Both the position numbers and the translations under genes were made by a program. Below are positions 1 through 64,000 of a DNA stretch of 64,000 nucleotides, in pieces. The notes below the pieces were generated by a model. It was given only the letters and a program-made list of their open reading frames with translations. It was not told the DNA's origin and did no database searches. The stretch comes from a virus. Lineage: Duplodnaviria > Heunggongvirae > Uroviricota > Caudoviricetes. The stretch lies in the IMG/VR virus record IMGVR_UViG_3300050821_008494. The stretch is one strand, 5' to 3'. Every line of letters begins with the position of its first letter. Positions within the stretch are counted from its first letter, which is position 1.

Positions 1-60
1 TGGGAAAGACACGACAGCTACGGCAAGAGATGGCGTAGACTCTCGGAGAAGAGCAAGGTA

Positions 61-249
61 GTGACAGCAGGCAAGGGAACACTACGTTGCGCCTTCTGCG
101 AAGGCTCAGGAAAGGACCCCAACTCATTCATCGTCCATCGTCCCTGCCAAGTTTGTCGTGGAACAGGAGCTGTCCCCATAAGCTCCTTGGCAAAGCCGGG
201 AGCCCAATACTCTAGGAAGACGTCTCTTTCCGGAGGTCAGAGAGCTTGA
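61..249 (+). CDS. small DnaJ-type zinc-finger protein (two CxxCxGxG motifs: CAFCEGSGK, CQVCRGTGA)
   Basis: ORF track; motif read from translation. Confidence 0.45.
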   Translation: MTAGKGTLRCAFCEGSGKDPNSFIVHRPCQVCRGTGAVPISSLAKPGAQYSRKTSLSGGQRA

Positions 250-409
250 GCGGTCGCAACGAACCAGAGTGCGAGAACGACGAGCTGCGCATCAGATTGG
301 TCAAAGGGATTCTCCAAGACAACCCGTTTGTCCGACAGGAGATAACCTCGTGGCTCGTCGGAGAGAACATCAAGGAAGCTCTGGGACTCAAGGAGGAGAA
401 GACCAAGAG

Positions 410-589
410 ATGACACTTCGACTTAGAGTAACAGCATCTCTCCTACTCATAGGTGCAGTCCTCATGGGAATCTCCTTCTTCGGAATCTACAGAGACCTCT
501 TCCTCTCAGTTGAGACGTGGGCTCTCTTGTTTGTCGTAGGCTTCATCATAGTCTACATAGCAGTAGAATCCCGGAGCTTTTCGAAATGA
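410..589 (+). CDS. small 2-TM membrane protein
   Basis: internal ATG at 410 preceded by AAGGAGGAG; hydrophobic translation; stop overlaps next start (ATGA). Confidence 0.4.
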   Translation: MTLRLRVTASLLLIGAVLMGISFFGIYRDLFLSVETWALLFVVGFIIVYIAVESRSFSK

Positions 590-876
590 GTCCGGAGCCT
601 CCGAAGAGATGGGCTGTCGTATCCTACTGCTTCGACACAGAAGGAGACACCTACGTCAGGGCAGACACCTTCTTAGAAGGAGCGGCAGGTCTCGCTCGCG
701 ACTACTATCAGAGGTGCATCGGTCACCACGGCACATCTCTTCTCGCCGGGGAAATTGTCAAGTGTCTTATTCTCCCTGACGGAGCAACAGCAACGAGAGT
801 TATTCTAACAGAGATTAAGGCTCTCGCCGAGTTCGACGGAACTGAGCAGTATCACTTGGAGGGTGACTACAGCTGA
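586..876 (+). CDS. hypothetical protein
   Basis: ATGA overlap with upstream gene; ORF track frame 517..876. Confidence 0.4.
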   Translation: MSPEPPKRWAVVSYCFDTEGDTYVRADTFLEGAAGLARDYYQRCIGHHGTSLLAGEIVKCLILPDGATATRVILTEIKALAEFDGTEQYHLEGDYS

Positions 877-938
877 GTCAGATTCACGAGGGACACAGGG
901 AAAGCCTCAGCATCCTACTGACCTCCGAGAACAGGCGC

Positions 939-1238
939 TTGGTAGAGTTCTCTCAGCGCCTTCACTCGGCTCTAGGAGACTTAGACGTATGGGATGAGGA
1001 GTTCCATTCCGGTATTCCCTACATCCAGATGACCTCGGAGCACACGTGCCGTGTTCTTCTTCCCGTCATGGCCTTTCTCAAAGACGGGAAGGACTACGAC
1101 GATATGGGGCTCTGTGTATACGTCGCATCAGACGGGACCTTCTTCGGAGAGACCAAAGTTGGAATCTACATCGACGGGAAACCGAACCCAGACATGAGAC
1201 TTCACGTCAATCCAAAACATCTGGACTTGATAGCATGA
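939..1238 (+). CDS. hypothetical protein
   Basis: ORF track. Confidence 0.4.
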   Translation: MVEFSQRLHSALGDLDVWDEEFHSGIPYIQMTSEHTCRVLLPVMAFLKDGKDYDDMGLCVYVASDGTFFGETKVGIYIDGKPNPDMRLHVNPKHLDLIA

Positions 1239-1369
1239 GTCAATGTAAGAACGGCGACCACTTCGAGTTCCCTGTATATGTAAAGGAATACTCCGTCAAG
1301 CTAGGAGAGGTATACTACAGTCAGCTCATGGTCCCTGCCTGTCCCAAGTGTGGAGTAGTTCTAGAATGA
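1235..1369 (+). CDS. small zinc-ribbon protein (C..C...CPKCG)
   Basis: ATGA overlap at 1235-1238; Cys pairs. Confidence 0.35.
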   Translation: MSQCKNGDHFEFPVYVKEYSVKLGEVYYSQLMVPACPKCGVVLE

Positions 1370-1542
1370 CCCAATACTCTACTCCTGCGGGAGTCACCTT
1401 CGAAGAAAAGTGCCCATACTGCGGAGTCCACGTTGAAGTCAGGAAGTTCTCCAATACTCCTACCATAACTATTCAGAGGCACAAGACTCCTAGAGGGCAC
1501 ACCTGTCCTGCTTCCGGGCTTAACGTCAAGGAGGTCTCTTGA
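1366..1542 (+). CDS. small zinc-ribbon protein (CPYCG...HTCP)
   Basis: ATGA overlap at 1366-1369. Confidence 0.4.
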   Translation: MTQYSTPAGVTFEEKCPYCGVHVEVRKFSNTPTITIQRHKTPRGHTCPASGLNVKEVS

Positions 1543-1546
1543 TGCT

Positions 1547-1566
1547 CCTTAAGATAAGCCCTGTTG
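1547..1566. repeat. 20-nt exact repeat CCTTAAGATAAGCCCTGTTG (copy 1)
   Basis: identical copy at 4518-4537; both upstream of gene starts. Confidence 0.6.
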
Positions 1567-1618
1567 TATCTGCCAGCGCAGAAGCCCTCATAAGCTACCG
1601 AAGCGAGGAGACTTCGAT

Positions 1619-2170
1619 ATGATGAAACTAGAATCAAAGCTCGACTGCGAGCAGAACAACTGCAAGATTCCCGCAATAGGCTTCATCTACTTCGCTGGAG
1701 GCGACACATTGATGCTGCTCTGCAAAGAGCATGAGAACGAACTCGCTAGAGAATTCTCAATCTTGGAGTTGGAGGAGTTCCTTTTCGACGACCCTGATTG
1801 GGCAGCGAAACTCGTCAAGCACATGAACGAGCGAGCCAATCGGAGAGCCGCAAAATACAGTCATCTCCTCCAAGAATACGACGAAGTCCGTGGCGCACGA
1901 GTTCCGGGAGGCAAGGACATAGAGCGGGTCTTCAGAGGTCTTGTCGCTTGGAAGAAAGTCTATCCAACAGTCAGAATAACTACCATGCTTGACGGTGCGA
2001 TAGATGAGGACAATCCTTCCGGAGTCTCAGACCCAGACCTCACAGACAAGAGACTTGCCGATGCCATAGAGAGGGTTGTTGCGACTCGTCTTCCAAAGCC
2101 GAAGTCGGAAGAATCCAGAGATGCTGACCTAGAGGAGCAGCAAGAGCGCAAGGAAGCAGGCGAGACCTAG
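1619..2170 (+). CDS. hypothetical protein with acidic C-terminus
   Basis: ORF track; preceded by conserved 20-nt upstream element. Confidence 0.45.
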   Translation: MMKLESKLDCEQNNCKIPAIGFIYFAGGDTLMLLCKEHENELAREFSILELEEFLFDDPDWAAKLVKHMNERANRRAAKYSHLLQEYDEVRGARVPGGKDIERVFRGLVAWKKVYPTVRITTMLDGAIDEDNPSGVSDPDLTDKRLADAIERVVATRLPKPKSEESRDADLEEQQERKEAGET

Positions 2171-2680
2171 ATGGTGCTTCCTTTTCTGACACTCAAGGTT
2201 TCAAAGGAGCCACAGGCTCTGAGGCCTAGAGTCGTCATAAGCGAGTTTGCTCTTCCAACAGACACTCGCATAGAGTCTCGCAGGGCGAATGCCAGAAGCA
2301 TACTGGCGGTCCTCGATATGATACGGTCCGCGAAGGCAGGGCAAATCGACTTAGTCATAGAGACTCAAAAGCTCAGCTCCATAGACCCTGCCATAGTGAA
2401 AGCCCTCGGAGGATTCGAAAACATGATTCCAGAGGAATGGAAGGTCTCGAAGTATCAACTCATCCCTCTCAAGGGCACACCGGAGGAGATGATGGCAACT
2501 TGGTCTATGAACGACTGGGCGATGATATGCGGAGAACTCTCTGCATATCATAGGGGAGAAACACCAGACGTTCGGACAGACACGATAAGAGCAGGTCGCA
2601 GGCTCGAAGAAGTTCTAGGTGCATACCAGAGCAAAATCTCAAAGCTCGAAGTAAAGAAGAAGAGGAAGTCATCGCGATGA
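2171..2680 (+). CDS. hypothetical protein, basic C-terminus
   Basis: ORF track; TAGATG junction. Confidence 0.45.
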   Translation: MVLPFLTLKVSKEPQALRPRVVISEFALPTDTRIESRRANARSILAVLDMIRSAKAGQIDLVIETQKLSSIDPAIVKALGGFENMIPEEWKVSKYQLIPLKGTPEEMMATWSMNDWAMICGELSAYHRGETPDVRTDTIRAGRRLEEVLGAYQSKISKLEVKKKRKSSR

Positions 2681-2976
2681 AATGTCAAATCGACGGCTGC
2701 GAGAACGAAGAGGAGATGCCAGAAGCCAAGGGCCACATCTACCCGAGCAAGTTCATACAGAAGGTGAAGCTCGCCAAGAATGGCGACATCATCAGTCCTC
2801 GTTACGGGCCTCGCCTCTGCACATCCTGCTCAGAGACAATTTACCATCTCTTCTGGCTCGAAAGTCACGGATGGTTCGACGGACTCCCGGAGAAGCTCAT
2901 AGAGCAGCAGGACAAGATAGACAAGGAGCGGGACAAATACAATCGGCTCGTTGCAGAGCTAGGAAGGAACGCCTAG
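2677..2976 (+). CDS. zinc-ribbon protein (CQIDGC...CTSC)
   Basis: ATGA overlap; Cys motifs. Confidence 0.45.
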   Translation: MKCQIDGCENEEEMPEAKGHIYPSKFIQKVKLAKNGDIISPRYGPRLCTSCSETIYHLFWLESHGWFDGLPEKLIEQQDKIDKERDKYNRLVAELGRNA

Positions 2977-3195
2977 CGTGGCATCTCTCCTAGAGCTTGC
3001 GATAGTCTACAATGGGTTCATGGGAGCATCTCTCTTGATTGGGACATCTAGCCTCTGGTGGCCAAAGAGGAAGAGCTGATATGATGTCTTTAGACGAATG
3101 GGCGAATACACCGGAGTCAAGATGCAAAACTTGCGGAGGTCTACTTCTAGTTCCTCATCCCAAAGGTTTGCACAGCCTCAAGGTGAACATCTGAC

Positions 3196-3708
3196 TTGAA
3201 CAAGTTGCAGGTCAAACCCGGTCCAAGAGTGAGTGTCTCTCTGTATTCACAAGAGCTTCAGAGTCTCCGAAAGAGGCTTCACGAACTTATAGCAGGAAGG
3301 AAATTCTTCATCATCCTAGTCACAGGAGACCGCAATTGGCCTTGGTCGGCTCGCTTCATCATAGGTAAGGCTCTCCAAGATGTCACCAGAACTCTCGCAC
3401 CGGACGTCTTCATAGTTCTCATAGAAGGAGGAGCCAAGGGAGCCGACTACTGCGCCAAGACCTACGCCGAGAAATGCGGTTGGGGAGTCCTCGAAGTCGA
3501 GGCTCATTGGGACCTCTACGGCAATCGGGCAGGCCCCGTCCGTAACAGGCAGATGTTCGAACTAGGGCAGAATGTCATCCTAGCCTTCCACGACGATTTG
3601 TCCAAGTCACGCGGGACGAAGAGCATGGTAGGAATCTGCACCGAATCTGGAAGTCAGGTAACGCTCTACGGCACAGATGGAAAGGCCTCTACTCTCGGAA
3701 GCGAGTGA
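3196..3708 (+). CDS. DUF2493/SLOG-superfamily (DprA/LOG-like Rossmann) protein
   Basis: motifs GGAKGADYCAKTYA and W.LYGNRAGPVRNRQM resemble the phage-associated DUF2493 family. Confidence 0.5.
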   Translation: MNKLQVKPGPRVSVSLYSQELQSLRKRLHELIAGRKFFIILVTGDRNWPWSARFIIGKALQDVTRTLAPDVFIVLIEGGAKGADYCAKTYAEKCGWGVLEVEAHWDLYGNRAGPVRNRQMFELGQNVILAFHDDLSKSRGTKSMVGICTESGSQVTLYGTDGKASTLGSE

Positions 3709-3712
3709 TAGC

Positions 3713-4003
3713 ATGGCAGACTGCTCAATACCCGGTTGCGACGGTGGAGCAATCACAATGGAGTATCTCTGCCCCAAACACAAGCAGGGCATAACGGGTC
3801 ACGAGCTATACCTTCTCGCAATGGAGAATGCGAAGCGCTGGAACCACGGGACCCTTCCGTCGGCCCACATCTGCTATGGCTTTCTCTTCAGCGCCCTCCA
3901 CTACCCAGACGAAGAGTTCAAGTTCAAAGTCCCTCCGATAACCCTAGTGGACTACAGCGGAATGATTCGCGACGGCGAACTCATTGAGGAGAAGAAGGCA
4001 TGA
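3713..4003 (+). CDS. hypothetical Cys/His-containing protein
   Basis: ATG at 3713 in frame of ORF 3677..4003. Confidence 0.4.
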   Translation: MADCSIPGCDGGAITMEYLCPKHKQGITGHELYLLAMENAKRWNHGTLPSAHICYGFLFSALHYPDEEFKFKVPPITLVDYSGMIRDGELIEEKKA

Positions 4004-4254
4004 TAACTCCAGAGCGCATACTGTCTAGATACTACCCTAGCATCGACGTCGTCTGCGAAGGCAACGAGAAAGAGAAGTGCGAGAGGAAGACCCCAATCCA
4101 CTACGGTAAACCATTCAGAACCGGTGCTAGCATGGCAACTAACGAACTGATGTGGGAATCCCTAGCAGAGCATATGCGTCAGAGTAGCCACACCAAGTTC
4201 TCCTTCGAACTGAAGGATGACCCCGACTGGAAACCAAAGGAGATACTACCATGA
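4000..4254 (+). CDS. hypothetical protein
   Basis: ATGA overlap. Confidence 0.4.
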   Translation: MITPERILSRYYPSIDVVCEGNEKEKCERKTPIHYGKPFRTGASMATNELMWESLAEHMRQSSHTKFSFELKDDPDWKPKEILP

Positions 4255-4517
4255 GACGCATAACCAAAATCCTCGCTCTCCTAATCGTAGCTTCAATCCT
4301 CCCGGACTTCCTTCTTCTTCTAGGCCTGTATCTCTACTACAACATACTCAATCCTTCTCTACTCTCCTACCCTGCCCCTCACTGGCTCCTGTCTCTTCTT
4401 CTCTGGCTTCCTGCCTCGTTGATAGTATCGGTATTCTCTAGCATAGCTCTCACGACTCTAGCTTTCTTTCCCAACTTTGACATCAGGAGGAAGAGCCCTG
4501 TTGCCTCAAACCAATAG
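4251..4517 (+). CDS. small membrane protein
   Basis: ATGA overlap; hydrophobic Leu-rich translation. Confidence 0.4.
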   Translation: MRRITKILALLIVASILPDFLLLLGLYLYYNILNPSLLSYPAPHWLLSLLLWLPASLIVSVFSSIALTTLAFFPNFDIRRKSPVASNQ

Positions 4518-4537
4518 CCTTAAGATAAGCCCTGTTG
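4518..4537. repeat. 20-nt exact repeat CCTTAAGATAAGCCCTGTTG (copy 2)
   Basis: see copy 1. Confidence 0.6.
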
Positions 4538-4553
4538 AACCCTGCGCGAGGGT

Positions 4554-5027
4554 ATGAAATTGGAAGACATTGAAGCGAAAGCTAAGGAATACGCTAGGGT
4601 CGCCCATGCAGGCAAAGTCTACGGCGACAATCAGAATTACTTCGAAGCTCATCTCACGAAGGTCGCCGACATCGTCGCCTCCGTTACAGATGACCCGGAG
4701 GTCATAGCAATGGCGTGGCTTCACGACATCCTAGAAGACACATCATTCAGAGACCTCTACGGACTCTTCGGTCTCAGAATCTCTGATGGAGTAATCTGCC
4801 TCACTCGCTACAAGGAATACAAAAGTCGCGAGAAAAACGAGGAGGTCTACATCAAGAAGCTCTCTGTTGCTCCTCCCGAAGTGAAGCTCGTCAAGCTCGC
4901 CGACATCATCGTCAACATTAGCAACCTCTCGACAAAGAAGGGTGACAAGAAATTCTACCTCCGCGAGAAGCTCACAGAGCTTCAGTCCATTGGACTTGAA
5001 TCCATCTACGAGGTCATAACATCTTGA
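4554..5027 (+). CDS. RelA/SpoT-type HD-domain hydrolase, small alarmone hydrolase (Mesh1/SAH)-like
   Basis: H..H...AWLHDILEDT...FGLRISDGVICLTR matches the Rel/Spo HD hydrolase signature (HDxxEDT, FG.xV..V.gvTK). Confidence 0.6.
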   Translation: MKLEDIEAKAKEYARVAHAGKVYGDNQNYFEAHLTKVADIVASVTDDPEVIAMAWLHDILEDTSFRDLYGLFGLRISDGVICLTRYKEYKSREKNEEVYIKKLSVAPPEVKLVKLADIIVNISNLSTKKGDKKFYLREKLTELQSIGLESIYEVITS

Positions 5028-5326
5028 GCGTCAAGGTAGACTACAGGCTCACAGAACGTTACACCTCCGACTATCATGCTACGTGGAAGGCAATCGAGGC
5101 AGAAGGCCTCATTCCATTAAAATCGTTCGATGGCAAAGTAGAAGTCATGGAGAGACGTCCTCATTGGTATGAACTAATCGGACCAACACCAATCGGGGAG
5201 CTTGACTTTTATGAATACGGTATAATCTTCGGAAGAGTCAGGGACAGAGCCACACTTCAGAGAGTCCTAGACCTAGCTCAGACCATATCGAAGGCTACCG
5301 GCAAGCACGTTGAGGTTAGACCGTGA
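5024..5326 (+). CDS. hypothetical protein
   Basis: ATGA overlap. Confidence 0.4.
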   Translation: MSVKVDYRLTERYTSDYHATWKAIEAEGLIPLKSFDGKVEVMERRPHWYELIGPTPIGELDFYEYGIIFGRVRDRATLQRVLDLAQTISKATGKHVEVRP

Positions 5327-5967
5327 GCCTCACAATCCCTCCCATAGTCAAAGTCATACCCAAGGGCCGCTCTGGCAAATGGTCTGTAGACCACTACACC
5401 CCGGAGGAAGACGAGGTTGCAGCAGAGAGCTACAAGTGGCATACCTACGGAGCCGGACTAGCTCGCTACACCCAGAAGGGAGGAACCTTTGCCGTCCTCA
5501 GAGACCACAGTATGTGGGGCTCCGGCGAAGTAGTCATGTCAGACACCCCAATGGAACGCGAGTCCAACCGCCAAGTCATAGAGCACGCCCACGGCAAAGT
5601 CCTCATCGCCGGTCTAGGCCTTGGGATGGTCGTTCTTCCTCTCTTCTCCAAGAAGGAAGCGACTTCAATCCTCGTAGTTGAGAAGGAGCAGGACGTCATC
5701 AATCTAGTCCTCAAACATCTCAAGAAGCTCGATAAGCGCAACAAGCTCACAGTAGTCCTCGGAGACATCAAGACCTACGAGACCACGGAGAAGTTCGACA
5801 CCATATACTTCGACATCTGGGAAGGCATCTCTGCCCAAATCTGGGAAGACTACAAGGAACTCAAGGCACGCTTCGCTCGCAACCGGGCGAAGGGCTTCTG
5901 GATGAGCTGCTGGATGAGGGAAGAAACCAGAGCCATGTTCCATAGTGAGAACCGGAGCGGATGGTAA
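5323..5967 (+). CDS. spermidine-synthase-like (PABS fold) class I SAM-dependent transferase
   Basis: GKVLIAGLGLGM (G-rich motif I), VVEKEQDV (acidic motif II), FDTIYFDIW. Confidence 0.4.
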   Translation: MSLTIPPIVKVIPKGRSGKWSVDHYTPEEDEVAAESYKWHTYGAGLARYTQKGGTFAVLRDHSMWGSGEVVMSDTPMERESNRQVIEHAHGKVLIAGLGLGMVVLPLFSKKEATSILVVEKEQDVINLVLKHLKKLDKRNKLTVVLGDIKTYETTEKFDTIYFDIWEGISAQIWEDYKELKARFARNRAKGFWMSCWMREETRAMFHSENRSGW

Positions 5968-5968
5968 A

Positions 5969-6544
5969 ATGGACGAGTGGAAAGAATCCATGAAGCGTCT
6001 CCCTCGCGATGAGAGGTTGGTAGTCCTTCACATCATGGAGGAAATCGAATCCGTTCGAGGTATGCGCTCCTCAATAGACCAGAAGGAAGTCGAGAGAGTC
6101 ACGACCTCCGTATTCAGCAAGGCAGAGGCTCTCGTGAAAGACGCCAACGACAGGCTAGAGGGCATCGACAAGTCTTTGGCCTCGGTCTTTCATAGGTTCG
6201 CTGTCGGAGTAATAGACACTCAGTCGTATGTAGTCTCCTCCGCTCTCGTCATAGGAGCCTTGTGCAAACTAATGGGTGCCAAGATAGAGTTCAGGATAAG
6301 ACCGGAGCACAAGAGCCGGTCTGGAGTCCTCTCCGAATTCGGAGACGGGTGGGTCCCCATCTCAACGGCCAATGGAGAGAAATTCCTCTTCAGAGTCGTG
6401 AAGGACGGCGTCCCTCTCCTCCCTCTACAAAGCCTTCTGGACGACGAATCTGCTCAGGCGTTTGTCACGTGGTCGAAGGGCTTAGACGGTGCCATAAAGA
6501 GGATTGGAACCATAGCAGAGGGGCCGGGAGCACAGGAGGAATGA
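5969..6544 (+). CDS. hypothetical protein
   Basis: ATG just after upstream stop, in frame of ORF 5945..6544. Confidence 0.4.
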   Translation: MDEWKESMKRLPRDERLVVLHIMEEIESVRGMRSSIDQKEVERVTTSVFSKAEALVKDANDRLEGIDKSLASVFHRFAVGVIDTQSYVVSSALVIGALCKLMGAKIEFRIRPEHKSRSGVLSEFGDGWVPISTANGEKFLFRVVKDGVPLLPLQSLLDDESAQAFVTWSKGLDGAIKRIGTIAEGPGAQEE

Positions 6545-6759
6545 GCACCGCAACAGATGAAGAGCACTGGCGTAGGATATACTGGCTTACAACATGTGTT
6601 CTATTCGGTCTCTTCTGTCTCGGACTCTCCGGACTATTCGTGATAGGATGGGATTCTGAGACTCCTGCCGTTGTGAGATACTTCTTCGTGGCAGCCTTCC
6701 TAATTCTGTCCGCTATGTTCGACATAATGGGGATTGCAGGATGGAGAAGGAGACACTGA
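6541..6759 (+). CDS. small membrane protein
   Basis: ATGA overlap; two hydrophobic helices. Confidence 0.35.
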   Translation: MSTATDEEHWRRIYWLTTCVLFGLFCLGLSGLFVIGWDSETPAVVRYFFVAAFLILSAMFDIMGIAGWRRRH

Positions 6760-7049
6760 AACAAGACTTCTTCGACGAAGAGAAGGCAAAGTATGACAGA
6801 GCCTTCCCTAGTCTCTCCAAGGTCTTCCCGAAGAACGTCTACATCGCTCTAGGCCCCATGATGGTAAAGCTCCAATGGCTCATGGAAGGTCAGTGCAGAA
6901 TCTGCTCGGGTTGGAATTGCGACCGATACGTCATAGGCCACTACAAAATCCTCGGTCAGAACGTCAACGGAATCTGCACAACCTGCTTTCTGAGCCTCCT
7001 GAAGTTCAAGAAGCTCGCGAGAGTCGTGAAGCCGAGCGAGATGAAATGA
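6741..7049 (+). CDS. zinc-finger protein (CRICSGWNC...CTTC)
   Basis: ORF track. Confidence 0.4.
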   Translation: MEKETLKQDFFDEEKAKYDRAFPSLSKVFPKNVYIALGPMMVKLQWLMEGQCRICSGWNCDRYVIGHYKILGQNVNGICTTCFLSLLKFKKLARVVKPSEMK

Positions 7050-7050
7050 A

Positions 7051-7179
7051 ATGGGTCTCGAATGCCGGAACTGCCACACCATAGGGAAAATTAACTCCAA
7101 CAGCGACGGCTCTCTCTACTGCCTAGCCTGCGATACTCGGCTCAAGCCAAGCGAAGTCATAATGACACCTCCACTCTAG
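7051..7179 (+). CDS. 42-aa zinc-ribbon peptide (CRNC...CLAC)
   Basis: found by hand; below ORF-track length cutoff. Confidence 0.25.
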   Translation: MGLECRNCHTIGKINSNSDGSLYCLACDTRLKPSEVIMTPPL

Positions 7180-7187
7180 TGACAACA

Positions 7188-7706
7188 ATGATTACAACTC
7201 GTCAAATTCGCTCCCTCTTCATCTCAGTAATAGGCCTGCGTTTGTCGGCTCTTTTCATTACAGTCTACGCTCTCAACTTCAGCCACTTCTACGAGAAGGA
7301 CCCTGCAGTCAGCCCAATCTTCGACACAGTCGGGACGGTCGGAGGAACCTTCATCTACACAGTCATCCTCCTCTTCGCCCTGCTACTCATCTACGACTCT
7401 CTAGCCAAGACCCATGAGCAATGGCATGGCTGGATATTCGGCACATACTACCTAGTCCTCCTCATAACATTCCTCGACGTCCTGAATGACGTCTTCATAG
7501 TCTTCCTGCCTACTCTCTACCTCTACTTCTCCGACGTCACGGCTCTCACAATCCTCTTCTTCGCGCAAGGCGCAGGAGTCCTAGTCGGACTACACATCAT
7601 GTCAATGGCAAACTTCCAAGTCAAAACCCGTGCCCAGAGATTCGCCGTTGATGCTCTTATCTGGCCGGTTAAGCTCATCAAAGTCTACAGGAGAAGACCT
7701 TCATGA
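7188..7706 (+). CDS. polytopic membrane protein
   Basis: ATG at 7188 in frame of ORF 7179..7706; multiple TM segments. Confidence 0.45.
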   Translation: MITTRQIRSLFISVIGLRLSALFITVYALNFSHFYEKDPAVSPIFDTVGTVGGTFIYTVILLFALLLIYDSLAKTHEQWHGWIFGTYYLVLLITFLDVLNDVFIVFLPTLYLYFSDVTALTILFFAQGAGVLVGLHIMSMANFQVKTRAQRFAVDALIWPVKLIKVYRRRPS

Positions 7707-7945
7707 CTTCTGAATCAAAGAAGAAGTTCTGGACTCTGCCAAGAGTTATTCTCTATGTGTTCTTCTTCTCCTTTTTCGTGACTCCTCAAATCGCAATAGA
7801 ATTCTTCGGAGGCTACCCTCTAGGAGTTCAGAGACTCTACAACATACTTTTGTCAGCTTTCCCTTACGTCACGGTAGCAGTGGTTGCCGTTACGGCGACT
7901 CTCGCAGCACTCATCCTGCTTTTCGGAAAGGAGAAGAAAAAGTAA
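7703..7945 (+). CDS. small membrane protein
   Basis: ATGA overlap. Confidence 0.4.
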   Translation: MTSESKKKFWTLPRVILYVFFFSFFVTPQIAIEFFGGYPLGVQRLYNILLSAFPYVTVAVVAVTATLAALILLFGKEKKK

Positions 7946-8275
7946 ATGCCTCGCTGCGTCGTCTGTGGAACAACCGAAGGTCTCGAACTCGACAAGGGCC
8001 GCTACAAGTGCCCAGACCATCGCGGCTCCCTCGAAGAGATTGAGTCCAAGATTCCCTTCGTTGACCCTTTCCCGGAGGTCGCCATTATGATAGAGACCCT
8101 TGAAGGGAGACCTCACGTTCATAAGGACAGGAACTCAGATGTCATCAAAGCGAGCGTCACTTGGGACTACGTCCTCAAGGAGAAAGCCAAGAGAGAGGCT
8201 CGCGAGAACTCTCCAAGGAAGATTCCAAGCCAAGCCGACATATCACGCCAAGAGGTGAAGACGAGATACCACTAA
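7946..8275 (+). CDS. zinc-ribbon protein
   Basis: CVVCG...CPDH. Confidence 0.4.
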   Translation: MPRCVVCGTTEGLELDKGRYKCPDHRGSLEEIESKIPFVDPFPEVAIMIETLEGRPHVHKDRNSDVIKASVTWDYVLKEKAKREARENSPRKIPSQADISRQEVKTRYH

Positions 8276-8505
8276 CCTCAGACTTCATCCTTGGCCTCTC
8301 TCTTGGCCTGTCTCTCGGAGTCTTCCTCTACATAGTAGTCCTCCTGCTCAACTCCTCTCGCTCATTCTGTCATCGCTGTCACAAGCCAATTTACGTGAGG
8401 CCTGTCATAATCAAGGACGAGAACGCTAACGACTTCGAAGAATGGCGCAGCTATCATCGCAAGTGTTACATGATAGCTCACGGCAAAGAGGAGGTCACTA
8501 CTTAG

Positions 8506-8634
8506 ATGCCGAAGGCCAAAATAAAGCGCACCAAGAAGAAGAATCCTATGACTTCCGAGTCCCTTATGAGAGAGGCAACAGAACGAATCGAGAAAATGTG
8601 GGAGCGCAATGAGAAGGAAGTCAAAGCGCTATGA
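8506..8634 (+). CDS. small basic protein
   Basis: TAGATG junction; stop overlaps next start (ATGA). Confidence 0.3.
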   Translation: MPKAKIKRTKKKNPMTSESLMREATERIEKMWERNEKEVKAL

Positions 8635-8888
8635 ATCTCGATACATTCTTCCTCTTCAGTCAGGGTTTCATAACAGGCTACTTCGTAGGAATACTCTCAG
8701 TTGTAATTTTCATGGTCTATGTGACAGCCAGAGACCAATGCGAGGTCTGTAAGAAGGACATATGGTTCAGGACACTAGAGATTGTAGAGCCTCAGCTGAC
8801 ATACGAAAACGGCTACCGCTATCACAAGCGCCACACATACCACAGAGACTGCTACTCTAATCGTCTCCCGAAGGGGATTCAGGTTTGA
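8631..8888 (+). CDS. membrane-anchored Cys/His protein
   Basis: N-terminal TM then CEVCKK...H..H..C. Confidence 0.4.
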   Translation: MNLDTFFLFSQGFITGYFVGILSVVIFMVYVTARDQCEVCKKDIWFRTLEIVEPQLTYENGYRYHKRHTYHRDCYSNRLPKGIQV

Positions 8889-9045
8889 GGCTAGTCCTTC
8901 CTACAGTCTCCCTTGGAGCCTGCTCGTGCTCCTACTGTATCTCCTTCTTCTCCATCAGGGACATGAACCTCCTAGACAAGCACCAATACCAAGGCCATCT
9001 CGTAGGATGTCACGGACTTCACTTCGCAACCAAGGAAGACCTCCG

Positions 9046-9609
9046 ATGATACGCAAGCTCGAAGTCCTAACAGACGGCTCGGAGACGAACCGCTCCGGAA
9101 AGAGAATCCATGTCTACGCCTTCGTAATCAACAGCTTCGAAACCATCAGCTTCGATGGCGGCACTGAGATGTATCGAGAGTCCGGAGCAGAAATTGAGCC
9201 ACGTATGGGCTACGAGAAGCGCTACGCAGAATGGCTTGCCTTCTCCAAGGCAGTTGACTACATTGCCAAGTTCCTCGACGAAAACAGAACACCGAACCTC
9301 AAAGTAGAGTTCTACTCAGACTACACACCCCTCGTAAGATTCCTCAGAGGAACACAGGCGATAAAGAGGGCAAGAGCCCAATATATCGCCAATATGATGC
9401 AGCGCCCTCAATCCATACTCAAGAGATTTGGCGACGTCTCCTTCTTCCATGTGGAGCGGAACCGCATCAGAGAGGCAGACCTTCTGGCTCGAAGAGAGCG
9501 CAAGTTCCAAGAGCAGATAGCAAGTAGTAACAGCAATGTTCCCTACGTGCTTCTGTATGCTCAGGAACCGGACGGAATCAAAGTCATTCGAAAGGAGTCT
9601 AGACTTTGA
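9046..9609 (+). CDS. ribonuclease H (RNase HI-like)
   Basis: catalytic DEDD pattern: LTDGS ... E ... SDY ... FHVERN..EADLLAR, collinear with E. coli RNase HI; alternative ATG at 9007. Confidence 0.6.
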   Translation: MIRKLEVLTDGSETNRSGKRIHVYAFVINSFETISFDGGTEMYRESGAEIEPRMGYEKRYAEWLAFSKAVDYIAKFLDENRTPNLKVEFYSDYTPLVRFLRGTQAIKRARAQYIANMMQRPQSILKRFGDVSFFHVERNRIREADLLARRERKFQEQIASSNSNVPYVLLYAQEPDGIKVIRKESRL

Positions 9610-9943
9610 GCAGCCTCTACGCCTACACAGCAGGCTGGTGCACTCACTCGTGTAGCCATCACAGCGAGCTTGTCTGTAGAGCGGATAAATGCACAGCCAT
9701 AGGAATAGCAAATCCTCCTCCTGTTCTACCAAGAGGACCTCATACTCACATTCAGCAGCCTTCCTACAGAAGGAGTCGTAACCGTCATCGGGGTGTTAAA
9801 GTCCCGGAGGACGACATGGACTCAAGAGCCTCTCCTCAAGAGAATCCTGTCAACAGAGACCCGTAAATACTCGCGCCGCTTTCTCTCCCTCCAGAGAGCG
9901 ACAGAAACGTGCGTCAGAGTCGAACCCCGCAGAGGTATGGGAC

Positions 9944-12900
9944 ATGAGTCTGAACGCACTTTCTCCAACGTCGGTCGGAAGAAATTCTCCCGCATTCTCC
10001 CCGACTTCAGTATTCAACGCACCAACCGCTGTTGGCTATGTCCCGGCTCCCGTAAACCCTAACCCATCTCTCAAAGTTGACACCTCTCCCTCTGCTCATC
10101 TTAATCCTGCGAAAGTCTCGGCAGCTACCTCGAATGCCGCAGCTCTCAATCAGACTCTTGCTGCCAACGCCTCTCAAAAGTTTCTGACAATCACGATGCC
10201 AGACGGCTCAACCGTCTACGCCGAATACGGAAGAGTCGTGCCCCAAGCTCGCTTCCAGAACGACATGGCAGCGGCAGGCCTCAGTGCTACTCTTCAGCAG
10301 AACAAGAGTTCCCCGTTTGCTCAGATTCAAACTCCAAACGGAATAGTCTACGCGGAGAACGGAGTTGTCGTCTCCGCAGAGCAGTTTACCAGAGACCTCG
10401 CGGCATCTGGCATAGCTCAGACCTTGAAGCAGAACGCTAGTCAATCCTTCGTCCAGATTCAGACCGACTCAGGAATCATCTACGCCGAGAAGGGAGTCCA
10501 AGTCTCTGCTGCCAAGTTCCAGCAGGACCTCCAGAATGCGCAAGCTCCCAATCCGAAGACTCTAAACTTGTTCAGCAAGCTCTCTCTCAATCAACAGGCT
10601 AACTCCCTCTCTACTCTCTCCGAGCTTATAGCAAACCTGAAGGCAGAACTGGGTTCTTCGCCTTCATCTGACCGTGTGAATGCCTACAACCAAGCCGTCA
10701 ACACCTACAACCAAGAGACCTCAATCTACAACGCTGGAGCGAACAAGGCTAACGCGGCCTCCCAAGCTCAGGCAAGCGCAATCCTCTCACTCTCCGGGCA
10801 AACTCTAAGTGCCCTGACTCTTTCTCAGTATCTGAACAACGAGGGAGTCAACCAGCCTACGATAACAGTCAACGGGAAGTCTATGACTCTAAGTCAATAC
10901 GCTCAGCAGAACCCTTCTCAGAAGTTTGCTGTGACTGCTACCAAGAGCGCAGACGGCACAGTGAACTTCTCTCTCAAGAGCACAACGGCTCCAGCAGCGT
11001 CCGCTCCAAAGTCATCTCCGGTTGAGAGCGCGTCAGCTACTGCTTACAACGACATCACTGCAGGATTCACTGACCTCTTTAGAGCCGGAGTCTCAACCGG
11101 CATAGCCACAAGACAGGCCGCAGCCAAAGTGGGAATAGGCAAGGCCCCGCCGAAGGGCACTCAGCCCTCAGACCTCAGCCTCCTCGGATTCTCCGAGGCA
11201 GAGACAGAGCAGTTTGCAGGGAGCACGGCAGGCTACCTATTCCCCGGCGCTGCGGTCTTGAAGGGCATCGGAAGCCCCGGCGAAGGAACAGGAGCCAGAC
11301 TCTTCGACATAGGCGTTGGTGTCCTTCCATTCCTTCCTCTCGGAGACGTAGCAGGCGTAGCCGCAAAAGCAGGAGGTAAGGCAGCAACCGTGGCGAAGTT
11401 CGGAACATCGTTTGCCGGCAGGACCCTAATCGGTTCTGGATTCGGAGCAGTAGGAGGCCTAGCATACGGTGAAGACCCTCTCCAAATCGGAGAGAGCGCC
11501 CTTCTTGGTGGACTCTTCGGAGGACCCGGAGGCAGCATCGCAAGCCGTGTCAGTGGTAGGCTCGGAGAATCGCTGAGTGGCGCAACATCAAGCATCTCTC
11601 AGAAGCTCAAGGTTTCAGACGTCGGTGTAGCAGTAGCCAAGGCCAAAGTTGCTCTGAGCAGGCCACAGAACCCCGGTTCTAACTTCATGGCAAGCATAGA
11701 CCAACTCTTTGGGAGAGAGCCCGGTCTTGCCGAGGAAGAGTCCATAGACTACTACGCCGTAGGCAGTCGGACAAGCACCACTGCCAGAGGAGCGCCCATA
11801 CGCAGTGGCCTTACTCAGGACATAGTCCGAGAGTCCTCAGACGCTATCGGTGGTTTGGCGGGTCTTTCATCTCGGCGTAGCTTCATTGAGAACTACCTCA
11901 GCGAAGGCATACCAAGCCAATACGAGGAGTCTGCCCAAGTCCAAATAGAAAGCTCTCGCTCCGTTGCCAAGGGAGGCCCCCCAACTTCAAAACTCGCAGA
12001 TGAATTCCGTTTCGTCAAGGGTCTCGAAGAGGGCTCAGGAGGCCCCGAGCTGATGCTCAGAACAAAATCAGACCGTGCACTCTATGAGGACCAGCTCAAT
12101 TTTGGACGCCTAGACGACTACTTCGGTGTCAAGTCTTCGGAAGAGGGAGTTGGTGAGTCTACCGCTTCCAAGAGTCAGAAGGTTGGGGATGTAGCATCTC
12201 TTCAGAGAGGTGCCCAAGAACTTAACGACATCGACTCACTGTTTTCGCAGGAGCAGGAATCTGCCAAGGTTGCCAAGGCCGCGAGGGTAGCAAAGGCTAC
12301 TGACGACACTTCTGGTCAGACTGAAGTGGCTTCCAAGAGCGGACAATCTTCAATGCAAGTTGCTCGTGAAGAGGAGACTTCCACTCTCATGAGCATAGAT
12401 GACATGGTGGCTGAATCTCGTCCTGCGACTACAGGACGCAGTAGACCGAGGATTGACTACGACTACCTCTCATACACACCTTCTCCTCCCGGTTACGAAG
12501 GACCTTCGATTGGAGAGCGTTCCTACGACCCAACCCAATCATATCTCTCCGGACTCCGCAACGAGGTCCGCGCACCATCAGACCAAGGCACATCCTCCTT
12601 CCTGAACTCCTACCTCGGACTTGGCGGTCGTTCGTCACTAGGACTAGGTTCAGGCCTCGGTCTCGGAACAATCCAGCCTCTCGGACTTAGAGCACCGTCC
12701 GTCCTCGGGCTCGGTCTCTCAGAGACCTCAATCCTCGGCCTCGGTCAAGCTACCCAGATGCAGCAGCTCCTCGGAGTCCAGAGCGTCCAAGCTACCGTTC
12801 AAGCTACACAACAGGTTCAGACAACGGAGACTACTACTCGCACAATCCTCGAAGAGATTGGCGACTATACTCTGGCAGACGAGTTGACAACCAACGAGGA

Positions 12901-13111
12901 CTTTTCATTCCTCCCTCCACTTCAAAGTGATGTCCCAGAGCAGCCGAGGCGAAGCAGGAAGCGGACCGTCTACAAGCCTACCAAAGTCAGGAACCGTATT
13001 GCCCTGAACATAGCAGGCAGCTTCGGCGACGTCGCAGAGGACCTCTTGGGCGACATGTCGTCCGGCCTCATGGACTTCGGCGCAGAAGGAATACTCGGAG
13101 GCCTCTTCTGA
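9944..13111 (+). CDS. large (1055 aa) virion-associated or structural protein
   Basis: three tandem ~57-aa repeats at N-terminus (about nt 10170-10540), Gly-rich hydrophobic core and C-terminal LGLG repeats; no signal peptide. Confidence 0.55.
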   Translation: MSLNALSPTSVGRNSPAFSPTSVFNAPTAVGYVPAPVNPNPSLKVDTSPSAHLNPAKVSAATSNAAALNQTLAANASQKFLTITMPDGSTVYAEYGRVVPQARFQNDMAAAGLSATLQQNKSSPFAQIQTPNGIVYAENGVVVSAEQFTRDLAASGIAQTLKQNASQSFVQIQTDSGIIYAEKGVQVSAAKFQQDLQNAQAPNPKTLNLFSKLSLNQQANSLSTLSELIANLKAELGSSPSSDRVNAYNQAVNTYNQETSIYNAGANKANAASQAQASAILSLSGQTLSALTLSQYLNNEGVNQPTITVNGKSMTLSQYAQQNPSQKFAVTATKSADGTVNFSLKSTTAPAASAPKSSPVESASATAYNDITAGFTDLFRAGVSTGIATRQAAAKVGIGKAPPKGTQPSDLSLLGFSEAETEQFAGSTAGYLFPGAAVLKGIGSPGEGTGARLFDIGVGVLPFLPLGDVAGVAAKAGGKAATVAKFGTSFAGRTLIGSGFGAVGGLAYGEDPLQIGESALLGGLFGGPGGSIASRVSGRLGESLSGATSSISQKLKVSDVGVAVAKAKVALSRPQNPGSNFMASIDQLFGREPGLAEEESIDYYAVGSRTSTTARGAPIRSGLTQDIVRESSDAIGGLAGLSSRRSFIENYLSEGIPSQYEESAQVQIESSRSVAKGGPPTSKLADEFRFVKGLEEGSGGPELMLRTKSDRALYEDQLNFGRLDDYFGVKSSEEGVGESTASKSQKVGDVASLQRGAQELNDIDSLFSQEQESAKVAKAARVAKATDDTSGQTEVASKSGQSSMQVAREEETSTLMSIDDMVAESRPATTGRSRPRIDYDYLSYTPSPPGYEGPSIGERSYDPTQSYLSGLRNEVRAPSDQGTSSFLNSYLGLGGRSSLGLGSGLGLGTIQPLGLRAPSVLGLGLSETSILGLGQATQMQQLLGVQSVQATVQATQQVQTTETTTRTILEEIGDYTLADELTTNEDFSFLPPLQSDVPEQPRRSRKRTVYKPTKVRNRIALNIAGSFGDVAEDLLGDMSSGLMDFGAEGILGGLF

Positions 13112-13262
13112 TGCAAGAACGCTGTGGCCACTGCGGTCATCCTCCTCATGCAGGTGTCTGCTTGAAGAGAGGACTTAGGTCAGGGCACGATTGTGGCTGC
13201 ACGAACTACGAGTCCAACGTCCAGATGCTCGGAGAATCTTGGGTCAAGGAGGCAGGAGTCTA
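13110..13262 (+). CDS. small Cys/His zinc-binding protein
   Basis: TGATG overlap; ends ...WVKEAGV (embedded SD). Confidence 0.35.
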
Positions 13263-13263
13263 G

Positions 13264-13425
13264 ATGCCAAAGAAGTTCAAGGTCTACTACCGGCCACCGA
13301 AGGTCAGGACTGCAATCTATCAAGGAATCTTCGAGGACGAGACAGAAGAAGGGGCACGCAGGAAGGCCATAGCGAATTATCCAGCTATGGTATTCGAATT
13401 CACGGGGGCCTTGGAAATTGGCTAA
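13264..13425 (+). CDS. small hypothetical protein
   Basis: ATG 8 nt after GGAGGCAGGAG. Confidence 0.35.
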   Translation: MPKKFKVYYRPPKVRTAIYQGIFEDETEEGARRKAIANYPAMVFEFTGALEIG

Positions 13426-13732
13426 CCAGCCAGCCTACATCTGGGCAATAGTCTTCTCATCCATCGGCCTCTTCCTCACATGGTTCGGCTACAAGCTCCT
13501 CGTCCCGGTCTTCAACATGACTGTCGGCTCCGTCGCTCCGGGCTACCCCGCGATGGTAAACAACAACCCGACCTACGTCAATGGATTCAATACAATCGTC
13601 TCCGAGGTCAACATACTCTTCCAATACTCCTTTGCCGTGATAGGCCTCGGCATCGTCGCCGTCTTCGTAGTCATCTTCGCATACCGCACTGTCTTCGGCT
13701 CCACAGCTGCATCCTACGAGGAGGCCTACTAA
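13418..13732 (+). CDS. membrane protein (2 TM)
   Basis: TTG start overlapping upstream stop; ORF track. Confidence 0.45.
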   Translation: MANQPAYIWAIVFSSIGLFLTWFGYKLLVPVFNMTVGSVAPGYPAMVNNNPTYVNGFNTIVSEVNILFQYSFAVIGLGIVAVFVVIFAYRTVFGSTAASYEEAY

Positions 13733-14043
13733 TGAACACCCGCAAACTCCTCAACCGATTCTTCGGCAAGAAGCGCCATGCAGTCGGAGGGTGGGTCATC
13801 GCCGTAGTCTTTCTGGGTTTGATAGTCTTCGCCTTCATAATGACTCCAATCAACTTCCTCCAGAACTCAATAAACACATGGACATCAGTTCAGCCCGGCT
13901 TCACGGCATCATACGACCCAAGCACTAACACTTTCATGGACTTGCTACTTTCTGCAGGTCTTGCAATCATGGTAGCCTTCGGAGCCATCATAGAGATAGT
14001 CAATGTGACTCAGAAGAGGACGAGTGGGGAGGAGGTCATCTGA
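13732..14043 (+). CDS. membrane protein (2 TM)
   Basis: TAATG junction; hydrophobic segments. Confidence 0.45.
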   Translation: MNTRKLLNRFFGKKRHAVGGWVIAVVFLGLIVFAFIMTPINFLQNSINTWTSVQPGFTASYDPSTNTFMDLLLSAGLAIMVAFGAIIEIVNVTQKRTSGEEVI

Positions 14044-14044
14044 C

Positions 14045-14233
14045 ATGGGGCACGCTAATAAGACGGAGTCTTGTCAGATTTGCGGGGCAGTGATAGGTCC
14101 GTTCCATGTCTACTCGACAGGAACCAAGATGATGGCAAAGCATCTCAAGACTCATGGAGTAGCAGCGGAGCCTTACATCGCTCAATACTCCGACGACACC
14201 ATCAGGTGGCTGAAAGAGGCCGGGGTGCTCTAG
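14045..14233 (+). CDS. small zinc-binding protein (CQICG...H..H)
   Basis: ends ...WLKEAGVL (embedded SD). Confidence 0.4.
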   Translation: MGHANKTESCQICGAVIGPFHVYSTGTKMMAKHLKTHGVAAEPYIAQYSDDTIRWLKEAGVL

Positions 14234-14234
14234 A

Positions 14235-16115
14235 ATGCAAGTTCAGAAACGGAGGCGTAGACCCCTACCCCTTTTGGGCTCATTAGTCGTCCTCATGCTC
14301 TACGCCCTCTCAGCAATCCCTTCGGTCTTCGCGGACTTCCCAGATGGGTTCGACACCTACCAGACCAACGTCCAGAATCCGGGGCCTTGGACTTTCCTTC
14401 CCGATTCTTCGAACTGCTGGACAGGAGGAGTCCTGACCGGCCAGCAGAACTCAGTAGTTCCTCAGAGCCCTCCGAATATGTATGGAATCGGTTTCGTGGC
14501 AGGCTGTGGAGGAACATTTCATAACTCCTTCTTTACGGTAGGAGCTAACGTCACCAGCAACACGTTGAACTTCACTTTCTACGCTAACGTAGACTCTCAG
14601 CCTTCGACCGCATCCTCAGACGGGATACAGCTCGTGATGTGCGGGACCACAGAGCAGCTCTTCGTCAACGGGACTTCATCAGGTAATCCCTTCATACTCA
14701 TATCTTCGATACGTCACTGGACTAAGGTCTCCGCGACCCAATTCTTTGCGGTCGGGCAGGTATGCACAGGAGGCATCCAAATCGAAGTCACCGCAGTAGT
14801 CGGGGATTCCGGAGGCTTCAGAGTTGACGTTGACACTACCAACATGATAGGAGCCAACGCGATAAGCGCAGGCGTCAACTTCTTCCTCATGAACTACCCT
14901 TCCCAAACGTGGTTCCCAATCAGCAGCTTCTCCGGGTCGAGCGTCCGCGTGAACTACAACCAAGCCGTGACCTGTCCGAACAATATGGTTCAGGCTTCTC
15001 CTACAGTCTGCATCACCAAGTCCCCTCTCACAATACCAGACCTGAACCTTCCTCTTACTCACGCAACTCTCGTCACGGTAAACATAGGAGGCTCAGTCCC
15101 ATACACTCGCACAATCATTCCTCAGCCGAACCTTCTCAATCCGACAACTCCTTCTAGTCAAGTCATGTATCTCGACGTTCCGGCAGCTTGTCCCTCAATC
15201 TGTTCATACACGCTCACAGTCAACGACTTCACGAACTTCTTTCCAGCCGGCACATCCGGAGCTTTCATACAGCAGGGAGGGTTTACGATAACTTCTGCCC
15301 TACTAGACTCCCAATCCGCACTCGCGATGACGATGCAGCCCGGACTTTACAATCTGACTCTCATAAGCGCTAACGGACTCCACACTAGCAGCCAACCTCT
15401 CAGTCTCTCTGCGACAGACGCATCTCCCAGCATACTCATACAGAATGGTTCATCTCCTCTCGTCATAGGACCGTTCCAGCAGTTCTCGTATGTGGCCTTC
15501 TGGGATTGTGACACAGGAGGCATAACATCTCTAGTAGGGGACTCTCTCGGGACTATGACTCAGGAGACCTTCAACCTCTACCGCTACAACACTACATTCA
15601 TGGGAGGCCAGCTCATAGGGACCAACACCCAGACAGTCACAGGAGGACCCGGATTCACAGTCAACTACGACTTCCGCAATCTGACGCTTGGAACGAAGAA
15701 CCTGAACTTCAACACACCGAACGAGTATCAAGTCTCATACGTCCTATCAACTCCTCAAGGTCCTCAGAACTTCGGGCGTTACCCAATAGGAGTGAACTCT
15801 CACTGCTCTAGGCAGCCTCCATACGTCGGCTCTGCGAGCGGGTTCAACTTGCCTCCGTCAGTTCTCGGACTTAGCCAGCTATTCGCTGTGAAGAACGCAT
15901 ACGAGCTTCTTCTCTCTCTGATAGTCGAAGTCCTCACAGTAGGAATCGTAGCAGCTCGCTTCGGACACATGTCGATGCTCCTCCTCGGAGGCGAAGTCGG
16001 AATCTTCGCCCTAATGGGATGGGAGCCTCTAGCGGCAGCGCCTTTGTGTCCCGTATTCTTCTTCATGGGCTCCATAGGAACCCTAGCCAACCGTAGCAGG
16101 AGGCCTATCACGTAA
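14235..16115 (+). CDS. secreted surface or virion protein with C-terminal TM anchor (626 aa)
   Basis: N-terminal signal peptide (RRRRPLPLLGSLVVLMLYALSAIPSVFA), Ser/Thr/Asn-rich, hydrophobic C-terminus. Confidence 0.55.
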   Translation: MQVQKRRRRPLPLLGSLVVLMLYALSAIPSVFADFPDGFDTYQTNVQNPGPWTFLPDSSNCWTGGVLTGQQNSVVPQSPPNMYGIGFVAGCGGTFHNSFFTVGANVTSNTLNFTFYANVDSQPSTASSDGIQLVMCGTTEQLFVNGTSSGNPFILISSIRHWTKVSATQFFAVGQVCTGGIQIEVTAVVGDSGGFRVDVDTTNMIGANAISAGVNFFLMNYPSQTWFPISSFSGSSVRVNYNQAVTCPNNMVQASPTVCITKSPLTIPDLNLPLTHATLVTVNIGGSVPYTRTIIPQPNLLNPTTPSSQVMYLDVPAACPSICSYTLTVNDFTNFFPAGTSGAFIQQGGFTITSALLDSQSALAMTMQPGLYNLTLISANGLHTSSQPLSLSATDASPSILIQNGSSPLVIGPFQQFSYVAFWDCDTGGITSLVGDSLGTMTQETFNLYRYNTTFMGGQLIGTNTQTVTGGPGFTVNYDFRNLTLGTKNLNFNTPNEYQVSYVLSTPQGPQNFGRYPIGVNSHCSRQPPYVGSASGFNLPPSVLGLSQLFAVKNAYELLLSLIVEVLTVGIVAARFGHMSMLLLGGEVGIFALMGWEPLAAAPLCPVFFFMGSIGTLANRSRRPIT

Positions 16116-16528
16116 TGAACATGGCAGGAATCGTGGTATGGTGCATCCTCATGGGAGCTTGCGTCACGTTCGTCAACGGGCTCGGACTGTTTGCCGCTAC
16201 CCTCTCACAGCCGGGAGCCCCATCCGTGACTTCGGCACTCCAGAACACAAGCTGTAAGATTAGCGCCTCCGGCCTCCCCTACAACTGCACAGGCAACACA
16301 AACTCTCCCGGAGGCTCTCCGACTACAGTCCAGACCTTCGGCAACTTCATCTGGTCGTTTGTTCAGGCTCTTCCTACAATCGCTCAAGGGGCACTTACAC
16401 CGGGCTCAATCGCCAACTCATGGTTCGGAGGAATCGGAGCAGTGGTCAACGTAGTGATGCTAATCCTTCTCTCTCTTTGGGGTTGGTCGGTAGTCGGCAA
16501 CAGAGACCCGCAGTTCAAGCCAGAGTGA
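16115..16528 (+). CDS. secreted or membrane protein (137 aa)
   Basis: ATGA overlap; signal peptide and C-terminal TM. Confidence 0.5.
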   Translation: MNMAGIVVWCILMGACVTFVNGLGLFAATLSQPGAPSVTSALQNTSCKISASGLPYNCTGNTNSPGGSPTTVQTFGNFIWSFVQALPTIAQGALTPGSIANSWFGGIGAVVNVVMLILLSLWGWSVVGNRDPQFKPE

Positions 16529-16535
16529 CAACAAT

Positions 16536-17885
16536 ATGGAACACATTAAACCCAAGACTTCCGTCGCGAGAGGCCAGAGAAAGGTCTTGCCAAGATTCGC
16601 GAGCCGTCGAGGCACATCACGCCGCACGGCTTCGGGCTTGGTCCTCGTCAGCTGCATGTTCGCCCTAGTCTTCGTTGCATACGGCATATACCCGGCCTAC
16701 ATTCAGGGTCAGCAGAATCTTCAGGCTTCTCAAACCATTTCTCAGCAGTTCGGAAGCGACCTCCAAAGAGCCCTCAAGCCAGTTCTCATCATAAGCGTCT
16801 ACAAGTCTTCTACAGACCACACACTCATTCACAAATACGTTGACAAGAACGACCTCATACTGGCTCCAGTTCTCTCATTCTTCGAGGCTTGGTTTGGAGC
16901 AAACAGCTTGGGGGGTGCCGTTCAGATTACTGCCACAGACACAGGTGGGGGCTCTAGGACATTCGACCTCACTGACACTTCTAGTCTTTGCACCTCAAGC
17001 GCTCAAACTGTAATCTGTAACACTACCCTCGGGCTTACTGGGTCTACAATCCAGCTTGGAACGGGAGTCTGCGTTCCCGCTCGGACTGACACAGCTCTAT
17101 GCTCTCCATTCCAAGTAGCTGTAGGGACGGGTCAAGCGGGTTACAGCACTACGACAGGTAACGTAACCATGTCATCTACCATCGTGTCGTCTAGCACGGC
17201 AACCATATCGGAAACCGGCATGATTATGAATTGGGGAGACTCCGGAGGAAGCCTTCGAAACGTTCTATTTTTCCACGACTCATTCTCCGGATTCGGAGTC
17301 GTCAACGGGAACGTGATAGTCATTCAATACGTCCTAGAGCTAAACAACACAGGATTTACCAACGCCTTTGGAGAGGCTTTGGCGCTGATTTTCTCGTCTG
17401 TTACTACAAGTCAGAGAGAGACGAATCCATATCCTAACGTTCTCGATACAGGAGGGAACAGCGAGGCTCTTCCAATCCAATACGCTGAGACCGCAGTGAC
17501 ATTTCTTGTCCAGCCTTCATCTGTAGACACTCCAATAATTCAAATTGGTATAGGGTCGGCTGCGGTAGCTCGAAGTCAGAACTCTCTCGCTACGAGCACC
17601 TGCTCTACCAACAAGATTCAAGAACCCATCACTACTCTCGCGACCTCCACCCTAATACTTCAGGCTGGCGTATCGTGCCCATCTCCACAGACGATAAGAG
17701 AGGCAGACCTCATCCAGTATATGCCTGCCCTTAGCGGCACAGTTTACTTCATGGTATGGAGAGCTACATTCACAGGAGTTCCTGTAGGAGCAGGAGCTAC
17801 AATTGGAGTCTCTTGGAATCTAATCTTCAATACGATACTCCCTTCCATCTTCTGCATTCCGACAGTTGCAAGGAGCTGTGGATAG
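16536..17885 (+). CDS. secreted surface or virion protein (449 aa)
   Basis: N-terminal signal anchor; Thr/Ser/Gly-rich. Confidence 0.55.
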   Translation: MEHIKPKTSVARGQRKVLPRFASRRGTSRRTASGLVLVSCMFALVFVAYGIYPAYIQGQQNLQASQTISQQFGSDLQRALKPVLIISVYKSSTDHTLIHKYVDKNDLILAPVLSFFEAWFGANSLGGAVQITATDTGGGSRTFDLTDTSSLCTSSAQTVICNTTLGLTGSTIQLGTGVCVPARTDTALCSPFQVAVGTGQAGYSTTTGNVTMSSTIVSSSTATISETGMIMNWGDSGGSLRNVLFFHDSFSGFGVVNGNVIVIQYVLELNNTGFTNAFGEALALIFSSVTTSQRETNPYPNVLDTGGNSEALPIQYAETAVTFLVQPSSVDTPIIQIGIGSAAVARSQNSLATSTCSTNKIQEPITTLATSTLILQAGVSCPSPQTIREADLIQYMPALSGTVYFMVWRATFTGVPVGAGATIGVSWNLIFNTILPSIFCIPTVARSCG

Positions 17886-17888
17886 AGT

Positions 17889-20612
17889 GTGGCTCGTTTC
17901 ATTGACAGAAGGATTCCAGTCCTCCTCTTCTCAGCCGTCTCTATACTCGGACTTCTGACATTCAATCAACTATCTCCAGCATTCGCAGTAGTCGGGACAC
18001 CAATCTCAAGCACGACTGCCACTTCTCCTAACGGCTACGGATATCAAGGCAAAATCTACCAAGATGGTGGTCTTGTCTTTACAATAGGAACCTCAGACGG
18101 CACAGCTCTCACCTGCCAAACCTCTTCTGACGGAGGAGCTACTTGGTCAACATTATACGGAATGCGAAGTCAGGGGCAGACTACCCAAGGAAGCTACTTC
18201 GCTACATACGTCACTCAGACCACATTTACGACTACTGTGCCCACAGTTTCTGAAATCGGAACTCCTAGCGGAGGAGCTACCAAGAGCTTCACCTACAGCT
18301 CTGGGACACTGACTTCGAACGGATGCCCTCAAGCGGTGTCTCTTGGAACGCTCTCCACTAACTCCGGAACAACAGGGACCTCGGACGCTATGACTCTCAA
18401 CGACGTTGTTTCTGGTGACAAACTTCTAGTAGTTGCCACATCTCTCACTGCGGCATCTACTCCTGCTACTGCTACTGCCGCAGACGGAGGGGACTCTTTC
18501 TCAAGTCAATCTTCGACATCTCTTTCCAATACCTGCCTTGCCGGAGCTTCTTGTTACGTCAACATACTCACGGCAACAGCAGGTAGCAGCTCTAGCTCTC
18601 TCTCTGTGACCGTGACATACAGTCAGTCTACCTTCCATCAGAGCGTGGCATACGACCTTCACGGTTACACTTTGACAGGAATACAGCAGAACGTCGGAAG
18701 CTCTACAAGCTGCGTGAGCCCTTGCTCTGCGTCGGTTGGGGGCTTCACTCCTTCTTCGGGCTCAATCGTCGTATCGGCAATCGCGATAGATAACAGCGCA
18801 GGAACTCAGACGGCAGGGACAGGATTCATAACCATACCCTCGGCTAACACGGGAGACTCCTCTTACCTCCAAGGAAGCTCCGGAGCCCAAACTGCCCCAT
18901 GGACAGTTCCCGGAGGCTCAGGAAATCCCATAGCATATGTAGAGGCAGCCGTTGGTTTGGCTTGCGCTAATTCACCTTGTTCTAGTCAAGAGGCCAAAGT
19001 ATCCACAACCAACAACGTCGTAGACGGAGGAGGACCTTCTGTAGTTCAAGACCAGAACGGAGTTACCTACGCATCAATCGAGACGAACGACGGGACCCTC
19101 AATCACATAGAGGTCTACAAGTGCGCTGCAGGTTGCACGACTTCTTCGAATTGGTCTAAGATTAACGACATCTCTGCGGCAGGGGTCACAGAGAACGGAA
19201 TCATAGGAGTCTACAACGCAGGAATCTATCTCATCTGGCGCAATCAAATCACCTGCGGTCTCTCAACGTGCCATCAGCTTTCCATAGAGACTTCGACAAA
19301 CGCCGGAGCTAGTTGGTCTGGCGCATTCAGCAGTGGGGCAGTTGACATAGTGACGATGCACAGCGGAGGAGTAATCGCTTCTGGTCACATGGTCATGGTA
19401 GCCGCTCCTTGCGCTAGTGCCGACGGAGGAGGCTGCGCTACCACAACTATCAACTGGGTTTCATTCGACATCTCAGTATCCAAATGGGCAGAGTCTCAAT
19501 ACTCATTCGATACAGGTGCCTCCGCTTCAATATCTTGGGACCCTGCCTTCCATCAGTTCTTCTCCTTCTTCACGAGCGCCGAGCAGCAAGTCATAATCTA
19601 CGTTACCAACAACACAGACACTACGATGAATCCGAATATGTATGCCATAGCCACTCCGAGCTTCAAGTCAGCGAGTGCCGCAGCGGTCAGTGCAGGCAAT
19701 CAGCCCGTAGACCCTCCAGCTGTCCTGTGGCGGTCTGGAGCAGGCTCTCCCTACGTCATCAAGGACGCAGTCCTCGCGAGCTTCCCTCCGAAGCCTAACG
19801 AAGTCCCGACAGAGAGTATCAGCCTCTTCGGAACAGAACAAGCTCCAAACGCAGCCCTACACGAGATAGTGGGACTTGCAGGAACACTCTCAGCAGGCCT
19901 CCCCGCTAATCGCGAAATCATGAACGTCTTTGTCTGCATCGAGGGAGGAGGCACCAACGGCACGGCCATAGGAGGAGCTTGCGTAGCTTCGGGTCAACCA
20001 GTCTCGATAACTGTAGTGACTTCGCCTAGCACTCTCATCAACGCACTAACAATAGACGGAGTGACCTACGGCTCCGGTTTGCACGTCTTCAACTGGATTG
20101 TAGGAAGTAACCACACCCTACTAGCTCAACCGACATCTCTTGGTGCTGGTCTCATAATGTATTCGTTCCAGAGCTGGTCTGATGGAGGAGCCGCAACTCA
20201 TACCTTCACAGTCCCCTCACTTCCAACTACTGTCACGGCTGCATACGGGACAGGAGGAAGTGGTGGTGGCGGTAGTGGAGGACCTCCGACCGGAGGAGCC
20301 TGCACAACCACAAACCTAGAGACCGCTCTCAACTCAGGCTGCGCCTTTGGAGTAGTCTTCTACTTCTGGTTCGGAATCTTCGGGCCTTGGGCTCTCGCTT
20401 TCCTAGACTTTCTGCCAGCCCTAGCAGTCTACCTCCGCACAGAGTCTCCTGCGGCAGCTGTCGGAGTCTACGTCCTCATAGACGTCGTGATAGTTACAGG
20501 CCTCATCGCAGCAAACTTCCCGGCAGCTCTGTCCACTGTAGGCCCCGGACTTCTCGGAGCCGTCATAGCGGGAGGAGTCTTCCAACTGGTTAGGAGTAAC
20601 AAGGGAGGCTAG
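17889..20612 (+). CDS. large surface or virion protein with BNR/Asp-box repeat(s) and C-terminal TM anchors (907 aa)
   Basis: signal peptide; SSDGGATWS (SxDxGxTW) and NAGASWS motifs; poly-Gly linker then hydrophobic C-terminus; GTG start. Confidence 0.55.
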   Translation: MARFIDRRIPVLLFSAVSILGLLTFNQLSPAFAVVGTPISSTTATSPNGYGYQGKIYQDGGLVFTIGTSDGTALTCQTSSDGGATWSTLYGMRSQGQTTQGSYFATYVTQTTFTTTVPTVSEIGTPSGGATKSFTYSSGTLTSNGCPQAVSLGTLSTNSGTTGTSDAMTLNDVVSGDKLLVVATSLTAASTPATATAADGGDSFSSQSSTSLSNTCLAGASCYVNILTATAGSSSSSLSVTVTYSQSTFHQSVAYDLHGYTLTGIQQNVGSSTSCVSPCSASVGGFTPSSGSIVVSAIAIDNSAGTQTAGTGFITIPSANTGDSSYLQGSSGAQTAPWTVPGGSGNPIAYVEAAVGLACANSPCSSQEAKVSTTNNVVDGGGPSVVQDQNGVTYASIETNDGTLNHIEVYKCAAGCTTSSNWSKINDISAAGVTENGIIGVYNAGIYLIWRNQITCGLSTCHQLSIETSTNAGASWSGAFSSGAVDIVTMHSGGVIASGHMVMVAAPCASADGGGCATTTINWVSFDISVSKWAESQYSFDTGASASISWDPAFHQFFSFFTSAEQQVIIYVTNNTDTTMNPNMYAIATPSFKSASAAAVSAGNQPVDPPAVLWRSGAGSPYVIKDAVLASFPPKPNEVPTESISLFGTEQAPNAALHEIVGLAGTLSAGLPANREIMNVFVCIEGGGTNGTAIGGACVASGQPVSITVVTSPSTLINALTIDGVTYGSGLHVFNWIVGSNHTLLAQPTSLGAGLIMYSFQSWSDGGAATHTFTVPSLPTTVTAAYGTGGSGGGGSGGPPTGGACTTTNLETALNSGCAFGVVFYFWFGIFGPWALAFLDFLPALAVYLRTESPAAAVGVYVLIDVVIVTGLIAANFPAALSTVGPGLLGAVIAGGVFQLVRSNKGG

Positions 20613-20615
20613 ACC

Positions 20616-20918
20616 ATGCCACGTCTCTATCACGGCACTAGGAAGCCCGGCAAGGTTCGAAGAAAAGGCCTCCAAGCCAAATACAGCAAGAGCGACGATG
20701 AAATATTCCTAAGTCCCCTGAAGGGAGTCGCAGCACATTACGGCAAAGTCATAGCTGTCGATGTCCCTGAGTCTATGGTAGTAAGGACATTCGAAGAATA
20801 TGACAGAGACCCCACGAAGATTCTTCTCACACCTTCAATAGCAAGGACTCGTAGGAGAACCATAGCTCCAGAGTTCATATCAGGAGAGAACGTAGACACA
20901 TCGGAGTTCGGATTCTGA
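20616..20918 (+). CDS. hypothetical protein
   Basis: ORF track. Confidence 0.4.
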   Translation: MPRLYHGTRKPGKVRRKGLQAKYSKSDDEIFLSPLKGVAAHYGKVIAVDVPESMVVRTFEEYDRDPTKILLTPSIARTRRRTIAPEFISGENVDTSEFGF

Positions 20919-21133
20919 TGGCAGGAGGCCTACCCCGGACGAAATGTCAATGTTCTTGCGGCTGCACTAACAGTGCCCTCTCCGGAAAGCCTGACATCTT
21001 CTGGACGACGATTACAGGCGACAAGAACCCAATCTGTGCAGAATGTCAGTCAGGTTCTCACAAGGGTGCTCGTCGTCCTCGTGTCTCTCACAGGAGAGAG
21101 CCGTTCAATTGGAGTTTGAGCCAAAGTGGTTAG
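20918..21133 (+). CDS. zinc-finger protein (CQCSCGC...CAEC)
   Basis: ORF track. Confidence 0.4.
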   Translation: MAGGLPRTKCQCSCGCTNSALSGKPDIFWTTITGDKNPICAECQSGSHKGARRPRVSHRREPFNWSLSQSG

Positions 21134-21306
21134 TTCTCGCAATGTCTGTAAGGGCCACTGTGCAGCTTGTGGTCGTCGAGCTTGTGTTCATCCTGTAGGA
21201 CATTACGGAGACCATCAATGCCCTGAGCACGCATCGAGCTTCATCAACGATGCATTCAGCTTCGGTGACGGAGCACTAAATAACTGGCTTGGAGGAGTTC
21301 CGTAGC
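21126..21306 (+). CDS. small zinc-finger protein (CKGHCAACGRRAC...C)
   Basis: GTG start; hand-found, under 60 aa. Confidence 0.25.
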
Positions 21307-21816
21307 ATGGACTCCAACGACTTGATGGCGAAGCCCTTTCTCGGATGGCAGATGAGGACCATAACACTAGCAAAGCTCTACGACACAGAGGCTTTGGTCA
21401 CTTCTTTCATATCTCTTGCATTTGTCTCTTGGTTCATTCACTTCTTCGGTTACTACGAGTCCTACGGCATAACATTCTCCAGAATAATGGCAATCGACCC
21501 TAGCGGTTTTGTCGTGATATTAATCTGCACTCTTTCCCTCGGGTTCATGGCAGCATACTTATTCCACAGAGGGCAGAATCTCACCATGAAAGCCCTAACT
21601 CATATCAATCCTCAGGCACGTTTGAGAAGGTCCACAGCAGTTATGAGGGCTACGACATTCCTCTTTCTATCAGGACTATCGGGATGGTTTTTCGTGTCAG
21701 ACATCCTCATCTGTATTGCATTTTGCCTAGTAACAGGAATCTATGTAGGTCTCTACTTCTCATACGTCGGTAAGAAAAACGCGGCCTTCAAGTCAGGACA
21801 TATTCAGGTGACTTAG
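21307..21816 (+). CDS. polytopic membrane protein
   Basis: ATG at 21307 within ORF 21289..21816. Confidence 0.45.
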   Translation: MDSNDLMAKPFLGWQMRTITLAKLYDTEALVTSFISLAFVSWFIHFFGYYESYGITFSRIMAIDPSGFVVILICTLSLGFMAAYLFHRGQNLTMKALTHINPQARLRRSTAVMRATTFLFLSGLSGWFFVSDILICIAFCLVTGIYVGLYFSYVGKKNAAFKSGHIQVT

Positions 21817-21819
21817 GGA

Positions 21820-22155
21820 ATGGCATTCCAGCCCGAGCCCGACGGCCCCGATGTCCCTCCTCTCATGAGGCGCATCCTCGGAATCCTGATACTCATAATC
21901 ATACTTCTCGGGACAGCAGTCACCATAGTCTACGGCTACATCATCAACACGACATTCGACTCCAACCTCCAAGGCCTCCCTCTCTACGCTCAACTTCCTG
22001 CCGCAGCTCAAGGAGTCTTCGGGACAGTAGTGACTTGGCAGCTCAACACCTACGCCTTCATTCCGGGAGTAGTCCTCATCCTAGCAATCTTCGGAACAAT
22101 AGCCGCAATCTTCGGCACAAGGTCCCGCCACGAGGACGTTCAGGAGAGCTACTAA
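21820..22155 (+). CDS. membrane protein
   Basis: ORF track; TM segments. Confidence 0.45.
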   Translation: MAFQPEPDGPDVPPLMRRILGILILIIILLGTAVTIVYGYIINTTFDSNLQGLPLYAQLPAAAQGVFGTVVTWQLNTYAFIPGVVLILAIFGTIAAIFGTRSRHEDVQESY

Positions 22156-22156
22156 C

Positions 22157-22363
22157 ATGAAAGCCAAAGAGGCAGTTGGCAGAAAGGTCCGCTACAAATC
22201 TCCTTCTACAGGTCACACATACGAAGGTGTAGTCAAGTCTCATCCGTTCAATATTGGGACTAGAGACCTTCGCCTAGAACTTTCTAAAGACTATACAGAA
22301 TTCGACCTTCGTCTGGGCAAAGGGCATCTCATGTCTCTAGACGAAGAATCGGAGGTCTCTTGA
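22157..22363 (+). CDS. hypothetical protein
   Basis: ORF track. Confidence 0.4.
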   Translation: MKAKEAVGRKVRYKSPSTGHTYEGVVKSHPFNIGTRDLRLELSKDYTEFDLRLGKGHLMSLDEESEVS

Positions 22364-22548
22364 TGAAGCGCCTCGACAAACGGCACATCATCATAACAGA
22401 CTCCGAGCTTGACGGCCTAGTCGCTCCTCTCCGAGCCATGATAGAGGGAGGCAGTGACCCCGGTCTCCAGCCCAACGAGCTTCGGGCTCTTGCGTTTGGC
22501 GGGCGCGTCCTCAACTACGCTCCTGTGAAGAGACCACGAGGGACTTAG
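22360..22548 (+). CDS. hypothetical protein
   Basis: ATGA overlap. Confidence 0.4.
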   Translation: MMKRLDKRHIIITDSELDGLVAPLRAMIEGGSDPGLQPNELRALAFGGRVLNYAPVKRPRGT

Positions 22549-22550
22549 GC

Positions 22551-22811
22551 ATGGTTCAATACAAGCGCAAGACCAGAGTCAACTCTCAAGGAATAGTCGA
22601 AGAATACGGTCCTTGGCGTGTCTACGGAGACTCTAGAGTCCGCAATGGCACAGCAGTCCACGAGTGGGGCACGACTCTTGACAATCACGGAGACTACTGC
22701 GGTGTGGCCGAAATCTGCGGGACTTGCCCCAAGTTCAAGGTCAACGGCACAATCATGACGAAGCAGCAGTATCTCGATTACCTCCTTCCTCAATACAGGT
22801 TGTTGGTGTAA
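22551..22811 (+). CDS. hypothetical Cys-containing protein
   Basis: ORF track. Confidence 0.4.
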   Translation: MVQYKRKTRVNSQGIVEEYGPWRVYGDSRVRNGTAVHEWGTTLDNHGDYCGVAEICGTCPKFKVNGTIMTKQQYLDYLLPQYRLLV

Positions 22812-23018
22812 ATGGCTCACAAGTTTCGAGTCAAATACAAAGAGGAAGAACGCAGTCGGAAGACTTCAGGGTTTGACACAGAGACAGAAGCAAGGGACTT
22901 CATTCACGAGTATGTCAATGGTGTAGCTGACGAAGAGACAGTCAAGGTTGAGACATACTTGTGGTTCCCTCACGAGAGACCGGGCGCAGGAAATCCTCGC
23001 GTCAGAAGGGGAGGCTAG
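22812..23018 (+). CDS. hypothetical protein
   Basis: ORF track. Confidence 0.35.
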   Translation: MAHKFRVKYKEEERSRKTSGFDTETEARDFIHEYVNGVADEETVKVETYLWFPHERPGAGNPRVRRGG

Positions 23019-23315
23019 ATGCCCCATAACGTTGACATTCCTTTGATGTCAATCGACTACGAAGGAGGAGACCCAACTCAATCCATAGTCGTCTACTTAG
23101 AAAACGAACGCCTTGCGTGGCGCAACATGAACGGGACACTTGTCTACTACAAGACAGTAGAGAAACTCATGGAAGACCCGAAGGTCAAGGCTCTCCTCGA
23201 AGAATTCTTTCCAAATTCGGTATTCGATAGAGTTGACCCTGAGTCCCTTCGCCAAATTGAGGCTCTAGAGGGTAGGCCTCCTCCTCTCGAAAGAGAAGAG
23301 GTCTCTGCTCCCTAG
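23019..23315 (+). CDS. hypothetical protein
   Basis: ORF track. Confidence 0.4.
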   Translation: MPHNVDIPLMSIDYEGGDPTQSIVVYLENERLAWRNMNGTLVYYKTVEKLMEDPKVKALLEEFFPNSVFDRVDPESLRQIEALEGRPPPLEREEVSAP

Positions 23316-23362
23316 CCTCACGAGATGAGCATATTACTCGACTACAGGATACATCTCTCCGT

Positions 23363-23677
23363 ATGAAAACCAAGCGCACCCGGCTCCAGATGAAGGTAGA
23401 CGTCCTCACTCATCTTCACAACAACGGCTCCTTCGCGAAAACAGCAATCATGCTTACCTGTAACTTCTCTTGGGTAGTCATCTGCGAGATAATATCTAAC
23501 CTAGAGAGCATAGGCCTCATATCAGAGAACTCCGAATCCAAGTGGGGCATCACATCGAAGGGAATAGACCTCCTAAACTCTCTAAAGGACTCATCTCAAT
23601 CTATCGACCTAGACGGCAAGCTTGCATTCTTGGGGCTCTTGCCTATTACTACTGAACAGCCCATCTTAAATAACTGA
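23363..23677 (+). CDS. winged-helix DNA-binding protein (putative regulator)
   Basis: wHTH-like pattern; perfect palindrome immediately downstream. Confidence 0.4.
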   Translation: MKTKRTRLQMKVDVLTHLHNNGSFAKTAIMLTCNFSWVVICEIISNLESIGLISENSESKWGITSKGIDLLNSLKDSSQSIDLDGKLAFLGLLPITTEQPILNN

Positions 23678-23681
23678 CCTA

Positions 23682-23696
23682 CCCTTATGATAAGGG
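23682..23696. promoter_or_regulatory. perfect palindrome CCCTTAT-G-ATAAGGG (operator-like)
   Basis: between wHTH gene stop (23677) and ATG 23698. Confidence 0.45.
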
Positions 23697-23697
23697 T

Positions 23698-24036
23698 ATG
23701 CCGAGACGCAAAGACTTGCCGAGGGCCGTCTTCCTCAGGCACCAGCTAGACGAGTTCCTCGAAGAGATGTTTCACCGCTTCGAACTCGCAGAGCCAAAGC
23801 ACAAGGGCAACAGCGTCATGGACGACTCAATCGACTGGAACAGCTTCGACTGGAAGGCCATAGAGCTTCACGCTATCAACGAACTCGGTCAATTCTTCGG
23901 CCTCACCGAACGCGAGGCCAATCACCTCTTCGACCTCCTAGCCCCACACCTCACCGACCCACACGAGCCCAGACGCGCCGTTCACGTGTCCAACATGTTC
24001 TTCCTGCTCTGGTGGAAAGCCCAGCAAACCCAATGA
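23698..24036 (+). CDS. hypothetical protein
   Basis: ATG 2 nt after the palindrome CCCTTATGATAAGGG. Confidence 0.4.
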   Translation: MPRRKDLPRAVFLRHQLDEFLEEMFHRFELAEPKHKGNSVMDDSIDWNSFDWKAIELHAINELGQFFGLTEREANHLFDLLAPHLTDPHEPRRAVHVSNMFFLLWWKAQQTQ

Positions 24037-24344
24037 GGGCTCTTGGTTTGGCTCTTTCTTTCACATCAAAGGTCCCTCTCCCCGAAGGGGAAGTCATTGC
24101 CCTCTCTCCATTAGACATAGTCGAAGCTCTCGCAATCCTGACCTCCCTCATAGGCCTCATTATGGGAATCGTCTCCATAATCCTACAACTCACTAAAGCA
24201 GTATTCATCTCGGAGAACCCCGGCATCTCTGCACCGTTTCCTCTATCAAGCTCGACTATCGTCTGGCTCGGCTACATAGGCCTCTTCCTCTTTGCGTTCG
24301 GTGGCGTCATTGCACTAATCAGGTCAAGGAAGAAGCACCAATGA
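24033..24344 (+). CDS. membrane protein
   Basis: ATGA overlap. Confidence 0.4.
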   Translation: MRALGLALSFTSKVPLPEGEVIALSPLDIVEALAILTSLIGLIMGIVSIILQLTKAVFISENPGISAPFPLSSSTIVWLGYIGLFLFAFGGVIALIRSRKKHQ

Positions 24345-24547
24345 CGCCGAATCTCAGACACCGTATAGGCACAGGATTCGGAGCCGCTCTTGTCTTCACA
24401 GGCGTCTTCATAATAGGCATAGCCACAGAGGCTTCTTCCGGAGCGGTCTTCCCACGTTCTTTCTTTGTAGGCCTCTCAATCTGGGCAGGAGTCCTAGCCA
24501 CTATCGGTGGAATCATCATAGTCTTCGGGAGGTCAGAGGCCCCATGA
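24341..24547 (+). CDS. membrane protein
   Basis: ATGA overlap. Confidence 0.4.
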   Translation: MTPNLRHRIGTGFGAALVFTGVFIIGIATEASSGAVFPRSFFVGLSIWAGVLATIGGIIIVFGRSEAP

Positions 24548-24876
24548 CTTCTCAAAAGCGCGTCAGCGTCTTCACAAAGCAGTCCTTCATCCACGGCTTC
24601 TCCGAAGGCATAGTCATCGGCAAAGAGCACGGCCTCGGTGGCAACAAGGTCATCGTCCGCTACGACCCCGGCTCCTCCGCATTCATCCCTCGCGAAGGCA
24701 TAGGTTGGGAATGGCCGAGCGACCTCCTCAAAGACACACCTCGAAACCGCAAGCTGATTGCCAAAATCAAGAGGACTCGCGACCAGATGTCACGCCTCGG
24801 AGCCAAGGAGCGTTTAGCCATAGGCCTGCTCGAAAAGTTCAAAGATTCGACAGAGTTCGAGGAGACCGTGAGATGA
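24544..24876 (+). CDS. hypothetical protein
   Basis: ATGA overlap. Confidence 0.4.
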   Translation: MTSQKRVSVFTKQSFIHGFSEGIVIGKEHGLGGNKVIVRYDPGSSAFIPREGIGWEWPSDLLKDTPRNRKLIAKIKRTRDQMSRLGAKERLAIGLLEKFKDSTEFEETVR

Positions 24877-25445
24877 ACTCTCTCCCACGCAAGGTCTCAG
24901 AGCAGATGGAGAACTCTCGCATACGCGGCAAAGAAGGAGAGACCCTATCACACAAGCAATTCCGCTCCGGTTGGAACGGCTGTCTTGATGCTTTCATTCC
25001 TCAAGTCAAAAATCTAGAGCGCAGCTCTCATGCCTTACCGGCACAGGTTGACGATAGCAGGGGCGATTCTGCAAAGCTCTCCGAGCAAATGCAGATTCAG
25101 GTTGACATCTTGGACATCCTAATCGCGGACCACAAGAAGGAGCATCCTGACGACGACATATCCAACGCCGAGAAGTTCAGGGACGCGACGAAACAATGGA
25201 TTCCCCACGTCAAGGCCCTCGAAGCCCCACCCCAGACGGAGGACAAGCTCATGGCGGGGCTGAGAAAGGCAGTTGAGGCGAAGAGGGTAGAGCATCAGAG
25301 AGATGTTGCCGACATCTACGAATCTCAAGGAATCAGCCCAGAGTTGAAGGACGATTACGCGGACTGGCATCTGAGATGGATAGCCTCCTGTGAGTGGTTC
25401 CTCAAGCTCATCACCGCTACTGCCGAGAAGGGCGAGCCCGAATGA
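24873..25445 (+). CDS. hypothetical protein
   Basis: ATGA overlap at 24873. Confidence 0.45.
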   Translation: MNSLPRKVSEQMENSRIRGKEGETLSHKQFRSGWNGCLDAFIPQVKNLERSSHALPAQVDDSRGDSAKLSEQMQIQVDILDILIADHKKEHPDDDISNAEKFRDATKQWIPHVKALEAPPQTEDKLMAGLRKAVEAKRVEHQRDVADIYESQGISPELKDDYADWHLRWIASCEWFLKLITATAEKGEPE

Positions 25446-25744
25446 CCACCCGCCCGAAAGCGTCAGCACAGACGAGGCCGCCGAATCCTGACATTGAGAC
25501 GAGGACGCTTGAGGAGCATCTGATGATGGGCATGGGTTCGGCTTGGCTGAAAGAGCCGGTGAAGGGTTTGGTAATCAAGCTGCTGAGGGAGGACGCGAAG
25601 GAGCAGTTGGCGATACTCCGAAGGTCGCTCAACGGCCAAACCTACGCTCGCAACCCAACACATGGCGAATACTACGCCAACATGACCGACATCAACAGGC
25701 TCCTGCACCGTCTCGAAAAGGCCGCCGGGGAAAAGTCGCCATGA
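25442..25744 (+). CDS. hypothetical protein
   Basis: ATGA overlap. Confidence 0.4.
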   Translation: MTTRPKASAQTRPPNPDIETRTLEEHLMMGMGSAWLKEPVKGLVIKLLREDAKEQLAILRRSLNGQTYARNPTHGEYYANMTDINRLLHRLEKAAGEKSP

Positions 25745-25929
25745 CCTCCTCAAAGCCACAGACGAGAGGCGGGACGGGGCGAATTTGCGGCTACCAGTGG
25801 GGCGATAAGTGGCACGAAGCGGTCGCCCATGTCTGTTTCCGAGACTACGGCCATTCTGAGGTCTGCCAGTGTCGGTGCGGCCAAGAAGTCCTCGGTATAA
25901 ACTACAACGTGGAGCAGATTCCGCGATGA
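25741..25929 (+). CDS. small Cys/His protein
   Basis: ATGA overlap. Confidence 0.35.
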   Translation: MTSSKPQTRGGTGRICGYQWGDKWHEAVAHVCFRDYGHSEVCQCRCGQEVLGINYNVEQIPR

Positions 25930-26138
25930 CCAAGCCCGAGACCAGCAAGAGCGAGAAGGCGGTCGCGTGTCAGGAGCAAATCCACTACACGATAGACCCT
26001 GTTGGCGAAGGAACGCCGGTCGGTAGCTTCTACTGCATCCTGAGCAAGGGCCACGAAGGGCCGCATAGGATATTCACCCCGAATGAGCTTGACCTTGGGG
26101 AAGAGGAGCCGGACGCCTTTCCGGTCGAATCGCCATGA
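25926..26138 (+). CDS. small hypothetical protein
   Basis: ATGA overlap. Confidence 0.35.
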   Translation: MTKPETSKSEKAVACQEQIHYTIDPVGEGTPVGSFYCILSKGHEGPHRIFTPNELDLGEEEPDAFPVESP

Positions 26139-26260
26139 CCAAAGAATCAAACTCCTCCTCCGTCGCCGCGAAGCGGCTCAGACGATTCTACTGGAAGGTC
26201 AAGAGGATACTTGAAGGCCGAAAGGAATACGAGGGGATTGGAGACGCTTTTGGATTCTAA
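26135..26260 (+). CDS. small basic protein
   Basis: ATGA overlap; 41 aa. Confidence 0.25.
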   Translation: MTKESNSSSVAAKRLRRFYWKVKRILEGRKEYEGIGDAFGF

Positions 26261-26276
26261 GCCTCTCAGCAAGCAG

Positions 26277-27089
26277 ATGAAGGAGTATGTGGAGATTTAT
26301 CCGATGGGGCCTGTCTCAGACGTAATCCGAGGCTGGATAGCAGAGGCGAAAGCCCTCGAAAACTCCTCCTCCGTCAGCGTGGCGGATGCGGGCGGCGATG
26401 TCTTGAGGCTACTGAGAACTTACACGGTCAAGGAAATCAGGTTCAAGGAGAAGGGCTACTGCGGAACCTGCGAAGGCTATGAGGTCATTGTCGCTCAGAT
26501 GGCCGATGAAGGGGGCGACGAATGGGAAGTCTGCGCAGACTGTCTCAAACAGTTCCGAGAGCAAGCCGCCAAATTTGCCGAAGAGAGCATCCTCAAAGCC
26601 GCAGCCGCCTTGGAAAGCTCTACACAGACGGCGGGCAAAGCGGGCGATGGAGAAGACTCTGGGGCCAAGGCCGAGCCGAGTGGTGGGGCACACAGAAAGG
26701 AAATCCTGACTGAGCGAACTACGAAGGTCAATGAAGCAAAGCCCGAAGTTAGCGCATCTTCTCCATCCCCGCGCCCAGAGCCTACACAGACGCAGGAGCA
26801 TTTTGAAGCTGCTTCTGACGCAGACACCGAGGACACGAGGGCCTTCTTGACGAAGATGGGCTTGATGGAGACGCAGCCGCACTTTTGGGAGTTCCCGCCT
26901 AACTGGAAGCCGACACAGACGCAGGAGGACGTGAGGCGCGAAATCGAGGCGTTGAAGATTGACCACACACAGGCCCCAGACAGAGAGGTTAGAGTCCACA
27001 ACAGAGCCATTGATAACGTCCTCGCCCTCCTCGACAAGAAAGCTACGGAGGGCGAAACTCTTGAAGCATCCACAGGAGACGAAACCTGA
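26277..27089 (+). CDS. acidic hypothetical protein with CGTCEGYE cluster
   Basis: ORF track frame 26211..27089; internal ATG. Confidence 0.45.
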   Translation: MKEYVEIYPMGPVSDVIRGWIAEAKALENSSSVSVADAGGDVLRLLRTYTVKEIRFKEKGYCGTCEGYEVIVAQMADEGGDEWEVCADCLKQFREQAAKFAEESILKAAAALESSTQTAGKAGDGEDSGAKAEPSGGAHRKEILTERTTKVNEAKPEVSASSPSPRPEPTQTQEHFEAASDADTEDTRAFLTKMGLMETQPHFWEFPPNWKPTQTQEDVRREIEALKIDHTQAPDREVRVHNRAIDNVLALLDKKATEGETLEASTGDET

Positions 27090-27260
27090 ATGAGCAAATT
27101 GGACTGGTTCATGTTCGGATATGGTGGCTGCCTGTTCGTCTTCATGACAATCCTAACGGCTTGGGGCTGCTTCTTCGTGCTTCCTGCAGTATTCTTTCTC
27201 GCGTGGACAATCAGACTTCACGGTAATCCCAGCACCCCGACAGGAGCCGGAGAACAATGA
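27090..27260 (+). CDS. small membrane protein
   Basis: TGAATG junction. Confidence 0.3.
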   Translation: MSKLDWFMFGYGGCLFVFMTILTAWGCFFVLPAVFFLAWTIRLHGNPSTPTGAGEQ

Positions 27261-27550
27261 ACTTCTCAGACCGCTCAGGGCATCCGCTCGATTCTAAGTC
27301 TCCAGAGAGGGCTCCAAACATGATTCATTCCCTCCTCCCTTCAACCTCCTACTCAGGAAATATCGACGGCATCCCATTCATTCTCACATGGGACCACTCG
27401 AAGCTCACAATGACATTCCGCATCAACCCGAAGTGCCCGCATAGGGTCCGCAAAATCCTCTACCTAGAAGGCCGAGAGTTCAACAACTCAAAGCCCACGA
27501 ACGTCCCTGACTACAAGGTCCAAATAATCGAGGACTCTGACTTCCAATGA
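27257..27550 (+). CDS. hypothetical protein
   Basis: ATGA overlap. Confidence 0.4.
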   Translation: MNFSDRSGHPLDSKSPERAPNMIHSLLPSTSYSGNIDGIPFILTWDHSKLTMTFRINPKCPHRVRKILYLEGREFNNSKPTNVPDYKVQIIEDSDFQ

Positions 27551-27960
27551 AGAACACTATCAAATCTATCATAGTCGTGGCCTTGGTAGCACTTCTCATT
27601 GGTGGTAGTGGCTATGTCTTTTCCGGAAACGCTCAAAGCTATGCACCAAAATATCTCGTGAAGGCCGAGATATCATACTGCCCCCAAGGCCTCAGCCCAG
27701 ACGGTAACTGTTATCCTTCGTTCTCCCACGAGACCATAACCTTTCTAGCCAACAGCTTCTGGCAGCCCACTGCCATGTCTCTAGATTGCATGTATTGCCA
27801 CGAGTTCTCCGGGGTCTCTTTCCTTAACGGGACACGATGTCAGAATGGTGCCACCATATACGACTCAGGAATACTCTCTCTGAGAACCTACAACGGAACT
27901 CCGACCTTCGTAGCGTCCCCAGTCACAAAGGAACCTAATTGCTGGTTGACAGGTCCATGA
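27547..27960 (+). CDS. secreted Cys-rich protein
   Basis: signal peptide; 8 Cys. Confidence 0.45.
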   Translation: MKNTIKSIIVVALVALLIGGSGYVFSGNAQSYAPKYLVKAEISYCPQGLSPDGNCYPSFSHETITFLANSFWQPTAMSLDCMYCHEFSGVSFLNGTRCQNGATIYDSGILSLRTYNGTPTFVASPVTKEPNCWLTGP

Positions 27961-28139
27961 AGCTAGACCCTTTCTTCAAGAGGAGCATCGGCCTCGACCT
28001 CTTCGGAGTATCAATTGTAGTAAACATAGTCAACCTCTCTTCTGCCAACCCGGACCGCATCGAATCAATCGTCCTCTTCGTCATAATGGGACTAGGAGCT
28101 GCTCTGTTCTCAGACGGTCTGGAGCTGACTAGCAAATGA
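27957..28139 (+). CDS. small membrane protein
   Basis: ATGA overlap. Confidence 0.35.
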   Translation: MKLDPFFKRSIGLDLFGVSIVVNIVNLSSANPDRIESIVLFVIMGLGAALFSDGLELTSK

Positions 28140-28375
28140 TTCCCCGAACCAAACAGCCTGCACATTCGAACCTCAAACTAGCCGTATGGCTCATATCATT
28201 CGGAGGTTTGTTCGCTTCTATCATCTGGGCATGCATCATACAAACACCCCTCGGTCTCGTTCTCGCGATAGTTCAGATGGTCATCTGCGCAGTAGTCATG
28301 ATGAAGTCCTACCAGTATGACCCGGATGTTGCATTTGCCATGTATCAAGCAACGGGAGTAGACAACTGCCCTTGA
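28136..28375 (+). CDS. membrane protein
   Basis: ATGA overlap. Confidence 0.4.
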   Translation: MIPRTKQPAHSNLKLAVWLISFGGLFASIIWACIIQTPLGLVLAIVQMVICAVVMMKSYQYDPDVAFAMYQATGVDNCP

Positions 28376-28734
28376 GCAACCTCAAAGAACACGACAAGCG
28401 AGCCATGCTTGAGACTCTCCAGAACTACATAGACCGCCAATTCCCTCCTTCCTCAATACAAGCAGCATGGAGCAAGGCAAAGGCCATACTCGAATCCGAC
28501 ACAGTAGAGGTATTCGTCAAGTCGAGACCTCTCACCCGCTCTGACGTGGACTACGATTGGCGCACTTCATCACCTATCACCTGCGCGGGGCCCTGCGGCA
28601 AGGAGTTCAAAGAAGGAGACTACACCAACTGGCTCATAGCCAATATCCCAGTCCATATGAGCAGCAGGATGTTCTGCGACTCTTGCGCAAATCAGCTAGG
28701 CTTCCCTAAGCAAAAGGAGAGAGTCTCTCAATGA
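28372..28734 (+). CDS. hypothetical protein with C-terminal Cys cluster
   Basis: TTG start overlapping stop. Confidence 0.4.
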   Translation: MSNLKEHDKRAMLETLQNYIDRQFPPSSIQAAWSKAKAILESDTVEVFVKSRPLTRSDVDYDWRTSSPITCAGPCGKEFKEGDYTNWLIANIPVHMSSRMFCDSCANQLGFPKQKERVSQ

Positions 28735-29015
28735 ACTTCTTCACGACCTCCCAAATCAAGAAGCTCTTCGACCTCGCGAAGCCAGACCCCGGTCTCTTCG
28801 ACTTTCCTGTAGTCGGCGAAGTCCTCGGGGACCCAGACGCAGACTTCTTTGCAGGTAGCCTCCACGATGCTCGCCTCCTCTCAATGCTCTGCCGGGTAGC
28901 CAACCCTCAACTAGAGAGCGTTGACCCCGTCCCAATGATTGGTGCAGCAAACCCAGACATGACAAGCCCACTACTCGGCTACAGAATCGCCTTCTTGGAG
29001 AGAGATTCTAAATGA
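28731..29015 (+). CDS. hypothetical protein
   Basis: ATGA overlap. Confidence 0.4.
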   Translation: MNFFTTSQIKKLFDLAKPDPGLFDFPVVGEVLGDPDADFFAGSLHDARLLSMLCRVANPQLESVDPVPMIGAANPDMTSPLLGYRIAFLERDSK

Positions 29016-29087
29016 CCTTCGAGTCTCCTGCCGGAGGGCCCTGTAACTGCCAGTCCTGCAAAGAGGAGCATCATCGAGAGTGGTAGT

Positions 29088-29564
29088 ATGACCCTGCGAG
29101 CACACAAGAGAGATGGAATCTGCGAGTGCGGGGACGAATTATCCAGTCATGGTATCGATTCCTGTGATTGCGGGCACTGTTCTCTCATGGGCTACCAAGA
29201 AGAAGGCCCTCTCAAAATGACAGTCGAGGAACGAAAGCAGAGGTTCCCTGTAACAGTTCACAGGGAGAAGGACGGCCTCACATTTTATGTCTGCCCCAAA
29301 GGCCACAAGTTCGGTCTTCCCATGACTATTGGGAAGGTTAGGAACTTCATAATATTCAGCAGGTTCGAAGAAGGCACAGCCTGCCCTGTCTGTTGGTTCG
29401 GAGAAGATTGGAACTTCAAAGAGAAAGGCTTCGACGTCTCCAAGCCTGCTAAGGTGCTAACTGTTCTCGGCCTCAAGTATGACGAGATAGACTGGGAACA
29501 TAGAGGCCAACACTTTGGCTGTCAGTTCTGTCAATATGAATTGAAGCGGAGAGCGAAGTCATGA
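29088..29564 (+). CDS. multi-zinc-ribbon protein
   Basis: CECG..C.C.HC...CPKGH...CPVC...CQFC. Confidence 0.45.
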   Translation: MTLRAHKRDGICECGDELSSHGIDSCDCGHCSLMGYQEEGPLKMTVEERKQRFPVTVHREKDGLTFYVCPKGHKFGLPMTIGKVRNFIIFSRFEEGTACPVCWFGEDWNFKEKGFDVSKPAKVLTVLGLKYDEIDWEHRGQHFGCQFCQYELKRRAKS

Positions 29565-29863
29565 CGACAGAAGAGCGGGTCATCAGAACCTCCCTGTCAG
29601 TCTTCGACAAGGTCCTGTTAGCCGCTTCATTCCTAGTAGGCTTCACCTGTGCAGGCTTCGAGACACTAGGTCTTCAGGCCGTCTTCCGTGCACTCTCTGA
29701 TGCTTATCCAAACACTCCTAACGCTCAGTATGGAGAGATATTCGCAGACTTCGTCTTCGGAGTCCTCACATTCCTAGTCTCCATGTCAACATTCCTCCGA
29801 ATAGCCGACTTAGTCGATTCCCGGATTCACCCGAAGCCGGTTACCCCAGAGGCCCGGTCATGA
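29561..29863 (+). CDS. membrane protein
   Basis: ATGA overlap. Confidence 0.4.
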   Translation: MTTEERVIRTSLSVFDKVLLAASFLVGFTCAGFETLGLQAVFRALSDAYPNTPNAQYGEIFADFVFGVLTFLVSMSTFLRIADLVDSRIHPKPVTPEARS

Positions 29864-30621
29864 ACACCGACTCCATAGCCTTCAAGGGTCTTGTTGGCTT
29901 TGCCTTCATCTTGATGCTCCTCATCGGCCTCGGAGTCTACGCCTACCTCCCAGCAGACCTCTCCCAGACGACAACATCAACCGTAACCTCAGCCACAACC
30001 CTCCCTGCGGTGACTTCAACGATAACCCGGACAACGACCTCAGTCTTCGCCACAACTCTCCCGGTCCCCACAACCCTCGTTCAGACCTCAGTCCAGACAG
30101 AGACCACCAGCATAGTCTCCACCTCCATCTACACAACCCTCTCAGTATCAGTAGTCACACTCACCCAGAACTTCACGAAGACCACAACCCAAACCTCTTT
30201 CCTAACCTCAGTCTCAACAACCACAGTAACCTCCACAGTATCCTCAACGCCAACTACCACATCCTCAACCTCCACAAGCACAGGCCCTCTTAGCATCACG
30301 AGTGTCGGCATCACCGGCTCCGCGAACGGCTCATGTCAGCCTCAGAGCCCTCCCTTCGGAGCCTTCGCTCAATACCAATGTGTCGTCGTAGTCGGCCAGA
30401 GCGGGGCCATCACCTTCACCGGAAGGAACTCCCTAGCAGCAACCCAATGCCTAACATGGACAACCAACAGCACATCCATAATCGCCGTTGCCCAGACGCA
30501 ATCCTTCGCCTCCTGTTCGAACGGAGGCATCCAAATCGTCTACTCCTCGTGGTCTCTTGGGTTTGGGCTCTCGTCTTCATCTCCAAACACCCTTCAGGAA
30601 GTCACGTTCGTCTTCTACTAG
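29860..30621 (+). CDS. Thr-rich secreted or membrane-anchored protein
   Basis: signal anchor then about 150 aa of Thr/Ser/Val-rich low complexity; reminiscent of Thr-rich virion proteins of crenarchaeal viruses. Confidence 0.5.
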   Translation: MNTDSIAFKGLVGFAFILMLLIGLGVYAYLPADLSQTTTSTVTSATTLPAVTSTITRTTTSVFATTLPVPTTLVQTSVQTETTSIVSTSIYTTLSVSVVTLTQNFTKTTTQTSFLTSVSTTTVTSTVSSTPTTTSSTSTSTGPLSITSVGITGSANGSCQPQSPPFGAFAQYQCVVVVGQSGAITFTGRNSLAATQCLTWTTNSTSIIAVAQTQSFASCSNGGIQIVYSSWSLGFGLSSSSPNTLQEVTFVFY

Positions 30622-30638
30622 ACCAACAGTTCTGTAAA

Positions 30639-30666
30639 CAGACAGTCGTGTCTGCTCATTAAATAT
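30639..30666. promoter_or_regulatory. palindrome CAGACA-gtcg-TGTCTG followed by TATA-like cattaaatat
   Basis: about 25-50 nt upstream of the 30689/30707 start. Confidence 0.3.
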
Positions 30667-30688
30667 CAGAAATCCTCTCCCGAAGCCG

Positions 30689-31096
30689 TTGTCCAAGACG
30701 CGCCTGATGCTCGGCTCCTGCTCTGTCATTGTCCTAGTAGCCCTACTTTCGGCTCCTGCTGCATTCGCCAGCGTCTATGAGAGCGGCTCATTCGGTCGCT
30801 CAAGTGCCTACGGCTGCGGCTCAGCATACGTGACATACGAGGTAGACTACAACGGACCCGGTGACTACTCCTACTCCTACTCCGTCTCCACATGGTGGGC
30901 TTCTAGCTGCTCAGCAGGGGCACCGTGTTCACTTCCCTCCTACTGGTATGACTCTGACCAATCTGGAAGCGGCGACACCTCTTCTCCTCCTCAATGGACA
31001 AGCATCAGCTTCTCTAGTGACTACTGGGGATATTGCCCTGACGGAAACCTCTACGCTACAGGCGACCAGATTGTAGTCTCTGTCCCAACCGGGTAA
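30689..31096 (+). CDS. secreted Tyr/Ser-rich protein
   Basis: signal peptide; TTG or ATG (30707) start. Confidence 0.45.
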   Translation: MSKTRLMLGSCSVIVLVALLSAPAAFASVYESGSFGRSSAYGCGSAYVTYEVDYNGPGDYSYSYSVSTWWASSCSAGAPCSLPSYWYDSDQSGSGDTSSPPQWTSISFSSDYWGYCPDGNLYATGDQIVVSVPTG

Positions 31097-31147
31097 ATCA
31101 TTCTAGCAGAACATCTTAAAAGTCTCCGCCATTGAAAGAGAATTCTG

Positions 31148-31246
31148 ATGAAGCCCTGCCCCCAATGCGGTGCTACTCCTCCAGAAGAGCATCAGTTCTG
31201 GTGTCCATACGGGTCCGGGACCCTCTACGTCAACGAGACGATTTGA
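31148..31246 (+). CDS. 32-aa zinc-ribbon peptide (CPQCG...CPYG)
   Basis: hand-found. Confidence 0.3.
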   Translation: MKPCPQCGATPPEEHQFWCPYGSGTLYVNETI

Positions 31247-31485
31247 CATGAACAAAGAAGAAGCCGTCACAATTCTCCTAGTTGCCGCACTCTCAATCTG
31301 TGGAATAGTCCTCGCCTCTCCCCTCAAGGTGTGAGCCTGTCTTGGGTCTGGCAGCATTTTTCAAATCAATCCTCGACCTGCTAGACCCTCCTCTTCCAGA
31401 TGGGACATACGAGCTTATCGACTACAACTTCCCTCCGAAGCGCCGCAGAAGATATGGCAGCAGAGCTTCTTAAATACAGATTGAC

Positions 31486-31496
31486 CTTATCTTAAG
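31486..31496. promoter_or_regulatory. CTTATCTTAAG operator-like motif 10 nt upstream of SPFH gene
   Basis: reverse complement of the core of the 20-nt repeats. Confidence 0.4.
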
Positions 31497-31505
31497 CCCA
31501 CAACA

Positions 31506-32519
31506 ATGTCACGAAGATTCGGCGACAATACCGACGAACGAACAATAGGAGGGCTGCAGCGCAGGCTAGGCCTAATCCTCTTTCTCCTCATAGTAGGAGC
31601 AGTAGTGTTTAGCGTAGTCGGAGTCACTTCGACATATTCAGTCGGAGTATCGCAATCGGCAGTCCTCGTCAACGGGGTCAGCGGAGAAATCTCAGGCCCT
31701 GTCCCGGGACCCACAACTCACTTCTTCGGGAAGTATCCATGGGTCAACACAATCATCATACCAACATCAGTCCAGACTCTGACCCTTCAAGGCAACAGCA
31801 CAGGCGTCTTCGTCCTCTCTCAAGACAACCTCGAAATCGAGTTCGACATCAACTTCAGATACCAAGTCCTCTCGAACCACGCAATCCAACTCTACGAGAA
31901 GTTCCCCGGTCAGAATTGGGAGGCAGCAGCCATAGAGCCTCACATCAGGACCGCTTTCAGGGACGTCGTAGCGAAGTATGCGGCGGACCAAATCCAAATC
32001 GTGCGCGACCAGATTCAGACAGGAGTCGAGCAAGAGATTAGTAACAACATCGGCAACGACTCTTCTCTAGCAGGAGCAATCAGCGTAGTCTCCGTGCAGA
32101 TTACCGACATCACCCTGCCCGCGAGCTTCCTCGGTGCAATCCAAGCCAAGCTCAACGCGCAGCAGCAATACCTCCAAGCTCAGTTCGACGCGCAGAAGGT
32201 AGTCCTTCTAGCGACCGCGAACGCCAACGCTACCATACAGCAGGCTCTAGGAGTCAAGTCATCCCAACTCATCATAGCGAACGGCACAGCAGCGTCCCTC
32301 CAATACATAGGGAGAGAACTCAACCTGAACGCAACTCAGATTGCAGCCCTCACCCAGACCTACGTGTTCATGCAGCAACTCCAGACCCTCTGCCAGCAGT
32401 CCAGCACTTCGAGTAGCTCTGCCGGTGCTAGCACAACCTCCACGTCAGGAGCGTGCCAGAACATGGTGATGATACTCGGGTCCTCCAACGGCCAGCTCAT
32501 CCAAATCCCGGTGAAGTAG
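31506..32519 (+). CDS. SPFH/band-7 (stomatin/prohibitin-like) membrane protein
   Basis: N-terminal TM, then SPFH-like core (VSVQITDITLPASFLGAIQAKLNAQQQ...AQ) and coiled-coil tail. Confidence 0.55.
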   Translation: MSRRFGDNTDERTIGGLQRRLGLILFLLIVGAVVFSVVGVTSTYSVGVSQSAVLVNGVSGEISGPVPGPTTHFFGKYPWVNTIIIPTSVQTLTLQGNSTGVFVLSQDNLEIEFDINFRYQVLSNHAIQLYEKFPGQNWEAAAIEPHIRTAFRDVVAKYAADQIQIVRDQIQTGVEQEISNNIGNDSSLAGAISVVSVQITDITLPASFLGAIQAKLNAQQQYLQAQFDAQKVVLLATANANATIQQALGVKSSQLIIANGTAASLQYIGRELNLNATQIAALTQTYVFMQQLQTLCQQSSTSSSSAGASTTSTSGACQNMVMILGSSNGQLIQIPVK

Positions 32520-32521
32520 CC

Positions 32522-32818
32522 ATGACAAACGACCACCCGACTCCGGAGTCCTTGTCAGGCTACCAACTTTTTATCTCCTTGATATCGTTCCTAGCAGGAA
32601 TCATGACGGCAGCTCTATCGGTCACACTGATACTAGAGGACCTTACGATTTCCGTAGGAGTAGCAATATTCTTGGTGGGTGTTGTGATACTCGTAAAGAA
32701 GGAGTCCAAGGATTGGGCTTGGAAAGAGGCAACGAGCTTCTACAACACATACCTTCCATTCATCATAGGATTTGGATTCGCTCTAGTATTCTTCGGCCTC
32801 GTGATAGACCTCCCGTGA
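32522..32818 (+). CDS. small membrane protein (possible SPFH partner)
   Basis: ATG 3 nt after SPFH stop; three TM helices. Confidence 0.4.
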   Translation: MTNDHPTPESLSGYQLFISLISFLAGIMTAALSVTLILEDLTISVGVAIFLVGVVILVKKESKDWAWKEATSFYNTYLPFIIGFGFALVFFGLVIDLP

Positions 32819-33195
32819 CGCGAAAATACCTAAGTCACGGCGAGCGCAAACTAGCAGGTATCATTAGACGGAACGGCATAGCTCTCAGCTACACCGGCAA
32901 CCCAAAGCACAAGACGGCCTTCTGGGTAACATTCTCAGATGGCACGCACGCCTGCCCGGACTACATGAACCAGAACAAGAGGAAGGTCCTAGAGCTTTGG
33001 GGCTCGGGAGTTCATACAATAGAAGAAATGACAGCACGAGCAGGCAAATACCGCGAGAAGAATTGGGACTGCTTTCTACTCAATGACTTCGACCTCTATC
33101 ATACCCCGGAGCCGAAGCTAGTGAAGCAGATTGTGGACTTTGTCGAACGTCAGATGCCTTCTGTTTCTGCCGGAACTACAACACCTTTGCCGTAG
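32815..33195 (+). CDS. hypothetical protein
   Basis: GTGA overlap; convergent overlap with minus-strand nuclease gene. Confidence 0.4.
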   Translation: MTRKYLSHGERKLAGIIRRNGIALSYTGNPKHKTAFWVTFSDGTHACPDYMNQNKRKVLELWGSGVHTIEEMTARAGKYREKNWDCFLLNDFDLYHTPEPKLVKQIVDFVERQMPSVSAGTTTPLP

Positions 33196-33659
33196 ATTAT
33201 CTCTCTCTGAATCTTCCTAGCTTGTGTTGAGAGTTTCTGGTCGTATTCGTCGAGCTGCACTAACATAGAGGCAAGTCTGGCATCTTTTACCTCTATGAAT
33301 CTAACCGTTTGTGAATTAGATACCACTCCTACTACCAGATTCAGTTTCAAATTCATAATCTTGCCGAGTCTCCAAGCCCTCTCTATTGCTATGTTCTCCA
33401 GAAATCCTCCCCTGATTACCGAGCCATGTGATTTCACTTCTATGAAGATTTTGCCGTCCTCATCTAGCAAGTCTCCCTTTGGCAACCCAGAATGAAACTT
33501 CTTTCCATATTTCTCCTCGGCCCATTGCATAGCCTTGGCTTCCGACAGCATTCCAGTCTTTCCGTCTCTTAGCTTTGAGGTCAAGTATCTAGAGAAGACC
33601 TCTTGAGAAAGAGAGTAATCAGAGCACAAGTCTTCTATCAATTTGAGTCCGTAACTCAT
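33150..33659 (-). CDS. PD-(D/E)xK nuclease, Hjc-like (putative Holliday junction resolvase or restriction-like nuclease)
   Basis: GDLLDEDGKIFIEVKS resembles the Hjc VDLIA....IFECK core (D...ExK). Confidence 0.45.
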   Translation of the reverse strand: MSYGLKLIEDLCSDYSLSQEVFSRYLTSKLRDGKTGMLSEAKAMQWAEEKYGKKFHSGLPKGDLLDEDGKIFIEVKSHGSVIRGGFLENIAIERAWRLGKIMNLKLNLVVGVVSNSQTVRFIEVKDARLASMLVQLDEYDQKLSTQARKIQREIIYGKGVVVPAETEGI

Positions 33660-34465
33660 TTCGATTTCATCCTCGGAGCGTTTGCTCTTTCCATGAGGAG
33701 CCTCTCTGCTTCAACTTCATCTAAGTAGCCCTCTACCTGCTTCTCCGTCTGTCCTGTAGTCTTGCTGATAGTAGAAGTGCTTGCCCCATCTCTCTTCATC
33801 TTGTTAATCAAAGAGTAGCGAGCTGAGTGCGTGTTGGCTATATGTCTCCGTGCAAACTTCTTGTAACCGTTCAGTGTCCTCGTCTCTAGTATCTTTATGA
33901 ACAAGTCTCTGTCGGAATCTAGACATTCTTGAGGTATGACTAGCAGCCGTGTCTTCGCGTTCTCCATGTCAGGTATGAATTTGGTGCAGACGCAGCCCTT
34001 GTTCTTACACTTGCCTCTTTCTCCCTTGACTCCAGTCAGAGAATGACCGTTCGTCTCGCTCTTCGAAGTCTTGATGTGACTACACGTCTTGCAATGGAGC
34101 ACGGTCTTCCGGACTCGAACTCTCATTGACCTTGCACCAGTCTTGACCCATGTCTGCCAAGCATCGAACCCTTCTATTGCGCGGCAACCTCCTACAATTT
34201 GTATGAGGTAGACCTCGAACCAGCCTAGTCTGACGGGAGCTTCTTCATCTAGGTCGATGCGAGCCTCGTTGTCTAAGTCACCTATGTTAGGCAGAGCCTG
34301 TGCGATTGCGCTCCGAGAAGCTAGGTCTCTCTCCTTCAAAATGTCGGACGCGAGACGCTCGACGGTCGAGTCGTAGTCAACCCTGTGGTCCCACTTCACC
34401 AATTCAGATTCGGGTATTGAGACCCCATTTGATAAACGTAAGGAGCCCAGACCTTCTGCACTCAT
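33656..34465 (-). CDS. tyrosine recombinase/integrase-like protein with inserted Cys-rich Zn cluster
   Basis: box I-like GGCRAIEG (Arg-I); box II-like RRHIANTH ... GQTEKQVEGYL (R-H...H...Y) collinear with XerD LRHSFATH...GHSDLSTTQIYTHV; central CKTCSH...CKNKGCVC. Confidence 0.45.
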   Translation of the reverse strand: MSAEGLGSLRLSNGVSIPESELVKWDHRVDYDSTVERLASDILKERDLASRSAIAQALPNIGDLDNEARIDLDEEAPVRLGWFEVYLIQIVGGCRAIEGFDAWQTWVKTGARSMRVRVRKTVLHCKTCSHIKTSKSETNGHSLTGVKGERGKCKNKGCVCTKFIPDMENAKTRLLVIPQECLDSDRDLFIKILETRTLNGYKKFARRHIANTHSARYSLINKMKRDGASTSTISKTTGQTEKQVEGYLDEVEAERLLMERANAPRMKSK

Positions 34466-34789
34466 CCTCTAGGCTCATCATCGCTCTACCTGTTAGTCCT
34501 CCGAGATAACTACTGACTATGACCACGAGGACTCAGTCGCCGTTCGTCGTAACAACTCCGGGATTTCTACGGTGCGTCCTCTCACCGCCAATTGGACGAC
34601 GGCCTACCGTAGGCATTTCTGACCATGGGGCTCCATCCTATCAGATGAGGTCTCACACAAGCAACGCTCGCGGGTGAGCACCCTTCTCCCCGCCATCTCT
34701 AGGAGTAGGAGTTGAAGCCCTTAGAAAACGACGGTGTTGTATTCCTGTTTAGGAATGACTAAAATAGACGCTGTCTGTTTGTCTACACC

Positions 34790-35242
34790 GTGCAGGCCGC
34801 AGCTGCTGTCCCTCAACCGCGTCCTCCTCAGCCTGCTCCTACCAACCCTGCTACCATTGAGTTTGAGCTTATGGAGTTCGTCAATGATACTCCGAGGGAG
34901 GTCCCTCTTGAGATGCGCAGACAGAACTGGGGCTTTGTGACCCGTCTACTCGGCCTCACTATGCTAGCTGAGAACGAGGCCAACGCACAAATCTACCGCA
35001 TACACGAGCAAGCCCTGTTTCTGCAGTCGTCGGTTCCTGCAAGATTCATAACCGACAATTTCATAAATTGGATTCGTCAGTTCGAAGAACTTTGTGTTCT
35101 GAAGGTCTACCAAGCCAAGCTCCGACCTCGTGGCTGGATTAACGAGCGTATGCTCGGAGCCTACACAGTTCAAGAAACAGTCCAAGCAGGGAGACAGAGC
35201 AGCGGGAGCCGCAAGCGAATCTTCCCCATAGGACCGATTTGA
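34790..35242 (+). CDS. hypothetical protein
   Basis: ORF track; true start may be the internal ATG near 34871. Confidence 0.35.
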   Translation: MQAAAAVPQPRPPQPAPTNPATIEFELMEFVNDTPREVPLEMRRQNWGFVTRLLGLTMLAENEANAQIYRIHEQALFLQSSVPARFITDNFINWIRQFEELCVLKVYQAKLRPRGWINERMLGAYTVQETVQAGRQSSGSRKRIFPIGPI

Positions 35243-36513
35243 GCATGGTAGACCTCACTGTCCCGATAAATGAGATTGCAATTGTAGTAGGCCTCTCCAT
35301 CGCCGGTGTTGTGGCAATTGTCATAGGCCTCAAGGGTCGGGGAGGAAACAAGGCAGTTCGGACCGCAGGCTACCCGTCGGGTCCTGAACAGACGAGCACA
35401 GGAGCCCGACCTACTAAGTCATTACGACGCCCAACTCCAGAAATTGTCGTAGTCTCTGATGTTAAGAGAGACATCCCAGACAGCTGGCGTTCATTTCTTT
35501 GGTTCTGGATTGCCATAGGAACAATCATCAGTGCCCCAATCGGTCTATACGTCTCTCATGTCAATCTGATAGTCTCGATTGCCTACTTCGGAACTTTCCC
35601 TCTCCTTGCCGTTATCGCAGGCTACGCATTCAGCCACTTCCGGGTAGCAGGTCCGGCTCGCGACTTCGACAAAATTTTGAAGCAGAACAACTGCGTAGCT
35701 CTTCACATCGGAACAGACGACAAGGCAAGGTTGGTTGGCGGGAGGAGAGGCTCAACTGGACGCTGGCACCTACCTAACATGGAGATTACGGCAGACGCAA
35801 TCAAGAAGGCGATTTTCCCATTCTACGGAAACGTCATCTCTATAATCCATAGCGTTTCTGACGCCCAGTTGAATCCGGAATTTCTCTACTTCGCCACAGT
35901 CTACAATCGCAACAGTGAACTCATCGGAGAGGACCATCGCCCGAAACTTTCTACGGACATAGCAGACACAATTTCGAAAATGGTAGAGAGAGAGGAAGAA
36001 CTTCTTGAGATGGAGAACGAGATGGTTCGCATCAACAGGGGAGAGACTACTCTTGCGAACGTCATAGAGGAGCGTTACAGGGACATCATCTACGACAAGG
36101 ATGGCAAGCTGATAACAGACGTTCATGACAAGCTCACTGAGTATTGGGGAGGCATGATGAAGGACGATGGCTTCCCTATGAAAATTGAACTTGGAGAAAT
36201 TTCAAGAGCCTTCGAGATAACCATACAGGAGAAGGGCTATCACGTCGAGTTCGAGAAAGACATGAGAGGCAAGCTCATAGGAGCCCATCTCGTCCATGAC
36301 AGAGTCCTCGACGCTCATGACTTCAGAAATTACCTCCCGACAGGAGGCACAGCCGAGTCCTCTCATCTCTTGTCAGAAAACGCTCGTCTCGCCGGAAACG
36401 AGGAGAGAGGGCAGACAGACAACCGGCTCTTCCGTCTCATGCTCTACATCTTGCTTCCGGTCGGAATAGGGGTCATGCTCTACCTCATATTCCTCGGAAT
36501 CAAGCAGCTGTAG
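35239..36513 (+). CDS. membrane protein with large soluble domain (424 aa)
   Basis: N-terminal TMs and C-terminal TM; ATGA overlap. Confidence 0.5.
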   Translation: MSMVDLTVPINEIAIVVGLSIAGVVAIVIGLKGRGGNKAVRTAGYPSGPEQTSTGARPTKSLRRPTPEIVVVSDVKRDIPDSWRSFLWFWIAIGTIISAPIGLYVSHVNLIVSIAYFGTFPLLAVIAGYAFSHFRVAGPARDFDKILKQNNCVALHIGTDDKARLVGGRRGSTGRWHLPNMEITADAIKKAIFPFYGNVISIIHSVSDAQLNPEFLYFATVYNRNSELIGEDHRPKLSTDIADTISKMVEREEELLEMENEMVRINRGETTLANVIEERYRDIIYDKDGKLITDVHDKLTEYWGGMMKDDGFPMKIELGEISRAFEITIQEKGYHVEFEKDMRGKLIGAHLVHDRVLDAHDFRNYLPTGGTAESSHLLSENARLAGNEERGQTDNRLFRLMLYILLPVGIGVMLYLIFLGIKQL

Positions 36514-36528
36514 TGGTGGTCTCGAAAA

Positions 36529-37017
36529 ATGCCGAAGGGCAGCGGTAAAGAGCCACCGTCATACCTAGTAGCCGGAGACCGTCGCTCTCTCGAACTAATC
36601 TTCCAGAGGATGGACTTCGCCACAAACGCCTTGATTTTCGGAGACTACGACAACGCAATGGAAAATATTGAGGCTGCTTGGCAGCGTCTTCCTAACAGGC
36701 TGAAGGAGGATTTCGAAGAACCCAACGAGACTCTCAAGATTCAGATTGACAAGGTCCCTACTGAGAGCCAGCTCTGGGATGACCCAAACTTCATGGCTAC
36801 TAATCCCGGATGGAAGGACATAGAGCGATTCAGGGAGAACGCCATCAAGCGTCTGATTCATCGCCTAGTCTACGACTGCATCAACAAATACACGCAAGCC
36901 ATGGACACGGCAGGACTCTACATGAGGGAGTCCGGAGAAGGCACAGGAGTATTCGGCTCCTACGACGATGCCATCAAGGGACGCTCCTACAAGGTCAAAC
37001 AAATGGAGACTCCTTAG
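36529..37017 (+). CDS. hypothetical protein
   Basis: ORF track. Confidence 0.45.
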   Translation: MPKGSGKEPPSYLVAGDRRSLELIFQRMDFATNALIFGDYDNAMENIEAAWQRLPNRLKEDFEEPNETLKIQIDKVPTESQLWDDPNFMATNPGWKDIERFRENAIKRLIHRLVYDCINKYTQAMDTAGLYMRESGEGTGVFGSYDDAIKGRSYKVKQMETP

Positions 37018-37020
37018 AAA

Positions 37021-38196
37021 ATGTCAACCGTCACTCCAGTTGAGTTGCACAGAGATTCGGGTCCTCTCGAAGATATGAGAGCACCTCTTGAGATTATCAA
37101 GTGGAAGACCAAAAACGGATTTCCTCCCAAGAACGCACCATGCTATGACGCTAGGGCGTTTCCTCTTGAGAAGGCCATGGGAACTCACAAGATTCAAGGA
37201 GACCGTTTCCAAGGTAAGTCCGCTCTCGGAGAGACAATCTGCTTCATGCTCTGGAACACCGGAGCTACAATCTATGACATCTACGCTGCAAACGACCAAG
37301 AGAACGCGGCATGGCTAGAGAGCCCTTGTGCTGACTACGTTACTCTGCTAGTCGGCTCCAATTGTAGCCTCACGTTCGACCACAAGCAATACAAGTTCAT
37401 GAAGGCGATAGACCTCGACCCTAGCAAGCAGGGTATGCGCAACATCTACGTCGCGTGTAAACGCTTCTTCCAGACAGAAGACGACTACTACAAGGCGATG
37501 TGGAACCTCTCTGACAAATTCAAGACCCGCACGACCTATGATTGGGTTGACGTCATATTCCTGCGAGAAGCCCAAGAGGTCATCACAGGAGTGATGCGCG
37601 CAGGAGTCGCTCGAAGCGAGAAGGACGCAGCAACTGCTTTCATAAGATTCCACAACACTCTCTTCCACTTCGGCTACGCCGTTGTCCTAGACTCCCAGAG
37701 AGACGTTGAAGTCTCTAAGTCCGTCAGAGAGTTGGCAGATTGGAACTACTTCAAGAATATGGGAGGCCTCGAAATCCCTCACAAGTATTGGCACACGTTC
37801 CGAAAGGCCGACCCAGACAGGATGTATCGAGAGCTAGAGAAATGGCAGTTCATCCTCTACGCTAAAGGCAAAGTTGGTTTGGGAGTCAATCTTCAACCGG
37901 ATTGGCACATCAACCGTGGAAGAGACCTCCTTCTGAAGCTAGGCATCCATGAGCACTTCGAAGGCTCTCCTAACACTCCAGTGCCTACGTTGAGCGGTCA
38001 GGGAGGCCCCGGTAGGCCAAAGGAGTTCGGAGTCCGCCATGAAATCGAGATAAGAATTCTAGGTGGCAAATCCTACACCACAATAGAGAACGAGCTTAAC
38101 ACTTCAGACAAGACAATCACTAAAGTCAAGAAGGACATGATAGCGCGGGGAATCCTTAACCCTGACGGCTCCCTCAAGGTTACTGCTGTGCCATGA
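37021..38196 (+). CDS. hypothetical 391-aa protein with C-terminal HTH
   Basis: C-terminal ILGGKSYTTIENELNTSDKTITKVKKDM helix-turn-helix-like segment. Confidence 0.5.
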   Translation: MSTVTPVELHRDSGPLEDMRAPLEIIKWKTKNGFPPKNAPCYDARAFPLEKAMGTHKIQGDRFQGKSALGETICFMLWNTGATIYDIYAANDQENAAWLESPCADYVTLLVGSNCSLTFDHKQYKFMKAIDLDPSKQGMRNIYVACKRFFQTEDDYYKAMWNLSDKFKTRTTYDWVDVIFLREAQEVITGVMRAGVARSEKDAATAFIRFHNTLFHFGYAVVLDSQRDVEVSKSVRELADWNYFKNMGGLEIPHKYWHTFRKADPDRMYRELEKWQFILYAKGKVGLGVNLQPDWHINRGRDLLLKLGIHEHFEGSPNTPVPTLSGQGGPGRPKEFGVRHEIEIRILGGKSYTTIENELNTSDKTITKVKKDMIARGILNPDGSLKVTAVP

Positions 38197-38627
38197 GAAC
38201 TCACAGAAGGAGAGAAGAGCAGTCAAAGGCAGAAGCGAAGATAGCAGCGGCAGCCGCAATAGCCTCAGTTCACTTTGGAGGAGACGTCTCGGCTGTCCCT
38301 TCAATAGTAGAGAAGGTCAAGGAGATGAAAGGAGACCTAATCATGTGGCGCATCGTCGCTACTTGTCAGGTCACAGGCTACCGCGAATACATGGTGAAGC
38401 TGTTCTGGGACGACGAGGCTTTGGGGCGTAGAGTGCTAGGGGACTACTACGCAAAACACGCTCATCCGGTCTCTCTGGAATTCACGAAAGTCCCTATGGA
38501 CACACCTATGGTCGAAGACCCTCCTCTGTGTGTAGACTGCAACAAAATTCACGAGGTCTCTTCGGGGAATGTCTGTCAGCCTTGTGTGCCTAGACTGCCG
38601 AGCCCAAGTCTTCGTCAACCTTCTTGA
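38193..38627 (+). CDS. hypothetical protein with C-terminal Cys cluster
   Basis: ATGA overlap. Confidence 0.45.
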   Translation: MRTHRRREEQSKAEAKIAAAAAIASVHFGGDVSAVPSIVEKVKEMKGDLIMWRIVATCQVTGYREYMVKLFWDDEALGRRVLGDYYAKHAHPVSLEFTKVPMDTPMVEDPPLCVDCNKIHEVSSGNVCQPCVPRLPSPSLRQPS

Positions 38628-38856
38628 GCTGAAGGACTGTCTCAAACAGCTTTGACTCTGCGATGTCCCACTCTACAACAGAGCCGTGAGCAATCTCCAT
38701 CTTTCGAGCGAAGGATTGAGGTATGACAGCGAACACTGTGTTGCTATTCTTGTTGACTCTCTGAACACGGACTTGGTTACCTCCGAGCTTCCCTCTGTTC
38801 TTCGGAATCGAAGGACTGCTCTTCGCCACGATGAACAGAGGCGTATTACCTAACAT
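38590..38856 (-). CDS. AbrB/SpoVT-like (swapped-hairpin) transcription regulator
   Basis: VQRVNKNSNTVFAVIPQSFARKMEIAHGSVVEWDI resembles the AbrB/MazE/SpoVT N-domain. Confidence 0.4.
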   Translation of the reverse strand: MLGNTPLFIVAKSSPSIPKNRGKLGGNQVRVQRVNKNSNTVFAVIPQSFARKMEIAHGSVVEWDIAESKLFETVLQLKKVDEDLGSAV

Positions 38857-38921
38857 TTGTATATAGTTATGTTACGAATCTGTGTTTTGTTATATGCCAG
38901 TTTCGTGTCGCCAGTCTTAAG
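38851..38921. promoter_or_regulatory. divergent promoter region with TATA-like boxes and inverted repeat TAACAT-N12-ATGTTA
   Basis: tatata 38860-65 and ttatat 38890-95; the IR arms flank the first TATA and overlap the AbrB start codon. Confidence 0.4.
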
Positions 38922-39260
38922 ATGTTGAGTCACCAAAGCCCGAAGCTCAAGAGGGCACTGGCTCGGTATCGCCACGCACTAGGACCCGTTGAGGGAGTCC
39001 TAACAATCGTCATCGTAGGAGCGCTGCTTGCAGTGTCTCCGTTCGTCATCGGTTCTCTCCAGAACGGATTGAACACGTCCGGTCTGCCTTCGGCAGCCCA
39101 GACTTCCATAGGGAACATCTTCACCCAAATCTACAACGCATTGGGCATCGTGCCCCTTGTGCTGGTCATCCTCGCGCTAGTCATCATCCTGAGCGCCATC
39201 TTCTTGCTAGTCCCAAGAAGGGGTGGCGGAATGGTTGGTGGCGCTGGCGAAGCCGTCTAG
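38922..39260 (+). CDS. 2-TM membrane protein, paralog A1 of a triplicated family
   Basis: LTIVIVGALLAVSPFVIGSLQNGLNTSGLPSAAQTSIGNIF...LVLVILALVIILSAIFLLVPRR. Confidence 0.5.
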   Translation: MLSHQSPKLKRALARYRHALGPVEGVLTIVIVGALLAVSPFVIGSLQNGLNTSGLPSAAQTSIGNIFTQIYNALGIVPLVLVILALVIILSAIFLLVPRRGGGMVGGAGEAV

Positions 39261-39341
39261 TCACCTCTGACCGCTGGAGCCCACGGAGGTAACACTCCGT
39301 GACTCCTTCCCTATCAAAAAACTAGAGAGAAAAAGAGAAAA

Positions 39342-39512
39342 ATGGCAAAGCGCCACGCGAAGCCGAATCCGACGCCGAACTTCAACGTAGTTCTGGCGGC
39401 AGCCGAGTCACTAGCACATGAGGCTCGTAAGGGTCAGCGTGGAGGTTACACCGACCCCGGTTACTTCGCCGAAAAGCTCGGAACGATTGAACGTGAGGTC
39501 TGGGATTCCTGA
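39342..39512 (+). CDS. small hypothetical protein
   Basis: hand-found 56-aa ORF. Confidence 0.3.
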   Translation: MAKRHAKPNPTPNFNVVLAAAESLAHEARKGQRGGYTDPGYFAEKLGTIEREVWDS

Positions 39513-39652
39513 TGGGAAAGAAAAGCCGACAGGATGTCAGGTCCATGGACTCTCACTATGAGTCGAGCGTCCACGACTTCGACATTTCTTCTGCTGACAA
39601 GATTGAAGGACTGACGAAGGGCAAAGGACTCGATACAGAGGGCGCAGTCTGA
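39512..39652 (+). CDS. small hypothetical protein
   Basis: TGATG-type overlaps on both sides. Confidence 0.3.
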   Translation: MGKKSRQDVRSMDSHYESSVHDFDISSADKIEGLTKGKGLDTEGAV

Positions 39653-39981
39653 TGCCTAGAGGCAGCAGGAATTCTCATCTCTACCAGCATGGAGGTAGAA
39701 GGGCTCACGAACCTGAGTTCGAGCGTAGATACGGAGCAGAGCATGGCAAAGAAGTCTATGGAGCAGTTGTAGGTCAAGTCCGAAGAGCCCGCATGGTGAA
39801 AGGCCTCTGTCGAGCAGGAAATTGCGGTCTTCGCTCAAGTCACAAGCATGGAGAGAACGATTGCTGCGGTGCACCTCTTCACTGTGCTCAGATTCTCGGC
39901 ACGGAGCAGCAAAGCAACAATCCGGCTTTCGGCCCTTCGACAATGCATGAAGTTCTTGATGGAGAAGGTCTCTTTGCGTGA
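39652..39981 (+). CDS. His/Cys-rich small protein, family member 1 (C-terminal FGPSTMHEVL)
   Basis: CRAGNCG...HKHGENDCCGAPLHCAQILGTEQ...PAFGPSTMHEVLDG. Confidence 0.45.
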   Translation: MPRGSRNSHLYQHGGRRAHEPEFERRYGAEHGKEVYGAVVGQVRRARMVKGLCRAGNCGLRSSHKHGENDCCGAPLHCAQILGTEQQSNNPAFGPSTMHEVLDGEGLFA

Positions 39982-40307
39982 CTCGGATGTCCTTTCCAGA
40001 CCCTACCGAGGACGCTTCGATAAGAAGCATAAGCCCGGTAGACGCGACGTTGACAATCGTGATAGTCGGAGCCCTGCTAGCAGTAGCTCCGTTTGTCATG
40101 GGGCTTCTTCAGAATGGAATCAAGACGGGAGGCCTACCTTCTACGGCTCAAACTTCCATATCGGGAGTCTTCACTCAAATCTTCAACACATTCAACATTC
40201 TTCCTCTCTACGTGGTAATCATTGCACTGGTCGGAATCCTTTCAACAATGATGCTCTTGTTCCCTCGAAGGAACAAGATAGAGTTTGGGGACGACACGGT
40301 AGTCTAG
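39978..40307 (+). CDS. 2-TM membrane protein, paralog A2
   Basis: GTGA overlap; LTIVIVGALLAVAPFVMGLLQNGIKTGGLPSTAQTSISGVF... Confidence 0.5.
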   Translation: MTRMSFPDPTEDASIRSISPVDATLTIVIVGALLAVAPFVMGLLQNGIKTGGLPSTAQTSISGVFTQIFNTFNILPLYVVIIALVGILSTMMLLFPRRNKIEFGDDTVV

Positions 40308-40319
40308 GAGTAGCTTGAC

Positions 40320-40547
40320 ATGGCCGCAGTCCTCGGAGCCGGAATCGGACTTGGTGCTACTCTCGGTGCTGCTGGAACAGTAACCTGTGCCGCAGGCGGA
40401 TGCGGAAGACCTACCAAGCATCACCACGGAGCTAACCCATGTTGCGGCTCCGAGCTTCATTGTGCCAAAATCCTCGGCGTGGAGCAAAGTAGCTCAAGAC
40501 CTGCATTCGGTCCTACTATGGACGAAGTCCTAACGGGAGTTCCTTGA
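40320..40547 (+). CDS. His/Cys-rich small protein, family member 2 (Gly/Ala-rich N-terminal hydrophobic segment)
   Basis: CAAGGCG...HHHGANPCCGSELHCAKILGVEQ...PAFGPTMDEVLTG. Confidence 0.45.
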   Translation: MAAVLGAGIGLGATLGAAGTVTCAAGGCGRPTKHHHGANPCCGSELHCAKILGVEQSSSRPAFGPTMDEVLTGVP

Positions 40548-40548
40548 C

Positions 40549-40782
40549 TTGGCAAAAGAAGGGGACATCTGTCCTAACTGTCACATAGGAGTCCTCGGTT
40601 GGGCAAAGAACTCTTACGAGGCTTCTATGTATGAGAAGCTGGCCTGTAACAATTGCGGGCACGTAGCAAATGAAAGACGGAAGACTTCCGGGCTTGCTGT
40701 AGATGTTACTCCGAGGATAAGCACAAGAATCACAGGTTCCGGAGTCCCTCAATATGACAACTACTTCGAGAGTGGAATCTGA
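40549..40782 (+). CDS. zinc-ribbon protein (CPNCH...CNNCGH)
   Basis: TTG start. Confidence 0.35.
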   Translation: MAKEGDICPNCHIGVLGWAKNSYEASMYEKLACNNCGHVANERRKTSGLAVDVTPRISTRITGSGVPQYDNYFESGI

Positions 40783-40967
40783 TGCCTAGAGACAAGAGAC
40801 GGGTTACGGAGAGCAACGTTGCGGAGAACCTGAAGGACATTCACACCCTTCACGGAATCCAGAACCCACACGACACCGTCGTCGGAGAAGTCACTCACAA
40901 CGTCGTAGACGGCTACATGGGTGACGTTCAGAAGCACGCAAAGGAAGCGAGAGAAAGAAAGCTGTAG
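40782..40967 (+). CDS. hypothetical His-rich protein
   Basis: TGATG overlap. Confidence 0.35.
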   Translation: MPRDKRRVTESNVAENLKDIHTLHGIQNPHDTVVGEVTHNVVDGYMGDVQKHAKEARERKL

Positions 40968-40973
40968 AGAGTC

Positions 40974-41462
40974 ATGGCAACCAGCTACAACGTCCAAAGT
41001 CTGGCGCTTCTAGCTGGTCCTCTGACTTTCGCATTCGCCTCCATAATGATAGGAGTCGATGATGGCATACCGGCCATTCACGACATGGCTCTGATAACCG
41101 GAGCCTTATTCTTCGTCTTCTCTCACTTCGCCCATTCCATTACCTCCTTCGGCATCGTAGGAGTTCCTCGCGTAGGGCTCGGTCCGATAGAAGGCACACT
41201 CACAATCGTCGTAGTCGGAACTCTGAGCGCGGTCTCTCCATTCGTCGTAGGGAGCCTTCAGAACGGTCTCAATACCAGCGGCCTTCCTTCTGCCGCGAAG
41301 GTCTCAATCGGTAACATCTTCCAGCAAATCTACAACGCTCTTGGAATAGTCCCTCTCGTCCTCGTAATCCTCGCCCTAGTCGTAATCTTGTCTGCGGTCT
41401 TCCTTCTTGTTCCTCGACGCTCCGGCATGATGCTCGACACAGGAGGTTCGCAAGCGGTATGA
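40974..41462 (+). CDS. membrane protein, paralog A3 (extra N-terminal TMs)
   Basis: LTIVVVGTLSAVSPFVVGSLQNGLNTSGLPSAAKVSIGNIF...LVLVILALVVILSAVFLLVPRR. Confidence 0.5.
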   Translation: MATSYNVQSLALLAGPLTFAFASIMIGVDDGIPAIHDMALITGALFFVFSHFAHSITSFGIVGVPRVGLGPIEGTLTIVVVGTLSAVSPFVVGSLQNGLNTSGLPSAAKVSIGNIFQQIYNALGIVPLVLVILALVVILSAVFLLVPRRSGMMLDTGGSQAV

Positions 41463-41485
41463 GAAAGTCCGAGAAGAGAACCAAG

Positions 41486-41635
41486 ATGGAACAGGAGTTT
41501 GTCACACTCTATCGCCTCAATTGGGGCAACACAATAGGTCTGGAGACCTCTCGCGTAACAGGAATGTCAGACCGCGAGCTTGAGATGTCACTCGACAGTC
41601 AACGGAAGTTTCCGGGGAAGTTCAGAGGACCATGA
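41486..41635 (+). CDS. small hypothetical protein
   Basis: hand-found; stop overlaps next ATG. Confidence 0.25.
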   Translation: MEQEFVTLYRLNWGNTIGLETSRVTGMSDRELEMSLDSQRKFPGKFRGP

Positions 41636-41880
41636 GCGCAGCAGGTGCGGCCTTCGGGGTCATTGGTGCGGGTCTTCCTCTCATAGCAGGATTCATAGTC
41701 CTCGATGCAATAGCAGGGACAGTCAAGTGCACTCATCCCGGCTGCGGTGAAGAGATGCATCATTCAAAGCAAGCCTCTCATTCGAAGGCTCATCAGTCGA
41801 AAGGAGAGCACACCACTCACAAGACGATACAGCGGCACGAATTCGGTGGAGACATGGACTCGTGGCTCGGCCTTGGTTAA
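41632..41880 (+). CDS. His/Cys-rich small protein, family member 3 (Gly/Ala-rich N-terminal segment)
   Basis: TVKCTHPGCGEEMHHSKQASHSKAH...FGGDMDSWLGLG. Confidence 0.4.
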   Translation: MSAAGAAFGVIGAGLPLIAGFIVLDAIAGTVKCTHPGCGEEMHHSKQASHSKAHQSKGEHTTHKTIQRHEFGGDMDSWLGLG

Positions 41881-42070
41881 TCCTAACAAGCGTCATTACT
41901 TCCAAGCGGACTCCTACGAGTCCAATTACTGTAAGTGCGGTAAGTGGTCTCTCGACCCAATCCACAACGACCCTATGAGAGTAGCAACAAGGGTTGCTGT
42001 CGGTATTGCAGACAAGCAGTCCGGAATAAAACACAAGGGGCTGGTGCCTCCTGTTCCGGAGTGGGATTGA
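41873..42070 (+). CDS. small Zn-ribbon protein (YCKCGKW...), tandem paralog 1
   Basis: TTG start; motif shared with next ORF. Confidence 0.3.
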   Translation: MVNPNKRHYFQADSYESNYCKCGKWSLDPIHNDPMRVATRVAVGIADKQSGIKHKGLVPPVPEWD

Positions 42071-42072
42071 GT

Positions 42073-42249
42073 ATGGCTTCCAACGTCCGTCGCCACTCAT
42101 TTACCGAGAGGGAGCCCGGCAGTGAATACTGTAAGCACTGCGAGAAGCACTACTCGAATCCAGTTCACATAATCCTCCGCTCTACTCCTGTCGGAAAGTT
42201 TACTCCTAACGACGAAGACAGGATTGTTGGGAAGGTCCCGAAGTGGTAG
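42073..42249 (+). CDS. small Zn-ribbon protein (YCKHCEKH...), tandem paralog 2
   Basis: ATG at 42073 in frame of ORF 41944..42249. Confidence 0.3.
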   Translation: MASNVRRHSFTEREPGSEYCKHCEKHYSNPVHIILRSTPVGKFTPNDEDRIVGKVPKW

Positions 42250-42251
42250 AA

Positions 42252-42479
42252 ATGGCTAGTGAAGACTACAGAGGCTCTCCATACTCTAGAGTCACCGGCT
42301 CCGGAATCTTCGGGAGGAGTCCTGCCCTCGATGAGAAGTGCACAGAATGCTACGGCCCCATGGAGATAACCGTCTTCGGCGAGAAGGTCTGCGCATCGAA
42401 CCCGTCTTGCGATTCTCCTCTCAACCCTCTCAACAAGAAGGCCAAGCACAAGACTAGAATTAGGGTAGCATTGATGTAG
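42252..42479 (+). CDS. zinc-ribbon protein (CTECYGP...C...C)
   Basis: ORF track. Confidence 0.35.
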   Translation: MASEDYRGSPYSRVTGSGIFGRSPALDEKCTECYGPMEITVFGEKVCASNPSCDSPLNPLNKKAKHKTRIRVALM

Positions 42480-42481
42480 CC

Positions 42482-42703
42482 ATGGCCAAGAGAGTCTTCG
42501 TGAAGAGGAGTCCCAACGCGAGCTTCGAGGATTTACAGAGCAGGCTCAAGCAGGACAACGTGCCTTTCCAATTCCTCAAGGACATCAACGCTGGAGTCGA
42601 ATACGTCGAGGCAGACATTGACCCTGCCTATGCAAACCTAGTGGGAGGTAGCACAGGCATGGCGGTAGGGAAAGTCAAGAGGACGGGGATGTGGGACTTC
42701 TAA
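42482..42703 (+). CDS. hypothetical protein
   Basis: ORF track. Confidence 0.35.
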   Translation: MAKRVFVKRSPNASFEDLQSRLKQDNVPFQFLKDINAGVEYVEADIDPAYANLVGGSTGMAVGKVKRTGMWDF

Positions 42704-42960
42704 TGGCAGGGAGACATAGCCGACGTCAAGGAAGGGGACCCGGAGGGAAACCTACAATGGAAGACTACCAATCAGACTCATTCTTCACCATAGGTGCCAT
42801 TCAGGGAACGATAGCGAAGACCAAAGAGAAGTCCGGACGCATGGGTCCTACCGCAGCACTAAGGGAGATAGAAGAGACCATAGGAACATTCGAGCATCAG
42901 CGCCACGTTCGTAGAGAGGCAGGTCTCGTTCCGGGAGCTTTCGAGGAGCCAGAAGAATAA
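42703..42960 (+). CDS. hypothetical basic protein
   Basis: TAATG overlap. Confidence 0.35.
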   Translation: MAGRHSRRQGRGPGGKPTMEDYQSDSFFTIGAIQGTIAKTKEKSGRMGPTAALREIEETIGTFEHQRHVRREAGLVPGAFEEPEE

Positions 42961-43106
42961 TGGTAAAAAAGTCCGAGCCCAAGCTTGTAGCATACGGAAC
43001 CATTAACGTCTACGAGATAGAGGGAAAGGCCTACTACAGATGGAGAGGAAAATACACGCGAGCACCCGAGAGGGACAATCTCATCCCTCAGGCACCGGAG
43101 TGGTAG
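42960..43106 (+). CDS. small hypothetical protein
   Basis: TAATG overlap; 48 aa. Confidence 0.25.
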   Translation: MVKKSEPKLVAYGTINVYEIEGKAYYRWRGKYTRAPERDNLIPQAPEW

Positions 43107-43109
43107 AGC

Positions 43110-43304
43110 ATGGCACGCAAGAGCAAAGACCATCTCGTTCACTTCAAGTGCTACCGCTGCGGAACCGACAACACAGAGATTACTACATACTACGACGGAG
43201 TCACGGAGAAGATTGGCGGTGACTTGGTCACTTGCAAAGGCTGTGGGGCTTATCTGTCATTCCCTTCCGACTACGGCCTCGTGAGAATGAAGCACTTTGG
43301 CTAG
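43110..43304 (+). CDS. zinc-ribbon protein (CYRCG...CKGCG)
   Basis: ORF track. Confidence 0.35.
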   Translation: MARKSKDHLVHFKCYRCGTDNTEITTYYDGVTEKIGGDLVTCKGCGAYLSFPSDYGLVRMKHFG

Positions 43305-43462
43305 ACGAAAGTGCACAGACTGTGGCAAGATGAAGGACTGCAAGACTTGCATCGAATACGGAGCACCATACTGCTCAGGCTGCGAGGCTCAGCATAGCCA
43401 CATAGTCCGGATGCAGCCGGTAATCCCGAGGAGATTCCTCGGAGGTTAAGAACTTGGCAGGA

Positions 43463-43609
43463 ATGCACATCTGCGGCTATTGTGGGAAGGACGACTTCAA
43501 GACTCGTGCGGAGCAGGAATCTCACGAGAGGAGAGTTCACGGTGCATCGGATTCTCCGATAGTCCAGAAGTATGAATGGCGTGGCAGCTACAAGGTGAGG
43601 CCAGCCTAA
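43463..43609 (+). CDS. small C2H2-type zinc-finger protein
   Basis: CGYCGKDDFKTRAEQESHERRVH = C-x2-C-x13-H-x4-H. Confidence 0.3.
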   Translation: MHICGYCGKDDFKTRAEQESHERRVHGASDSPIVQKYEWRGSYKVRPA

Positions 43610-43794
43610 TGGCAAACTGCGGAGTCTGCAAACTTTCTCTAAGTCCCGCTATGGGCCCTACAGTCCACGACAAGGAATATGGAAAGATTCACAGAGGCTG
43701 CTCTGTCTGGCTCAACGACCGCAGATGGGAACAGAAGCAGAGGGAGGCTAACGCAGGACCCGCAGAGCATTGGGTCAAGGAGGCCGGTCTCTGA
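43609..43794 (+). CDS. small Cys protein ending ...WVKEAGL
   Basis: TAATG overlap; embedded SD at 3' end. Confidence 0.3.
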   Translation: MANCGVCKLSLSPAMGPTVHDKEYGKIHRGCSVWLNDRRWEQKQREANAGPAEHWVKEAGL

Positions 43795-44015
43795 TGCCAA
43801 GAGCCTACACTGTGGAGGATTTGCTCAAGAAGCGCCGTGGTGCTAAAAGAGAATTGAACTCCGTAGTGAGAGAGTTCGGAGAGGTTGGCGGTTTCGCTCT
43901 TCATCATGGCAAGAAGGTCGCTCAGAAGAGCATAGAAGATATAGACATAAGGCTCGCGAGACTAGGCTACAATCCTGAAGGAACCCCGTTGTCGGAATTC
44001 AGTGACAATTCATGA
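43794..44015 (+). CDS. hypothetical protein
   Basis: TGATG overlap. Confidence 0.35.
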   Translation: MPRAYTVEDLLKKRRGAKRELNSVVREFGEVGGFALHHGKKVAQKSIEDIDIRLARLGYNPEGTPLSEFSDNS

Positions 44016-44122
44016 TGCTATCATACAAGAGCTTGGAGGAGACTCTTCGCAAGCATCACAAGGGAGCCGACCATACTTTCAAGCTCTTCCCTACCTACAC
44101 CTACGAGCTGGAGGGACTCTGA
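44012..44122 (+). CDS. small protein YKSLEETLRKHHKG..., tandem paralog 1
   Basis: hand-found in frame 2; similar to next ORF. Confidence 0.3.
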   Translation: MMLSYKSLEETLRKHHKGADHTFKLFPTYTYELEGL

Positions 44123-44247
44123 TGGGAAAGCCCTACAAGAGCTTACAGGAGAGCCTGCGGAAGCAGCACACGCTAGGCGAATACAAAGTCCTTGACTCCG
44201 GCTCCTTCATAGGAGACGACCTCTTCAGCGAAATGGAGGGAGTCTGA
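44122..44247 (+). CDS. small protein YKSLQESLRKQHTLG..., tandem paralog 2
   Basis: internal ATG of track ORF 44002..44247. Confidence 0.3.
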   Translation: MGKPYKSLQESLRKQHTLGEYKVLDSGSFIGDDLFSEMEGV

Positions 44248-44384
44248 TGGCGTGCATCTGCGGCGACTCTACATACATAGACTCTCACCACAAGATTCAT
44301 TGTATGGGATGCGCAAAGCTCAAGTCGAGATGCGACTGCCCTCGAAAAGAATCTGGGCACCTCCAAAGGATGGAGTTCGGTTAG
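44247..44384 (+). CDS. small Cys/His zinc-binding protein
   Basis: hand-found. Confidence 0.3.
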   Translation: MACICGDSTYIDSHHKIHCMGCAKLKSRCDCPRKESGHLQRMEFG

Positions 44385-44386
44385 CC

Positions 44387-44548
44387 ATGGCACGAAAGTG
44401 TCCCAAGTGCGGAGGCACAATGACCGATTTGGGTTGGAGCGCATTTCATAACGCTCATGTCTACCAATGTCGCAAGAAGAGTTGTCGCTCCGTAGAGCAC
44501 GTGTCCTACGTGAACAACGTAGAAACAACGGAGACGCCGAAGTGGTAA
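44387..44548 (+). CDS. zinc-ribbon protein (CPKCGG...C..C)
   Basis: ATG in frame of ORF 44252..44548. Confidence 0.35.
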   Translation: MARKCPKCGGTMTDLGWSAFHNAHVYQCRKKSCRSVEHVSYVNNVETTETPKW

Positions 44549-44550
44549 CC

Positions 44551-44682
44551 ATGGGAAGTCAAAAAAGAGAGCATGACCCAACTCTGAAGTTCCTCGTCGC
44601 CCTAGAGCAGGGCACAATATCCTCCCAGAAGTTCAACGAGCTGGCTAGAAACACGGACGTCTACATAGCTGAGTTGATTTGA
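44551..44682 (+). CDS. small hypothetical protein
   Basis: hand-found. Confidence 0.25.
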   Translation: MGSQKREHDPTLKFLVALEQGTISSQKFNELARNTDVYIAELI

Positions 44683-44889
44683 ATGGCTAAGTCACGCTCA
44701 CGCGACGACAGCGCGGCCTTCGTCGAACTCGAAGAGCTTGAGGGAGAGATTGAGGCTATGAAGTCAAGAGCCCTCTTCAGGACAGGCTCGCGGAGAGAAA
44801 TCTCCCGCAGAGACCGTCAGCGCTACGACTACGCAACTCAACGCGAGGCCGAAATCCTAGACGCTGCAGGAATCGAGTGGAGGACTTAG
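44683..44889 (+). CDS. hypothetical coiled-coil protein
   Basis: ORF track. Confidence 0.35.
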   Translation: MAKSRSRDDSAAFVELEELEGEIEAMKSRALFRTGSRREISRRDRQRYDYATQREAEILDAAGIEWRT

Positions 44890-45205
44890 AGCTTGCCAAA
44901 GAGGAACCCTCATCTGGTTGAGTTCGGCACGAGTCATTTCGTTCATCTTGACGAGGGACATATCGAGCAAGAAATCAAGAGGTCTCATGGAGTTGCCGGT
45001 GACCTTCCTCTAGACCCTGTGGCAAACTCGAAGCTCATACCGAGGCTCGATTGGTGACATGACAGAGAAGCTCCCCAATCACGAGTTCGAAGATATCACT
45101 ATGACCGACATTGTCGGAATATCAGAGGAGACTGAGAGCTTCATATCAGCGGGAGGAGAGCTTTGAGATGGCTACCTTAAACAAGACAAGGAGAGACGTC
45201 TAGGT

Positions 45206-45463
45206 ATGGGACAGAACATCGAGACTCTCGAAGGCTTCAGCCTCTTGGATTCTACAAGAGGTCTTGTAGTCTGCAAGCGGTGTAAGTCCGAAGTCCATCA
45301 TACGAAGCAACAGGAGCATACTAGGTTGCATCACCCCGCTAACTCTCGTGGAGTAGAACCCGGCCACACAATGGCAGAAATCCTCGGGGTTGCCGGAGTA
45401 TCTCACGAGACAGGGAAGGACTCCGACCCGTTCGACGTCAACATGGACGACCTGCTCAAGTGA
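45206..45463 (+). CDS. His/Cys-rich small protein, family member 4
   Basis: CKRCKSEVHHTKQQEHTRLHH...HTMAEILGV...DPFDVNMDDLLK. Confidence 0.4.
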   Translation: MGQNIETLEGFSLLDSTRGLVVCKRCKSEVHHTKQQEHTRLHHPANSRGVEPGHTMAEILGVAGVSHETGKDSDPFDVNMDDLLK

Positions 45464-45469
45464 TATTCC

Positions 45470-45709
45470 GTGCACAAAGAGTGGCTCGCTTTAATCGGAC
45501 GGAAGCTCGACGAATACAAATACAGCAACGACCCTAACGAGAGAGCCATTTACGAGCGCATTGAGCGGGTCTATCTTGCTCCAGCAGTCAACGAGATAAA
45601 CGCCAACGAACAATCCAAAGGCCGAATGGCTCCTTCTCGTGGAGGCAGAAGGGCTCCTGACCCATTCGACGGAATGCCCGGCGTCTCTATGGACGACGTG
45701 CTGGGTTGA
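45470..45709 (+). CDS. hypothetical protein with the family C-terminal motif (DPFDGMPGVSMDDVLG)
   Basis: GTG start. Confidence 0.35.
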   Translation: MHKEWLALIGRKLDEYKYSNDPNERAIYERIERVYLAPAVNEINANEQSKGRMAPSRGGRRAPDPFDGMPGVSMDDVLG

Positions 45710-45712
45710 ATC

Positions 45713-45750
45713 CTGTTGACTGTCAACAGTCCGATTTCCTTAAGAGTCGG
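45713..45750. promoter_or_regulatory. two palindromic operator-like elements
   Basis: CTGTTGAC-T-GTCAACAG (8-bp arms) and CCGA-tttCCTTAAGag-TCGG upstream of wHTH gene 45794. Confidence 0.4.
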
Positions 45751-45793
45751 AACAAACATTCCTGTTAGGCGTGGCGACGCAGGGAGCAGATGA

Positions 45794-46072
45794 GTGATTT
45801 TGGACGAGACACAACTCATCAACTACATGAAATCTAACAACTGTATGGCTAAGGTCGGTAAGCCAGACACAATGGAGGCTGCTGCGGCCTTAGAGCGGAG
45901 AGGCATGATTGAGAAGGTCGGGTCTCACAAGGGTCAACCAATCTACCATATGACCGACAAGGCAATAGAGGTCTACACCGGGAAGCGTCCTGCTCCAGTT
46001 GCTACTCTGAACGACTCAATAGCAGTCGGCTCAAGACTCAACCTGAAGACGGAGATGCCAATAAGGGCATGA
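45794..46072 (+). CDS. winged-helix DNA-binding protein, paralog of the 46972 N-terminus
   Basis: GTG start; wHTH-like. Confidence 0.4.
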   Translation: MILDETQLINYMKSNNCMAKVGKPDTMEAAAALERRGMIEKVGSHKGQPIYHMTDKAIEVYTGKRPAPVATLNDSIAVGSRLNLKTEMPIRA

Positions 46073-46905
46073 GCGAGTCTCCAAAGGTGAGAGTCGATTC
46101 ATCCGGCGATACAGGAACACGGACCACCTTTTCAAACATCTCAGAAGAGGAGCGTAGGAAGCTCAACGCGCCTCCAAGCAAGATAAAGACAGTTCCTATT
46201 AAAATCAAGAACATCGCCGTTGAGGCAGCAAAGGCAACTCCCGGAGCGTTGAAGTCAGGAGCGACATTAGGAGCCAAGGCCATAGCTACCGCAGCGGCAG
46301 AAGGCACCAAAGGTTATCGCGAAGACCGACAACGTGCCGACTCTGTTAGGAGAATCAACGCGGAGATAGCACAAGATGCCTACCTCAAAGGACTTCAGAC
46401 CGGAGTTGCCAAGAGAGCTTACGCTAGAGGTCAGCAAAGAGGTCTTGGTAGCAGAACCAACGGTCGTCAGAGCATAGAGCAACAGGCCTACGAGTATGGT
46501 CTCAAGAAAGGAATTGCGAAGCGAGCCGCACAGAAGGGCTACGAGCGAGGCCTTGGAGTTCAGCAAAGACCTTCTCCTTCTGGAGAGTTCGGACTTGGAG
46601 GAGGTCTCTCTGGTTACACTCTTGGCGGTGACTTAGGCATTATCGGCATGGGACCTAGCTCTACCGTCCGACAGGTTCCGGGCAAAGGAGGGAAGCCACA
46701 GCTCGTCCGTGTAGCCGAAGAGCCAGCTAGAATCGGAGGAGGGGAGGCAGAAGTCCTCTCTTGGATGAACCAACCTGCGCCTCCTGCCAGCAAGGTCGTC
46801 ATAAAGAAGGGAAAGCCTGTCACAATCAAGGCAGCTCCTCGAAGAGGCGACTCTATGGAAGACATTCTCGGATTCGGAGCCCTCGACTCAATGCGAATAG
46901 AGTGA
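46069..46905 (+). CDS. repeat protein (278 aa) with Y.KGL..G.AKRAY.RG...RGLG repeats
   Basis: ATGA overlap; three internal repeats. Confidence 0.5.
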   Translation: MSESPKVRVDSSGDTGTRTTFSNISEEERRKLNAPPSKIKTVPIKIKNIAVEAAKATPGALKSGATLGAKAIATAAAEGTKGYREDRQRADSVRRINAEIAQDAYLKGLQTGVAKRAYARGQQRGLGSRTNGRQSIEQQAYEYGLKKGIAKRAAQKGYERGLGVQQRPSPSGEFGLGGGLSGYTLGGDLGIIGMGPSSTVRQVPGKGGKPQLVRVAEEPARIGGGEAEVLSWMNQPAPPASKVVIKKGKPVTIKAAPRRGDSMEDILGFGALDSMRIE

Positions 46906-46949
46906 GCTTTGTTTGGTTTCATCATCTCAACAGAGTCATCTAAATGCGT

Positions 46950-46964
46950 CCCTTAACTTAAGGG
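46950..46964. promoter_or_regulatory. perfect palindrome CCCTTAA-C-TTAAGGG (operator-like)
   Basis: 8 nt upstream of ATG 46972. Confidence 0.45.
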
Positions 46965-46971
46965 CTGTGTA

Positions 46972-47481
46972 ATGAACGGTCCCGAGTTCGTGAAGTATCT
47001 CTCAACTCACAAAGGAGAGGCTATGATAGGAAACGACGAGACTCTCGCTGTAGCACGCTACATGGAGAGCAAAGGCCTCCTAACCAAAATAGGAACCAAG
47101 GACAATCATCCAATATTCCGAGTCACTTCAGATGGAAGGGCTTTCGTTACTCAGGCTCTGAAGGCTGCAGGTCAAACCAAGGGAGAGAAGGCGAAGGACT
47201 TTCTCAAGTCAGCAGTTGGAGCCTTCCAAGATTACGCCGAGGCATATCGCAACATGCATCCTGTAGGCATGGAAGACGTCCGAAGGACGTTCGGTGGAGG
47301 AGGCCTCGGAGGAAGAGCCTCAGACGAGCCAATACTTCTTCCTCCCATAGAGCCAATGAGGCTCGACGTCGGACAATCTGCTCTCCCGAAGAAAGGCAAG
47401 CAGGTCGAGGAGGTCATCAAGATTGACGGCCAATACTACAAGAAGGTCGGCAAGAACCGCTACGAGAAGGTTAGTTCTTGA
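46972..47481 (+). CDS. winged-helix domain protein
   Basis: perfect palindrome CCCTTAACTTAAGGG 8 nt upstream of ATG. Confidence 0.45.
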   Translation: MNGPEFVKYLSTHKGEAMIGNDETLAVARYMESKGLLTKIGTKDNHPIFRVTSDGRAFVTQALKAAGQTKGEKAKDFLKSAVGAFQDYAEAYRNMHPVGMEDVRRTFGGGGLGGRASDEPILLPPIEPMRLDVGQSALPKKGKQVEEVIKIDGQYYKKVGKNRYEKVSS

Positions 47482-47591
47482 GTTCGCTCCCAAAGAACCT
47501 CACCGCATAAATAACGCCACACAGGAGAAGTTCGCTCCTTTAGTTAGCTCCTAACCTACTCTCTACCCCTCTCTCTATCGAAACGAACCTA

Positions 47592-47616
47592 CTGAACTGA
47601 ACTGAACCAACCTGAA
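47592..47616. repeat. pentamer micro-repeat (CTGAA)x3 + CCAAC + CTGAA
   Basis: in intergenic region 47482-47674, which also carries direct repeat AGTTCGCTCC at 47483 and 47524. Confidence 0.5.
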
Positions 47617-47644
47617 TGTTGTATCCTGATTCGTGTAGTATGAC

Positions 47645-47651
47645 TTTAAAA
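47645..47651 (+). promoter_or_regulatory. TATA-like box TTTAAAA 24 nt upstream of ATG 47675 (leaderless-type spacing)
   Basis: seen in sequence. Confidence 0.4.
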
Positions 47652-47674
47652 GGCGCACCGACCGACCTTAACTT

Positions 47675-47899
47675 ATGCCCAAGGTTCAAGCTGAGGCCGA
47701 ACAAGTTTTCGTTTTCACCTGCAAAGAAATTCTCACACACGGCATCACACGCGAGAAGCGTGAGTGCGGGAAGGTCATTCGCTCAATCTCTAGAGGTCAA
47801 TTCGACTACTGGGTTCAGGAGCACAAGGCCAAGCACGCTGCCAAGAAGAGAGGCATCAAGACCTCTCAAGCCCTCGCTTCAAAATCAAAGGCGAAGTAG
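47675..47899 (+). CDS. small basic protein
   Basis: ORF track. Confidence 0.4.
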   Translation: MPKVQAEAEQVFVFTCKEILTHGITREKRECGKVIRSISRGQFDYWVQEHKAKHAAKKRGIKTSQALASKSKAK

Positions 47900-48817
47900 T
47901 TGGCCGCTCCGTCACCGGAGCCCTTGAGCGGACTCCGCAAGTATCTCTCCGGTCGTCGAGCTAACGGCATCATCTCAGCCATAGCAGCAGGCGCACTCAT
48001 TCAAGCGATGCTCATCTTCGCAGTCGAACTCTTCCAAGTCAACGTCCCTCTCATCCAATTCTTCATAGGCCAAACTTCCGGCTCCGGAGGTCAGAGCCTC
48101 CAATACCAACCTCTCGGTTCCTCCCCATCAGGGCAAGCAGTCTCCGGATTCCTCTACATCATACCTGCCATAGCAGCCACCTTCGGCATGGTCTACCTAG
48201 CACGGCGCAATCCTCGTGTCTGGTTCAAGCTCGTGATAGGAATTGCCTTCGCGCTCGGCTCCTTCTTCATCGGCTTCGTCTCCTATTGGTGGTGGCTCGG
48301 CTTCTGGCCAACGGCAATCCTCATAGTCGGTCTGGCCACGGCAGTCTTGGTATCCTTTACGTTCAAGTCACGCACAAGAGCAGCTCTCGCAGGAGCACCT
48401 TTCAAAATCTGGTTCGCCGTAGGTTTTGCCTTTCTCTCTTTCCTCACACTCCCATTCTTCATGTGCCTAGCCATAATCTGCGGCTTTGCAGTCTGGGACA
48501 TAATCGCCGTCTTCCGAGGACCTCTCAAAGAAGTCGTCAAGTCAGAAGGCAAGGCCTTCCAATTCCTCCGCACTGCCCTGATGCTTGACTTCGGTCTCGG
48601 TGGCATCGGCCTCGGAGACCTCTACCTCTACAGCCTCATGACAATGCTCGCAGCGTCCCTCGGCTTCCATCAAGTCGAGGCCTCATACATTGCAATCCTC
48701 GCCGGAGTCATGCTCAGCTACTACCTCCTCCGCACACGCGAGAAGATTGGCCTGCCGGGGCTTCCTTTGCCGGTCCTCTTCTTCATAGTCTCCGTAGGAG
48801 CACTCACACTTGCCTAG
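47900..48817 (+). CDS. presenilin/signal-peptide-peptidase family (GxGD-type) intramembrane aspartyl protease homolog
   Basis: VWDIIAVFRGPLKEV vs PS1 VYDLVAVLCPKGPLRMLVE; GIGLGDLYLYS vs LGLGDFIFYS; LPGLPLPV vs LPALPISI (PAL motif). Confidence 0.55.
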   Translation: MAAPSPEPLSGLRKYLSGRRANGIISAIAAGALIQAMLIFAVELFQVNVPLIQFFIGQTSGSGGQSLQYQPLGSSPSGQAVSGFLYIIPAIAATFGMVYLARRNPRVWFKLVIGIAFALGSFFIGFVSYWWWLGFWPTAILIVGLATAVLVSFTFKSRTRAALAGAPFKIWFAVGFAFLSFLTLPFFMCLAIICGFAVWDIIAVFRGPLKEVVKSEGKAFQFLRTALMLDFGLGGIGLGDLYLYSLMTMLAASLGFHQVEASYIAILAGVMLSYYLLRTREKIGLPGLPLPVLFFIVSVGALTLA

Positions 48818-49016
48818 AGTCAACCCTCTCGAAGGGTGGAAGCTCTACAGCTCCTTCGGTATCAAACCTATTCCGAAACGCCTATGGTGGGTGTTCAGAT
48901 ACATTCCTCCTTCACGTCTTCGAAGGATGCGAGAAGGAACTTATCTCGCCATAGGTCCAAAGAGCCAAGTTGCCATGGTCACGGTTAGTTACGCTACTCC
49001 CAAGAGGGAGAGATAA
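48810..49016 (+). CDS. hypothetical basic protein
   Basis: TTG start. Confidence 0.3.
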   Translation: MPRVNPLEGWKLYSSFGIKPIPKRLWWVFRYIPPSRLRRMREGTYLAIGPKSQVAMVTVSYATPKRER

Positions 49017-49192
49017 TCACATCCTACAACGGAGGCATCTTCTGGACTTCGGGCAACGTCCACAACGTCGAATACGGCACAGTCCTCCTTGTCCTGACAA
49101 TCGTCGAACTCCGCTTCAACGTCCTCAAGCGCTTCCGCAGCTACATTGGCGACTTCTTCGGACGCCCAATTCACACCATCGAAATCTTCTCA

Positions 49193-49774
49193 ATGTCGGT
49201 CATCGTCTGGTTCTGGCTGAGCCTCTACTTCTTCGTTAAGTTCAACACCAACCTCATCAACCTCCGCGTAGTCAACGCCCTCGTTGGCACAGGGGTCGGC
49301 ACAGGACATTGGTTCGCATGGCTCGCAATAGCAGCCATAGCAACCCGTTGGGGATGGGACAACGCCCCAGCAGGCTTCCTCACGGTCGGACTCTACAGCG
49401 CCCTCCACGAAGGCTTCTGGTATGTCTTCTACTATGCCATCTACCCCGGCCAGATTGCACTGACATGGCTCTTCTATCTCCCATTCGGCTACCTCGGCCT
49501 CTGCCTGTCAATCTCCTACCTCCTCCTCTCCCGCAACCGCAAAGTTGACGAGCGCTACGCCAGCATACCCAAGATTCCAACCCGCATCTTCCTCATGACA
49601 ATCGCCCTCTTCCTAGTCACCGACATCATGTGGGCTATGGCAGGCTTCCCCGTCACTGTCCGTCTCGACACCGGACCCACTCCTCAATTCCCAGACCTCT
49701 CAACAAATCTCATCGAGGACAACAGCTGGGTGACCCCGGCACTTCCGCTCATCTTCTCCGAGAGGGAAAACTAG
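49193..49774 (+). CDS. polytopic membrane protein, member 1 of triplicated membrane-domain family
   Basis: TRWGWDNAPAGFLTVGLYSALHEGFW motif; in-frame upstream extension lacks ATG. Confidence 0.45.
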   Translation: MSVIVWFWLSLYFFVKFNTNLINLRVVNALVGTGVGTGHWFAWLAIAAIATRWGWDNAPAGFLTVGLYSALHEGFWYVFYYAIYPGQIALTWLFYLPFGYLGLCLSISYLLLSRNRKVDERYASIPKIPTRIFLMTIALFLVTDIMWAMAGFPVTVRLDTGPTPQFPDLSTNLIEDNSWVTPALPLIFSEREN

Positions 49775-49777
49775 CCC

Positions 49778-49936
49778 GTGTGCGACAGAACCTGCACAGT
49801 TCACAAGAAGCCCTGTAAGGCAACTCACAACGGCAAAGACCCAATCCAAGGCCTCCTCAAAAGCCGGAGAGAACACTATCACCAAGGTTGGGCAATCTTC
49901 GGCAACGAGAACTGCAAATGGAGCCGTCCGAAATGA
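49778..49936 (+). CDS. small Cys-rich protein
   Basis: GTG start; stop overlaps next ATG. Confidence 0.3.
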   Translation: MCDRTCTVHKKPCKATHNGKDPIQGLLKSRREHYHQGWAIFGNENCKWSRPK

Positions 49937-50547
49937 GCGCCACACATGGCATCCCTGTTGAAAGTGACTTAGCGAAATCCGTCACTCGCCCCATCTACTA
50001 CTTCATATCAATCGTAGCAGTCGCGGCAGGCTTCTACTACATCTACACATACGACGGCCTCTCAAACCTCTCCCAAGCCTTCCCCGGCAACTTCAACGAC
50101 CGCATCGAGATTCCCGTCCCATTCACTCACTACCTTCTCCCAATCCTCCCTCCATCAGCGTTCGCCCTCGGCATCTCCCTCTTCTTCTACGAGCGCAAGT
50201 TTGGCTGGCGAGCCCTTCCACTTATCTTCATGGTCTCTGGCGCATTCGACTTCCTCTGGAACCGCGATGCCATCACCTTCATCTTCCAAGGAGACTTCTG
50301 GGTCTTCTTCCAACTCGCTATAATGATTGGTGGCTGGCTCGCTGCAGGACGTCCCAAGTTCCTCTCAACCAAGTATCTCTTCATCTGCCTCTTCCTCTTC
50401 GCTGTGACAAACTTCACCTACAACCAGCCATTCGAGTTCGGCCTTCTCCTCTACGTCTACACTTCGACATCTTGGCCATCAAAGCGAGATACTGTCCTCA
50501 TTCGCGAGGCCTCCGAATATATTCCAAGCAGGAGTCCTCCAACTTGA
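49933..50547 (+). CDS. polytopic membrane protein, member 2
   Basis: RKFGWRALPLIFMVSGAFDFLWN motif. Confidence 0.45.
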   Translation: MSATHGIPVESDLAKSVTRPIYYFISIVAVAAGFYYIYTYDGLSNLSQAFPGNFNDRIEIPVPFTHYLLPILPPSAFALGISLFFYERKFGWRALPLIFMVSGAFDFLWNRDAITFIFQGDFWVFFQLAIMIGGWLAAGRPKFLSTKYLFICLFLFAVTNFTYNQPFEFGLLLYVYTSTSWPSKRDTVLIREASEYIPSRSPPT

Positions 50548-50831
50548 GTGACGACTCTTCCAAGGCAGACAAGCTCGGCCTCTTCCAGAAAGTCCTCGAT
50601 GCCTTCGCGGAAGGCAGGACAATATCACGCAAAGACCTTCACCTCCTCCAAGACCTAGCCTACAGGCTTACAGAGACAGACGATGTCCGAAGGTTCCGTC
50701 TCAAGCTCCTGTTCGTGAAGGACATCGTAATCTGGATTAGCTTCCTCGCCACAGTCATCTTCGTAGTCCAGTATGCCTTCGATTTCATAGCCGCACTTCA
50801 CGGCTTTGGAAGGATTGGGAACAGCTTTTGA
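50544..50831 (+). CDS. small protein with C-terminal TM
   Basis: TTGA overlap. Confidence 0.35.
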   Translation: MSDDSSKADKLGLFQKVLDAFAEGRTISRKDLHLLQDLAYRLTETDDVRRFRLKLLFVKDIVIWISFLATVIFVVQYAFDFIAALHGFGRIGNSF

Positions 50832-52069
50832 CAATCACCCAGACGCTCGGCAACTCGAAGCTCCTCAACATAGGAGCCTACGCAGGAACCATATTCTTCA
50901 TGCTCTGGGCTCTCTACAACGCACTCACCTACGGTTGGGACTACTACAGCGACTACATCCCATTCCTCCCGAAGGGCTTCCGCATCTTTGCGGCATGGCC
51001 ATACTCCATCCTAGTCTTCGGAATCCTCGCCCTCTACTGCATCAAGCGCTACGGCTGGCCGGGTCTCTTCTTTGCCGCAGCCATCAACGAACTCTGGGAA
51101 CTCGCCTACGACATGACACCGGCAGTCATCCAAGTCCGCTACTGCCCCGAGGTCTACTCCGTCCCCGGCCAAAACTACCTCTTCTGCGCAGTCAACGAGT
51201 CAGCAATCTTCGACCCGCACTTCTTCCTCTACATTGGCCAAGGCATAGCTCTCGTCCTCTTCGCATTCGCAATGGTCCTCCAATTCAGAGGCTACACCTT
51301 CAGCATCAAGAACCTCGGCAAGCTCTTCATCCTCCAATGGCTCTTCTCCATAGCAACGTGGCCATGGAGCATCTGGTATGAGTTCCTCGCCGAAGTCTCG
51401 GTCGTCCTTCTCTTCTTCCTTCTCGAAGTCCCGCAAGATGCCGTGAGCATCTACGGTCAAGCAACCGACAAGCTTGACGAGAAGTTCTTTGACCATCAAA
51501 CCGAGCAGGGCTTCTCCGTAGCAGCGACCGCTGTGGCAAACTCTCTCAAGACAATTCTGTCACCCACAGAGGCCCTCGATGTTGGCTGTGGCAAAGGCTT
51601 TCTCGTGCGCCAGCTTAACCTCTTGGGAGTCAAGTCCTGCGGAATGGACAAGAGCCTCTACGCCATACAACACAGAGCCTCCGGTCTCGACCAAAATGAA
51701 CTCATGTTAGGCGACATATCCGCACGCACATCACTAATGGACGGCTACTTCGACCTAGTCACCTGCATCGGAGTCCTTCAATACCTAGACGACAAGCACT
51801 CTGCTCTCAGGGAGATGAGGCGTCTACTCCAGACCGGAGGAAAGCTCTTCATAGCGTTCCCACTTCATAGGCGTAGCCAGAAGCCCTTTGCCGAATCCGT
51901 AGAGCATCTCGGCTTCAAGTTCCTTCCCGACTCCTCCGAGGAACTCGCCAAGCTCTACCCATACATCCTCGGCAGAAAGTTCGGCCTCCTCAGCAAGTGG
52001 CCATTCAAAGTCCTGATACCCCGTTTCCAGAAAGACGACTTCGCCTTCCTCTGCTTTCAGGCGATATGA
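50828..52069 (+). CDS. membrane domain (member 3) fused to class I SAM-dependent methyltransferase
   Basis: N-terminal KRYGWPGLFFAAAINELWELAYD; C-terminal LDVGCGKGFLVRQL (motif I), DLVTCIGVLQYL, GGKLFIAFP. Confidence 0.55.
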   Translation: MTITQTLGNSKLLNIGAYAGTIFFMLWALYNALTYGWDYYSDYIPFLPKGFRIFAAWPYSILVFGILALYCIKRYGWPGLFFAAAINELWELAYDMTPAVIQVRYCPEVYSVPGQNYLFCAVNESAIFDPHFFLYIGQGIALVLFAFAMVLQFRGYTFSIKNLGKLFILQWLFSIATWPWSIWYEFLAEVSVVLLFFLLEVPQDAVSIYGQATDKLDEKFFDHQTEQGFSVAATAVANSLKTILSPTEALDVGCGKGFLVRQLNLLGVKSCGMDKSLYAIQHRASGLDQNELMLGDISARTSLMDGYFDLVTCIGVLQYLDDKHSALREMRRLLQTGGKLFIAFPLHRRSQKPFAESVEHLGFKFLPDSSEELAKLYPYILGRKFGLLSKWPFKVLIPRFQKDDFAFLCFQAI

Positions 52070-52770
52070 TGGAGCCACAATCTAGGATTCCAGAGTTCTC
52101 CGGCACCACAGTATCCATTGTCATCCCTGCTCACAACGAGCGCGACACAATACGCAACATAGTGGCAGGCTGTCTCCCATACGGCGAAGTCATCGTTGTA
52201 GATGACGGCAGCACGGATGACACTTCAGCACAAGCCACAGAAGCAGGGACTAGAGCTAACCCCAAGCTCGTAATCCTACACAAGAACTTCGGTTACTCCT
52301 ACGCCATCAAGAAAGGCTATGAAGCCTCAACAGGCGAAATCATAGCCCTCGTAGATGCAGACGGACAGCAGAACCCCGACGAACTCCACAGGCTCCTTTC
52401 CCCAATCCTCAACGACGAAGCCGACATGGTCATCGGTTCCAAAATCCTCGGCACCATGGACTACGAGCCAGCAATCGCGAACTCCCTTATGAACGAGACA
52501 TGGCAGAACCTCATCCTGTGGCGCTTCGGAGTAAACCTCACTCACCCCTTCAGCGGCATGAGGGCAATGCGCAAGTCCTGCATCGACATGAGCGCCCTCA
52601 AATCTAATCGCTTCGAGTCCATGCTGGAGCTTGACATCTCATTCATCAAGAACGGTTACAGGATTCTCGAAGTCCCTCGCGTCGCCCGAGCCCGGACCAA
52701 AGGCAAGTCTCATGTCACACTAGCAGACGGCCTTCGTGTCATGTGGAGAGGAGCACAGCTCCTCCTATGA
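52066..52770 (+). CDS. GT2-family glycosyltransferase (dolichyl-phosphate sugar synthase / GtrB-like)
   Basis: VSIVIPAHNE, VIVVDDGSTDDT, DADGQ. Confidence 0.6.
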   Translation: MMEPQSRIPEFSGTTVSIVIPAHNERDTIRNIVAGCLPYGEVIVVDDGSTDDTSAQATEAGTRANPKLVILHKNFGYSYAIKKGYEASTGEIIALVDADGQQNPDELHRLLSPILNDEADMVIGSKILGTMDYEPAIANSLMNETWQNLILWRFGVNLTHPFSGMRAMRKSCIDMSALKSNRFESMLELDISFIKNGYRILEVPRVARARTKGKSHVTLADGLRVMWRGAQLLL

Positions 52771-53264
52771 CTCTCTTCAGCTGGACCTTCCGCAGAGTCC
52801 TCGCCGTCTCAGTAGCAACCCCAGCACTAGCCATAGGCTACATAGTCACATGGCTCCTCATAGTCCATGTCCACTACCAAACAGTAGGCGTCCTCTCCTC
52901 CGTCTTCATAGGAGACATCTCAGCATTCATATTCGGCCAAGCCACACAAGACTACCAATACAGGTTCATGCTCCGCTTCAAGTCCTTCCGCGAGATAATG
53001 CCGCAGCGCAAGAGCCCCAAATCAGACACACCACAGAAGTTCATCAAGCGCAGGTTCCTCAGCTTCCTAACCCTCTTCCCTCCCATGGCATTCAACTACC
53101 TCGCCGTCTTCGTCCTCATCTCCTTCATCCACTTCCACACCGTCTGGATTCTCTCGGCAGTCCTAGTCGGCGATGGTCTGGGTTTCGCTTTCAACAGTCT
53201 CACCCTCGACTATCAGTTTAAGTTCCTCATGCACTTCGAGTCCTTCAAGGAGCTTCTAGATTGA
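52767..53264 (+). CDS. GtrA-like 4-TM protein with internal tandem duplication
   Basis: two halves each TM + DYQ(Y/F)(R/K)F(M/L)(L/M)(R/H)F(K/E)SF(R/K)E(I/L)(M/L); ATGA overlap with GT2. Confidence 0.45.
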   Translation: MTLFSWTFRRVLAVSVATPALAIGYIVTWLLIVHVHYQTVGVLSSVFIGDISAFIFGQATQDYQYRFMLRFKSFREIMPQRKSPKSDTPQKFIKRRFLSFLTLFPPMAFNYLAVFVLISFIHFHTVWILSAVLVGDGLGFAFNSLTLDYQFKFLMHFESFKELLD

Positions 53265-53406
53265 AGCCCGAACCAGCCAAGCCTATGCCGTCCAAGAAGA
53301 CAGCATCACAGCAAGAGACCATCGAAGAGCAGGACATCAACAAAGAAGCAGCAGCATGGTGCGACCCTCCCTAAGTTAAATAGCAGCCCAACAGACAAGC
53401 CCTTCC

Positions 53407-54546
53407 GTGCAGAGCGACCCTTTGCAACTGAGCCTCAACATTTGCGGCGTCTCTGGAAGTCGTCGCCACGGAAACACTCTCTACCTCGTAGAGCGAGCCC
53501 TTAGAGCTGCCAGCGTCTTCTTCGACGAGATGAATGTCTCCTCCAGAGGGCACCTCAAGATAACCTCAACCTTCTCCAAAGTGGAGACTGGCTTCGACAA
53601 ATCCTCAGATGCCGAGGTCCTTATGTCACGAGCAGACGGCCTCCTTCTGGCCTCTCCCGTTTACTTCGGTTCCATATCCCCGTCCCTCAATCAAGCACTC
53701 AAGAACATATCACGAATCGAGGGACTCTCCGAGAAGTCCGGAGCCTGCGTAACTATCGGCACTCAGCGCAATGGAGGGCAAGAGACCGCCATCGAAGACA
53801 TCTACCGCTGGTTCATGGCTCGCAGCGTGACCTTCGTCGGTAACGGTCCCGTGACATCCCAATACGGAGGCACAGTCTGGGGAGGCGCAATCGGCACGGC
53901 AGAGAACGACGAGTATGGACTTCACACGACAGAAGGCACAGGCAAGCGCCTAGCCCAAGACGTCCTCCTGCGAGCCATAGGCAAGAAGGTCACATTGGAG
54001 AACTCCACAATCCGTGTCCCTCGCTTCCTCTTCTTCTGCGACTCCGAAACACCCCAGTGGCGTCTCGACCATTCCAAAGGCCGAGTCCCTCCATACACCG
54101 CAGACTACCTATTCCTCAAGGAGGACTTGGCCAACGTCGAAGACTGCGTCGCCTGCGCAACCTGCCCTCCCGGCAATCTCAAGGAGCCGGGAGTCTACGG
54201 TTGCATCTTCAACGACGACCTCAACACCAACTACGAGCGCTTCTACTCAGCCAACACAATCATCTGTTCCGCGAACGACCAAGACGGCCTCTGCTCTCCA
54301 GACTACTGGAAAGTCCTCAACCGCATGAGAAGCGTCCGACGGAACAACTACGACCTTACGGGACGCTGCGGAGCCATGATGGGAACTTCCATGGTTCCTC
54401 TCAAGTGGCTTATCCGCAACAATCTTCCCATCGTCCCCTCAGAGCCCAACCTCATGTATCGCGAATCCCTCTACCGCATGGCAGGCCTCGAATACATGAA
54501 GTCAATCGGAATGTCCCCTTGGACGGAGCCGACAATCCATGAGTAG
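53407..54546 (+). CDS. NAD(P)H-dependent FMN reductase-like flavoprotein with Cys-rich C-terminal domain
   Basis: ADGLLLASPVYFGSISPSLNQALK (flavodoxin-like FMN reductase); C-terminal CVACATCPP plus 5 more Cys; GTG start. Confidence 0.5.
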   Translation: MQSDPLQLSLNICGVSGSRRHGNTLYLVERALRAASVFFDEMNVSSRGHLKITSTFSKVETGFDKSSDAEVLMSRADGLLLASPVYFGSISPSLNQALKNISRIEGLSEKSGACVTIGTQRNGGQETAIEDIYRWFMARSVTFVGNGPVTSQYGGTVWGGAIGTAENDEYGLHTTEGTGKRLAQDVLLRAIGKKVTLENSTIRVPRFLFFCDSETPQWRLDHSKGRVPPYTADYLFLKEDLANVEDCVACATCPPGNLKEPGVYGCIFNDDLNTNYERFYSANTIICSANDQDGLCSPDYWKVLNRMRSVRRNNYDLTGRCGAMMGTSMVPLKWLIRNNLPIVPSEPNLMYRESLYRMAGLEYMKSIGMSPWTEPTIHE

Positions 54547-54736
54547 TAGAACAAAACTGTCACAATCTCAGATAATACAGCTAGCAGACGACTTAGTCGT
54601 CGAGATTCTATCTAGCCCTGCCATGGCTCCATTCCGTGAAGCGTGGTTCTCTGGAAGATGGGACTTGCCAATGTTCGAATACTCACGAAGACAGAAGCAG
54701 CGAATCCGTTTGGCTATGAGGGGCTTCTTCACTTGA
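54539..54736 (+). CDS. small hypothetical protein
   Basis: ATGA overlap. Confidence 0.3.
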   Translation: MSSRTKLSQSQIIQLADDLVVEILSSPAMAPFREAWFSGRWDLPMFEYSRRQKQRIRLAMRGFFT

Positions 54737-55017
54737 CAGACTCAAAGCTCCTCGGGACATTCCAGCAAGGTCACACCAAGGTCTTTCCCGACCGCATAGA
54801 GATTGACGGCAACAAGCTCCTCTTCTCCGACCTCCATCACATCGAAGGAGAAGGCACCGAAGTCATCATAGTCCTTCACAACGGCCTACCAGTCTCTCTC
54901 AGCATCACAGGCGAGGAAATCGTCTCAGCTTCCAACTTCAAGATAATGGTCTGGAGGGCCTACAAGCTCTGGAAGAAAGACCCCACAGCAGGCAGTCACG
55001 GAGTCGTCGGCTATTGA
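54733..55017 (+). CDS. hypothetical protein
   Basis: TTGA overlap in frame of ORF 54643..55017. Confidence 0.35.
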   Translation: MTDSKLLGTFQQGHTKVFPDRIEIDGNKLLFSDLHHIEGEGTEVIIVLHNGLPVSLSITGEEIVSASNFKIMVWRAYKLWKKDPTAGSHGVVGY

Positions 55018-55123
55018 ACGACACACTCAAGGGATTTCTGGCTCTGGTTGGCTTCCTCCTTTTCATAGACGGGCTCGCATTAGGAATGACCTTCTTTACA
55101 GTTCACATGGTAGCTCTGATACC

Positions 55124-55999
55124 ATGAAGACCGTCCTAGTCACCGGAGCAGGAGGCCCCGCAGGAATGGCAGTCCTCCAGTCTCTCAAAGTAGCCCCAGA
55201 GAAGTTCAAGACCGTTGCCGTAGATTCAAGCCCACGCGCCGCAGGCCTTCTCAAGGCCACATACTCCAGAGTCGTCCTCAAGTGCAACGAGCCCGGTTAC
55301 ATAGACCAGCTCAGAGCACTCTGCGAGGAATACCACGTTGACGTCATCATACCTACCGTCGATGAAGAGATTCCATACCTCGTCCAATCCGGAGTCTTTA
55401 GCGATGGCATGGCACGCGCAATCCTTCCGGACGAGCGAGCAGTCAAGATGGCACAGGACAAACTCTCCTACCAATTTCTCGAAGTCGATACTCCAACAAC
55501 CGTCCCCTTCCCCGCCATAATCAAGATGCGCCGAGGTCGAGGCTCCAAGGGCATCCGCTTCCTCGACAAGGAGCCAATAGACATGATAGTCCAAGAGCGC
55601 ATCCCCGGTGACGTCTACCTCGCACAAGCCCTCTGCAAAGACGGTGAAGTCCTGCGCTGGTGCATCACAAAGCGCCTCGACCCTGCCGTCGGTCCGGCAA
55701 CCTCGGCAGTCTCAGCCTACGACCTCAACATAGCCGACCGGCTTCAGAAAGTCGTCAAGACCCTCCGCTGGAACGGAGCCATAGGAATCGAGTTCATCCT
55801 TTCCAAGACCAACGGCTCATACTACCTCATAGACATCAACGCCCGCATCTGCGGTCAGTCCCATCTCTGCACCATGGCAGGCATGAACCTCGCATACGGT
55901 CTAGTCCAGCTCTCCCTCGGCCAAGAGGTCACAATCTCCAAGGAATACAAAACAGACGTCACCTTCGTCCGCGCATGGGAGGACACCACAATTGGATGA
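55124..55999 (+). CDS. ATP-grasp family enzyme (carboxylate-amine ligase-like)
   Basis: VLVTGAGGPAG N-domain; EFILSKTNGSYYLIDINARICGQS C-domain. Confidence 0.5.
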   Translation: MKTVLVTGAGGPAGMAVLQSLKVAPEKFKTVAVDSSPRAAGLLKATYSRVVLKCNEPGYIDQLRALCEEYHVDVIIPTVDEEIPYLVQSGVFSDGMARAILPDERAVKMAQDKLSYQFLEVDTPTTVPFPAIIKMRRGRGSKGIRFLDKEPIDMIVQERIPGDVYLAQALCKDGEVLRWCITKRLDPAVGPATSAVSAYDLNIADRLQKVVKTLRWNGAIGIEFILSKTNGSYYLIDINARICGQSHLCTMAGMNLAYGLVQLSLGQEVTISKEYKTDVTFVRAWEDTTIG

Positions 56000-56219
56000 A
56001 GACATCTACTCTGTGGACTCCATACGGAAGTTCGCGAATCAAACCGAGGTCGAACCTACAGGCGAGTTCCATTCTGTCTTATGTCGCGTCGCCTATCAAC
56101 TCCAATCCAAAATAATCACTCGCGAGCAGGCAATCGAGAGGCTCAAGCCCTACGATTATCCAAACAGGCTGAACCCCGAAATCAACCAAGTCGATTTCTC
56201 CGAGGGTCCCACACGATGA
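55992..56219 (+). CDS. hypothetical protein
   Basis: ORF track. Confidence 0.35.
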   Translation: MDEDIYSVDSIRKFANQTEVEPTGEFHSVLCRVAYQLQSKIITREQAIERLKPYDYPNRLNPEINQVDFSEGPTR

Positions 56220-56752
56220 GCCCTACTCGACCGGGTGTAGCTACACGTCCGAGCGAGCAACGTCTCAAGAGTAAAATTTACCAGAGTCACGTCATTCGTA
56301 GAATCATATCCGGTTCCGAAGTCTGCAACAAGTGTGGTGCACCTTTAGTCCTCGACGAGAATTGGCAGGTCTACTACGCGAATCTCGTTTGCAAGTCGTG
56401 TAGAAGCGAAGAGGGCAAAAGGGAATATTGGAAATCCGGCAGGCTCCTAAAATCTACCAAAGCTCCGTTTCTCGCCATGAGGATGAAGGTAGAGGTTTTC
56501 TCTCATTATTGCAGAGGCAAGATTAAGTGTCTTCGATGCGGAGAAAACGATTTGAGAGTTCTTAGCCTAGACCATATCAACGGAAGCACTAAGGAGGAGA
56601 AGCTACTACGAAGGGCTACCGGCTCTAATCTCTACAAGCATCTCAGACGCAACAATTACCCTCCGGGCTTTCAGGTTCTGTGTATGAACTGCCAATATAG
56701 GAAGAGGTGGGATAAGAGAGAATTCAGGAAGATGGCGGAGAAGCGCAATTGA
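56216..56752 (+). CDS. HNH endonuclease-like protein
   Basis: CNKCG...CKSC and LSLDHINGS...N...LCMNCQ; locally AT-richer. Confidence 0.5.
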   Translation: MSPTRPGVATRPSEQRLKSKIYQSHVIRRIISGSEVCNKCGAPLVLDENWQVYYANLVCKSCRSEEGKREYWKSGRLLKSTKAPFLAMRMKVEVFSHYCRGKIKCLRCGENDLRVLSLDHINGSTKEEKLLRRATGSNLYKHLRRNNYPPGFQVLCMNCQYRKRWDKREFRKMAEKRN

Positions 56753-57357
56753 ACGTATTAGCTATCGGGGCTCATCCGGACGATTGCGAGTTTGGCGTCT
56801 TCGGAACTCTTCACCGTCATGTCAAGAAGGGTGACAAGGTCACCATCCTCGTCCTTACGAAGGGCGAGCAGGGAGGAAACTGCAACATGAGAGAAGCTGA
56901 GGCCACAAGAGCTGCCAAGCTCCTCGAATCTGAAATCATCTTCGGTGAGTTCCAAGACGGCTACCTTCGCGACAACCACAAGCTAGTCAACGAAATAGAG
57001 GAGGTCATCAATGCCGCAGAAGCCGACCTTGTCTATACCCACAGCGACAAAGACCGTCACCAAGACCATAGATACTGCTCTCTTGCATCAGTTGCCGCTG
57101 CCCGTCGAGTCAACACAGTCCTCCTCTTCGAGACCCCAAGCACAGTCCATGGTTTCATCCCTCAACTCTTCATAGACATCACAGACAGCGTCGATGTGAA
57201 GCTCAAGTCCCTCCGTCAACACGAGAGCCAGCTTCCAAAGCGCTACCTCGAAGAGGGAGCAGTCACTGGCCTCGCTACATACCGCGCATATCAGGCTGGC
57301 CTTCCCGGTCGTATGGCAGAGGCATTCGAAGTTGTCCGTGAGGTGCGTCAAATCTGA
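56749..57357 (+). CDS. PIG-L/LmbE-family N-acetylglucosaminyl deacetylase
   Basis: LAIGAHPDDCEFG, HQDHRY; TTGA overlap. Confidence 0.6.
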   Translation: MNVLAIGAHPDDCEFGVFGTLHRHVKKGDKVTILVLTKGEQGGNCNMREAEATRAAKLLESEIIFGEFQDGYLRDNHKLVNEIEEVINAAEADLVYTHSDKDRHQDHRYCSLASVAAARRVNTVLLFETPSTVHGFIPQLFIDITDSVDVKLKSLRQHESQLPKRYLEEGAVTGLATYRAYQAGLPGRMAEAFEVVREVRQI

Positions 57358-57473
57358 ACCGTGATGGCCAGTTCCTCGACCGTGCGGCAGAGGTCAGCGT
57401 CACAGAGAAAGAGATAGACCGCGTCATTGGAGAACTCACGGAGAGCTTTGGCTTCTCCGTCGTCTACTCCGCA

Positions 57474-57617
57474 ATGAAGATGCACGTCCTCTTTATGGAG
57501 ATGTCATTCACAGACAAACAGCTGAGCCGCATCAAGTCCGAGATAGAAGACCGCGTCTCAACTCATGCCAAGTTCAGGGAGCGCCGCATATCCGAGCAGA
57601 AGAGGCCTCCCAAATGA
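57474..57617 (+). CDS. small hypothetical protein (possibly longer, non-canonical start)
   Basis: in-frame protein-like extension back to 57342 without ATG/GTG/TTG. Confidence 0.25.
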   Translation: MKMHVLFMEMSFTDKQLSRIKSEIEDRVSTHAKFRERRISEQKRPPK

Positions 57618-57826
57618 ACCACGACGAGAAGGTCGAAGTCATAGCTGCACGTCAGCACGACCTATGGTGTGCCCTAACCAAGACCCTCGCATCAAAGGAG
57701 ACCCTGAACCCTGACCGGCTTCGCCGTTGGGAGACCTTCTGGAAACCCTACGCAGAACTCTCTGATGGCCAGAAGGAGCGAGCCCGCATGGAAGCCGAGA
57801 AGCTCCTCGAACTCATAGGAGAATAA
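57614..57826 (+). CDS. hypothetical protein
   Basis: ATGA overlap. Confidence 0.35.
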   Translation: MNHDEKVEVIAARQHDLWCALTKTLASKETLNPDRLRRWETFWKPYAELSDGQKERARMEAEKLLELIGE

Positions 57827-57832
57827 GCCCAC

Positions 57833-58534
57833 GTGGCTTTCCAGTTCATCAACATCATAGTCCTCGCTCCCGTAGTCTGCACAATCCTAATCCTCCTGAG
57901 ACGCCAACTCAAAGCCCGGAAGCTCTGGCTTCTCATTCCTCTAGATGCAGCATCAGCCTTCGTCCTAGTCGGGGTCCTCTTCACAATAATGACAACTACC
58001 CCAAACCTCTCCGCAAACCCATTTCTCTGGAAGGGAGTCTATGCTTGGCACACACTAACAATATTCGGCCTTCTCATAGAAGCCGTCGTAGCATCATTCC
58101 TTCTTCGCTCTGCCTTCATGGGGCTCCTGACAGTCCTCTTCACAATCGGTCTTCACGAGACCCTCTTCTTCCTCTTCTTCGAAATCCGAGACAGCATCAT
58201 GCTAGGCTTCGGCCACTTCTTCACAGACTGGCTCCAGAATGGAGTCTTCAACCTAGTCCTCGTTGCCCCATCAATCCCTCTCTTCATCTACGTCCGATAC
58301 GACAAGGTCAGCTACAAGTGGCTCCTCCCTGTCCTCTTCTTCTACATGGCTTGGTTGTATGGCAACTTCAACGTCTCAACCTACTCTCCATGGGACGGTC
58401 TCTCCTACGTGAATTCCATACCAGTTGCGATTACAGAAGTCCTCTCTTGGTTCACTACCTCAGCCTGCGTCCTCCTCTCCATCATATTCGGCCTGAAGGC
58501 CTTCAACACCAAACAGAAACCCTCTTCAGCATAA
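57833..58534 (+). CDS. polytopic membrane protein
   Basis: GTG start; about 7 TM. Confidence 0.45.
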   Translation: MAFQFINIIVLAPVVCTILILLRRQLKARKLWLLIPLDAASAFVLVGVLFTIMTTTPNLSANPFLWKGVYAWHTLTIFGLLIEAVVASFLLRSAFMGLLTVLFTIGLHETLFFLFFEIRDSIMLGFGHFFTDWLQNGVFNLVLVAPSIPLFIYVRYDKVSYKWLLPVLFFYMAWLYGNFNVSTYSPWDGLSYVNSIPVAITEVLSWFTTSACVLLSIIFGLKAFNTKQKPSSA

Positions 58535-58696
58535 GTGTCTACACAACTTCCAGACAGCTATGATATTCGGCGCTATGCCTTTCGGTCCTGTTACTTTGAT
58601 TGGGAGGTCAAGAGGACATTACATCGAAGGTCCTTGGGAAGTCGTCGTCGAGAACGGCTCAGTAATCCTGCGTCCAGTCAAGACTGACTCCAAGAA

Positions 58697-59749
58697 TTGA
58701 GAGCCCTCGTAACTGGAGGTGCAGGCTTCCTCGGTAGTCATCTCGTCGAGGCCCTAGTTGCTCAAGGCGACGAGGTCACAATCCTCGACGACTTCTCCGG
58801 AGGTGTCATAGAGAACCTCTTCGGTGACTACGTCATCAAGGGCTCCATCACAAGTCCAGAACTCGTGGCCTCTGCAGTCAAAGGTAAGGACATCGTCTAT
58901 CACCTCGCAGCCCTCATCAACGTAGACGAGAGCATCTCCTTCCCGGAACTCTTCCACGACGTCAACGCCACAGGAACCATGAACGTCCTCAAGGCAGCAA
59001 AGGCCAACAGAGTCCCTCTCGTCCATATGAGCAGCTCCGAAGTCTACGGCACAGCCCTCTACACGCCCATGGACGAGAACCACCCTATGCGTCCGGGCTC
59101 TCCATACGCGGCAACAAAGCTGGCATCAGAGATGTATGTCTCCTCCTTCGTCCGCTCCTACGGCATCAAGGCAGTCATCGTCCGAGGCTTCAATATGTAT
59201 GGTCCCCGCCAGAAGGGCAACGCGACCTTCGGAGGAGTCATCGCCAAAAACATCATCCGCATAATCCTCGGCCTCCCTCCAATCATCCGTGGCGGCACCC
59301 AGAAGCGTGACTACACCTACGTCGAAGACTACGCAAAAGCCCTAGTCACAATCGGCAAGGAAGACCTCTGGGGTGAGGTCTTCAATCTTGGCTCCGGCTA
59401 CTCCACAAGTGTCAACGACATCACATCGCTCCTTCTCAAACTCTGTGACCGTGAAGACATCAAGCCCATAATGGAACCACAACGCGCAGGAGACGTCCTC
59501 GACTTGGTCTCCGACTTCAAGAGGGCGAAGCAGCACATAGGATGGGAGCCCCAGACCTCATTCAAGGACGGCCTCGTGAAGACAATCAAGTGGTATCGCG
59601 ACAATCAAGAGCGCAGCAAGCGCTACCTCTTCCCATCATTCGAGGAGGAACTCAGCTGGATACCATACTCGACGTCTTCTGAGAACGGCTACCAAATTGT
59701 TCGACGGTCTGAACTAGAATCTGCTCAAGCCGTTCAACGACAAGGTTAA
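58697..59749 (+). CDS. NAD-dependent nucleotide-sugar epimerase/dehydratase (extended SDR)
   Basis: TGGAGFLGSHL (GxxGxxG), YAATK (YxxxK), SSSEVYG; TTG start. Confidence 0.7.
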   Translation: MRALVTGGAGFLGSHLVEALVAQGDEVTILDDFSGGVIENLFGDYVIKGSITSPELVASAVKGKDIVYHLAALINVDESISFPELFHDVNATGTMNVLKAAKANRVPLVHMSSSEVYGTALYTPMDENHPMRPGSPYAATKLASEMYVSSFVRSYGIKAVIVRGFNMYGPRQKGNATFGGVIAKNIIRIILGLPPIIRGGTQKRDYTYVEDYAKALVTIGKEDLWGEVFNLGSGYSTSVNDITSLLLKLCDREDIKPIMEPQRAGDVLDLVSDFKRAKQHIGWEPQTSFKDGLVKTIKWYRDNQERSKRYLFPSFEEELSWIPYSTSSENGYQIVRRSELESAQAVQRQG

Positions 59750-60791
59750 GGTCGAACTTCGAGACAACCTTCTTTCTGAGCCTCTCCCCAAACATCATCC
59801 TCAAAGTCGGAGAGGCCTCCATTACCCTCAGGCACTCCGCGAGGTCATCCGAATCTCTTGACTTGAAAAGCAGCCCGTTGTAGTGAGGCTCGATTATCTC
59901 CGGAGAGCCTCCCACGTTCGAAGCGATGCAGGCCTTCCCGCAAGCTCCAGCCTCAAGCAGGGAGTTCGAGACTCCCTCACTAACAGAAGGCAAAACAAAG
60001 ACATCAGACATATCCATTATGTTCTGAAGGTCTCTCCTGTATCCGAGGAACTCCACATTGCTTGGGGCAAGAGACTCCAGACGCTTCTTCTCTATTCCCT
60101 CTCCAACAATCAGGAACCTCGCATCTGGAAACTTCTTCGCTGCCTCAACAAGATAGATGACACCCTTCGTCAAAGTCAGAGACCCGAGGAACGTCACAGT
60201 GAACTTGCCCTGCGCTCTTTCCGGGGACGGATGCAACTTCGTAGTATCAGCAGGCGAGTAGACAACCTCACTATGGGGGACTTTGTAGGCTGCCTTCGAA
60301 GCCTCGCAATCGAATATGACCAAGTCACTCATGGCAATCGTAGCTCTCCCAATAGAGGCAGTCAGGTTCTTCTTCAGGGAGTTCGCCACAGACGCCCCAA
60401 ACGAAGTCCCCGGCCCTCTGATGCCGAGTATTCTCGGAATCCTCAGCTGGTGAGCCGCCAGCATAGCCATGTTAGTCGTAAAGTGAACATAGTGCATCGC
60501 CAATACCACGTCAGGCTTGAATCTCTTCATGATTGCCATAGTCTCCCAGAACGAACCCGGCGTTACTACATACGGCATACCGGGAACACGGAACGAAGGA
60601 AGATATTGAGTCGGGACCCCTACTCCTTTCGCCGCAAACTTCCTCCCATCTGTGGTAGTGTCGGACGTCACTACCATAACGTCGTGCCCTCTCTCCATGA
60701 GCTTCCTCGCGAACTGAAGCGACTCCGAAGTCCCATAGAGCGGGAACGTGTCCATAGCGAACATCACTCTCAAGATAAATACCGACACCAT
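59652..60791 (-). CDS. GT4-family glycosyltransferase
   Basis: EGVSNSLLEAGACGKACIASNVGGSPEII C-terminal GT4 signature; 3' end overlaps epimerase by about 98 nt. Confidence 0.6.
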   Translation of the reverse strand: MVSVFILRVMFAMDTFPLYGTSESLQFARKLMERGHDVMVVTSDTTTDGRKFAAKGVGVPTQYLPSFRVPGMPYVVTPGSFWETMAIMKRFKPDVVLAMHYVHFTTNMAMLAAHQLRIPRILGIRGPGTSFGASVANSLKKNLTASIGRATIAMSDLVIFDCEASKAAYKVPHSEVVYSPADTTKLHPSPERAQGKFTVTFLGSLTLTKGVIYLVEAAKKFPDARFLIVGEGIEKKRLESLAPSNVEFLGYRRDLQNIMDMSDVFVLPSVSEGVSNSLLEAGACGKACIASNVGGSPEIIEPHYNGLLFKSRDSDDLAECLRVMEASPTLRMMFGERLRKKVVSKFDLNLVVERLEQILVQTVEQFGSRSQKTSSMVSS

Positions 60792-60806
60792 CCCACGGCT
60801 ATTAAA

Positions 60807-61919
60807 TTGGTTCGAATCTCAAAGCCTCTGTTCTCAGAAACCGACTTAGACGAAATCACGTCAACCATACGCCGCACTCTCTCCGAAGGCTGGCTAACAA
60901 CCGGCTCAATCACAGAGGCTTTCGAGAAGGAGGTCGCACACTTCGTCGGGACAGAGCACGCAGTTGCTACCAACTCCTGCTCTACAGCACTGACCTCTAT
61001 TCTTCTGGCTCTCGGCATCAAGGCCGGAGACACGGTGATACTCCCAGCAAACACCTTTGCTGCTACGGCCAACTCCATCAAGAACGCTGGAGCTGTCCCT
61101 TTCTTTGTTGACTGTCTCCCAGACACGTTCAACATCAGCCCCGACGAGATAACAGCCAGAGCACCAATCAACACGAAGGCAGTCATAGCCGTAAACATCG
61201 GAGGCAACCCCTGCGACCTCGACAGGCTAGTTGAAATCTGCAAGGCCAACGATTGGTTCTTCGTTCAGGACGCAGCCCATTCATTCGGCTCTCTCTACCA
61301 AGCCGACCTTCCTGCCTCATACGGCATAGCTTCCTCATTCAGCTTCTCTGCTACCAAGGTCATAACTTCCGGAGAAGGAGGGGCAGTCGCTACCGACAGC
61401 GCAGAACTCTACCGCAGAGTGAAGGCCATACGCGACAACGGACGCCTCACCACAGGCCCCAGCGACGTCATGTATCAGGGCAGCAACTTCAAGATGTCGA
61501 ACATCCATGCCGCCATAGGTCTGAGCCAGATGAAGCACGTGCGGCAATTCCTCGGTCACAGGCAGGACTTGGCGGACTACTACATAGCCAACCTCCCAAG
61601 GTGGCTCGTCCCTCAGCTCATCCGTCCCGGAAACACAAGCTCCAACTACGCCTTCATCTGCATGGTCAAGCCCGACTCGCCTGTAACTCGCGACGAGCTG
61701 GCCTCCTTCCTCTCCAGCAAGAACATCGAGACAAGCATCTACTTCAAACCCCTTACCGACATGTCCCTGTTCGTCAGCACCAAAGACCCGTGGGTGCCAG
61801 TCTCCAAGGAAATCGGGGAGCGTTCAATCGGCTTCCCAATCGGCAACTCGACAACCCTCGATGAAGTAAAGTCCGTCATCGAGGCCATCAAGTTCAGCAC
61901 AGAAGAAGTCCGAGTGTGA
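60807..61919 (+). CDS. DegT/DnrJ/EryC1-family PLP-dependent sugar aminotransferase
   Basis: FEKEVAHFVG, DAAHSFGS, FSFSATKVITSGEGG; TTG start 15 nt from divergent GT4 start; upstream part of track ORF 59883..61919 is antisense to GT4. Confidence 0.6.
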   Translation: MVRISKPLFSETDLDEITSTIRRTLSEGWLTTGSITEAFEKEVAHFVGTEHAVATNSCSTALTSILLALGIKAGDTVILPANTFAATANSIKNAGAVPFFVDCLPDTFNISPDEITARAPINTKAVIAVNIGGNPCDLDRLVEICKANDWFFVQDAAHSFGSLYQADLPASYGIASSFSFSATKVITSGEGGAVATDSAELYRRVKAIRDNGRLTTGPSDVMYQGSNFKMSNIHAAIGLSQMKHVRQFLGHRQDLADYYIANLPRWLVPQLIRPGNTSSNYAFICMVKPDSPVTRDELASFLSSKNIETSIYFKPLTDMSLFVSTKDPWVPVSKEIGERSIGFPIGNSTTLDEVKSVIEAIKFSTEEVRV

Positions 61920-62013
61920 CTTCAAAACGAGACCTGTCGGAGAGCTACTTCGTCTGGAAGGAATTAAGTTCGAGGAGCGCGTTAATCGAGAGTTTCGAAG
62001 ATACTTCACAGAA

Positions 62014-62613
62014 GTGAAGTCAGGCAAGACGGCGAGAGGGTTTTCTGGAGCAATATGGTGCCCAGACATAGTCGCTAACGGAAACATATTCGTTGAAGTC
62101 ACTACTTCTCCTCTTTCTGGAAATCTCAGCAACATATTTTTAAAGTTTGCCGACCTTCAAGTCAAGGACAACAAACGAGTTTGCATCGTCGTGGTCGAAA
62201 AACTCTACCGACGCAGAAAGGGATTTCCCCGTTCCGTCTATACAACATTTATGAAGTTCGGGTTTCCCATAATCGGATTTGATAGCATCTCTAAGGTTCT
62301 GGAATTCTCTAAGGGAAAATATTCGGCAGAAGAAATATCTTTGGCGATTCCTGCGAGAGCAGACGGCCACAGGCACATAACAGAATCTGAGAAGTCTAGG
62401 GTTCTAAATCTTGTCAGTCTGAGCCCTAGAAAAAGAGGAGATGTCTCGCGAAGCCTCGGAATCACTTTCAGAAGAGCTGAGCTTATACTCAAGAAGATGC
62501 TCAAGGAAGGCTCTGTAGTTAGAATCCATTATCACTATGGTATCGACTCTTCCCAAATATCGAATTACTTCAAGGCTAATCCTCGACGACGGAGGTATGA
62601 CTTTCCACTATGA
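62014..62613 (+). CDS. hypothetical protein with C-terminal winged helix; possible nuclease-like N-domain
   Basis: locally AT-rich; VSRSLGITFRRAELILKKMLKEG wHTH. Confidence 0.4.
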   Translation: MKSGKTARGFSGAIWCPDIVANGNIFVEVTTSPLSGNLSNIFLKFADLQVKDNKRVCIVVVEKLYRRRKGFPRSVYTTFMKFGFPIIGFDSISKVLEFSKGKYSAEEISLAIPARADGHRHITESEKSRVLNLVSLSPRKRGDVSRSLGITFRRAELILKKMLKEGSVVRIHYHYGIDSSQISNYFKANPRRRRYDFPL

Positions 62614-63371
62614 GGCAAATAGTTCTCGGAAGTTCGGGAGAGAAAGTCCCAATCATCGGAATGGGCACAGCTCGCATGGGCTCAATAAAGTCCAAGCGCC
62701 AGCAGGAACTTGACGCAATCCGGGAAGGCATCAACCTCGGCATGACTCTCATCGACACCGCAGAGGAATACGGCAACGGTGACTCCGAGCGTCTCGTTGG
62801 CGAGGCAATCAAAGGTCAGAGGGAGAAGGTCTTCATAGCCACAAAGGTCGGCACAGAGAACTTCTCCTTTGACAACGTAATCAAGGCCTGCGACCGGAGC
62901 CTCGAACGTTTGGGGGTCTCGTTCATAGACCTCTACCAGCTTCACTGGCCGAGCCGCACAGTCAACATAAGCGACACCATACGTGCTATGGAGTCCCTCG
63001 TCAACCTCGGCAAAATCCGCTACATCGGACTTAGTAACTTCTCGGTCGGTGACTTCATAGACGTCCACTCCTGCCTCAAGCAATATGAGGTCATGTCAGA
63101 CCAACTGCGCTACAACTACTTCGACCGCACGATAGAGACCGGCCTTCTCAAGTTCTGCGAGCAGATGAAGATGACTGTCATATCTTCGAGTCCACTCAAC
63201 ATGATGAATGTCGGTCAGGTCGAGCGCTTCTCTCAAGAGACCAATCAGACAGAATCTCAGTTCATGCTTAGCTGGGTGACTAGGAGCGGCAACGTCTGCG
63301 CCATACCCAAGGCCTCCAATGTGTTTCACGTCGAAGTCAATTCCAAGACTCCAGAATGGCGGACGCCATAA
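62610..63371 (+). CDS. aldo/keto reductase
   Basis: IDTAEEYGNGDSERLVGEAIKG, LYQLHWP; ATGA overlap. Confidence 0.6.
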   Translation: MRQIVLGSSGEKVPIIGMGTARMGSIKSKRQQELDAIREGINLGMTLIDTAEEYGNGDSERLVGEAIKGQREKVFIATKVGTENFSFDNVIKACDRSLERLGVSFIDLYQLHWPSRTVNISDTIRAMESLVNLGKIRYIGLSNFSVGDFIDVHSCLKQYEVMSDQLRYNYFDRTIETGLLKFCEQMKMTVISSSPLNMMNVGQVERFSQETNQTESQFMLSWVTRSGNVCAIPKASNVFHVEVNSKTPEWRTP

Positions 63372-63430
63372 CCGCACCACAGCACTAAGCCTATAAGCCC
63401 ACACTCCAGAACTCTCTCACCTTGTATGAA

Positions 63431-64000
63431 GCCGAGCCCGAGCGAGCAGGCTCCTCCGGGATTGCAGGCCTAGCTCTCATCGTCTCAATCATAGCCCTAG
63501 TCCTCGGCGCTGCCTTCGAGGGAGGCACAGTCCTTTCCGGAGGAGGGAGCGACACCGCTACAAACTGTCCTGCCGCACAAGCCGCTCAGAACGAGACCTC
63601 TGCCGGAGCCTTTCAGTGCACTCCTCTTTCTAGCGCAGGGGTCAACGCGCTCACTCAGGGAGCCCACACATTCACAGGGAGCATAGGACTCCTCAACGCA
63701 ACCAACATAGGGTGGGACTTTAATTCAGGCACCAATACAATCTCCGCTATACTCAGTGGGGTCGTTACCTCAATTACAGTTAGCGGCACCAACGTTCTAT
63801 CCGGAGCACTTACATTCGTTTCATCAGGTCCTATTAGCGTTGGCAACGTAGGAAATCAAGTCATCTTCGGCTGTCCTACCTGCATAACAACTTCGAACAT
63901 AGCATCGGATGCAGTTACAGCACTTACTCAGGGAGGTCATACTTTCGTCGGAAGCATTGGCCTTACTAACTCTACGGGAATAGGATGGGACTTCAACAAT
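63431..64000 (+). CDS. partial (3'-truncated) surface protein with about 86-aa repeats and N-glycosylation sequons
   Basis: signal-anchor; repeats ALTQG(A/G)HTF(T/V)GSIGL.N.T.IGWDFN; NETS/NATN/NSTG; start uncertain (TTG). Confidence 0.4.

What the first reader, a model, noticed from the sequence alone, without database searches (positions are those of the whole stretch)
1548..46964. Recurring palindromic operator CTTA-N3-TAAG immediately upstream of at least five genes, next to wHTH regulators
The core CTTA-N3-TAAG occurs at 1548-1558 and 4519-4529 inside a 20-nt exact repeat, at 23682-23696 as CCCTTATGATAAGGG, at 31486-31496 as CTTATCTTAAG, and at 46950-46964 as CCCTTAACTTAAGGG. A degenerate copy lies at 47660 (CCTTAACTTATGCCC). 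Each site is 2-70 nt upstream of a start codon. The two long perfect palindromes flank winged-helix genes: one directly after the 23363 wHTH stop, one 8 nt before the 46972 wHTH start. This looks like a small regulon with autoregulation by an element-encoded dimeric wHTH protein. Alternatively the palindromes are mRNA hairpins that occlude start codons.
Basis: seen in the sequence. Interest (0 to 1): 0.6.

Follow-up and report, generated by a model that had tools for sequence, protein, structure and literature searches.

The report
Promoter-core palindrome in archaeal mobile element
A short palindrome, CCTTA-N3-TAAGG, recurs only in the core promoters of an otherwise unknown ~114-kb archaeal virus- or plasmid-like element, and is most likely the binding site of a dimeric repressor; this is a real but ordinary kind of regulatory signal.

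Summary
CTTA-N3-TAAG occurs 5 times in the window against 0.48 expected. In 81.7 kb of the source contig it occurs 6 times. All 6 lie in the 7.7% of sequence that is non-coding (0.065 expected there), and none lie in 75 kb of coding sequence. Degenerate copies raise the count to 9 sites, all next to + strand gene starts.

The element looks archaeal. It has an RFC small subunit, an HTH_45 protein, EarA/PadR-like winged-helix proteins, and TATA-like boxes 24-32 nt before leaderless start codons. At seven sites the palindrome lies between such a TATA box and the start codon, with variable spacing. At the two 20-nt repeat copies it sits where the TATA box should be.

Only 3 of 8 sites can fold as hairpins, so the mRNA-hairpin alternative fails.

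Best reading: an operator for a dimeric repressor that blocks TBP or RNA polymerase at roughly 40% of the recognisable promoters. The monocistronic winged-helix gene 46972, which sits behind a perfect site, is the best candidate regulator. That assignment is inferred, not shown.

No close relatives exist, and distant relatives lack the motif, so there is no comparative support. This is a new member of a known kind, of moderate interest.

The parts
1547..1566 (+). Site 1: CCTTAAGATAAGC (1547-1559) inside 20-nt exact repeat copy A. There is no separate TATA box upstream. The GAGGAG Shine-Dalgarno and ATG 1619 lie 60 nt downstream, so the motif itself may act as the TATA box of a leadered transcript.
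4518..4537 (+). Site 2: CCTTAAGATAAGC (4518-4530) inside 20-nt exact repeat copy B. The motif centre is 30 nt before ATG 4554, which is the expected TATA-box position. A third copy of AGCCCTGTTG lies at 4494-4503.
23666..23673 (+). TATA-like box TTAAATAA at -32..-25 of ATG 23698. It lies inside the 3' end of the wHTH gene 23363.
23680..23698 (+). Site 3: perfect palindrome TACCCTTA-TGA-TAAGGGTA with 8-bp arms (core 23683-23695). Its last base is the A of ATG 23698.
31470..31477 (+). TATA-like box TTAAATAC at -36..-29 of ATG 31506.
31485..31497 (+). Site 4: CCTTATCTTAAGC, 8 nt before ATG 31506 (SPFH/Band 7 gene).
46938..46945 (+). TATA-like box ATCTAAAT about 30 nt before ATG 46972. It is preceded by a T-rich stretch (46900-46920) that may end the upstream transcription unit.
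46950..46964 (+). Site 5: perfect palindrome CCCTTA-ACT-TAAGGG, 7 nt before ATG 46972.
47645..47652 (+). TATA-like box TTTAAAAG at -30..-23 of ATG 47675.
47666..47678 (+). Site 6: CCTTAACTTATGC. The left half is perfect and the right half is degenerate. It contains the ATG (47675) of a 74-aa gene, which is followed by a presenilin-like membrane protein.
46972..47481 (+). 169-aa protein with three parts: an N-terminal winged-helix domain (residues 1-65), a conserved QDYAEAY..NPVGMEDV segment, and a C-terminal beta-hairpin module. The gene is monocistronic and sits behind site 5. It is the best candidate for the binding protein.
45794..46072 (+). 92-aa short paralogue of the winged-helix domain of 46972. 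It gives a sub-threshold Pfam EarA-like hit (E 0.018).
23363..23677 (+). 104-aa HTH_45 (PF14947, Sso10a-like) winged-helix protein. It has its own weak TATA-like box (CATATTAC, 23331-23338) and no palindrome. Second candidate regulator.
23698..24036 (+). First gene behind site 3: 112 aa, no family match.
31506..32519 (+). First gene behind site 4: SPFH/Band 7 protein, 337 aa.
4554..5027 (+). First gene behind site 2: HD-domain (HD_4) protein.
1619..2170 (+). First gene behind site 1: 183 aa, no family match. It heads a tightly packed run of + strand genes that extends to site 2.

Best explanation
CCTTA-N3-TAAGG is a protein-binding cis-element (operator) built into the core of archaeal-type promoters. 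These promoters belong to a ~114-kb, probably circular, virus- or plasmid-like element of a mesophilic archaeon.

At seven sites the palindrome lies between a TATA-like box (centred 26-32 nt before the start codon) and the start of a leaderless gene. Its centre is 12-25 bp downstream of the TATA centre. A 19-bp footprint would therefore cover the region where TFB and RNA polymerase engage and the DNA melts. At the two 20-nt repeat copies the palindrome sits where the TATA box itself should be.

A symmetric dimer bound there would block RNA polymerase recruitment, or TBP binding at sites 1 and 2. It would thereby co-repress a set of transcription units spread over the whole element.

The most likely binder is the element's own winged-helix protein 46972, whose monocistronic gene lies behind one of the three perfect palindromes (negative autoregulation). 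The HTH_45 protein 23363 or a host factor are alternatives.

Shown: the motif, its statistics, its exclusive promoter location, its position relative to TATA-like boxes and start codons, the lack of a conserved hairpin, and the winged-helix fold of 46972.

Inferred: transcription start sites, repression rather than activation, and the identity of the binding protein.
For: Enrichment and location:
- 5 copies against 0.48 expected in the window.
- 6 of 6 exact copies lie in 6.4 kb of non-coding DNA (0.065 expected; 0 of 5000 shuffles reach 6). None lie in 75 kb of coding DNA. Non-coding GC (0.516) is close to coding GC (0.527), so composition does not explain this.
- Other 'enriched' palindromes, such as CTTC-N5-GAAG at 24 copies, are all coding and driven by codon usage.
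- The extra 5' C is present in all copies.

Archaeal promoter architecture:
- TATA-like boxes peak 24-31 nt before the first ATG of ORFs (bins of 9 and 5, against 0-4 in the other bins). 7 of the 17 such promoters carry the motif.
- Operon-internal genes have a Shine-Dalgarno in 52 of 78 cases and a TATA-like box in 3 of 78.
- All motif-bearing first genes have a TATA-like box and no Shine-Dalgarno.

Archaeal affiliation:
- The RFC small subunit best matches A. fulgidus and P. furiosus RFCS.
- HTH_45 is present.
- EarA-like hits occur in 9 of 25 members of the winged-helix family.
- Sigma-70-like promoters are not enriched (8 found, 11.3 expected) and none sits at a site.

Features of a separate transcription-factor site:
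- Spacing to the TATA box varies from 1 to 13 nt, while TATA-to-ATG spacing is constant. This fits a separate site better than a core promoter element.
- The half-site sequence is conserved while the spacer sequence varies.

Position argues for repression. [quoted passage not shown]

Against: - No transcription start site data exist. TATA boxes and leaderless starts are predictions.
- No comparative support. The 169-aa and 1055-aa proteins have no close homologue among 5.8 billion proteins.
- Distant relatives (L009-L018) contain no copy of the motif. There the long winged-helix gene sits in an operon without its own promoter.
- The five imperfect sites all keep the promoter-distal half CCTTA perfect. 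They share a non-palindromic right flank, TA(A/T)GCCC(A/T), which a symmetric dimer does not explain.
- Several sites share longer flanks (a 20-mer; ATGTGTGCAAA; CTTAAGCCCA(C)AACAATG). Part of the recurrence may therefore reflect duplication of promoter modules.
- The core is TATA-like in composition.
- EarA, the only characterised relative of the candidate winged-helix family, is an activator that binds upstream of the BRE.
Confidence: 0.6

Rival explanations
1. The palindrome is an element-specific positive promoter element. It marks a temporal class of promoters and is read by an element-encoded factor (for example the EarA-like winged-helix protein) or by host TFB/RNA polymerase. It would stimulate rather than block initiation, like the GTC motif downstream of the TATA box in SIRV1/2 promoters.
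For: The motif lies downstream of the TATA box in about 40% of predicted promoters. It is directional in its imperfect copies, with the left half always perfect and a shared right flank GCCC(A). SIRV1/2 provide a precedent for a virus-specific motif downstream of the TATA box (PMC5569661). The candidate family is related to the activator EarA.
Against: Distance to the TATA box varies by 12 nt, and distance to the start codon also varies. A core element read by the basal machinery should be fixed. The adjacent TATA boxes are already close to consensus. Three sites are perfect 6-8-bp-arm palindromes, typical of dimeric transcription-factor operators. Known archaeal activators bind upstream of the BRE.
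Confidence: 0.17
2. There is no dedicated regulator. The copies are TATA-like A/T-rich sequences and relics of duplicated promoter modules. The recurrence would reflect common descent plus the general A/T requirement of the -10 (promoter-proximal) region of archaeal promoters.
For: Sites 1 and 2 are a 20-nt exact duplicate. Other pairs share flanks: ATGTGTGCAAA at L003 4790 and L005 18541, and CTTAAGCCCA(C)AACAATG at L003 4164 and window 31491. The core TTAAGATAA resembles a TATA box. At sites 1 and 2 it occupies the TATA position.
Against: Outside the motif, the seven sites with separate TATA boxes have unrelated flanks and different spacer sequences. The 5+5 half-sites are nevertheless kept. 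Three sites extend the dyad symmetry to 6-8 bp with different outer bases. Many promoters in the same element (30689, 34790, 38922, 53407, L005 18090) lack the motif. Zero copies occur in 75 kb of coding DNA.
Confidence: 0.12
3. The palindromes act in RNA as hairpins next to start codons, occluding translation or serving as processing sites. A related version is that they form DNA hairpin promoters for an element-encoded RNA polymerase, as in phage N4.
For: Sites 3, 5 and 7 fold into hairpins of -7.9 to -8.8 kcal/mol directly before the ATG. On read-through transcripts, for example 23363 into 23698, such a hairpin could lower translation.
Against: Five of 8 sites have MFE 0 or an unrelated fold. 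The arms are the same sequence at all sites, so there is no covariation. With TATA boxes at about -28, the transcripts start at or after the motif. No RNA polymerase gene was found in the 82 kb examined.
Confidence: 0.04

Closest known systems
Archaeal repressor operators that overlap or follow the TATA box (e.g. Pyrococcus LrpA and Phr, Thermococcales TrmB/TGM, methanogen NrpR GGAA-N6-TTCC)
   Same: A short dyad-symmetric site placed between the TATA box and the transcription start, or over the TATA box, at several promoters. The expected mechanism is steric exclusion of TBP/TFB or RNA polymerase (principle quoted in PMC5512572; LrpA title). The individual examples are from my own knowledge.
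   Different: The sequence (CCTTA-N3-TAAGG) is new to me, and no binding protein is known. The promoters belong to a mobile element rather than to a cellular pathway. Binding and repression are untested.
Transcription regulators of archaeal viruses and their sites (SSV1 F55, SIRV1 SvtR, AFV6 AvtR, STIV F93; the SIRV1/2 GTC motif downstream of the TATA box)
   Different: Most characterised viral factors are ribbon-helix-helix proteins from hyperthermophilic crenarchaeal viruses. Here the candidates are winged-helix proteins of an orphan family in a mesophile-like element. The motif position relative to the TATA box is variable, unlike the SIRV GTC motif.
EarA-like (PF07381) and PadR-like winged-helix regulators
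   Same: The 46972/45794 family has a PadR/EarA-like recognition-helix and wing signature (..TL..A..LE..G(I/L)..K.G....P.Y.(L/I)T..G). 9 of 25 members hit PF07381 at E <= 0.1, the best at 7.8e-7. One member is named PadR family by JGI.
   Different: The window proteins do not reach the Pfam cut-off (45794: 15.3 bits against 22; 46972: no hit). EarA is an activator that binds 6-bp repeats upstream of the BRE. 46972 carries two extra conserved modules that EarA and PadR lack.
Lambda-type autoregulated phage repressor with multiple operators
   Same: An element-encoded dimeric DNA-binding protein whose own promoter carries a strong operator, with further operators at other promoters of the element.
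   Different: This is an analogy only. The basal machinery is archaeal, there is no divergent promoter pair or tandem operator array, and a lysogeny switch is not shown.

Membership tests
Transcription-factor operator in an archaeal core promoter | Recurrent, statistically enriched motif confined to promoter regions | tested here: met
   6 of 6 exact copies lie in 7.7% non-coding DNA against 0.065 expected, and 0 lie in coding DNA. 5 copies against 0.48 expected in the window.
Transcription-factor operator in an archaeal core promoter | Dyad symmetry compatible with a homodimer | tested here: met
   5+5 half-sites with a fixed 3-bp spacer. Three sites are perfect with 6-8-bp arms. Five or six sites have a weaker right half.
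Transcription-factor operator in an archaeal core promoter | Position overlapping the TATA box or lying between the TATA box and the transcription start | tested here: inconclusive
   TATA-like boxes 24-32 nt before leaderless ATGs are supported statistically. The motif lies between box and ATG at 7 sites and at the TATA position at 2 sites. Transcription starts are predicted, not mapped.
Transcription-factor operator in an archaeal core promoter | Sequence-specific binding by a cognate protein, with an effect on transcription | not testable with these tools
   Requires EMSA or footprinting and in vitro transcription.
Transcription-factor operator in an archaeal core promoter | Conservation of the site at orthologous promoters in relatives | tested here: inconclusive
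   No close relatives exist. Distant relatives L009-L018 have no copy. The only metagenome match to the 20-mer, L019, lies inside an ORF of an unrelated contig.
Winged-helix DNA-binding domain (proteins 46972 and 45794) | Winged-helix fold | tested here: met
EarA-like family PF07381 | Score above the Pfam gathering cut-off (22 bits) | tested here: not met
   45794 scores 15.3 bits (E 0.018) and 46972 has no hit. 9 of 25 relatives match at E <= 0.1, the best at 7.8e-7. This is a related branch, not a demonstrated member.
HTH_45 (PF14947, Sso10a-like) for protein 23363 | Score above the Pfam gathering cut-off (25.5 bits) | tested here: met
   47.8 bits, E 1.4e-12, covering residues 4-77. There is a weak PDB match to Sso10a.
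RNA hairpin occluding the start codon | A stable stem at all copies, kept by compensatory change | tested here: not met
   Five of 8 sites have MFE 0 or an unrelated fold. The arms have identical sequence at all sites, so there is no covariation.
SIRV-type virus-specific promoter element (GTC motif) | Fixed position directly downstream of the TATA box in most promoters | tested here: not met
   The gap between the TATA box and the motif is 1-13 nt. The motif is present in 7 of 17 predicted promoters.
Bacterial sigma-70 promoter / -10 element | -35 and -10 hexamers at 16-18 nt spacing, enriched over chance | tested here: not met
   8 found against 11.3 expected in 30001-50000, and none at a motif site. 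The A/T-rich boxes keep their distance to the ATG, not to the motif.
N4-type DNA hairpin promoter | A hairpin-forming promoter plus an element-encoded RNA polymerase | tested here: not met
   Five of 8 sites form no hairpin. No RNA polymerase domain was found among 109 small proteins or the large ORFs of the 82 kb examined. About 32 kb of the element was not seen.

The most novel reading that the evidence does not exclude
The motif and the orphan three-module winged-helix protein 46972 form the master switch of a previously undescribed lineage of large (~114-kb) viruses or plasmids of mesophilic archaea. One autoregulated dimer would hold roughly 40% of the element's promoters silent, as a lysogeny-like or temporal programme. 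It would bind a site that can either replace the TATA box or sit on the melting region. The always-perfect promoter-distal half-site and the conserved GCCC(A) flank would reflect a second, asymmetric contact, for example with TFB or RNA polymerase, giving a dual repressor/activator mode.
Probability: 0.12. Interest if true: 0.65.

Novelty: new member of a known kind. Interest (0 to 1): 0.4.

Why it matters
Little is known about transcription control in archaeal mobile elements outside a few hyperthermophilic crenarchaeal viruses. This case offers a clean set of nine sites with graded quality, placed in predicted core promoters of an orphan 114-kb element, with a plausible self-encoded winged-helix regulator. 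That makes a compact, directly testable regulon, using EMSA and in vitro transcription with about 20-bp oligonucleotides. It also supplies a marker for the element's transcription units. It does not challenge current models.

Tried and rejected
- Close relatives for phylogenetic footprinting. IMG/VR scans with the 169-aa and 907-aa proteins and with the 20-mer found nothing. Megablast and tblastn against phage records found nothing useful. The 169-aa and 1055-aa proteins have only themselves among 5.8 billion proteins.
- Metagenome scan with the 20-mer. It gave one contig, L019, with no other similarity, and the match lies inside an ORF. I treat it as a chance hit.
- Genome-collection scan with the DegT aminotransferase to place the host. 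It gave only distant bacterial hits at 25-31% identity, which are uninformative.
- Distant relatives reached through an exhaustive HMMER search. These are L009-L018, with GC 56-60%, partly from the JGI samples 3300018013 and 3300018019. They contain no motif copy and no analogous recurring promoter palindrome. The GAACTT-N4-AAGTTC palindrome seen there is coding (MNF.KF).
- Other over-represented palindromes (CTTC-N5-GAAG, CTTC-N2-GAAG, GTAG-N4-CTAC, CTAC-N3-GTAG) are all coding and follow from codon bias.
- tRNA and Rfam scans of the window found nothing.
- A search of the paper library for the run accession found nothing.
- The closest homologue of 46972 (P0003, 57% identity) lies on a 1.6-kb contig with no DNA available.

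Full report
**Observation**

The core CTTA-N3-TAAG occurs exactly five times in the window, at 1548, 4519, 23684, 31486 and 46952. Dinucleotide shuffles give 0.48, and none of 100 reaches five.
- a 20-nt exact repeat, CCTTAAGATAAGCCCTGTTG, at 1547-1566 and 4518-4537;
- CCCTTATGATAAGGG at 23682-23696, where the dyad actually runs for 8-bp arms over 23680-23698 and ends on the A of the ATG;
- CTTATCTTAAG at 31486;
- CCCTTAACTTAAGGG at 46950-46964.

The degenerate copy CCTTAACTTATGCCC is at 47666-47680, not 47660. It contains the ATG of gene 47675.

**Source and extent**

The window is positions about 8958-72957 of a 114,176-bp Logan contig (SRR7094834). An independent ENA assembly has a 114,287-bp contig that breaks at a different place. 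After subtracting the assemblers' k-mer overlaps (31 and 141), both lengths are about 114,145 bp. I therefore infer a circular or circularly permuted element. This is an inference, not a demonstration.

I assembled 81.75 kb of the contig from loci L003, the window and L005. In that stretch the core occurs six times. The sixth copy is GACCTTAAGATAAGGTC at L005 18518-18534, 6 nt before the ATG of a 152-aa gene.

All six copies carry an extra 5' C that the search did not require. Allowing a degenerate right half, or one core mismatch, adds three promoter-located copies:
- window 47666;
- L003 4771 (CCTTATCTTATGCC);
- L003 4159 (GCTTTACTTAAGCC).

The other one-mismatch hits lie within coding sequence or show no promoter context. 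Their number fits chance.

**Is it more than chance?**

Non-coding DNA is 7.7% of the 81.75 kb, and its GC content (0.516) is close to that of coding DNA (0.527). All six exact copies are non-coding. Shuffles of the non-coding segments give 0.065, and 0 of 5000 reach six. There is no copy in 75 kb of coding DNA.

An unbiased scan of all short palindromes found others with similar or greater nominal excess, such as CTTC-N5-GAAG (24 against 3). Every one of those is coding and follows from TTC/AAG codon use. The location test is therefore what carries the weight.

One caveat applies. Sites 1 and 2 are a duplicate, and other pairs share flanks. The number of independent sites is nearer five to six than nine.

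**What kind of element, and what kind of promoter?**

Nearly all genes are on the + strand and tightly packed. Almost none has a PHROG or Pfam match. The informative matches point to Archaea:
- An RFC small subunit whose best solved relatives are the Archaeoglobus and Pyrococcus RFCS.
- An HTH_45 (Sso10a-like) protein at 23363.
- A winged-helix family with EarA-like and PadR-like affinities.

Protein composition is neither halophilic nor hyperthermophile-like (median pI 7.1).

Gene starts fall into two classes:
- Of 78 operon-internal genes, 52 have a GGAG-type Shine-Dalgarno and 3 have an A/T-rich box at -40..-19.
- Of 51 genes with an upstream gap, 18 have such a box.
- All five motif-bearing first genes in that table (window 23698, 31506, 46972, 47675, and 71150 = L005 18541) have the box and no Shine-Dalgarno.

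A/T-rich boxes such as TTAAATAA, TATAAATAA, TTTAAAAG and AATATATG peak 24-31 nt before the first ATG of ORFs. That is the spacing expected for an archaeal TATA box before a leaderless gene. Sigma-70-like promoters and intrinsic terminators are not enriched, and none coincides with a site.

**Anatomy of the sites**

At seven sites the order is TATA-like box, then 1-13 nt, then the palindrome, then 0-8 nt, then the start codon. TATA-to-ATG distance is nearly constant (box centre at -26 to -32). The palindrome floats between them, with its centre 12-25 bp after the TATA centre.

At the two 20-nt repeat copies there is no separate box. At site 2 the palindrome centre is 30 nt before ATG 4554, which is the TATA position. 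At site 1 the same sequence is followed 60 nt later by GAGGAG and ATG 1619, which suggests a leadered transcript.

Seven of 17 predicted TATA-ATG promoters carry the motif. Clear promoters without it exist at 30689, 34790, 38922, 53407 and L005 18090. So the motif marks a subset of promoters and is not a general promoter feature.

The genes behind the sites head runs of genes spread over the whole element:
- a 58-aa ORF followed by the DUF6011 gene (L003 4787 and 4960);
- an 81-aa membrane protein;
- 1619;
- HD-domain gene 4554;
- 23698;
- SPFH gene 31506;
- winged-helix gene 46972;
- the 74-aa gene followed by a presenilin-like protein;
- a 152-aa gene followed by a 970-aa helicase.

**DNA or RNA?**

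Folded as RNA, only sites 3, 5 and 7 form hairpins (-7.9 to -8.8 kcal/mol). The other five have MFE 0 or an unrelated fold. What is conserved is the sequence of the half-sites, CCTTA and TA(A/T)G(G/C), and the 3-bp spacer length. The spacer sequence is not conserved and there are no compensatory changes. If the transcripts are leaderless, the motif is mostly not transcribed.

The hairpin alternative therefore fails as a common explanation. An incidental effect of the three strong hairpins on read-through transcripts cannot be excluded.

**Mechanism**

A fixed-spacer dyad that floats within the TATA-to-start interval of strong-looking promoters is the classic position of archaeal repressors. 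These hinder TBP/TFB sterically or prevent RNA polymerase recruitment, whereas activators bind upstream of the BRE (PMC5512572; LrpA reference in PMC2995911).

I therefore favour a dimeric repressor operator (confidence 0.6). The perfect sites (3, 5, 7) would be high-affinity, and the imperfect sites would be weaker.

Three observations do not fit a simple symmetric model:
- The imperfect sites always keep the TATA-proximal half perfect.
- Six sites share the right flank TA(A/T)GCCC(A/T).
- Several sites share longer flanks.

These keep two rivals alive. One is an element-specific positive promoter element, comparable to the GTC motif downstream of the TATA box in SIRV1/2 (PMC5569661). The other is duplicated promoter modules with no dedicated factor.

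**Candidate regulators**

*23363.* It is a bona fide HTH_45 protein (47.8 bits). The palindrome next to it lies after its stop codon and belongs to the promoter of 23698. Its own promoter has no palindrome.

*46972 (169 aa) and 45794 (92 aa).* They are paralogues (E 3e-8). Neither has a Pfam hit above threshold.

An exhaustive HMMER search found 24 relatives. The full-length ones share three modules:
- an N-terminal domain;
- a QDYA.A(Y/F)..(N/H)PVG segment;
- a C-terminal E(Y/F)(I/V).(I/V)DGK.YKK hairpin.

Nine of 25 family members hit EarA-like PF07381, the best at 7.8e-7. The window proteins do not reach the cut-off.

46972 is monocistronic. A T-rich stretch precedes its promoter, and it carries a perfect site. 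That is the arrangement expected for negative autoregulation. In a distant relative the long winged-helix gene instead follows the short paralogue in an operon (L018 189-413 and 410-907), so this arrangement is not conserved. The assignment of 46972 as the binder is an inference. I put it at about 0.3.

**Comparative evidence**

None could be obtained. There are no close relatives in IMG/VR, phage records, the 5.8-billion-protein set or the JGI contigs. Distant relatives lack the motif.

**Verdict**

- An operator-like element is likely, and autoregulation of 46972 is plausible.
- The setting is an archaeal core promoter.
- The 23363 site is not autoregulatory.
- The hairpin alternative is rejected.
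- No protein is yet tied to the motif.

This is a new member of a known kind of regulatory signal. I rate its interest at 0.4. Most of the novelty lies in the orphan 114-kb element itself.

Noticed in passing
whole window and flanks (L003, L005): The window belongs to a ~114-kb contig assembled independently twice, with different break points and near-identical length after removing k-mer overlap. It is probably a complete circular or circularly permuted archaeal virus- or plasmid-like element. Almost all of its roughly 150 genes are orphans. The 1055-aa and 169-aa proteins have no homologue other than themselves among 5.8 billion proteins.
   Followed up: partly
window 1-64000 plus flanks: Palindromes without a spacer are strongly under-represented: 4+4 at 133 against 281 expected, and 5+5 at 32 against 71. 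This suggests avoidance of restriction sites.
   Followed up: no
45713-45729; also 9849-9858 and L003 4021-4032: A perfect palindrome, CTGTTGAC-T-GTCAACAG, lies in the gap upstream of the short winged-helix gene 45794 and is followed by CCTTAAG at 45738. The related 10-mer CTGTTGACAG (or its complement) recurs just upstream of the TAAATACT box before the 1055-aa gene (9849) and at L003 4021. CCCTGTTG is also part of the 20-nt repeat. This may be a second regulatory motif, located upstream of TATA boxes.
   Followed up: partly
47482-47674: A 193-nt gap contains its own TATA-like box (CATAAATAAC, 47506), two copies of GTTCGCTCC (47482, 47529), a CT-rich run, and (TGAAC)x3 at 47593-47607. It may encode a small RNA or a leader. 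There is no Rfam match.
   Followed up: no
63422-64000, continuing to L005 16329; L005 16758-18050: An 1838-aa protein has many repeats of ALTQGSHTF.GS.GL.NST..GWDFNTG.NSIK. It is followed by a 430-aa protein with a long Thr/Ser-rich tract. Both are likely surface or fibre proteins. A distant relative (L018) has an 1816-aa protein near its winged-helix gene pair.
   Followed up: no
50828-63371: A sugar-modification cluster includes a methyltransferase, GT2, FMN reductase-like protein, ATP-grasp, PIG-L deacetylase, NAD-dependent epimerase, GT1 (on the - strand), DegT aminotransferase and aldo-keto reductase. It is unusual cargo, possibly for glycosylation of virion or host surface.
   Followed up: no
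L003 4790-4800 and L005 18541-18551: The genes behind two of the sites begin with the same 11-mer, ATGTGTGCAAA (Met-Cys-Ala-Lys/Asn). About 0.02 such coincidences are expected by chance. This suggests a duplicated promoter-plus-start module.
   Followed up: no
38851-38921: An A/T-rich block (TTTGTATATAGTTATGTTACGAATCTGTGTTTTGTTATATG) lies before leaderless ATG 38922, with CTTAAG directly before the ATG. It may be a strong or bidirectional promoter region.
   Followed up: no
47900-48817 and L009 174-1037: A presenilin-like membrane protein preceded by a 74-aa basic protein is conserved as a gene pair in a distant relative (L009). The motif at its promoter is not conserved there.
   Followed up: partly
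L003 1-607, 604-1356, 2775-4133; L005 19003-20762: Replication genes lie just outside the window: an archaeal-type RFC small subunit, a PD-(D/E)XK nuclease, a DUF3987 primase/helicase-like protein (distant hits to phage primases), and a 970-aa DEAD/ResIII helicase.
   Followed up: partly

Follow-up and report, generated by a model that had tools for sequence, protein, structure and literature searches.

The 64,000-nucleotide stretch analysed here (hereafter, the window) carries a gene whose product is a single-domain protein of the RelA/SpoT-homologue (RSH) hydrolase family, namely a stand-alone small alarmone hydrolase (SAH), encoded by a virus-like element of about 114 kb. The active site of this SAH is intact, with all the metal-binding and catalytic positions in place, and the removal of a 3'-pyrophosphate as its predicted chemistry is well supported; as to the substrate on which the enzyme would act, its possible role in counter-defence, and the domain of life to which the host would belong, we infer these from the comparisons presented below.

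The 157-aa open reading frame extends from an ATG to a TGA and occupies exactly the position and length that the first-pass annotation had assigned to it (Table 1), and the peptide quoted there, AWLHDILEDT...FGLRISDGVICLTR, is present in the translation. In the two contigs identical to the window that are described below, the public gene callers placed the start 6 nt downstream, at TTG 4560, which choice yields a protein of 155 aa (P0001), probably because a Shine–Dalgarno-like GAGGGT at 4546–4551 is better spaced for that TTG than for the ATG at 4554; whichever of the two starts is chosen, the domain is unaffected.

The Pfam profile HD_4 (PF13328) matched residues 10–132 along positions 1–134 of its 156, scoring 35.5 bits where the gathering score is 27.2 (E = 1e-8), and no other Pfam domain lay above its cut-off in a protein that, having only 157 aa, leaves no room for a synthetase domain. 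PHROG 990, 'metal-dependent phosphohydrolase', matched with an E-value of 7e-28, and the NCBIfam spoT_relA models (TIGR00691) aligned with the SAH solely through their N-terminal hydrolase region; the architecture is that of a hydrolase domain alone, with no synthetase, TGS, or ACT domain. In a sequence search of the PDB the best matches were the hydrolase domains of SpoT and Rel (E from 5e-10 to 1e-8), while Mesh1 was found at 7e-7 (Drosophila) and 0.03 (human), and the SAHs of P. aeruginosa, C. glutamicum, and Listeria together with the (p)ppApp hydrolase Aph1 were also recovered at E ≤ 0.03, up to which threshold every match was an RSH hydrolase domain, an SAH, Mesh1, or Aph1. The first-pass annotation had called the protein a SpoT/RelA-type HD hydrolase devoid of a synthetase domain, and had proposed a profile search and an inspection of the active site as means of checking that call. 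Both parts of the call stand: the profiles lead to the HD_4 and RelA–SpoT hydrolases and not to a dNTPase or phosphodiesterase family, and the residues and the modelled fold described in what follows point in the same direction.

HMMER alignments to SpoT and to BsRel equate H33, H57, D58, and D117 of the SAH with the Mn2+ ligands H53, H77, D78, and D144, the pair E61 and D62—situated within HDILED—with the catalytic E81 and D82, and N121—within KLADIIVN—with N148 (RelSeq numbering). These residues, together with H18, K114, and a few structural positions, are invariant in an alignment of 65 sequences, the Mn ligands and the E61–D62 pair that the proposed inspection was meant to find being thus all present and unchanged in the relatives. 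In a broader alignment of 257 sequences, the four metal ligands were conserved in at least 255, the set of eight formed by H33, H57, D58, E61, D62, K114, D117, and N121 in at least 254, and the nine columns that include H18 in at least 253. The AF2 model of the SAH, which was built with the homologue alignment, is an all-helical domain with a pLDDT of 93.2 and a pTM of 0.90. When that model was compared with the PDB by Foldseek, 26 chains were returned at E ≤ 1e-3, all of them SAH, Mesh1, Aph1, or Rel/SpoT structures (TMq 0.63–0.84); PaSAH, Mesh1, RelH, and Aph1 were the top matches, and the highest TM-scores were those of human and Drosophila Mesh1, including the complexes with NADPH and PAPS (TMq 0.81–0.84). 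In a library of viral structures, the matches were HD or (p)ppGpp-hydrolase proteins of phages and giant viruses, with that of Vibrio phage Ceto in first place.

An exhaustive HMMER search gave 5386 cluster representatives at E ≤ 1e-3, just 166 at E ≤ 1e-10, and none below 1e-30 except the SAH itself, by which measure the family is very large and the protein divergent within it. A profile constructed from the first homologues led to thousands of HD_4-only proteins of 150–190 aa, many of which are titled guanosine-3',5'-bis(diphosphate) 3'-pyrophosphohydrolase, and those bearing an organism name come from Pseudomonadota. Relatives of the SAH occur in 119 GenBank phage records—the closest being CDS_72 of Acinetobacter phage vB_AciJM_313 (38% identity) and gp152 of Vibrio phage Ceto (34%)—and at least 389 were confirmed in IMG/VR, in which database a scan with the SAH as the single query revealed no relatives of the element as such. 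Stand-alone SAHs have been described as frequent in phages and prophages (PMC7229694). Proteins of this type are therefore abundant in viruses and already known, so that the novelty implied by the first-pass annotation was slightly overstated.

The feature of the SAH that departs from the characterised (p)ppGpp hydrolases is its base-binding loop. In those enzymes the residues R44-K45-S46 of RelSeq, or R43-R44-S45 of TtRel, located between the GQ motif and the first metal-binding His, stack on the guanine and form hydrogen bonds with it (PMC10083569). The HMMER alignments place Y23-G24-D25 of the SAH at the positions of R44-K45-S46, and an inspection of the motif found no basic pair between GQ and H33; the loops were compared by motif, as the automatic MAFFT alignment misplaces this segment. 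Since the guanine-binding Arg-Lys is replaced by Tyr-Gly, the protein may prefer a substrate other than (p)ppGpp. The pattern GQxY[GA] is common to the closest relatives (P0002, P0121–P0123, P0125, and P0128) and recurs in the SAHs of phages vB_AciJM_313 and Ceto, in several IMG/VR loci, and in dozens of the nearest 50%-identity clusters, which distribution across phage and metagenomic SAHs rules out that Tyr-Gly is a peculiarity of this element.

The Aph1 of a Bacteroides temperate phage (7smg), which is specific for (p)ppApp, carries D24-K25-A26 in the same loop, and the double change D24R/R119A restores its hydrolysis of ppGpp (PMC10083569). Aph1 resembles the SAH in being encoded by a mobile element, in lacking an Arg at the guanine-stacking position, and in having a C-terminal Tyr (Y135 in the SAH). 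From the Aph1 signature (D24, R96, D116, R119, K133, and Y134), however, the equivalent of D24 is a Tyr in the SAH, whose loop reads Y23-G24 versus the D24-K25 of Aph1; the sequence match between the two is weak (E = 0.0075), and, whereas Aph1 adjoins its cognate toxin Apk2, the SAH has no such neighbour.

Among the systems already studied, the SAHs of Salmonella phages SSU5 (PaSpo) and PVP-SE1 (PbcSpo, gp220) are comparable to the one reported here in that each consists of one HD_4 domain, is encoded by a virus without an adjacent synthetase, and possesses the same catalytic residues. In BLASTP, the SAH aligned with SSU5_099 at 28% identity over 144 aa (E = 1e-8) and with PVP-SE1 gp220 at 38% identity over 89 aa (E = 4e-9). 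The differences concern the loop—the canonical GQKRKY in SSU5, Q-K-D-K in PVP-SE1, and G-K-V-Y-G here—and the hosts, which are enterobacteria for the two phages and probably an archaeon for the present element. The SAHs of vB_AciJM_313 and Ceto share with ours the Tyr-Gly/Ala in place of Arg-Lys, but are encoded by tailed bacteriophages with recognisable replication or lysis genes in the vicinity, and that of Ceto has an Ala where the SAH has its metal ligand D117. The P. aeruginosa SAH (6yvc and 6z3n) and the C. glutamicum RelH (7qod), which belong to the same length class and gave the best Foldseek E-values (2e-6 to 2e-5; TM 0.69–0.79), are bacterial chromosomal proteins with 25–27% identity to the SAH; both hydrolyse (p)ppGpp, and PaSAH hydrolyses (p)ppApp as well. 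The metazoan Mesh1 (3nqw, 5vxa, and 9chy), for its part, is single-domain like the SAH and superimposes on it with the TM-scores indicated above, but is a eukaryotic protein of 20–22% identity with a reported role as an NADPH phosphatase.

Table 1. Positions, within the window, of the SAH gene and of the other features considered in the text.
Feature	Position	Strand	Evidence
Repeat of the 20-nt motif, identical in sequence, 53 nt before ORF 1619-2170	1547..1566	+	Repeat search, upstream alignment
YAcAr-family SLOG-domain protein, predicted nucleotide/NAD-derivative binding or processing; first gene of the string	3196..3708	+	PF10686, 36.1 bits (above GA of 28.2); PHROG 289, 6e-22
20-nt motif CCTTAAGATAAGCCCTGTTG, its last nucleotide 17 nt before the SAH ATG	4518..4537	+	Two exact copies
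Stand-alone RelA/SpoT-homologue hydrolase gene (SAH)	4554..5027	+	ORF, Pfam, PHROG, PDB, AF2, Foldseek, invariant residues
100-aa ORF, TTG start overlapping the SAH stop	5024..5326	+	ORF list
Class-I SAM methyltransferase-like protein, next gene of the string	5323..5967	+	PHROG 15480 'methyltransferase', 8e-23
HTH_45 protein (Sso10a-type regulator)	23363-23677		47.8 bits (GA 25.5)
Membrane protein, sub-threshold presenilin match	47900-48817		27.7 bits (GA 34.3)

The SAH gene lies inside a string of short co-directional genes with overlapping stop and start codons that spans positions 3196–6544. The overlap between the stop of the SAH and the start of the 100-aa ORF possibly reflects translational coupling; the product of that ORF had no match in Pfam, PHROG, or PADLOC, and its AF2 single-sequence model (pLDDT 41) was unusable. 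The methyltransferase-like protein has, in addition to the PHROG match, weak below-cut-off Pfam matches to PRMT5 and Spermine_synth. In 80 other SAH loci from IMG/VR viruses, none of the three genes—SLOG, 100-aa ORF, or methyltransferase—recurs as a conserved neighbour, and no neighbouring gene at all is shared with the element; the contigs of the closest SAH relatives (L009 and L015) have no other gene in common with the element: a conserved operon around the SAH does not exist. PADLOC, for its part, gave no match for the SAH or for nine other proteins. Upstream of the gene, the 20-nt motif listed in Table 1, whose 3' half, AGCCCTGTTG, is repeated at 4494–4503, occurs in two exact copies in the window versus an expectation of 0.01, which copies are the only ones in 78.8 kb of the element; the SAH gene may have its promoter or operator in this motif.

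With respect to the element itself, two contigs of about 114.2 kb (Logan SRR7094834 and ENA ERZ27253567) contain parts that match the window with 100% identity, and their break points differ. The differing break points point to a genome of about 114 kb that is circular or circularly permuted; and because both contigs are 100% identical to the window, they provide neither population variation nor a dN/dS value. Nearly all the ORFs of the element are on the + strand; the tRNA and Rfam scans were empty, and Pfam matches were found in just ~14 of the ~86 proteins of the element that were scanned, among which no capsid, portal, or terminase was recognised by Pfam. The terms element-encoded and virus-like used in the first-pass annotation are accordingly reasonable; but, with no capsid, portal, or terminase identified, strictly we are dealing with a virus-like mobile element. 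The searches for relatives consisted of a megablast of 25 kb and a tblastn of the 626-aa, 449-aa, and 391-aa proteins against the GenBank phages, PDB sequence searches with the 626-aa, 1055-aa, and 391-aa proteins, a scan of the GTDB genomes with the 1055-aa protein, and a scan of IMG/VR with the ATPase-like protein; the last yielded no close relatives and the remainder nothing at all, so that the element must be regarded as an orphan.

We consider it likely that the host of this element is an archaeon. The element carries, at about 50.8–63.4 kb, a glycan-biosynthesis cluster whose sugar dehydratase has a homologue of 59% identity on a 659,683-bp contig titled 'MAG: uncultured archaeon isolate MFD09222.bin.1.112', this being the best homologue apart from those of similar identity on two metagenomic contigs of 60–67 kb and a short one, of which three the contig that we examined (L012) is mobile-element-like. 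The next homologue in the list has 47% identity, and the next named one, from Bathyarchaeia, 44%. Near the dehydratase on the archaeal contig are a DegT aminotransferase and a GT1 glycosyltransferase with 43% and 48% identity, respectively, to those of the window, along with an HTH_45 protein, an OGG-type glycosylase, and a weak match to ribosomal L13e; and the window has an HTH_45 protein of its own (Table 1), whose sole PDB match is the archaeal Sso10a (weak, E = 0.69). The tetranucleotide usage of the element correlated best with a fragment of the archaeal MAG (r = 0.74; GC 54.5% vs 52.5%), the values being 0.22–0.47 for two bacterial and 0.13–0.25 for three phage fragments, which comparison is small and no more than suggestive of an archaeal host. 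Sigma-70 promoter-like sites were not enriched (14 versus 10.5 ± 3.9), and intrinsic terminator-like sites were, if anything, depleted (10 versus 17.3 ± 3.8); no clear archaeal TATA consensus was present in the intergenic regions, and Shine–Dalgarno-like motifs precede roughly half of the genes, a proportion that does not discriminate between the domains. Against an archaeal host stand the bacterial or phage origin of all the named relatives of the SAH and the matches of several genes of the element to PHROG families. In view of the glycan genes, the HTH_45/Sso10a resemblance, and the tetranucleotide usage, the remark in the first-pass annotation on what would follow if the host were archaeal is probably relevant.

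That remark concerned the substrate, the identity of which an archaeal host would complicate. RSH enzymes occur only rarely and sporadically among archaea (PMC3153485), and neither H. volcanii nor S. acidocaldarius contained (p)ppGpp at a detectable level (PMC8646023); if the host is archaeal, the rarity of RSH synthetases counts against the interpretation that alarmones are the target of the SAH. A survey of the viruses of Bathyarchaeia mentions no RSH-type gene, and the sole precedent that we found in the literature for such a gene on an archaeal mobile element is the Asgard element 10H_0, for which a 'Bifunctional (p)ppGpp synthase/hydrolase' is annotated and mentioned in passing (Medvedeva et al., bioRxiv 10.1101/2021.07.29.453957). 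By its description, 10H_0 is large (84.5 kb), circular, without an identifiable capsid gene, and the bearer of an RSH-type gene, in which respects it resembles the present, apparently circular element.

The explanation that on balance we favour is that the SAH is an active Mn2+-dependent 3'-pyrophosphohydrolase that would remove alarmones of the (p)ppNpp type, and possibly the 3'-pyrophosphate of tRNA, during infection, and would thus prevent growth arrest or abortive infection. According to this model, H33, H57, D58, and D117 of the single HD-fold domain would bind the Mn2+, and the E61–D62 pair would hydrolyse the 3'-diphosphate off 3'-pyrophosphorylated purine nucleotides—(p)ppGpp and/or (p)ppApp—with the 3'-pyrophosphorylated CCA ends of tRNAs as a possible further substrate. 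The gene would form part of a group of small genes, early or auxiliary in function, on a virus-like element whose host is probably an uncultured archaeon, and the gene product would there erase the growth-arrest or abortive-infection signals issued by host synthetases of the RelA/SpoT type. The manipulation of alarmones or the counter-defence so envisaged draws on an analogy with the phage SAHs that have been assayed: those of SSU5 and PVP-SE1 neutralise each toxSAS against which they were tried, and it was suggested in the same work that SAHs allow incoming phages to escape abortive infection mediated by alarmones (Jimmy et al. 2020, PMC7229694), while the SSU5 PaSpo serves as a routine detoxifier of CapRel (PMC9712102). 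What also counts against this explanation is that no conserved neighbourhood ties the SAH to a defence or counter-defence module.

A bolder version, which we entertain only tentatively, would be that a virus of an uncultured archaeon akin to the TACK group or Bathyarchaeia maintains an active SAH for the reason that its host arrests growth or defends itself by means of a 3'-pyrophosphorylated nucleotide or a tRNA-pyrophosphorylation system. If this were true, archaea would possess an alarmone-type immune or stress pathway despite the prevailing view that they essentially lack (p)ppGpp signalling, and the Tyr-Gly base pocket would be tuned to a substrate other than a guanine nucleotide.

That the protein would instead behave as a phosphatase of the Mesh1 kind, removing the 2'- or 3'-phosphate from NADPH, PAPS, or a similar molecule and so reprogramming the redox or sulfur metabolism of the host, seems to us unlikely. 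Such an activity would suit a host without (p)ppGpp, and is favoured by the scarcity of RSH enzymes in archaea, by the absence of the guanine-recognition residues from the SAH, by the top TM-scores to Mesh1 and to its NADPH and PAPS complexes, and by the occurrence of related proteins in giant viruses of eukaryotes that have no stringent response. The sequence match to Mesh1 is, nevertheless, weaker than that to Rel/SpoT (cf. the E-values given above), the bacterial and phage SAHs of the same fold act on alarmones, and Mesh1, too, is able to hydrolyse (p)ppGpp and (p)ppApp.

Somewhat less probable still is a function in self-immunity, whereby the SAH, as a type IV antitoxin, would guard the host from an alarmone-synthesising or tRNA-pyrophosphorylating toxin of the element itself, after the manner of the pairs FaRel–ATfaRel and Apk2–Aph1. 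SAHs do serve as antitoxins or immunity proteins beside toxSAS or MuF-Apk2, in temperate phages as well; but toxin–antitoxin pairs of that type are normally adjacent, the immediate neighbours of the SAH match no synthetase and no defence system, and a scan of ORFs from the window and its flanks, spanning about 79 kb of the ~114 kb of the element, detected no RelA_SpoT synthetase domain (PF04607).

We give still less credence to the idea that the SAH, jointly with the SLOG protein, degrades another immune nucleotide signal, such as those of type III CRISPR, CBASS, or Thoeris-type systems. The YAcAr SLOG gene is located 850 nt upstream within the same string of genes, and type III CRISPR systems are common in archaea. 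Furthermore, SLOG and HD enzymes have both been discussed within nucleotide-centred phage conflict systems, and a counter-nucleotide function has been proposed for the 'HD-alarmone PDEases' and YAcAr SLOG domains of jumbo phages (PMC7824862). The only activity known for the RSH-type HD fold is, however, the removal of 3'(2')-phosphates or pyrophosphates, the SLOG and SAH genes are not conserved neighbours in the 80 other viral loci, and PADLOC gave no matches. Finally, that the protein is an unrelated HD phosphohydrolase (a dNTPase or a phosphodiesterase) or a catalytically dead binding protein is almost certainly wrong and is largely refuted by the profile, PDB-sequence, residue, and structure results, since the weak match that it might invoke, to the generic HD domain PF01966 (E = 0.0024), falls below its own cut-off whereas HD_4 exceeds its own, the metal ligands are present and the catalytic residues all intact, and the profile and structure matches are of the RSH type, those of structure exclusively so.

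As a protein, the SAH adds little to what is known of the family, in which viral members are numerous, two are proven neutralisers of toxSAS, and the active site is of the standard form found here. The Tyr-Gly variant of the loop, being present in many viral SAHs, constitutes a cheap and well-defined target for the biochemistry of substrate specificity. Moreover, if the element does infect an archaeon, the gene would be among the very few of the RSH type on archaeal mobile elements, and the SAH might then help to establish whether alarmone-like or 3'-pyrophosphorylated nucleotides take part in the stress or antiviral responses of archaea.

Two contigs, logan:SRR7094834_1056510 (114,176 bp) and ena:ERZ27253567:k141_5335843 (114,287 bp), were both 100% identical to the window (loci L001, L002, and L008). 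Because these identical contigs break at different positions, the end of the ENA contig falling at window position 2949, the comparison implies that the element possesses a genome of about 114 kb that is either circular or circularly permuted. The features recognized are collected in the table.

Features of the window, with the basis of each assignment
Feature	Position	Strand	Basis
20-nt repeat CCTTAAGATAAGCCCTGTTG, copy 1	1547-1566	+	exact match; upstream of gene 1619-2170 (+)
20-nt repeat CCTTAAGATAAGCCCTGTTG, copy 2	4518-4537	+	exact match; upstream of the SAH gene
Half-site of the 20-nt repeat	4494-4503	+	extra copy
Thr/Ser/Asn-rich large proteins, a run of (626, 137, 449, 907, 253 aa)	14235-20612 and 29860-30621	+	
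HTH_45 winged-helix protein, 104 aa	23363-23677	+	47.8 bits vs. cut-off 25.5
337-aa protein, N-terminal membrane anchor	31506-32519	+	PHROG 200 'lipoprotein', 4e-27
391-aa protein	37021-38196	+	Walker-A-like motif GDRFQGKS; HTH-like C-terminal tail
AT-rich non-coding stretch (…ACATTTGTATATAGTTATGTTACGAATCTGTGTTTTGTTATATG…)	38628-38921	n/a	unusual composition; remaining genome 52% GC
Multi-pass membrane protein, 305 aa	47900-48817	+	presenilin match 27.7 bits, below 34.3 threshold
Glycan/nucleotide-sugar biosynthesis cluster	~50800-63400	n/a	gene content (see text)
GT1 glycosyltransferase	59652-60791	-	public gene calls, L012
DegT aminotransferase	~60807-61919	+	public gene calls, L012

The small alarmone hydrolase (SAH) gene is preceded by a 20-nt repeat whose core, TTAAGATAA, lies some 33 nt 5' of the ATG. 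Against an expectation of 0.01, two exact copies were present, with no others in 78.8 kb of the element; this repeat is possibly a promoter or operator common to the SAH gene and gene 1619-2170. With respect to the hydrolase itself, the homologue gp152 of Vibrio phage Ceto (L021, 1489-1950; VKKAAMMVN) carries an Ala at the metal-ligand position (RelSeq D144), whereas the SAH of the window has D117 there, because of which replacement the phage protein may, to judge from its residues, be catalytically impaired.

The glycan cluster comprises genes for a methyltransferase/GT2, an FMN reductase, a PylC-like ATP-grasp protein, a PIG-L deacetylase, an SDR dehydratase, a GT1, a DegT aminotransferase, and an aldo-keto reductase. 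A mobile-element-like metagenomic contig (L012; 67 kb, 70% GC) was syntenic with that cluster at 38-61% identity, and the nearest cellular relatives belonged to an uncultured archaeon MAG (L010/L013). The single 678-aa plus-strand ORF called mechanically at 59883-61919 was rejected, since the public gene calls and L012 show two genes.

Within positions 1-20000 of the window, 10 intrinsic-terminator-like hairpins were counted, below the 17.3 ± 3.8 of shuffled sequence, and sigma-70-like promoters were not enriched, which findings are consistent with a non-bacterial transcription system, without constituting proof of one. The AT-rich stretch may act as an origin or as a strong promoter region. 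The sole PDB match of the HTH_45 protein, a weak one, was to the archaeal chromatin/DNA-binding protein Sso10a, and the family was also found in the archaeal MAG neighbourhood L010.

For the 391-aa protein all homologue searches, GenBank phages and PDB included, came back empty; it may be the packaging or replication ATPase of the element. The 337-aa protein looks, from its sequence, like an SPFH/band-7-type membrane scaffold, and the 305-aa protein, whose sub-threshold presenilin match covers the C-terminal part with the GLGD motif, is possibly a GxGD intramembrane protease. Finally, the Thr/Ser/Asn-rich proteins bear hydrophobic anchors at their N- and/or C-terminal ends; searches of Pfam, PHROGs, PDB, and GenBank phages detected no homologues, and we consider them candidate virion or surface glycoproteins of a so far unrecognized type of virus.

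What the first reader, a model, noticed from the sequence alone, without database searches (positions are those of the whole stretch)
33150..34789. Minus-strand recombination module: tyrosine integrase with a Zn-cluster insertion plus Hjc-like nuclease, next to a structured 325-bp noncoding region
The only minus-strand genes in the first 38 kb are these two. The first is a 169-aa PD-(D/E)xK nuclease (GDLLDEDGKIFIEVKS, Hjc-like). The second is a 269-aa protein with recombinase box I (GGCRAIEG) and box II/catalytic Tyr (RRHIANTH...GQTEKQVEGYL), split by a Cys-rich insertion (CKTCSH...CKNKGCVC). Downstream lies the largest noncoding gap (34466-34789). It contains the perfect palindrome GCCTAC-C-GTAGGC and the direct repeats CTCACCGCCA and CTCCCCGCCA. 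This may be an att or ori region, and the window may be or contain an integrated element.
Basis: partly seen in the sequence, partly recalled or inferred. Interest (0 to 1): 0.55.

Follow-up and report, generated by a model that had tools for sequence, protein, structure and literature searches.

The report
Small archaeal recombinase with zinc insert
A short tyrosine recombinase on a very large archaeal mobile element carries a conserved Cys/His-rich module inserted directly after its catalytic lysine, an arrangement I found undescribed; its neighbour gene is an orphan, not a proven nuclease, and the adjacent noncoding DNA looks like an ordinary promoter region.

The parts
33656..34465 (-). 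269-aa tyrosine recombinase made of a catalytic domain only. Catalytic residues are R95, K120, H213, R216, Q239 (His in most relatives) and Y247. The conserved protein starts near K24/W25 (about 34396), so the first ~23 codons may not be translated.
33950..34105 (-). Cys/His-rich insertion (residues 121-172) in the beta2-beta3 hairpin, immediately after catalytic K120. Pattern: C-x(1,2)-C-x-H ... G-H ... R-G-x-C-x(4,5)-C-x-C. It has 10 Lys/Arg against 4 Asp/Glu.
   Evidence: The K120-R173 loop is about 4-8 aa in most of the 54 short-loop members (up to 16 aa) and 43-66 aa in 18 of 83. C125, C128, H130, C153, C158 and C160 are invariant and H141 is at least 90% conserved in the 18-member subfamily. 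Model pLDDT is 94-97 over the insert, with short beta strands. Charge count.
33150..33659 (-). 169-aa orphan protein, apparently translationally coupled to the recombinase by a 4-nt ATGA overlap. It carries a PD-(D/E)xK-like motif (D63 ... E74-V-K76) and a second 'RFIEVK' at 120-125. GC is 0.437 against 0.525 for the window.
   Evidence: Only itself among 5.8 billion clusters. No Pfam, NCBIfam or PDB hit, and only sub-threshold PHROG (E 0.026) and PADLOC (E 0.041) matches. No phage or IMG/VR relative. Hjc tests are weak. Motif statistics. GC.
34466..34789 (.). Divergent intergenic region between the recombinase and the next rightward gene. It extends to 34870 if that gene starts at its ATG.
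   Evidence: Not structured. No Rfam match or tRNA. Repeats are at chance level. No DNA similarity to L002 or L003 beyond the coding part, although those contigs hold only 123 and 178 bp upstream.
34759..34766 (+). TATA-box-like CTAAAATA, 31 nt upstream of GTG 34790. This is the putative promoter that restarts rightward transcription after the minus-strand cassette.
   Evidence: The motif class [CT]TAAATA / TTAAATA / CTAAAATA occurs only on the plus strand. 5 of 6 hits lie in the 13% of sequence that is intergenic, upstream of genes at 21307, 23716, 31506, 53422 and here. The motif was defined post hoc.
34418..34434 (.). Proximal arm of a 17-nt inverted repeat (15/17 complementary), inside the non-conserved 5' end of the recombinase ORF.
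   Evidence: Only 7 of 212 tiles score as well (p about 0.03). The arm region is conserved at DNA level in L002 although the reading frame is not. There is no consistent equivalent in L014, L016 or L017.
34639..34655 (.). Distal arm of the same inverted repeat, in the gap, 204 nt from the proximal arm.
34602..34614 (.). It is at chance level.
34790..35242 (+). First gene of the rightward operon that resumes after the cassette. It is 150 aa from GTG 34790; the source annotation starts it at ATG 34871 (123 aa).
37021..38196 (+). 391-aa protein of unknown function, conserved next to an insert-type recombinase in another element (40% identity to the L017 446-aa protein).
   Evidence: E 3e-62. No Pfam, PHROG or PDB match.

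Best explanation
The 269-aa gene encodes a catalytically competent, catalytic-domain-only tyrosine recombinase from an archaeal mobile-element family. Like other members of the superfamily, it should cleave and rejoin DNA through a 3'-phosphotyrosyl link to Y247. R95, H213 and R216 would activate the scissile phosphate, and K120 on the beta2-beta3 hairpin would act as the general acid. These roles are inferred from the superfamily.

Its special feature is a basic, roughly 50-residue module with seven conserved Cys/His residues, grafted onto the tip of that hairpin. The module most likely binds one or two zinc ions. I infer that it adds DNA contacts next to the cleavage site. That would partly replace the N-terminal core-binding domain, which this short family lacks.

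The gene is co-expressed with a downstream orphan gene in a two-gene minus-strand cassette set into an otherwise rightward-transcribed element of at least 185 kb. The 324-bp gap is the divergent promoter region. Its right part holds the TATA-like box that restarts rightward transcription.

The biological role is not settled. I rate an accessory recombinase (multimer resolution or local inversion) at about 0.4, the element's integrase at about 0.35, and other roles at about 0.25.
For: Shown:
- The family profile finds 148 representatives.
- 59/83 members hit PF00589 and 8 hit PF16795.
- The profile hits XerA 4a8e at 2e-6, plus Tn1549 Int, P2 Int and XerD.
- R95 and R216 are in 83/83 members, K120 and Y247 in 82/83, H213 in 81/83.
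- The AF2 model has pLDDT 91.8 and pTM 0.85.
- In BFVD, Sputnik V10 integrase matches at 3e-8.
- A second, unrelated CxxC...H...GH insert sits at the same loop in 6 members.
- Source names are archaeal: Nitrososphaeria, Methanomethylicia, Desulfurococcaceae. A related element encodes TFIIB.

For a non-integrase role:
- Related elements L014 and L016 each carry an additional 407- or 452-aa canonical integrase near a contig edge. In L014 it lies beside a host-like cobalamin adenosyltransferase gene.
- In both, the insert-type recombinase sits internally, about 0.5 kb (L016) to 1.3 kb (L014) downstream of a shared replication-type gene that has weak DUF3987 similarity in L014.
Against: - The protein itself has no Pfam, NCBIfam or PDB sequence hit. 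Only a PHROG integrase family matches its C-terminal third, at 1.3e-9.
- The second His/Trp of the catalytic set is Gln here. Gln occurs in 12/83 family members.
- No recombination site was identified. Lox/dif-like inverted arms are at chance frequency (27 observed, 33 expected).
- Zinc binding, DNA contact by the insert and catalytic activity are all inferred. I could not access the model coordinates to check how the ligands cluster.
- The promoter motif was defined post hoc.
- Three of nine distant short-type relatives lie at the very ends of IMG/VR viral contigs. That placement fits an integrase role for the wider family.
Confidence: 0.6

Rival explanations
1. First reader's view. The protein is the element's integrase, and the adjacent gap holds attP (or a hybrid att site), so the window is or contains an integrated element.
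For: - Relatives are labelled integrase or XerD by their sources.
- Three of nine distant relatives lie at the extreme ends of IMG/VR viral contigs.
- The best viral structural match is the Sputnik V10 integrase.
- Thaumarchaeal att sites can be as short as 8 bp (PMC8371274), so an att site could escape detection.
Against: - No tRNA in the window or in 15 related loci.
- No exact long direct repeats in the window.
- The gap's repeats are at chance level.
- No host genes in the window or within about 9 kb upstream and 18 kb downstream. Replication and helicase genes lie there instead.
- GC is uniform across the window.
- Related elements have a separate canonical integrase.
Confidence: 0.3
2. 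The recombinase is a FimB/FimE-like invertase. It would flip the roughly 238-bp segment bounded by the 17-nt inverted repeat (34418-34434 and 34639-34655). That would switch a promoter between the recombinase cassette and the rightward operon.
For: - The inverted repeat matches at 15/17 and lies directly at the recombinase's 5' end. Only 7 of 212 tiles score as well.
- The proximal arm sits in a stretch that is conserved at DNA level in L002 but not at protein level.
- The enzyme is short and lacks an N-terminal domain, like the Fim invertases (own knowledge).
Against: - p of about 0.03 is weak after looking at many features.
- There is no comparable arrangement in L014, L016 or L017.
- All three assemblies carrying this gene give the identical 269-aa product, so they share one orientation.
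- The TATA-like box lies outside the segment.
Confidence: 0.08
3. The protein is a recombinase-derived DNA-binding regulator that no longer recombines, like the SPbeta MrpR and phi3T SroF repressors.
For: - The His-to-Gln change at position 239.
- No recombination site was found.
Against: The nucleophile Y247 and R95, K120, H213 and R216 are all retained. Apart from H213, which is at least 90% conserved, they are invariant across the 18-member insert subfamily despite about 30% overall identity. That argues for selection on catalysis.
Confidence: 0.07
4. The 169-aa protein is an Hjc-type PD-(D/E)xK Holliday-junction nuclease that works with the recombinase.
For: - The motif GDLLDEDGKIFIEVKS resembles Hjc VDLVAGNGKKYLCIEVK, with 10/22 identities.
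- A second RFIEV strand lies at similar spacing to Hjc (sequence inspection).
- The motif occurs in only 1 of 95 window ORFs and in 1.6% of shuffles.
- Summed Smith-Waterman and HMM tests both give p of about 0.025.
- The gene is apparently translationally coupled to the recombinase.
Against: - BLASTP E = 0.44 and hhalign probability 0.8%.
- No significant Pfam, PDB, NCBIfam, PADLOC or PHROG support.
- The protein is an orphan.
- It is not conserved beside any related recombinase.
- Tyrosine recombinases resolve their own junctions and need no nuclease (established knowledge).
Confidence: 0.25

Closest known systems
Short XerC/XerD-like integrases of archaeal proviruses and integrated elements (PF00589; Nitrososphaerota iMGEs, PMC6563490; review PMC8371274)
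   Same: Same sequence family by profile search. Sizes are 165-200 aa without the insert. They share the catalytic R-K-H-R-H-Y set and have no separate core-binding domain.
   Different: The window protein has a 52-aa Cys/His insert after the catalytic Lys, has Gln in place of the second His, and is not itself recognised by Pfam. No att site or tRNA target was found. The review does not contain the words zinc or cysteine.
Sputnik virophage V10 integrase (B4YNF0)
   Same: Second-best viral structural match (Foldseek E 3.3e-8, TM 0.59-0.69). It is a short XerD-family integrase whose closest homologues are reported in archaeal proviruses (PMC3671162).
   Different: 15% identity and a eukaryotic-virus context. 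I did not test whether it has any hairpin insert.
Cre, XerA, XerH and lambda Int catalytic domains (1kbu, 5hxy/4a8e, 5jjv, 1z1b)
   Different: Those enzymes have an N-terminal core-binding domain of about 100 aa and a short hairpin turn. Here the N-terminal part is essentially one long helix, and the hairpin turn carries the Cys/His module.
Zinc modules in other tyrosine recombinases: the ALOG/DIRS1-type zinc ribbon (PMC3537659) and the nimavirus C2H2 domain (PMC10871703)
   Same: They set a precedent for a zinc-binding DNA-contact module attached to a tyrosine recombinase.
   Different: [quoted passage not shown] Here the module is inserted within the catalytic domain at the lysine hairpin, in archaeal elements.
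Archaeal Holliday junction resolvase Hjc (1gef, 2wcw, 1ob8, 4tkd)
   Same: The 169-aa protein shares a D...E-V-K motif with flanking hydrophobic strands, and a second RFIEV strand.
   Different: Similarity is not statistically significant. The protein is about 45 aa longer at the N-terminus, has no relatives, and its fold was not tested.

Membership tests
Tyrosine recombinase superfamily | Catalytic residues Arg I, beta-hairpin Lys, His, Arg II, His/Trp and the nucleophilic Tyr | tested here: met
   R95, K120, H213, R216 and Y247 are present and 98-100% conserved in 83 relatives. The fifth position is Q239, which is His in 69 members and Gln in 12. This position is known to vary (His or Trp) in the superfamily (own knowledge).
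Tyrosine recombinase superfamily | Catalytic-domain fold | tested here: met
Tyrosine recombinase superfamily | Significant match to the curated family model (PF00589) | tested here: inconclusive
   The protein itself has no PF00589 hit at E<=1. 59 of 83 profile-linked relatives hit it, with a best E of 3e-14. The family profile hits solved recombinases down to 2e-6.
Tyrosine recombinase superfamily | Cognate recombination site (inverted binding arms around a 6-8 bp crossover region) | tested here: inconclusive
   Core-like sites are at chance frequency (27 against 33 expected). The only one near the gene is inside the ORF at 34187-34209.
Integrase of an integrated element (att-flanked provirus or iMGE) | Direct att repeats flanking the element, often in a tRNA gene, with host DNA outside | tested here: not met
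   No tRNA, no exact long direct repeats, and no host genes in about 92 kb inspected. The rest of the 185-kb or longer contig could not be inspected, and very short att sites would escape detection.
SSV-type (suicidal) archaeal integrases | attP located inside the integrase ORF; similarity to PF16795 | tested here: inconclusive
Zinc-binding structural module | Four or more conserved Cys/His ligands in knuckle-like spacing | tested here: met
   C125-x2-C128-x-H130, H141 and C153-x4-C158-x-C160 are invariant or at least 90% conserved in 18 sequences that share about 30% identity.
Zinc-binding structural module | Actual metal binding and stoichiometry | not testable with these tools
   This needs metal analysis of purified protein.
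Hjc / PD-(D/E)xK nucleases (169-aa protein) | Catalytic motif D ... (D/E)-x-K on adjacent beta strands | tested here: inconclusive
   D63-x10-E74-V-K76 is present at the sequence level. It occurs in 1 of 95 window ORFs and 32 of 2000 shuffles. Placement on strands was not verified.
Hjc / PD-(D/E)xK nucleases (169-aa protein) | Statistically supported sequence or profile similarity | tested here: not met
   BLASTP E 0.44, hhalign probability 0.8%, empirical p 0.025. No Pfam or PDB hits.
Hjc / PD-(D/E)xK nucleases (169-aa protein) | Alpha-beta-beta-beta-alpha-beta restriction-endonuclease-like fold | not tested
As an orphan, the protein would have had to be folded from a single sequence.

The most novel reading that the evidence does not exclude
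Insert-bearing, catalytic-domain-only tyrosine recombinases form a distinct archaeal class. In this reading, a one- or two-zinc module grafted directly after the catalytic lysine takes over DNA recognition from the missing core-binding domain. These enzymes would act as replicon-maintenance recombinases (resolvases or invertases) of large archaeal extrachromosomal elements rather than as integrases. The independent acquisition of a second, C2H2-like module at the same loop would mark the hairpin tip as an evolvable specificity slot.
Probability: 0.25. Interest if true: 0.6.

Novelty: new variant of a known kind. Interest (0 to 1): 0.45.

Why it matters
Tyrosine recombinases are core tools of mobile-element biology and of genome engineering. 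Their DNA recognition is normally attributed to the N-terminal core-binding domain together with the catalytic domain.

A natural lineage that lacks the N-terminal domain, yet carries a conserved zinc-type module on the hairpin that delivers the catalytic lysine into the DNA, would show a different way to build site specificity. It would be a compact scaffold of about 220-270 aa to study.

The finding also marks a poorly known group of archaeal mobile elements. One member is at least 185 kb and consists almost entirely of orphan genes. The neighbouring "nuclease" and "att/ori" ideas do not currently add to this.

Tried and rejected
1. Direct Pfam, NCBIfam, PADLOC and PDB sequence searches with both proteins gave nothing significant.
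2. An AF2 run on the 3-sequence alignment was too poor to use (pLDDT 48). It was replaced by the 83-sequence run.
3. The afdb50 fold library was unavailable.
4. Searches for relatives of the 169-aa protein found none, in the 5.8-billion-cluster database, in phage records and in IMG/VR.
5. A tblastn search of phage records with the recombinase gave no match.
6. A genome-contig scan with the close alignment A1 found no relatives. Host taxonomy therefore rests on the source names of distant relatives.
7. Cluster look-up of the insert-bearing relatives showed that all are unnamed metagenomic singletons.
8. C94, next to Arg I, was considered as an eighth zinc ligand. I rejected it because it does not co-vary with the insert (8/18 against 15/54). 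C181 is enriched (9/18 against 2/54) but not conserved.
9. The gap as a structured RNA, att or ori region was rejected on fold z-scores, Rfam, repeat statistics and the absence of a GC-skew switch.
10. My first scoring scheme for the inverted repeat did not discriminate. I redid it.
11. The function of the conserved 391-aa neighbour could not be found: no PDB, Pfam or PHROG match.
12. The sigma-70 promoter scanner was not used, because the element is archaeal.
Full report
**What is there.** The two minus-strand ORFs exist exactly as described: 33656-34465 (269 aa) and 33150-33659 (169 aa). They overlap by 4 nt (ATGA), and the source databases call the same genes. They form a small leftward cassette in a region transcribed almost entirely rightward. 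The source annotation also calls five tiny minus-strand ORFs elsewhere in the first 38 kb. Four of them overlap a 253-aa plus-strand ORF and look doubtful.

**The 269-aa protein is a tyrosine recombinase.**
- On its own it is nearly invisible to curated libraries. It has no Pfam, NCBIfam, PADLOC or PDB sequence match. Only a PHROG 'integrase' family matches, over residues 171-241 at E 1.3e-9.
- It has just two close relatives among 5.8 billion protein clusters.
- A profile of those three sequences, searched exhaustively, found 148 cluster representatives.
- In an alignment of 83 of them, 59 individually match PF00589 (Phage_integrase) and 8 match PF16795.
- The family profile hits solved recombinases: P. 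abyssi XerA 4a8e at 2e-6, plus Tn1549 Int, P2 Int and XerD.
- The catalytic set is conserved. R95 and R216 occur in 83/83 members, K120 and Y247 in 82/83, and H213 in 81/83. The second His is Gln here, as in 12 of 83 members.
- With the 83-sequence alignment, AlphaFold gives pLDDT 91.8 and pTM 0.85. A 3-sequence attempt had failed.
- The best viral structural matches include the Sputnik V10 integrase. The literature relates that protein to archaeal provirus integrases (PMC3671162).
- Source names of relatives are archaeal: Nitrososphaeria, Methanomethylicia, Desulfurococcaceae, Micrarchaeaceae.

**The Cys-rich stretch is a true insertion at a mechanistically sensitive place.**
- In most of the 54 short-loop members (of 83), the loop between K120 and R173 is about 4-8 residues. 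That is the beta2-beta3 turn following the catalytic lysine, equivalent to lambda Int K235 by spacing from Arg I (own knowledge).
- In 18 members, including the window protein, the loop is 43-66 residues. The pattern is C-x(1,2)-C-x-H ... G-H ... R-G-x-C-x(4,5)-C-x-C.
- Within that subfamily, which averages about 30% identity, C125, C128, H130, C153, C158 and C160 are invariant and H141 is at least 90% conserved.
- The insert is basic, with 10 Lys/Arg against 4 Asp/Glu. It is modelled confidently (pLDDT 94-97) with short beta elements.
- Six other members carry an unrelated CxxC...H...GH insert at the same loop, and a few carry long Cys-free inserts.
- The family has only about 50-60 residues before Arg I. 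That leaves no core-binding domain.
- My inference is that the module binds zinc and adds DNA contacts beside the scissile phosphate. Neither point is shown.
- The held literature reports zinc modules in tyrosine recombinases only in N-terminal domains: ALOG/DIRS1 elements (PMC3537659) and nimaviruses (PMC10871703). The 2021 review of archaeal tyrosine recombinases mentions neither zinc nor cysteine.
- I therefore class this as a new variant of a known kind.

**Integrase or something else?**
- I found no tRNA in the window or in 15 related loci.
- There are no exact long direct repeats, and lox/dif-like sites are not in excess.
- The window is not a host region holding an island. Its first ~47 kb is almost all orphan ORFs, followed by a sugar-modification cluster.
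- The contig continues upstream into an RFC-like AAA+ protein, a PDDEXK_1 nuclease and a DUF3987 protein. Downstream it continues into an 1838-aa ORF and a DEAD/ResIII helicase.
- Three assemblies of 114-185 kb carry it. GC is even across the window.
- Two related elements, L014 and L016, share with each other the insert-type recombinase, an upstream ~465-aa gene (weak DUF3987 similarity in L014), and a separate 407- or 452-aa canonical integrase near a contig edge. That favours an accessory role such as resolution or inversion for the insert-type enzyme.
- Against that, three of nine distant short-type relatives sit at the very ends of IMG/VR viral contigs. That placement fits integrases.
- I leave the role open: accessory recombinase about 0.4, integrase about 0.35.

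**The 169-aa protein.**
- It is an orphan, with no significant match in any library.
- It is absent beside all five related recombinases I could inspect. In L002 and L016 a different small ORF overlaps the recombinase stop by 4 nt, so this slot appears to be variable.
- I retrieved real Hjc/Hje sequences from the PDB and compared them. BLASTP gives E 0.44 over a 22-residue motif, and hhalign gives probability 0.8%.
- Shuffle tests give p of about 0.025 for both summed Smith-Waterman and HMM scores.
- The D63-x10-E74-V-K76 motif is uncommon: 1 of 95 window ORFs and 1.6% of shuffles.
- Its GC is lower than the surroundings, 0.437 against 0.525.

**The noncoding gap.**
- It is 324 bp to the GTG at 34790, or 405 bp to the annotated ATG at 34871. 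It is not the largest gap in the window.
- It does not fold better than shuffles, with z -1.09 and -0.44, and has no Rfam match.
- Its palindrome and repeats are ordinary.
- It does hold a TATA-like CTAAAATA at 34759-34766, 31 nt before GTG 34790. This motif class occurs only on the plus strand, and 5 of 6 hits are intergenic, upstream of operon-leading genes. The motif was defined post hoc.
- A promoter is expected here, because the leftward cassette interrupts rightward transcription.
- One lead remains. A 15/17 inverted repeat has one arm in the non-conserved 5' end of the recombinase ORF (34418-34434) and the other in the gap (34639-34655). About 3% of tiles score as well, and relatives show no consistent equivalent. 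I list a Fim-like invertible switch as a low-probability rival.

**Verdict.**
- Supported: the recombinase and its Cys/His insertion.
- Not supported: the structured att/ori region and the integrated-element reading.
- Unproven: the nuclease.
- The finding is a new variant of a known enzyme class on an unusual, very large archaeal mobile element. Interest is moderate (0.45).

Noticed in passing
whole window; L018 1-8900 (upstream of the window); L020 10800-20762 (downstream): The contig looks like one very large archaeal mobile element or virus. Assemblies are 114,176 bp (Logan), 114,287 bp (ENA, ending near window 3089 and running leftward) and 185,236 bp (JGI). If collinear, they span more than 200 kb. 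Nearly all genes are on one strand and most are orphans. Upstream lie an RFC-like AAA+ protein, a PDDEXK_1 nuclease, DUF3987 and DUF6011. Downstream lie an 1838-aa ORF and a DEAD/ResIII helicase. No virion hallmark genes, rRNA or tRNA were recognised.
   Followed up: partly
window 47900-63371: A sugar-modification cluster inside the element: GT2, FMN reductase-like, PylC-like ATP-grasp, PIG-L deacetylase, NAD epimerase/GDP-mannose dehydratase, a GT4 on the minus strand (59652-60791), DegT aminotransferase, aldo-keto reductase and a class I methyltransferase.
   Followed up: partly
window 21276, 23665, 31469, 34759, 53376 (plus strand): A TATA-like motif ([CT]TAAATA / TTAAATA / CTAAAATA) is found only on the plus strand. 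Five of six hits are intergenic, 31-51 nt upstream of operon-leading start codons. This is a candidate archaeal promoter element of the whole element.
   Followed up: partly
proteins P0018, P0022, P0028, P0033, P0038, P0049 (also P0054, P0076): A second, unrelated zinc-finger-like insert (CxxC ... H ... GH, about 44 aa) occupies the same beta2-beta3 loop in six other family members. One member of the 83-sequence alignment (not identified) hits the Pfam GATA zinc finger at 5e-4. A few members have long Cys-free inserts there. The hairpin tip seems to be a recurrent insertion site.
   Followed up: partly
L014 13631-14854 and 5274-6677; L016 89-1447 and 3256-4647: Related elements carry both an insert-type short recombinase and a full-length canonical Phage_integrase. 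The short recombinase lies about 0.5-1.3 kb downstream of a gene of about 465 aa, which has weak DUF3987 similarity in L014. L014 also encodes TFIIB and has a host-like Cob_adeno_trans gene just beyond the canonical integrase.
   Followed up: partly
window 37021-38196 and 21820-22155: Two window genes of unknown function are shared with other recombinase-bearing elements. The 391-aa protein is 40% identical to the L017 446-aa protein. In L017 that gene lies about 0.4 kb upstream of the recombinase, separated by two small ORFs. The 111-aa protein is 47% identical to an L016 104-aa protein.
   Followed up: partly
window 34397-34465; L002 37-123: The first ~23 codons of the annotated recombinase are not conserved. 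P0003 starts at the equivalent of K24. L002 has an in-frame stop there, yet keeps DNA similarity (for example GGTCTCAATAC). Either the real start is the GTG at 34399, or this stretch is a conserved DNA element.
   Followed up: partly
L016 4647-4664 and 4728-4745: A perfect 18-nt inverted repeat (AAGGGGTAAAGGAGTAAA / TTTACTCCTTTACCCCTT) lies in the 515-bp gap upstream of the related recombinase gene in L016, with a partial third copy at 4639-4656.
   Followed up: no
window 34187-34209: A lox-like site, ACCTCCTAC-AATTT-GTATGAGGT (9-bp arms, 1 mismatch, 5-bp spacer), lies inside the recombinase ORF. Such sites occur at chance frequency in the window, but SSV-type integrases do carry attP inside their gene.
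   Followed up: no
window 29943-30729: The source annotation calls four tiny minus-strand genes (36-60 aa) where a 253-aa plus-strand ORF (29860-30621) also exists. One of the two annotations is probably wrong.
   Followed up: no
window 34519-34677: A 52-aa plus-strand ORF (ATG start) lies inside the gap. No gene caller picked it, and I did not test its coding potential.
   Followed up: no
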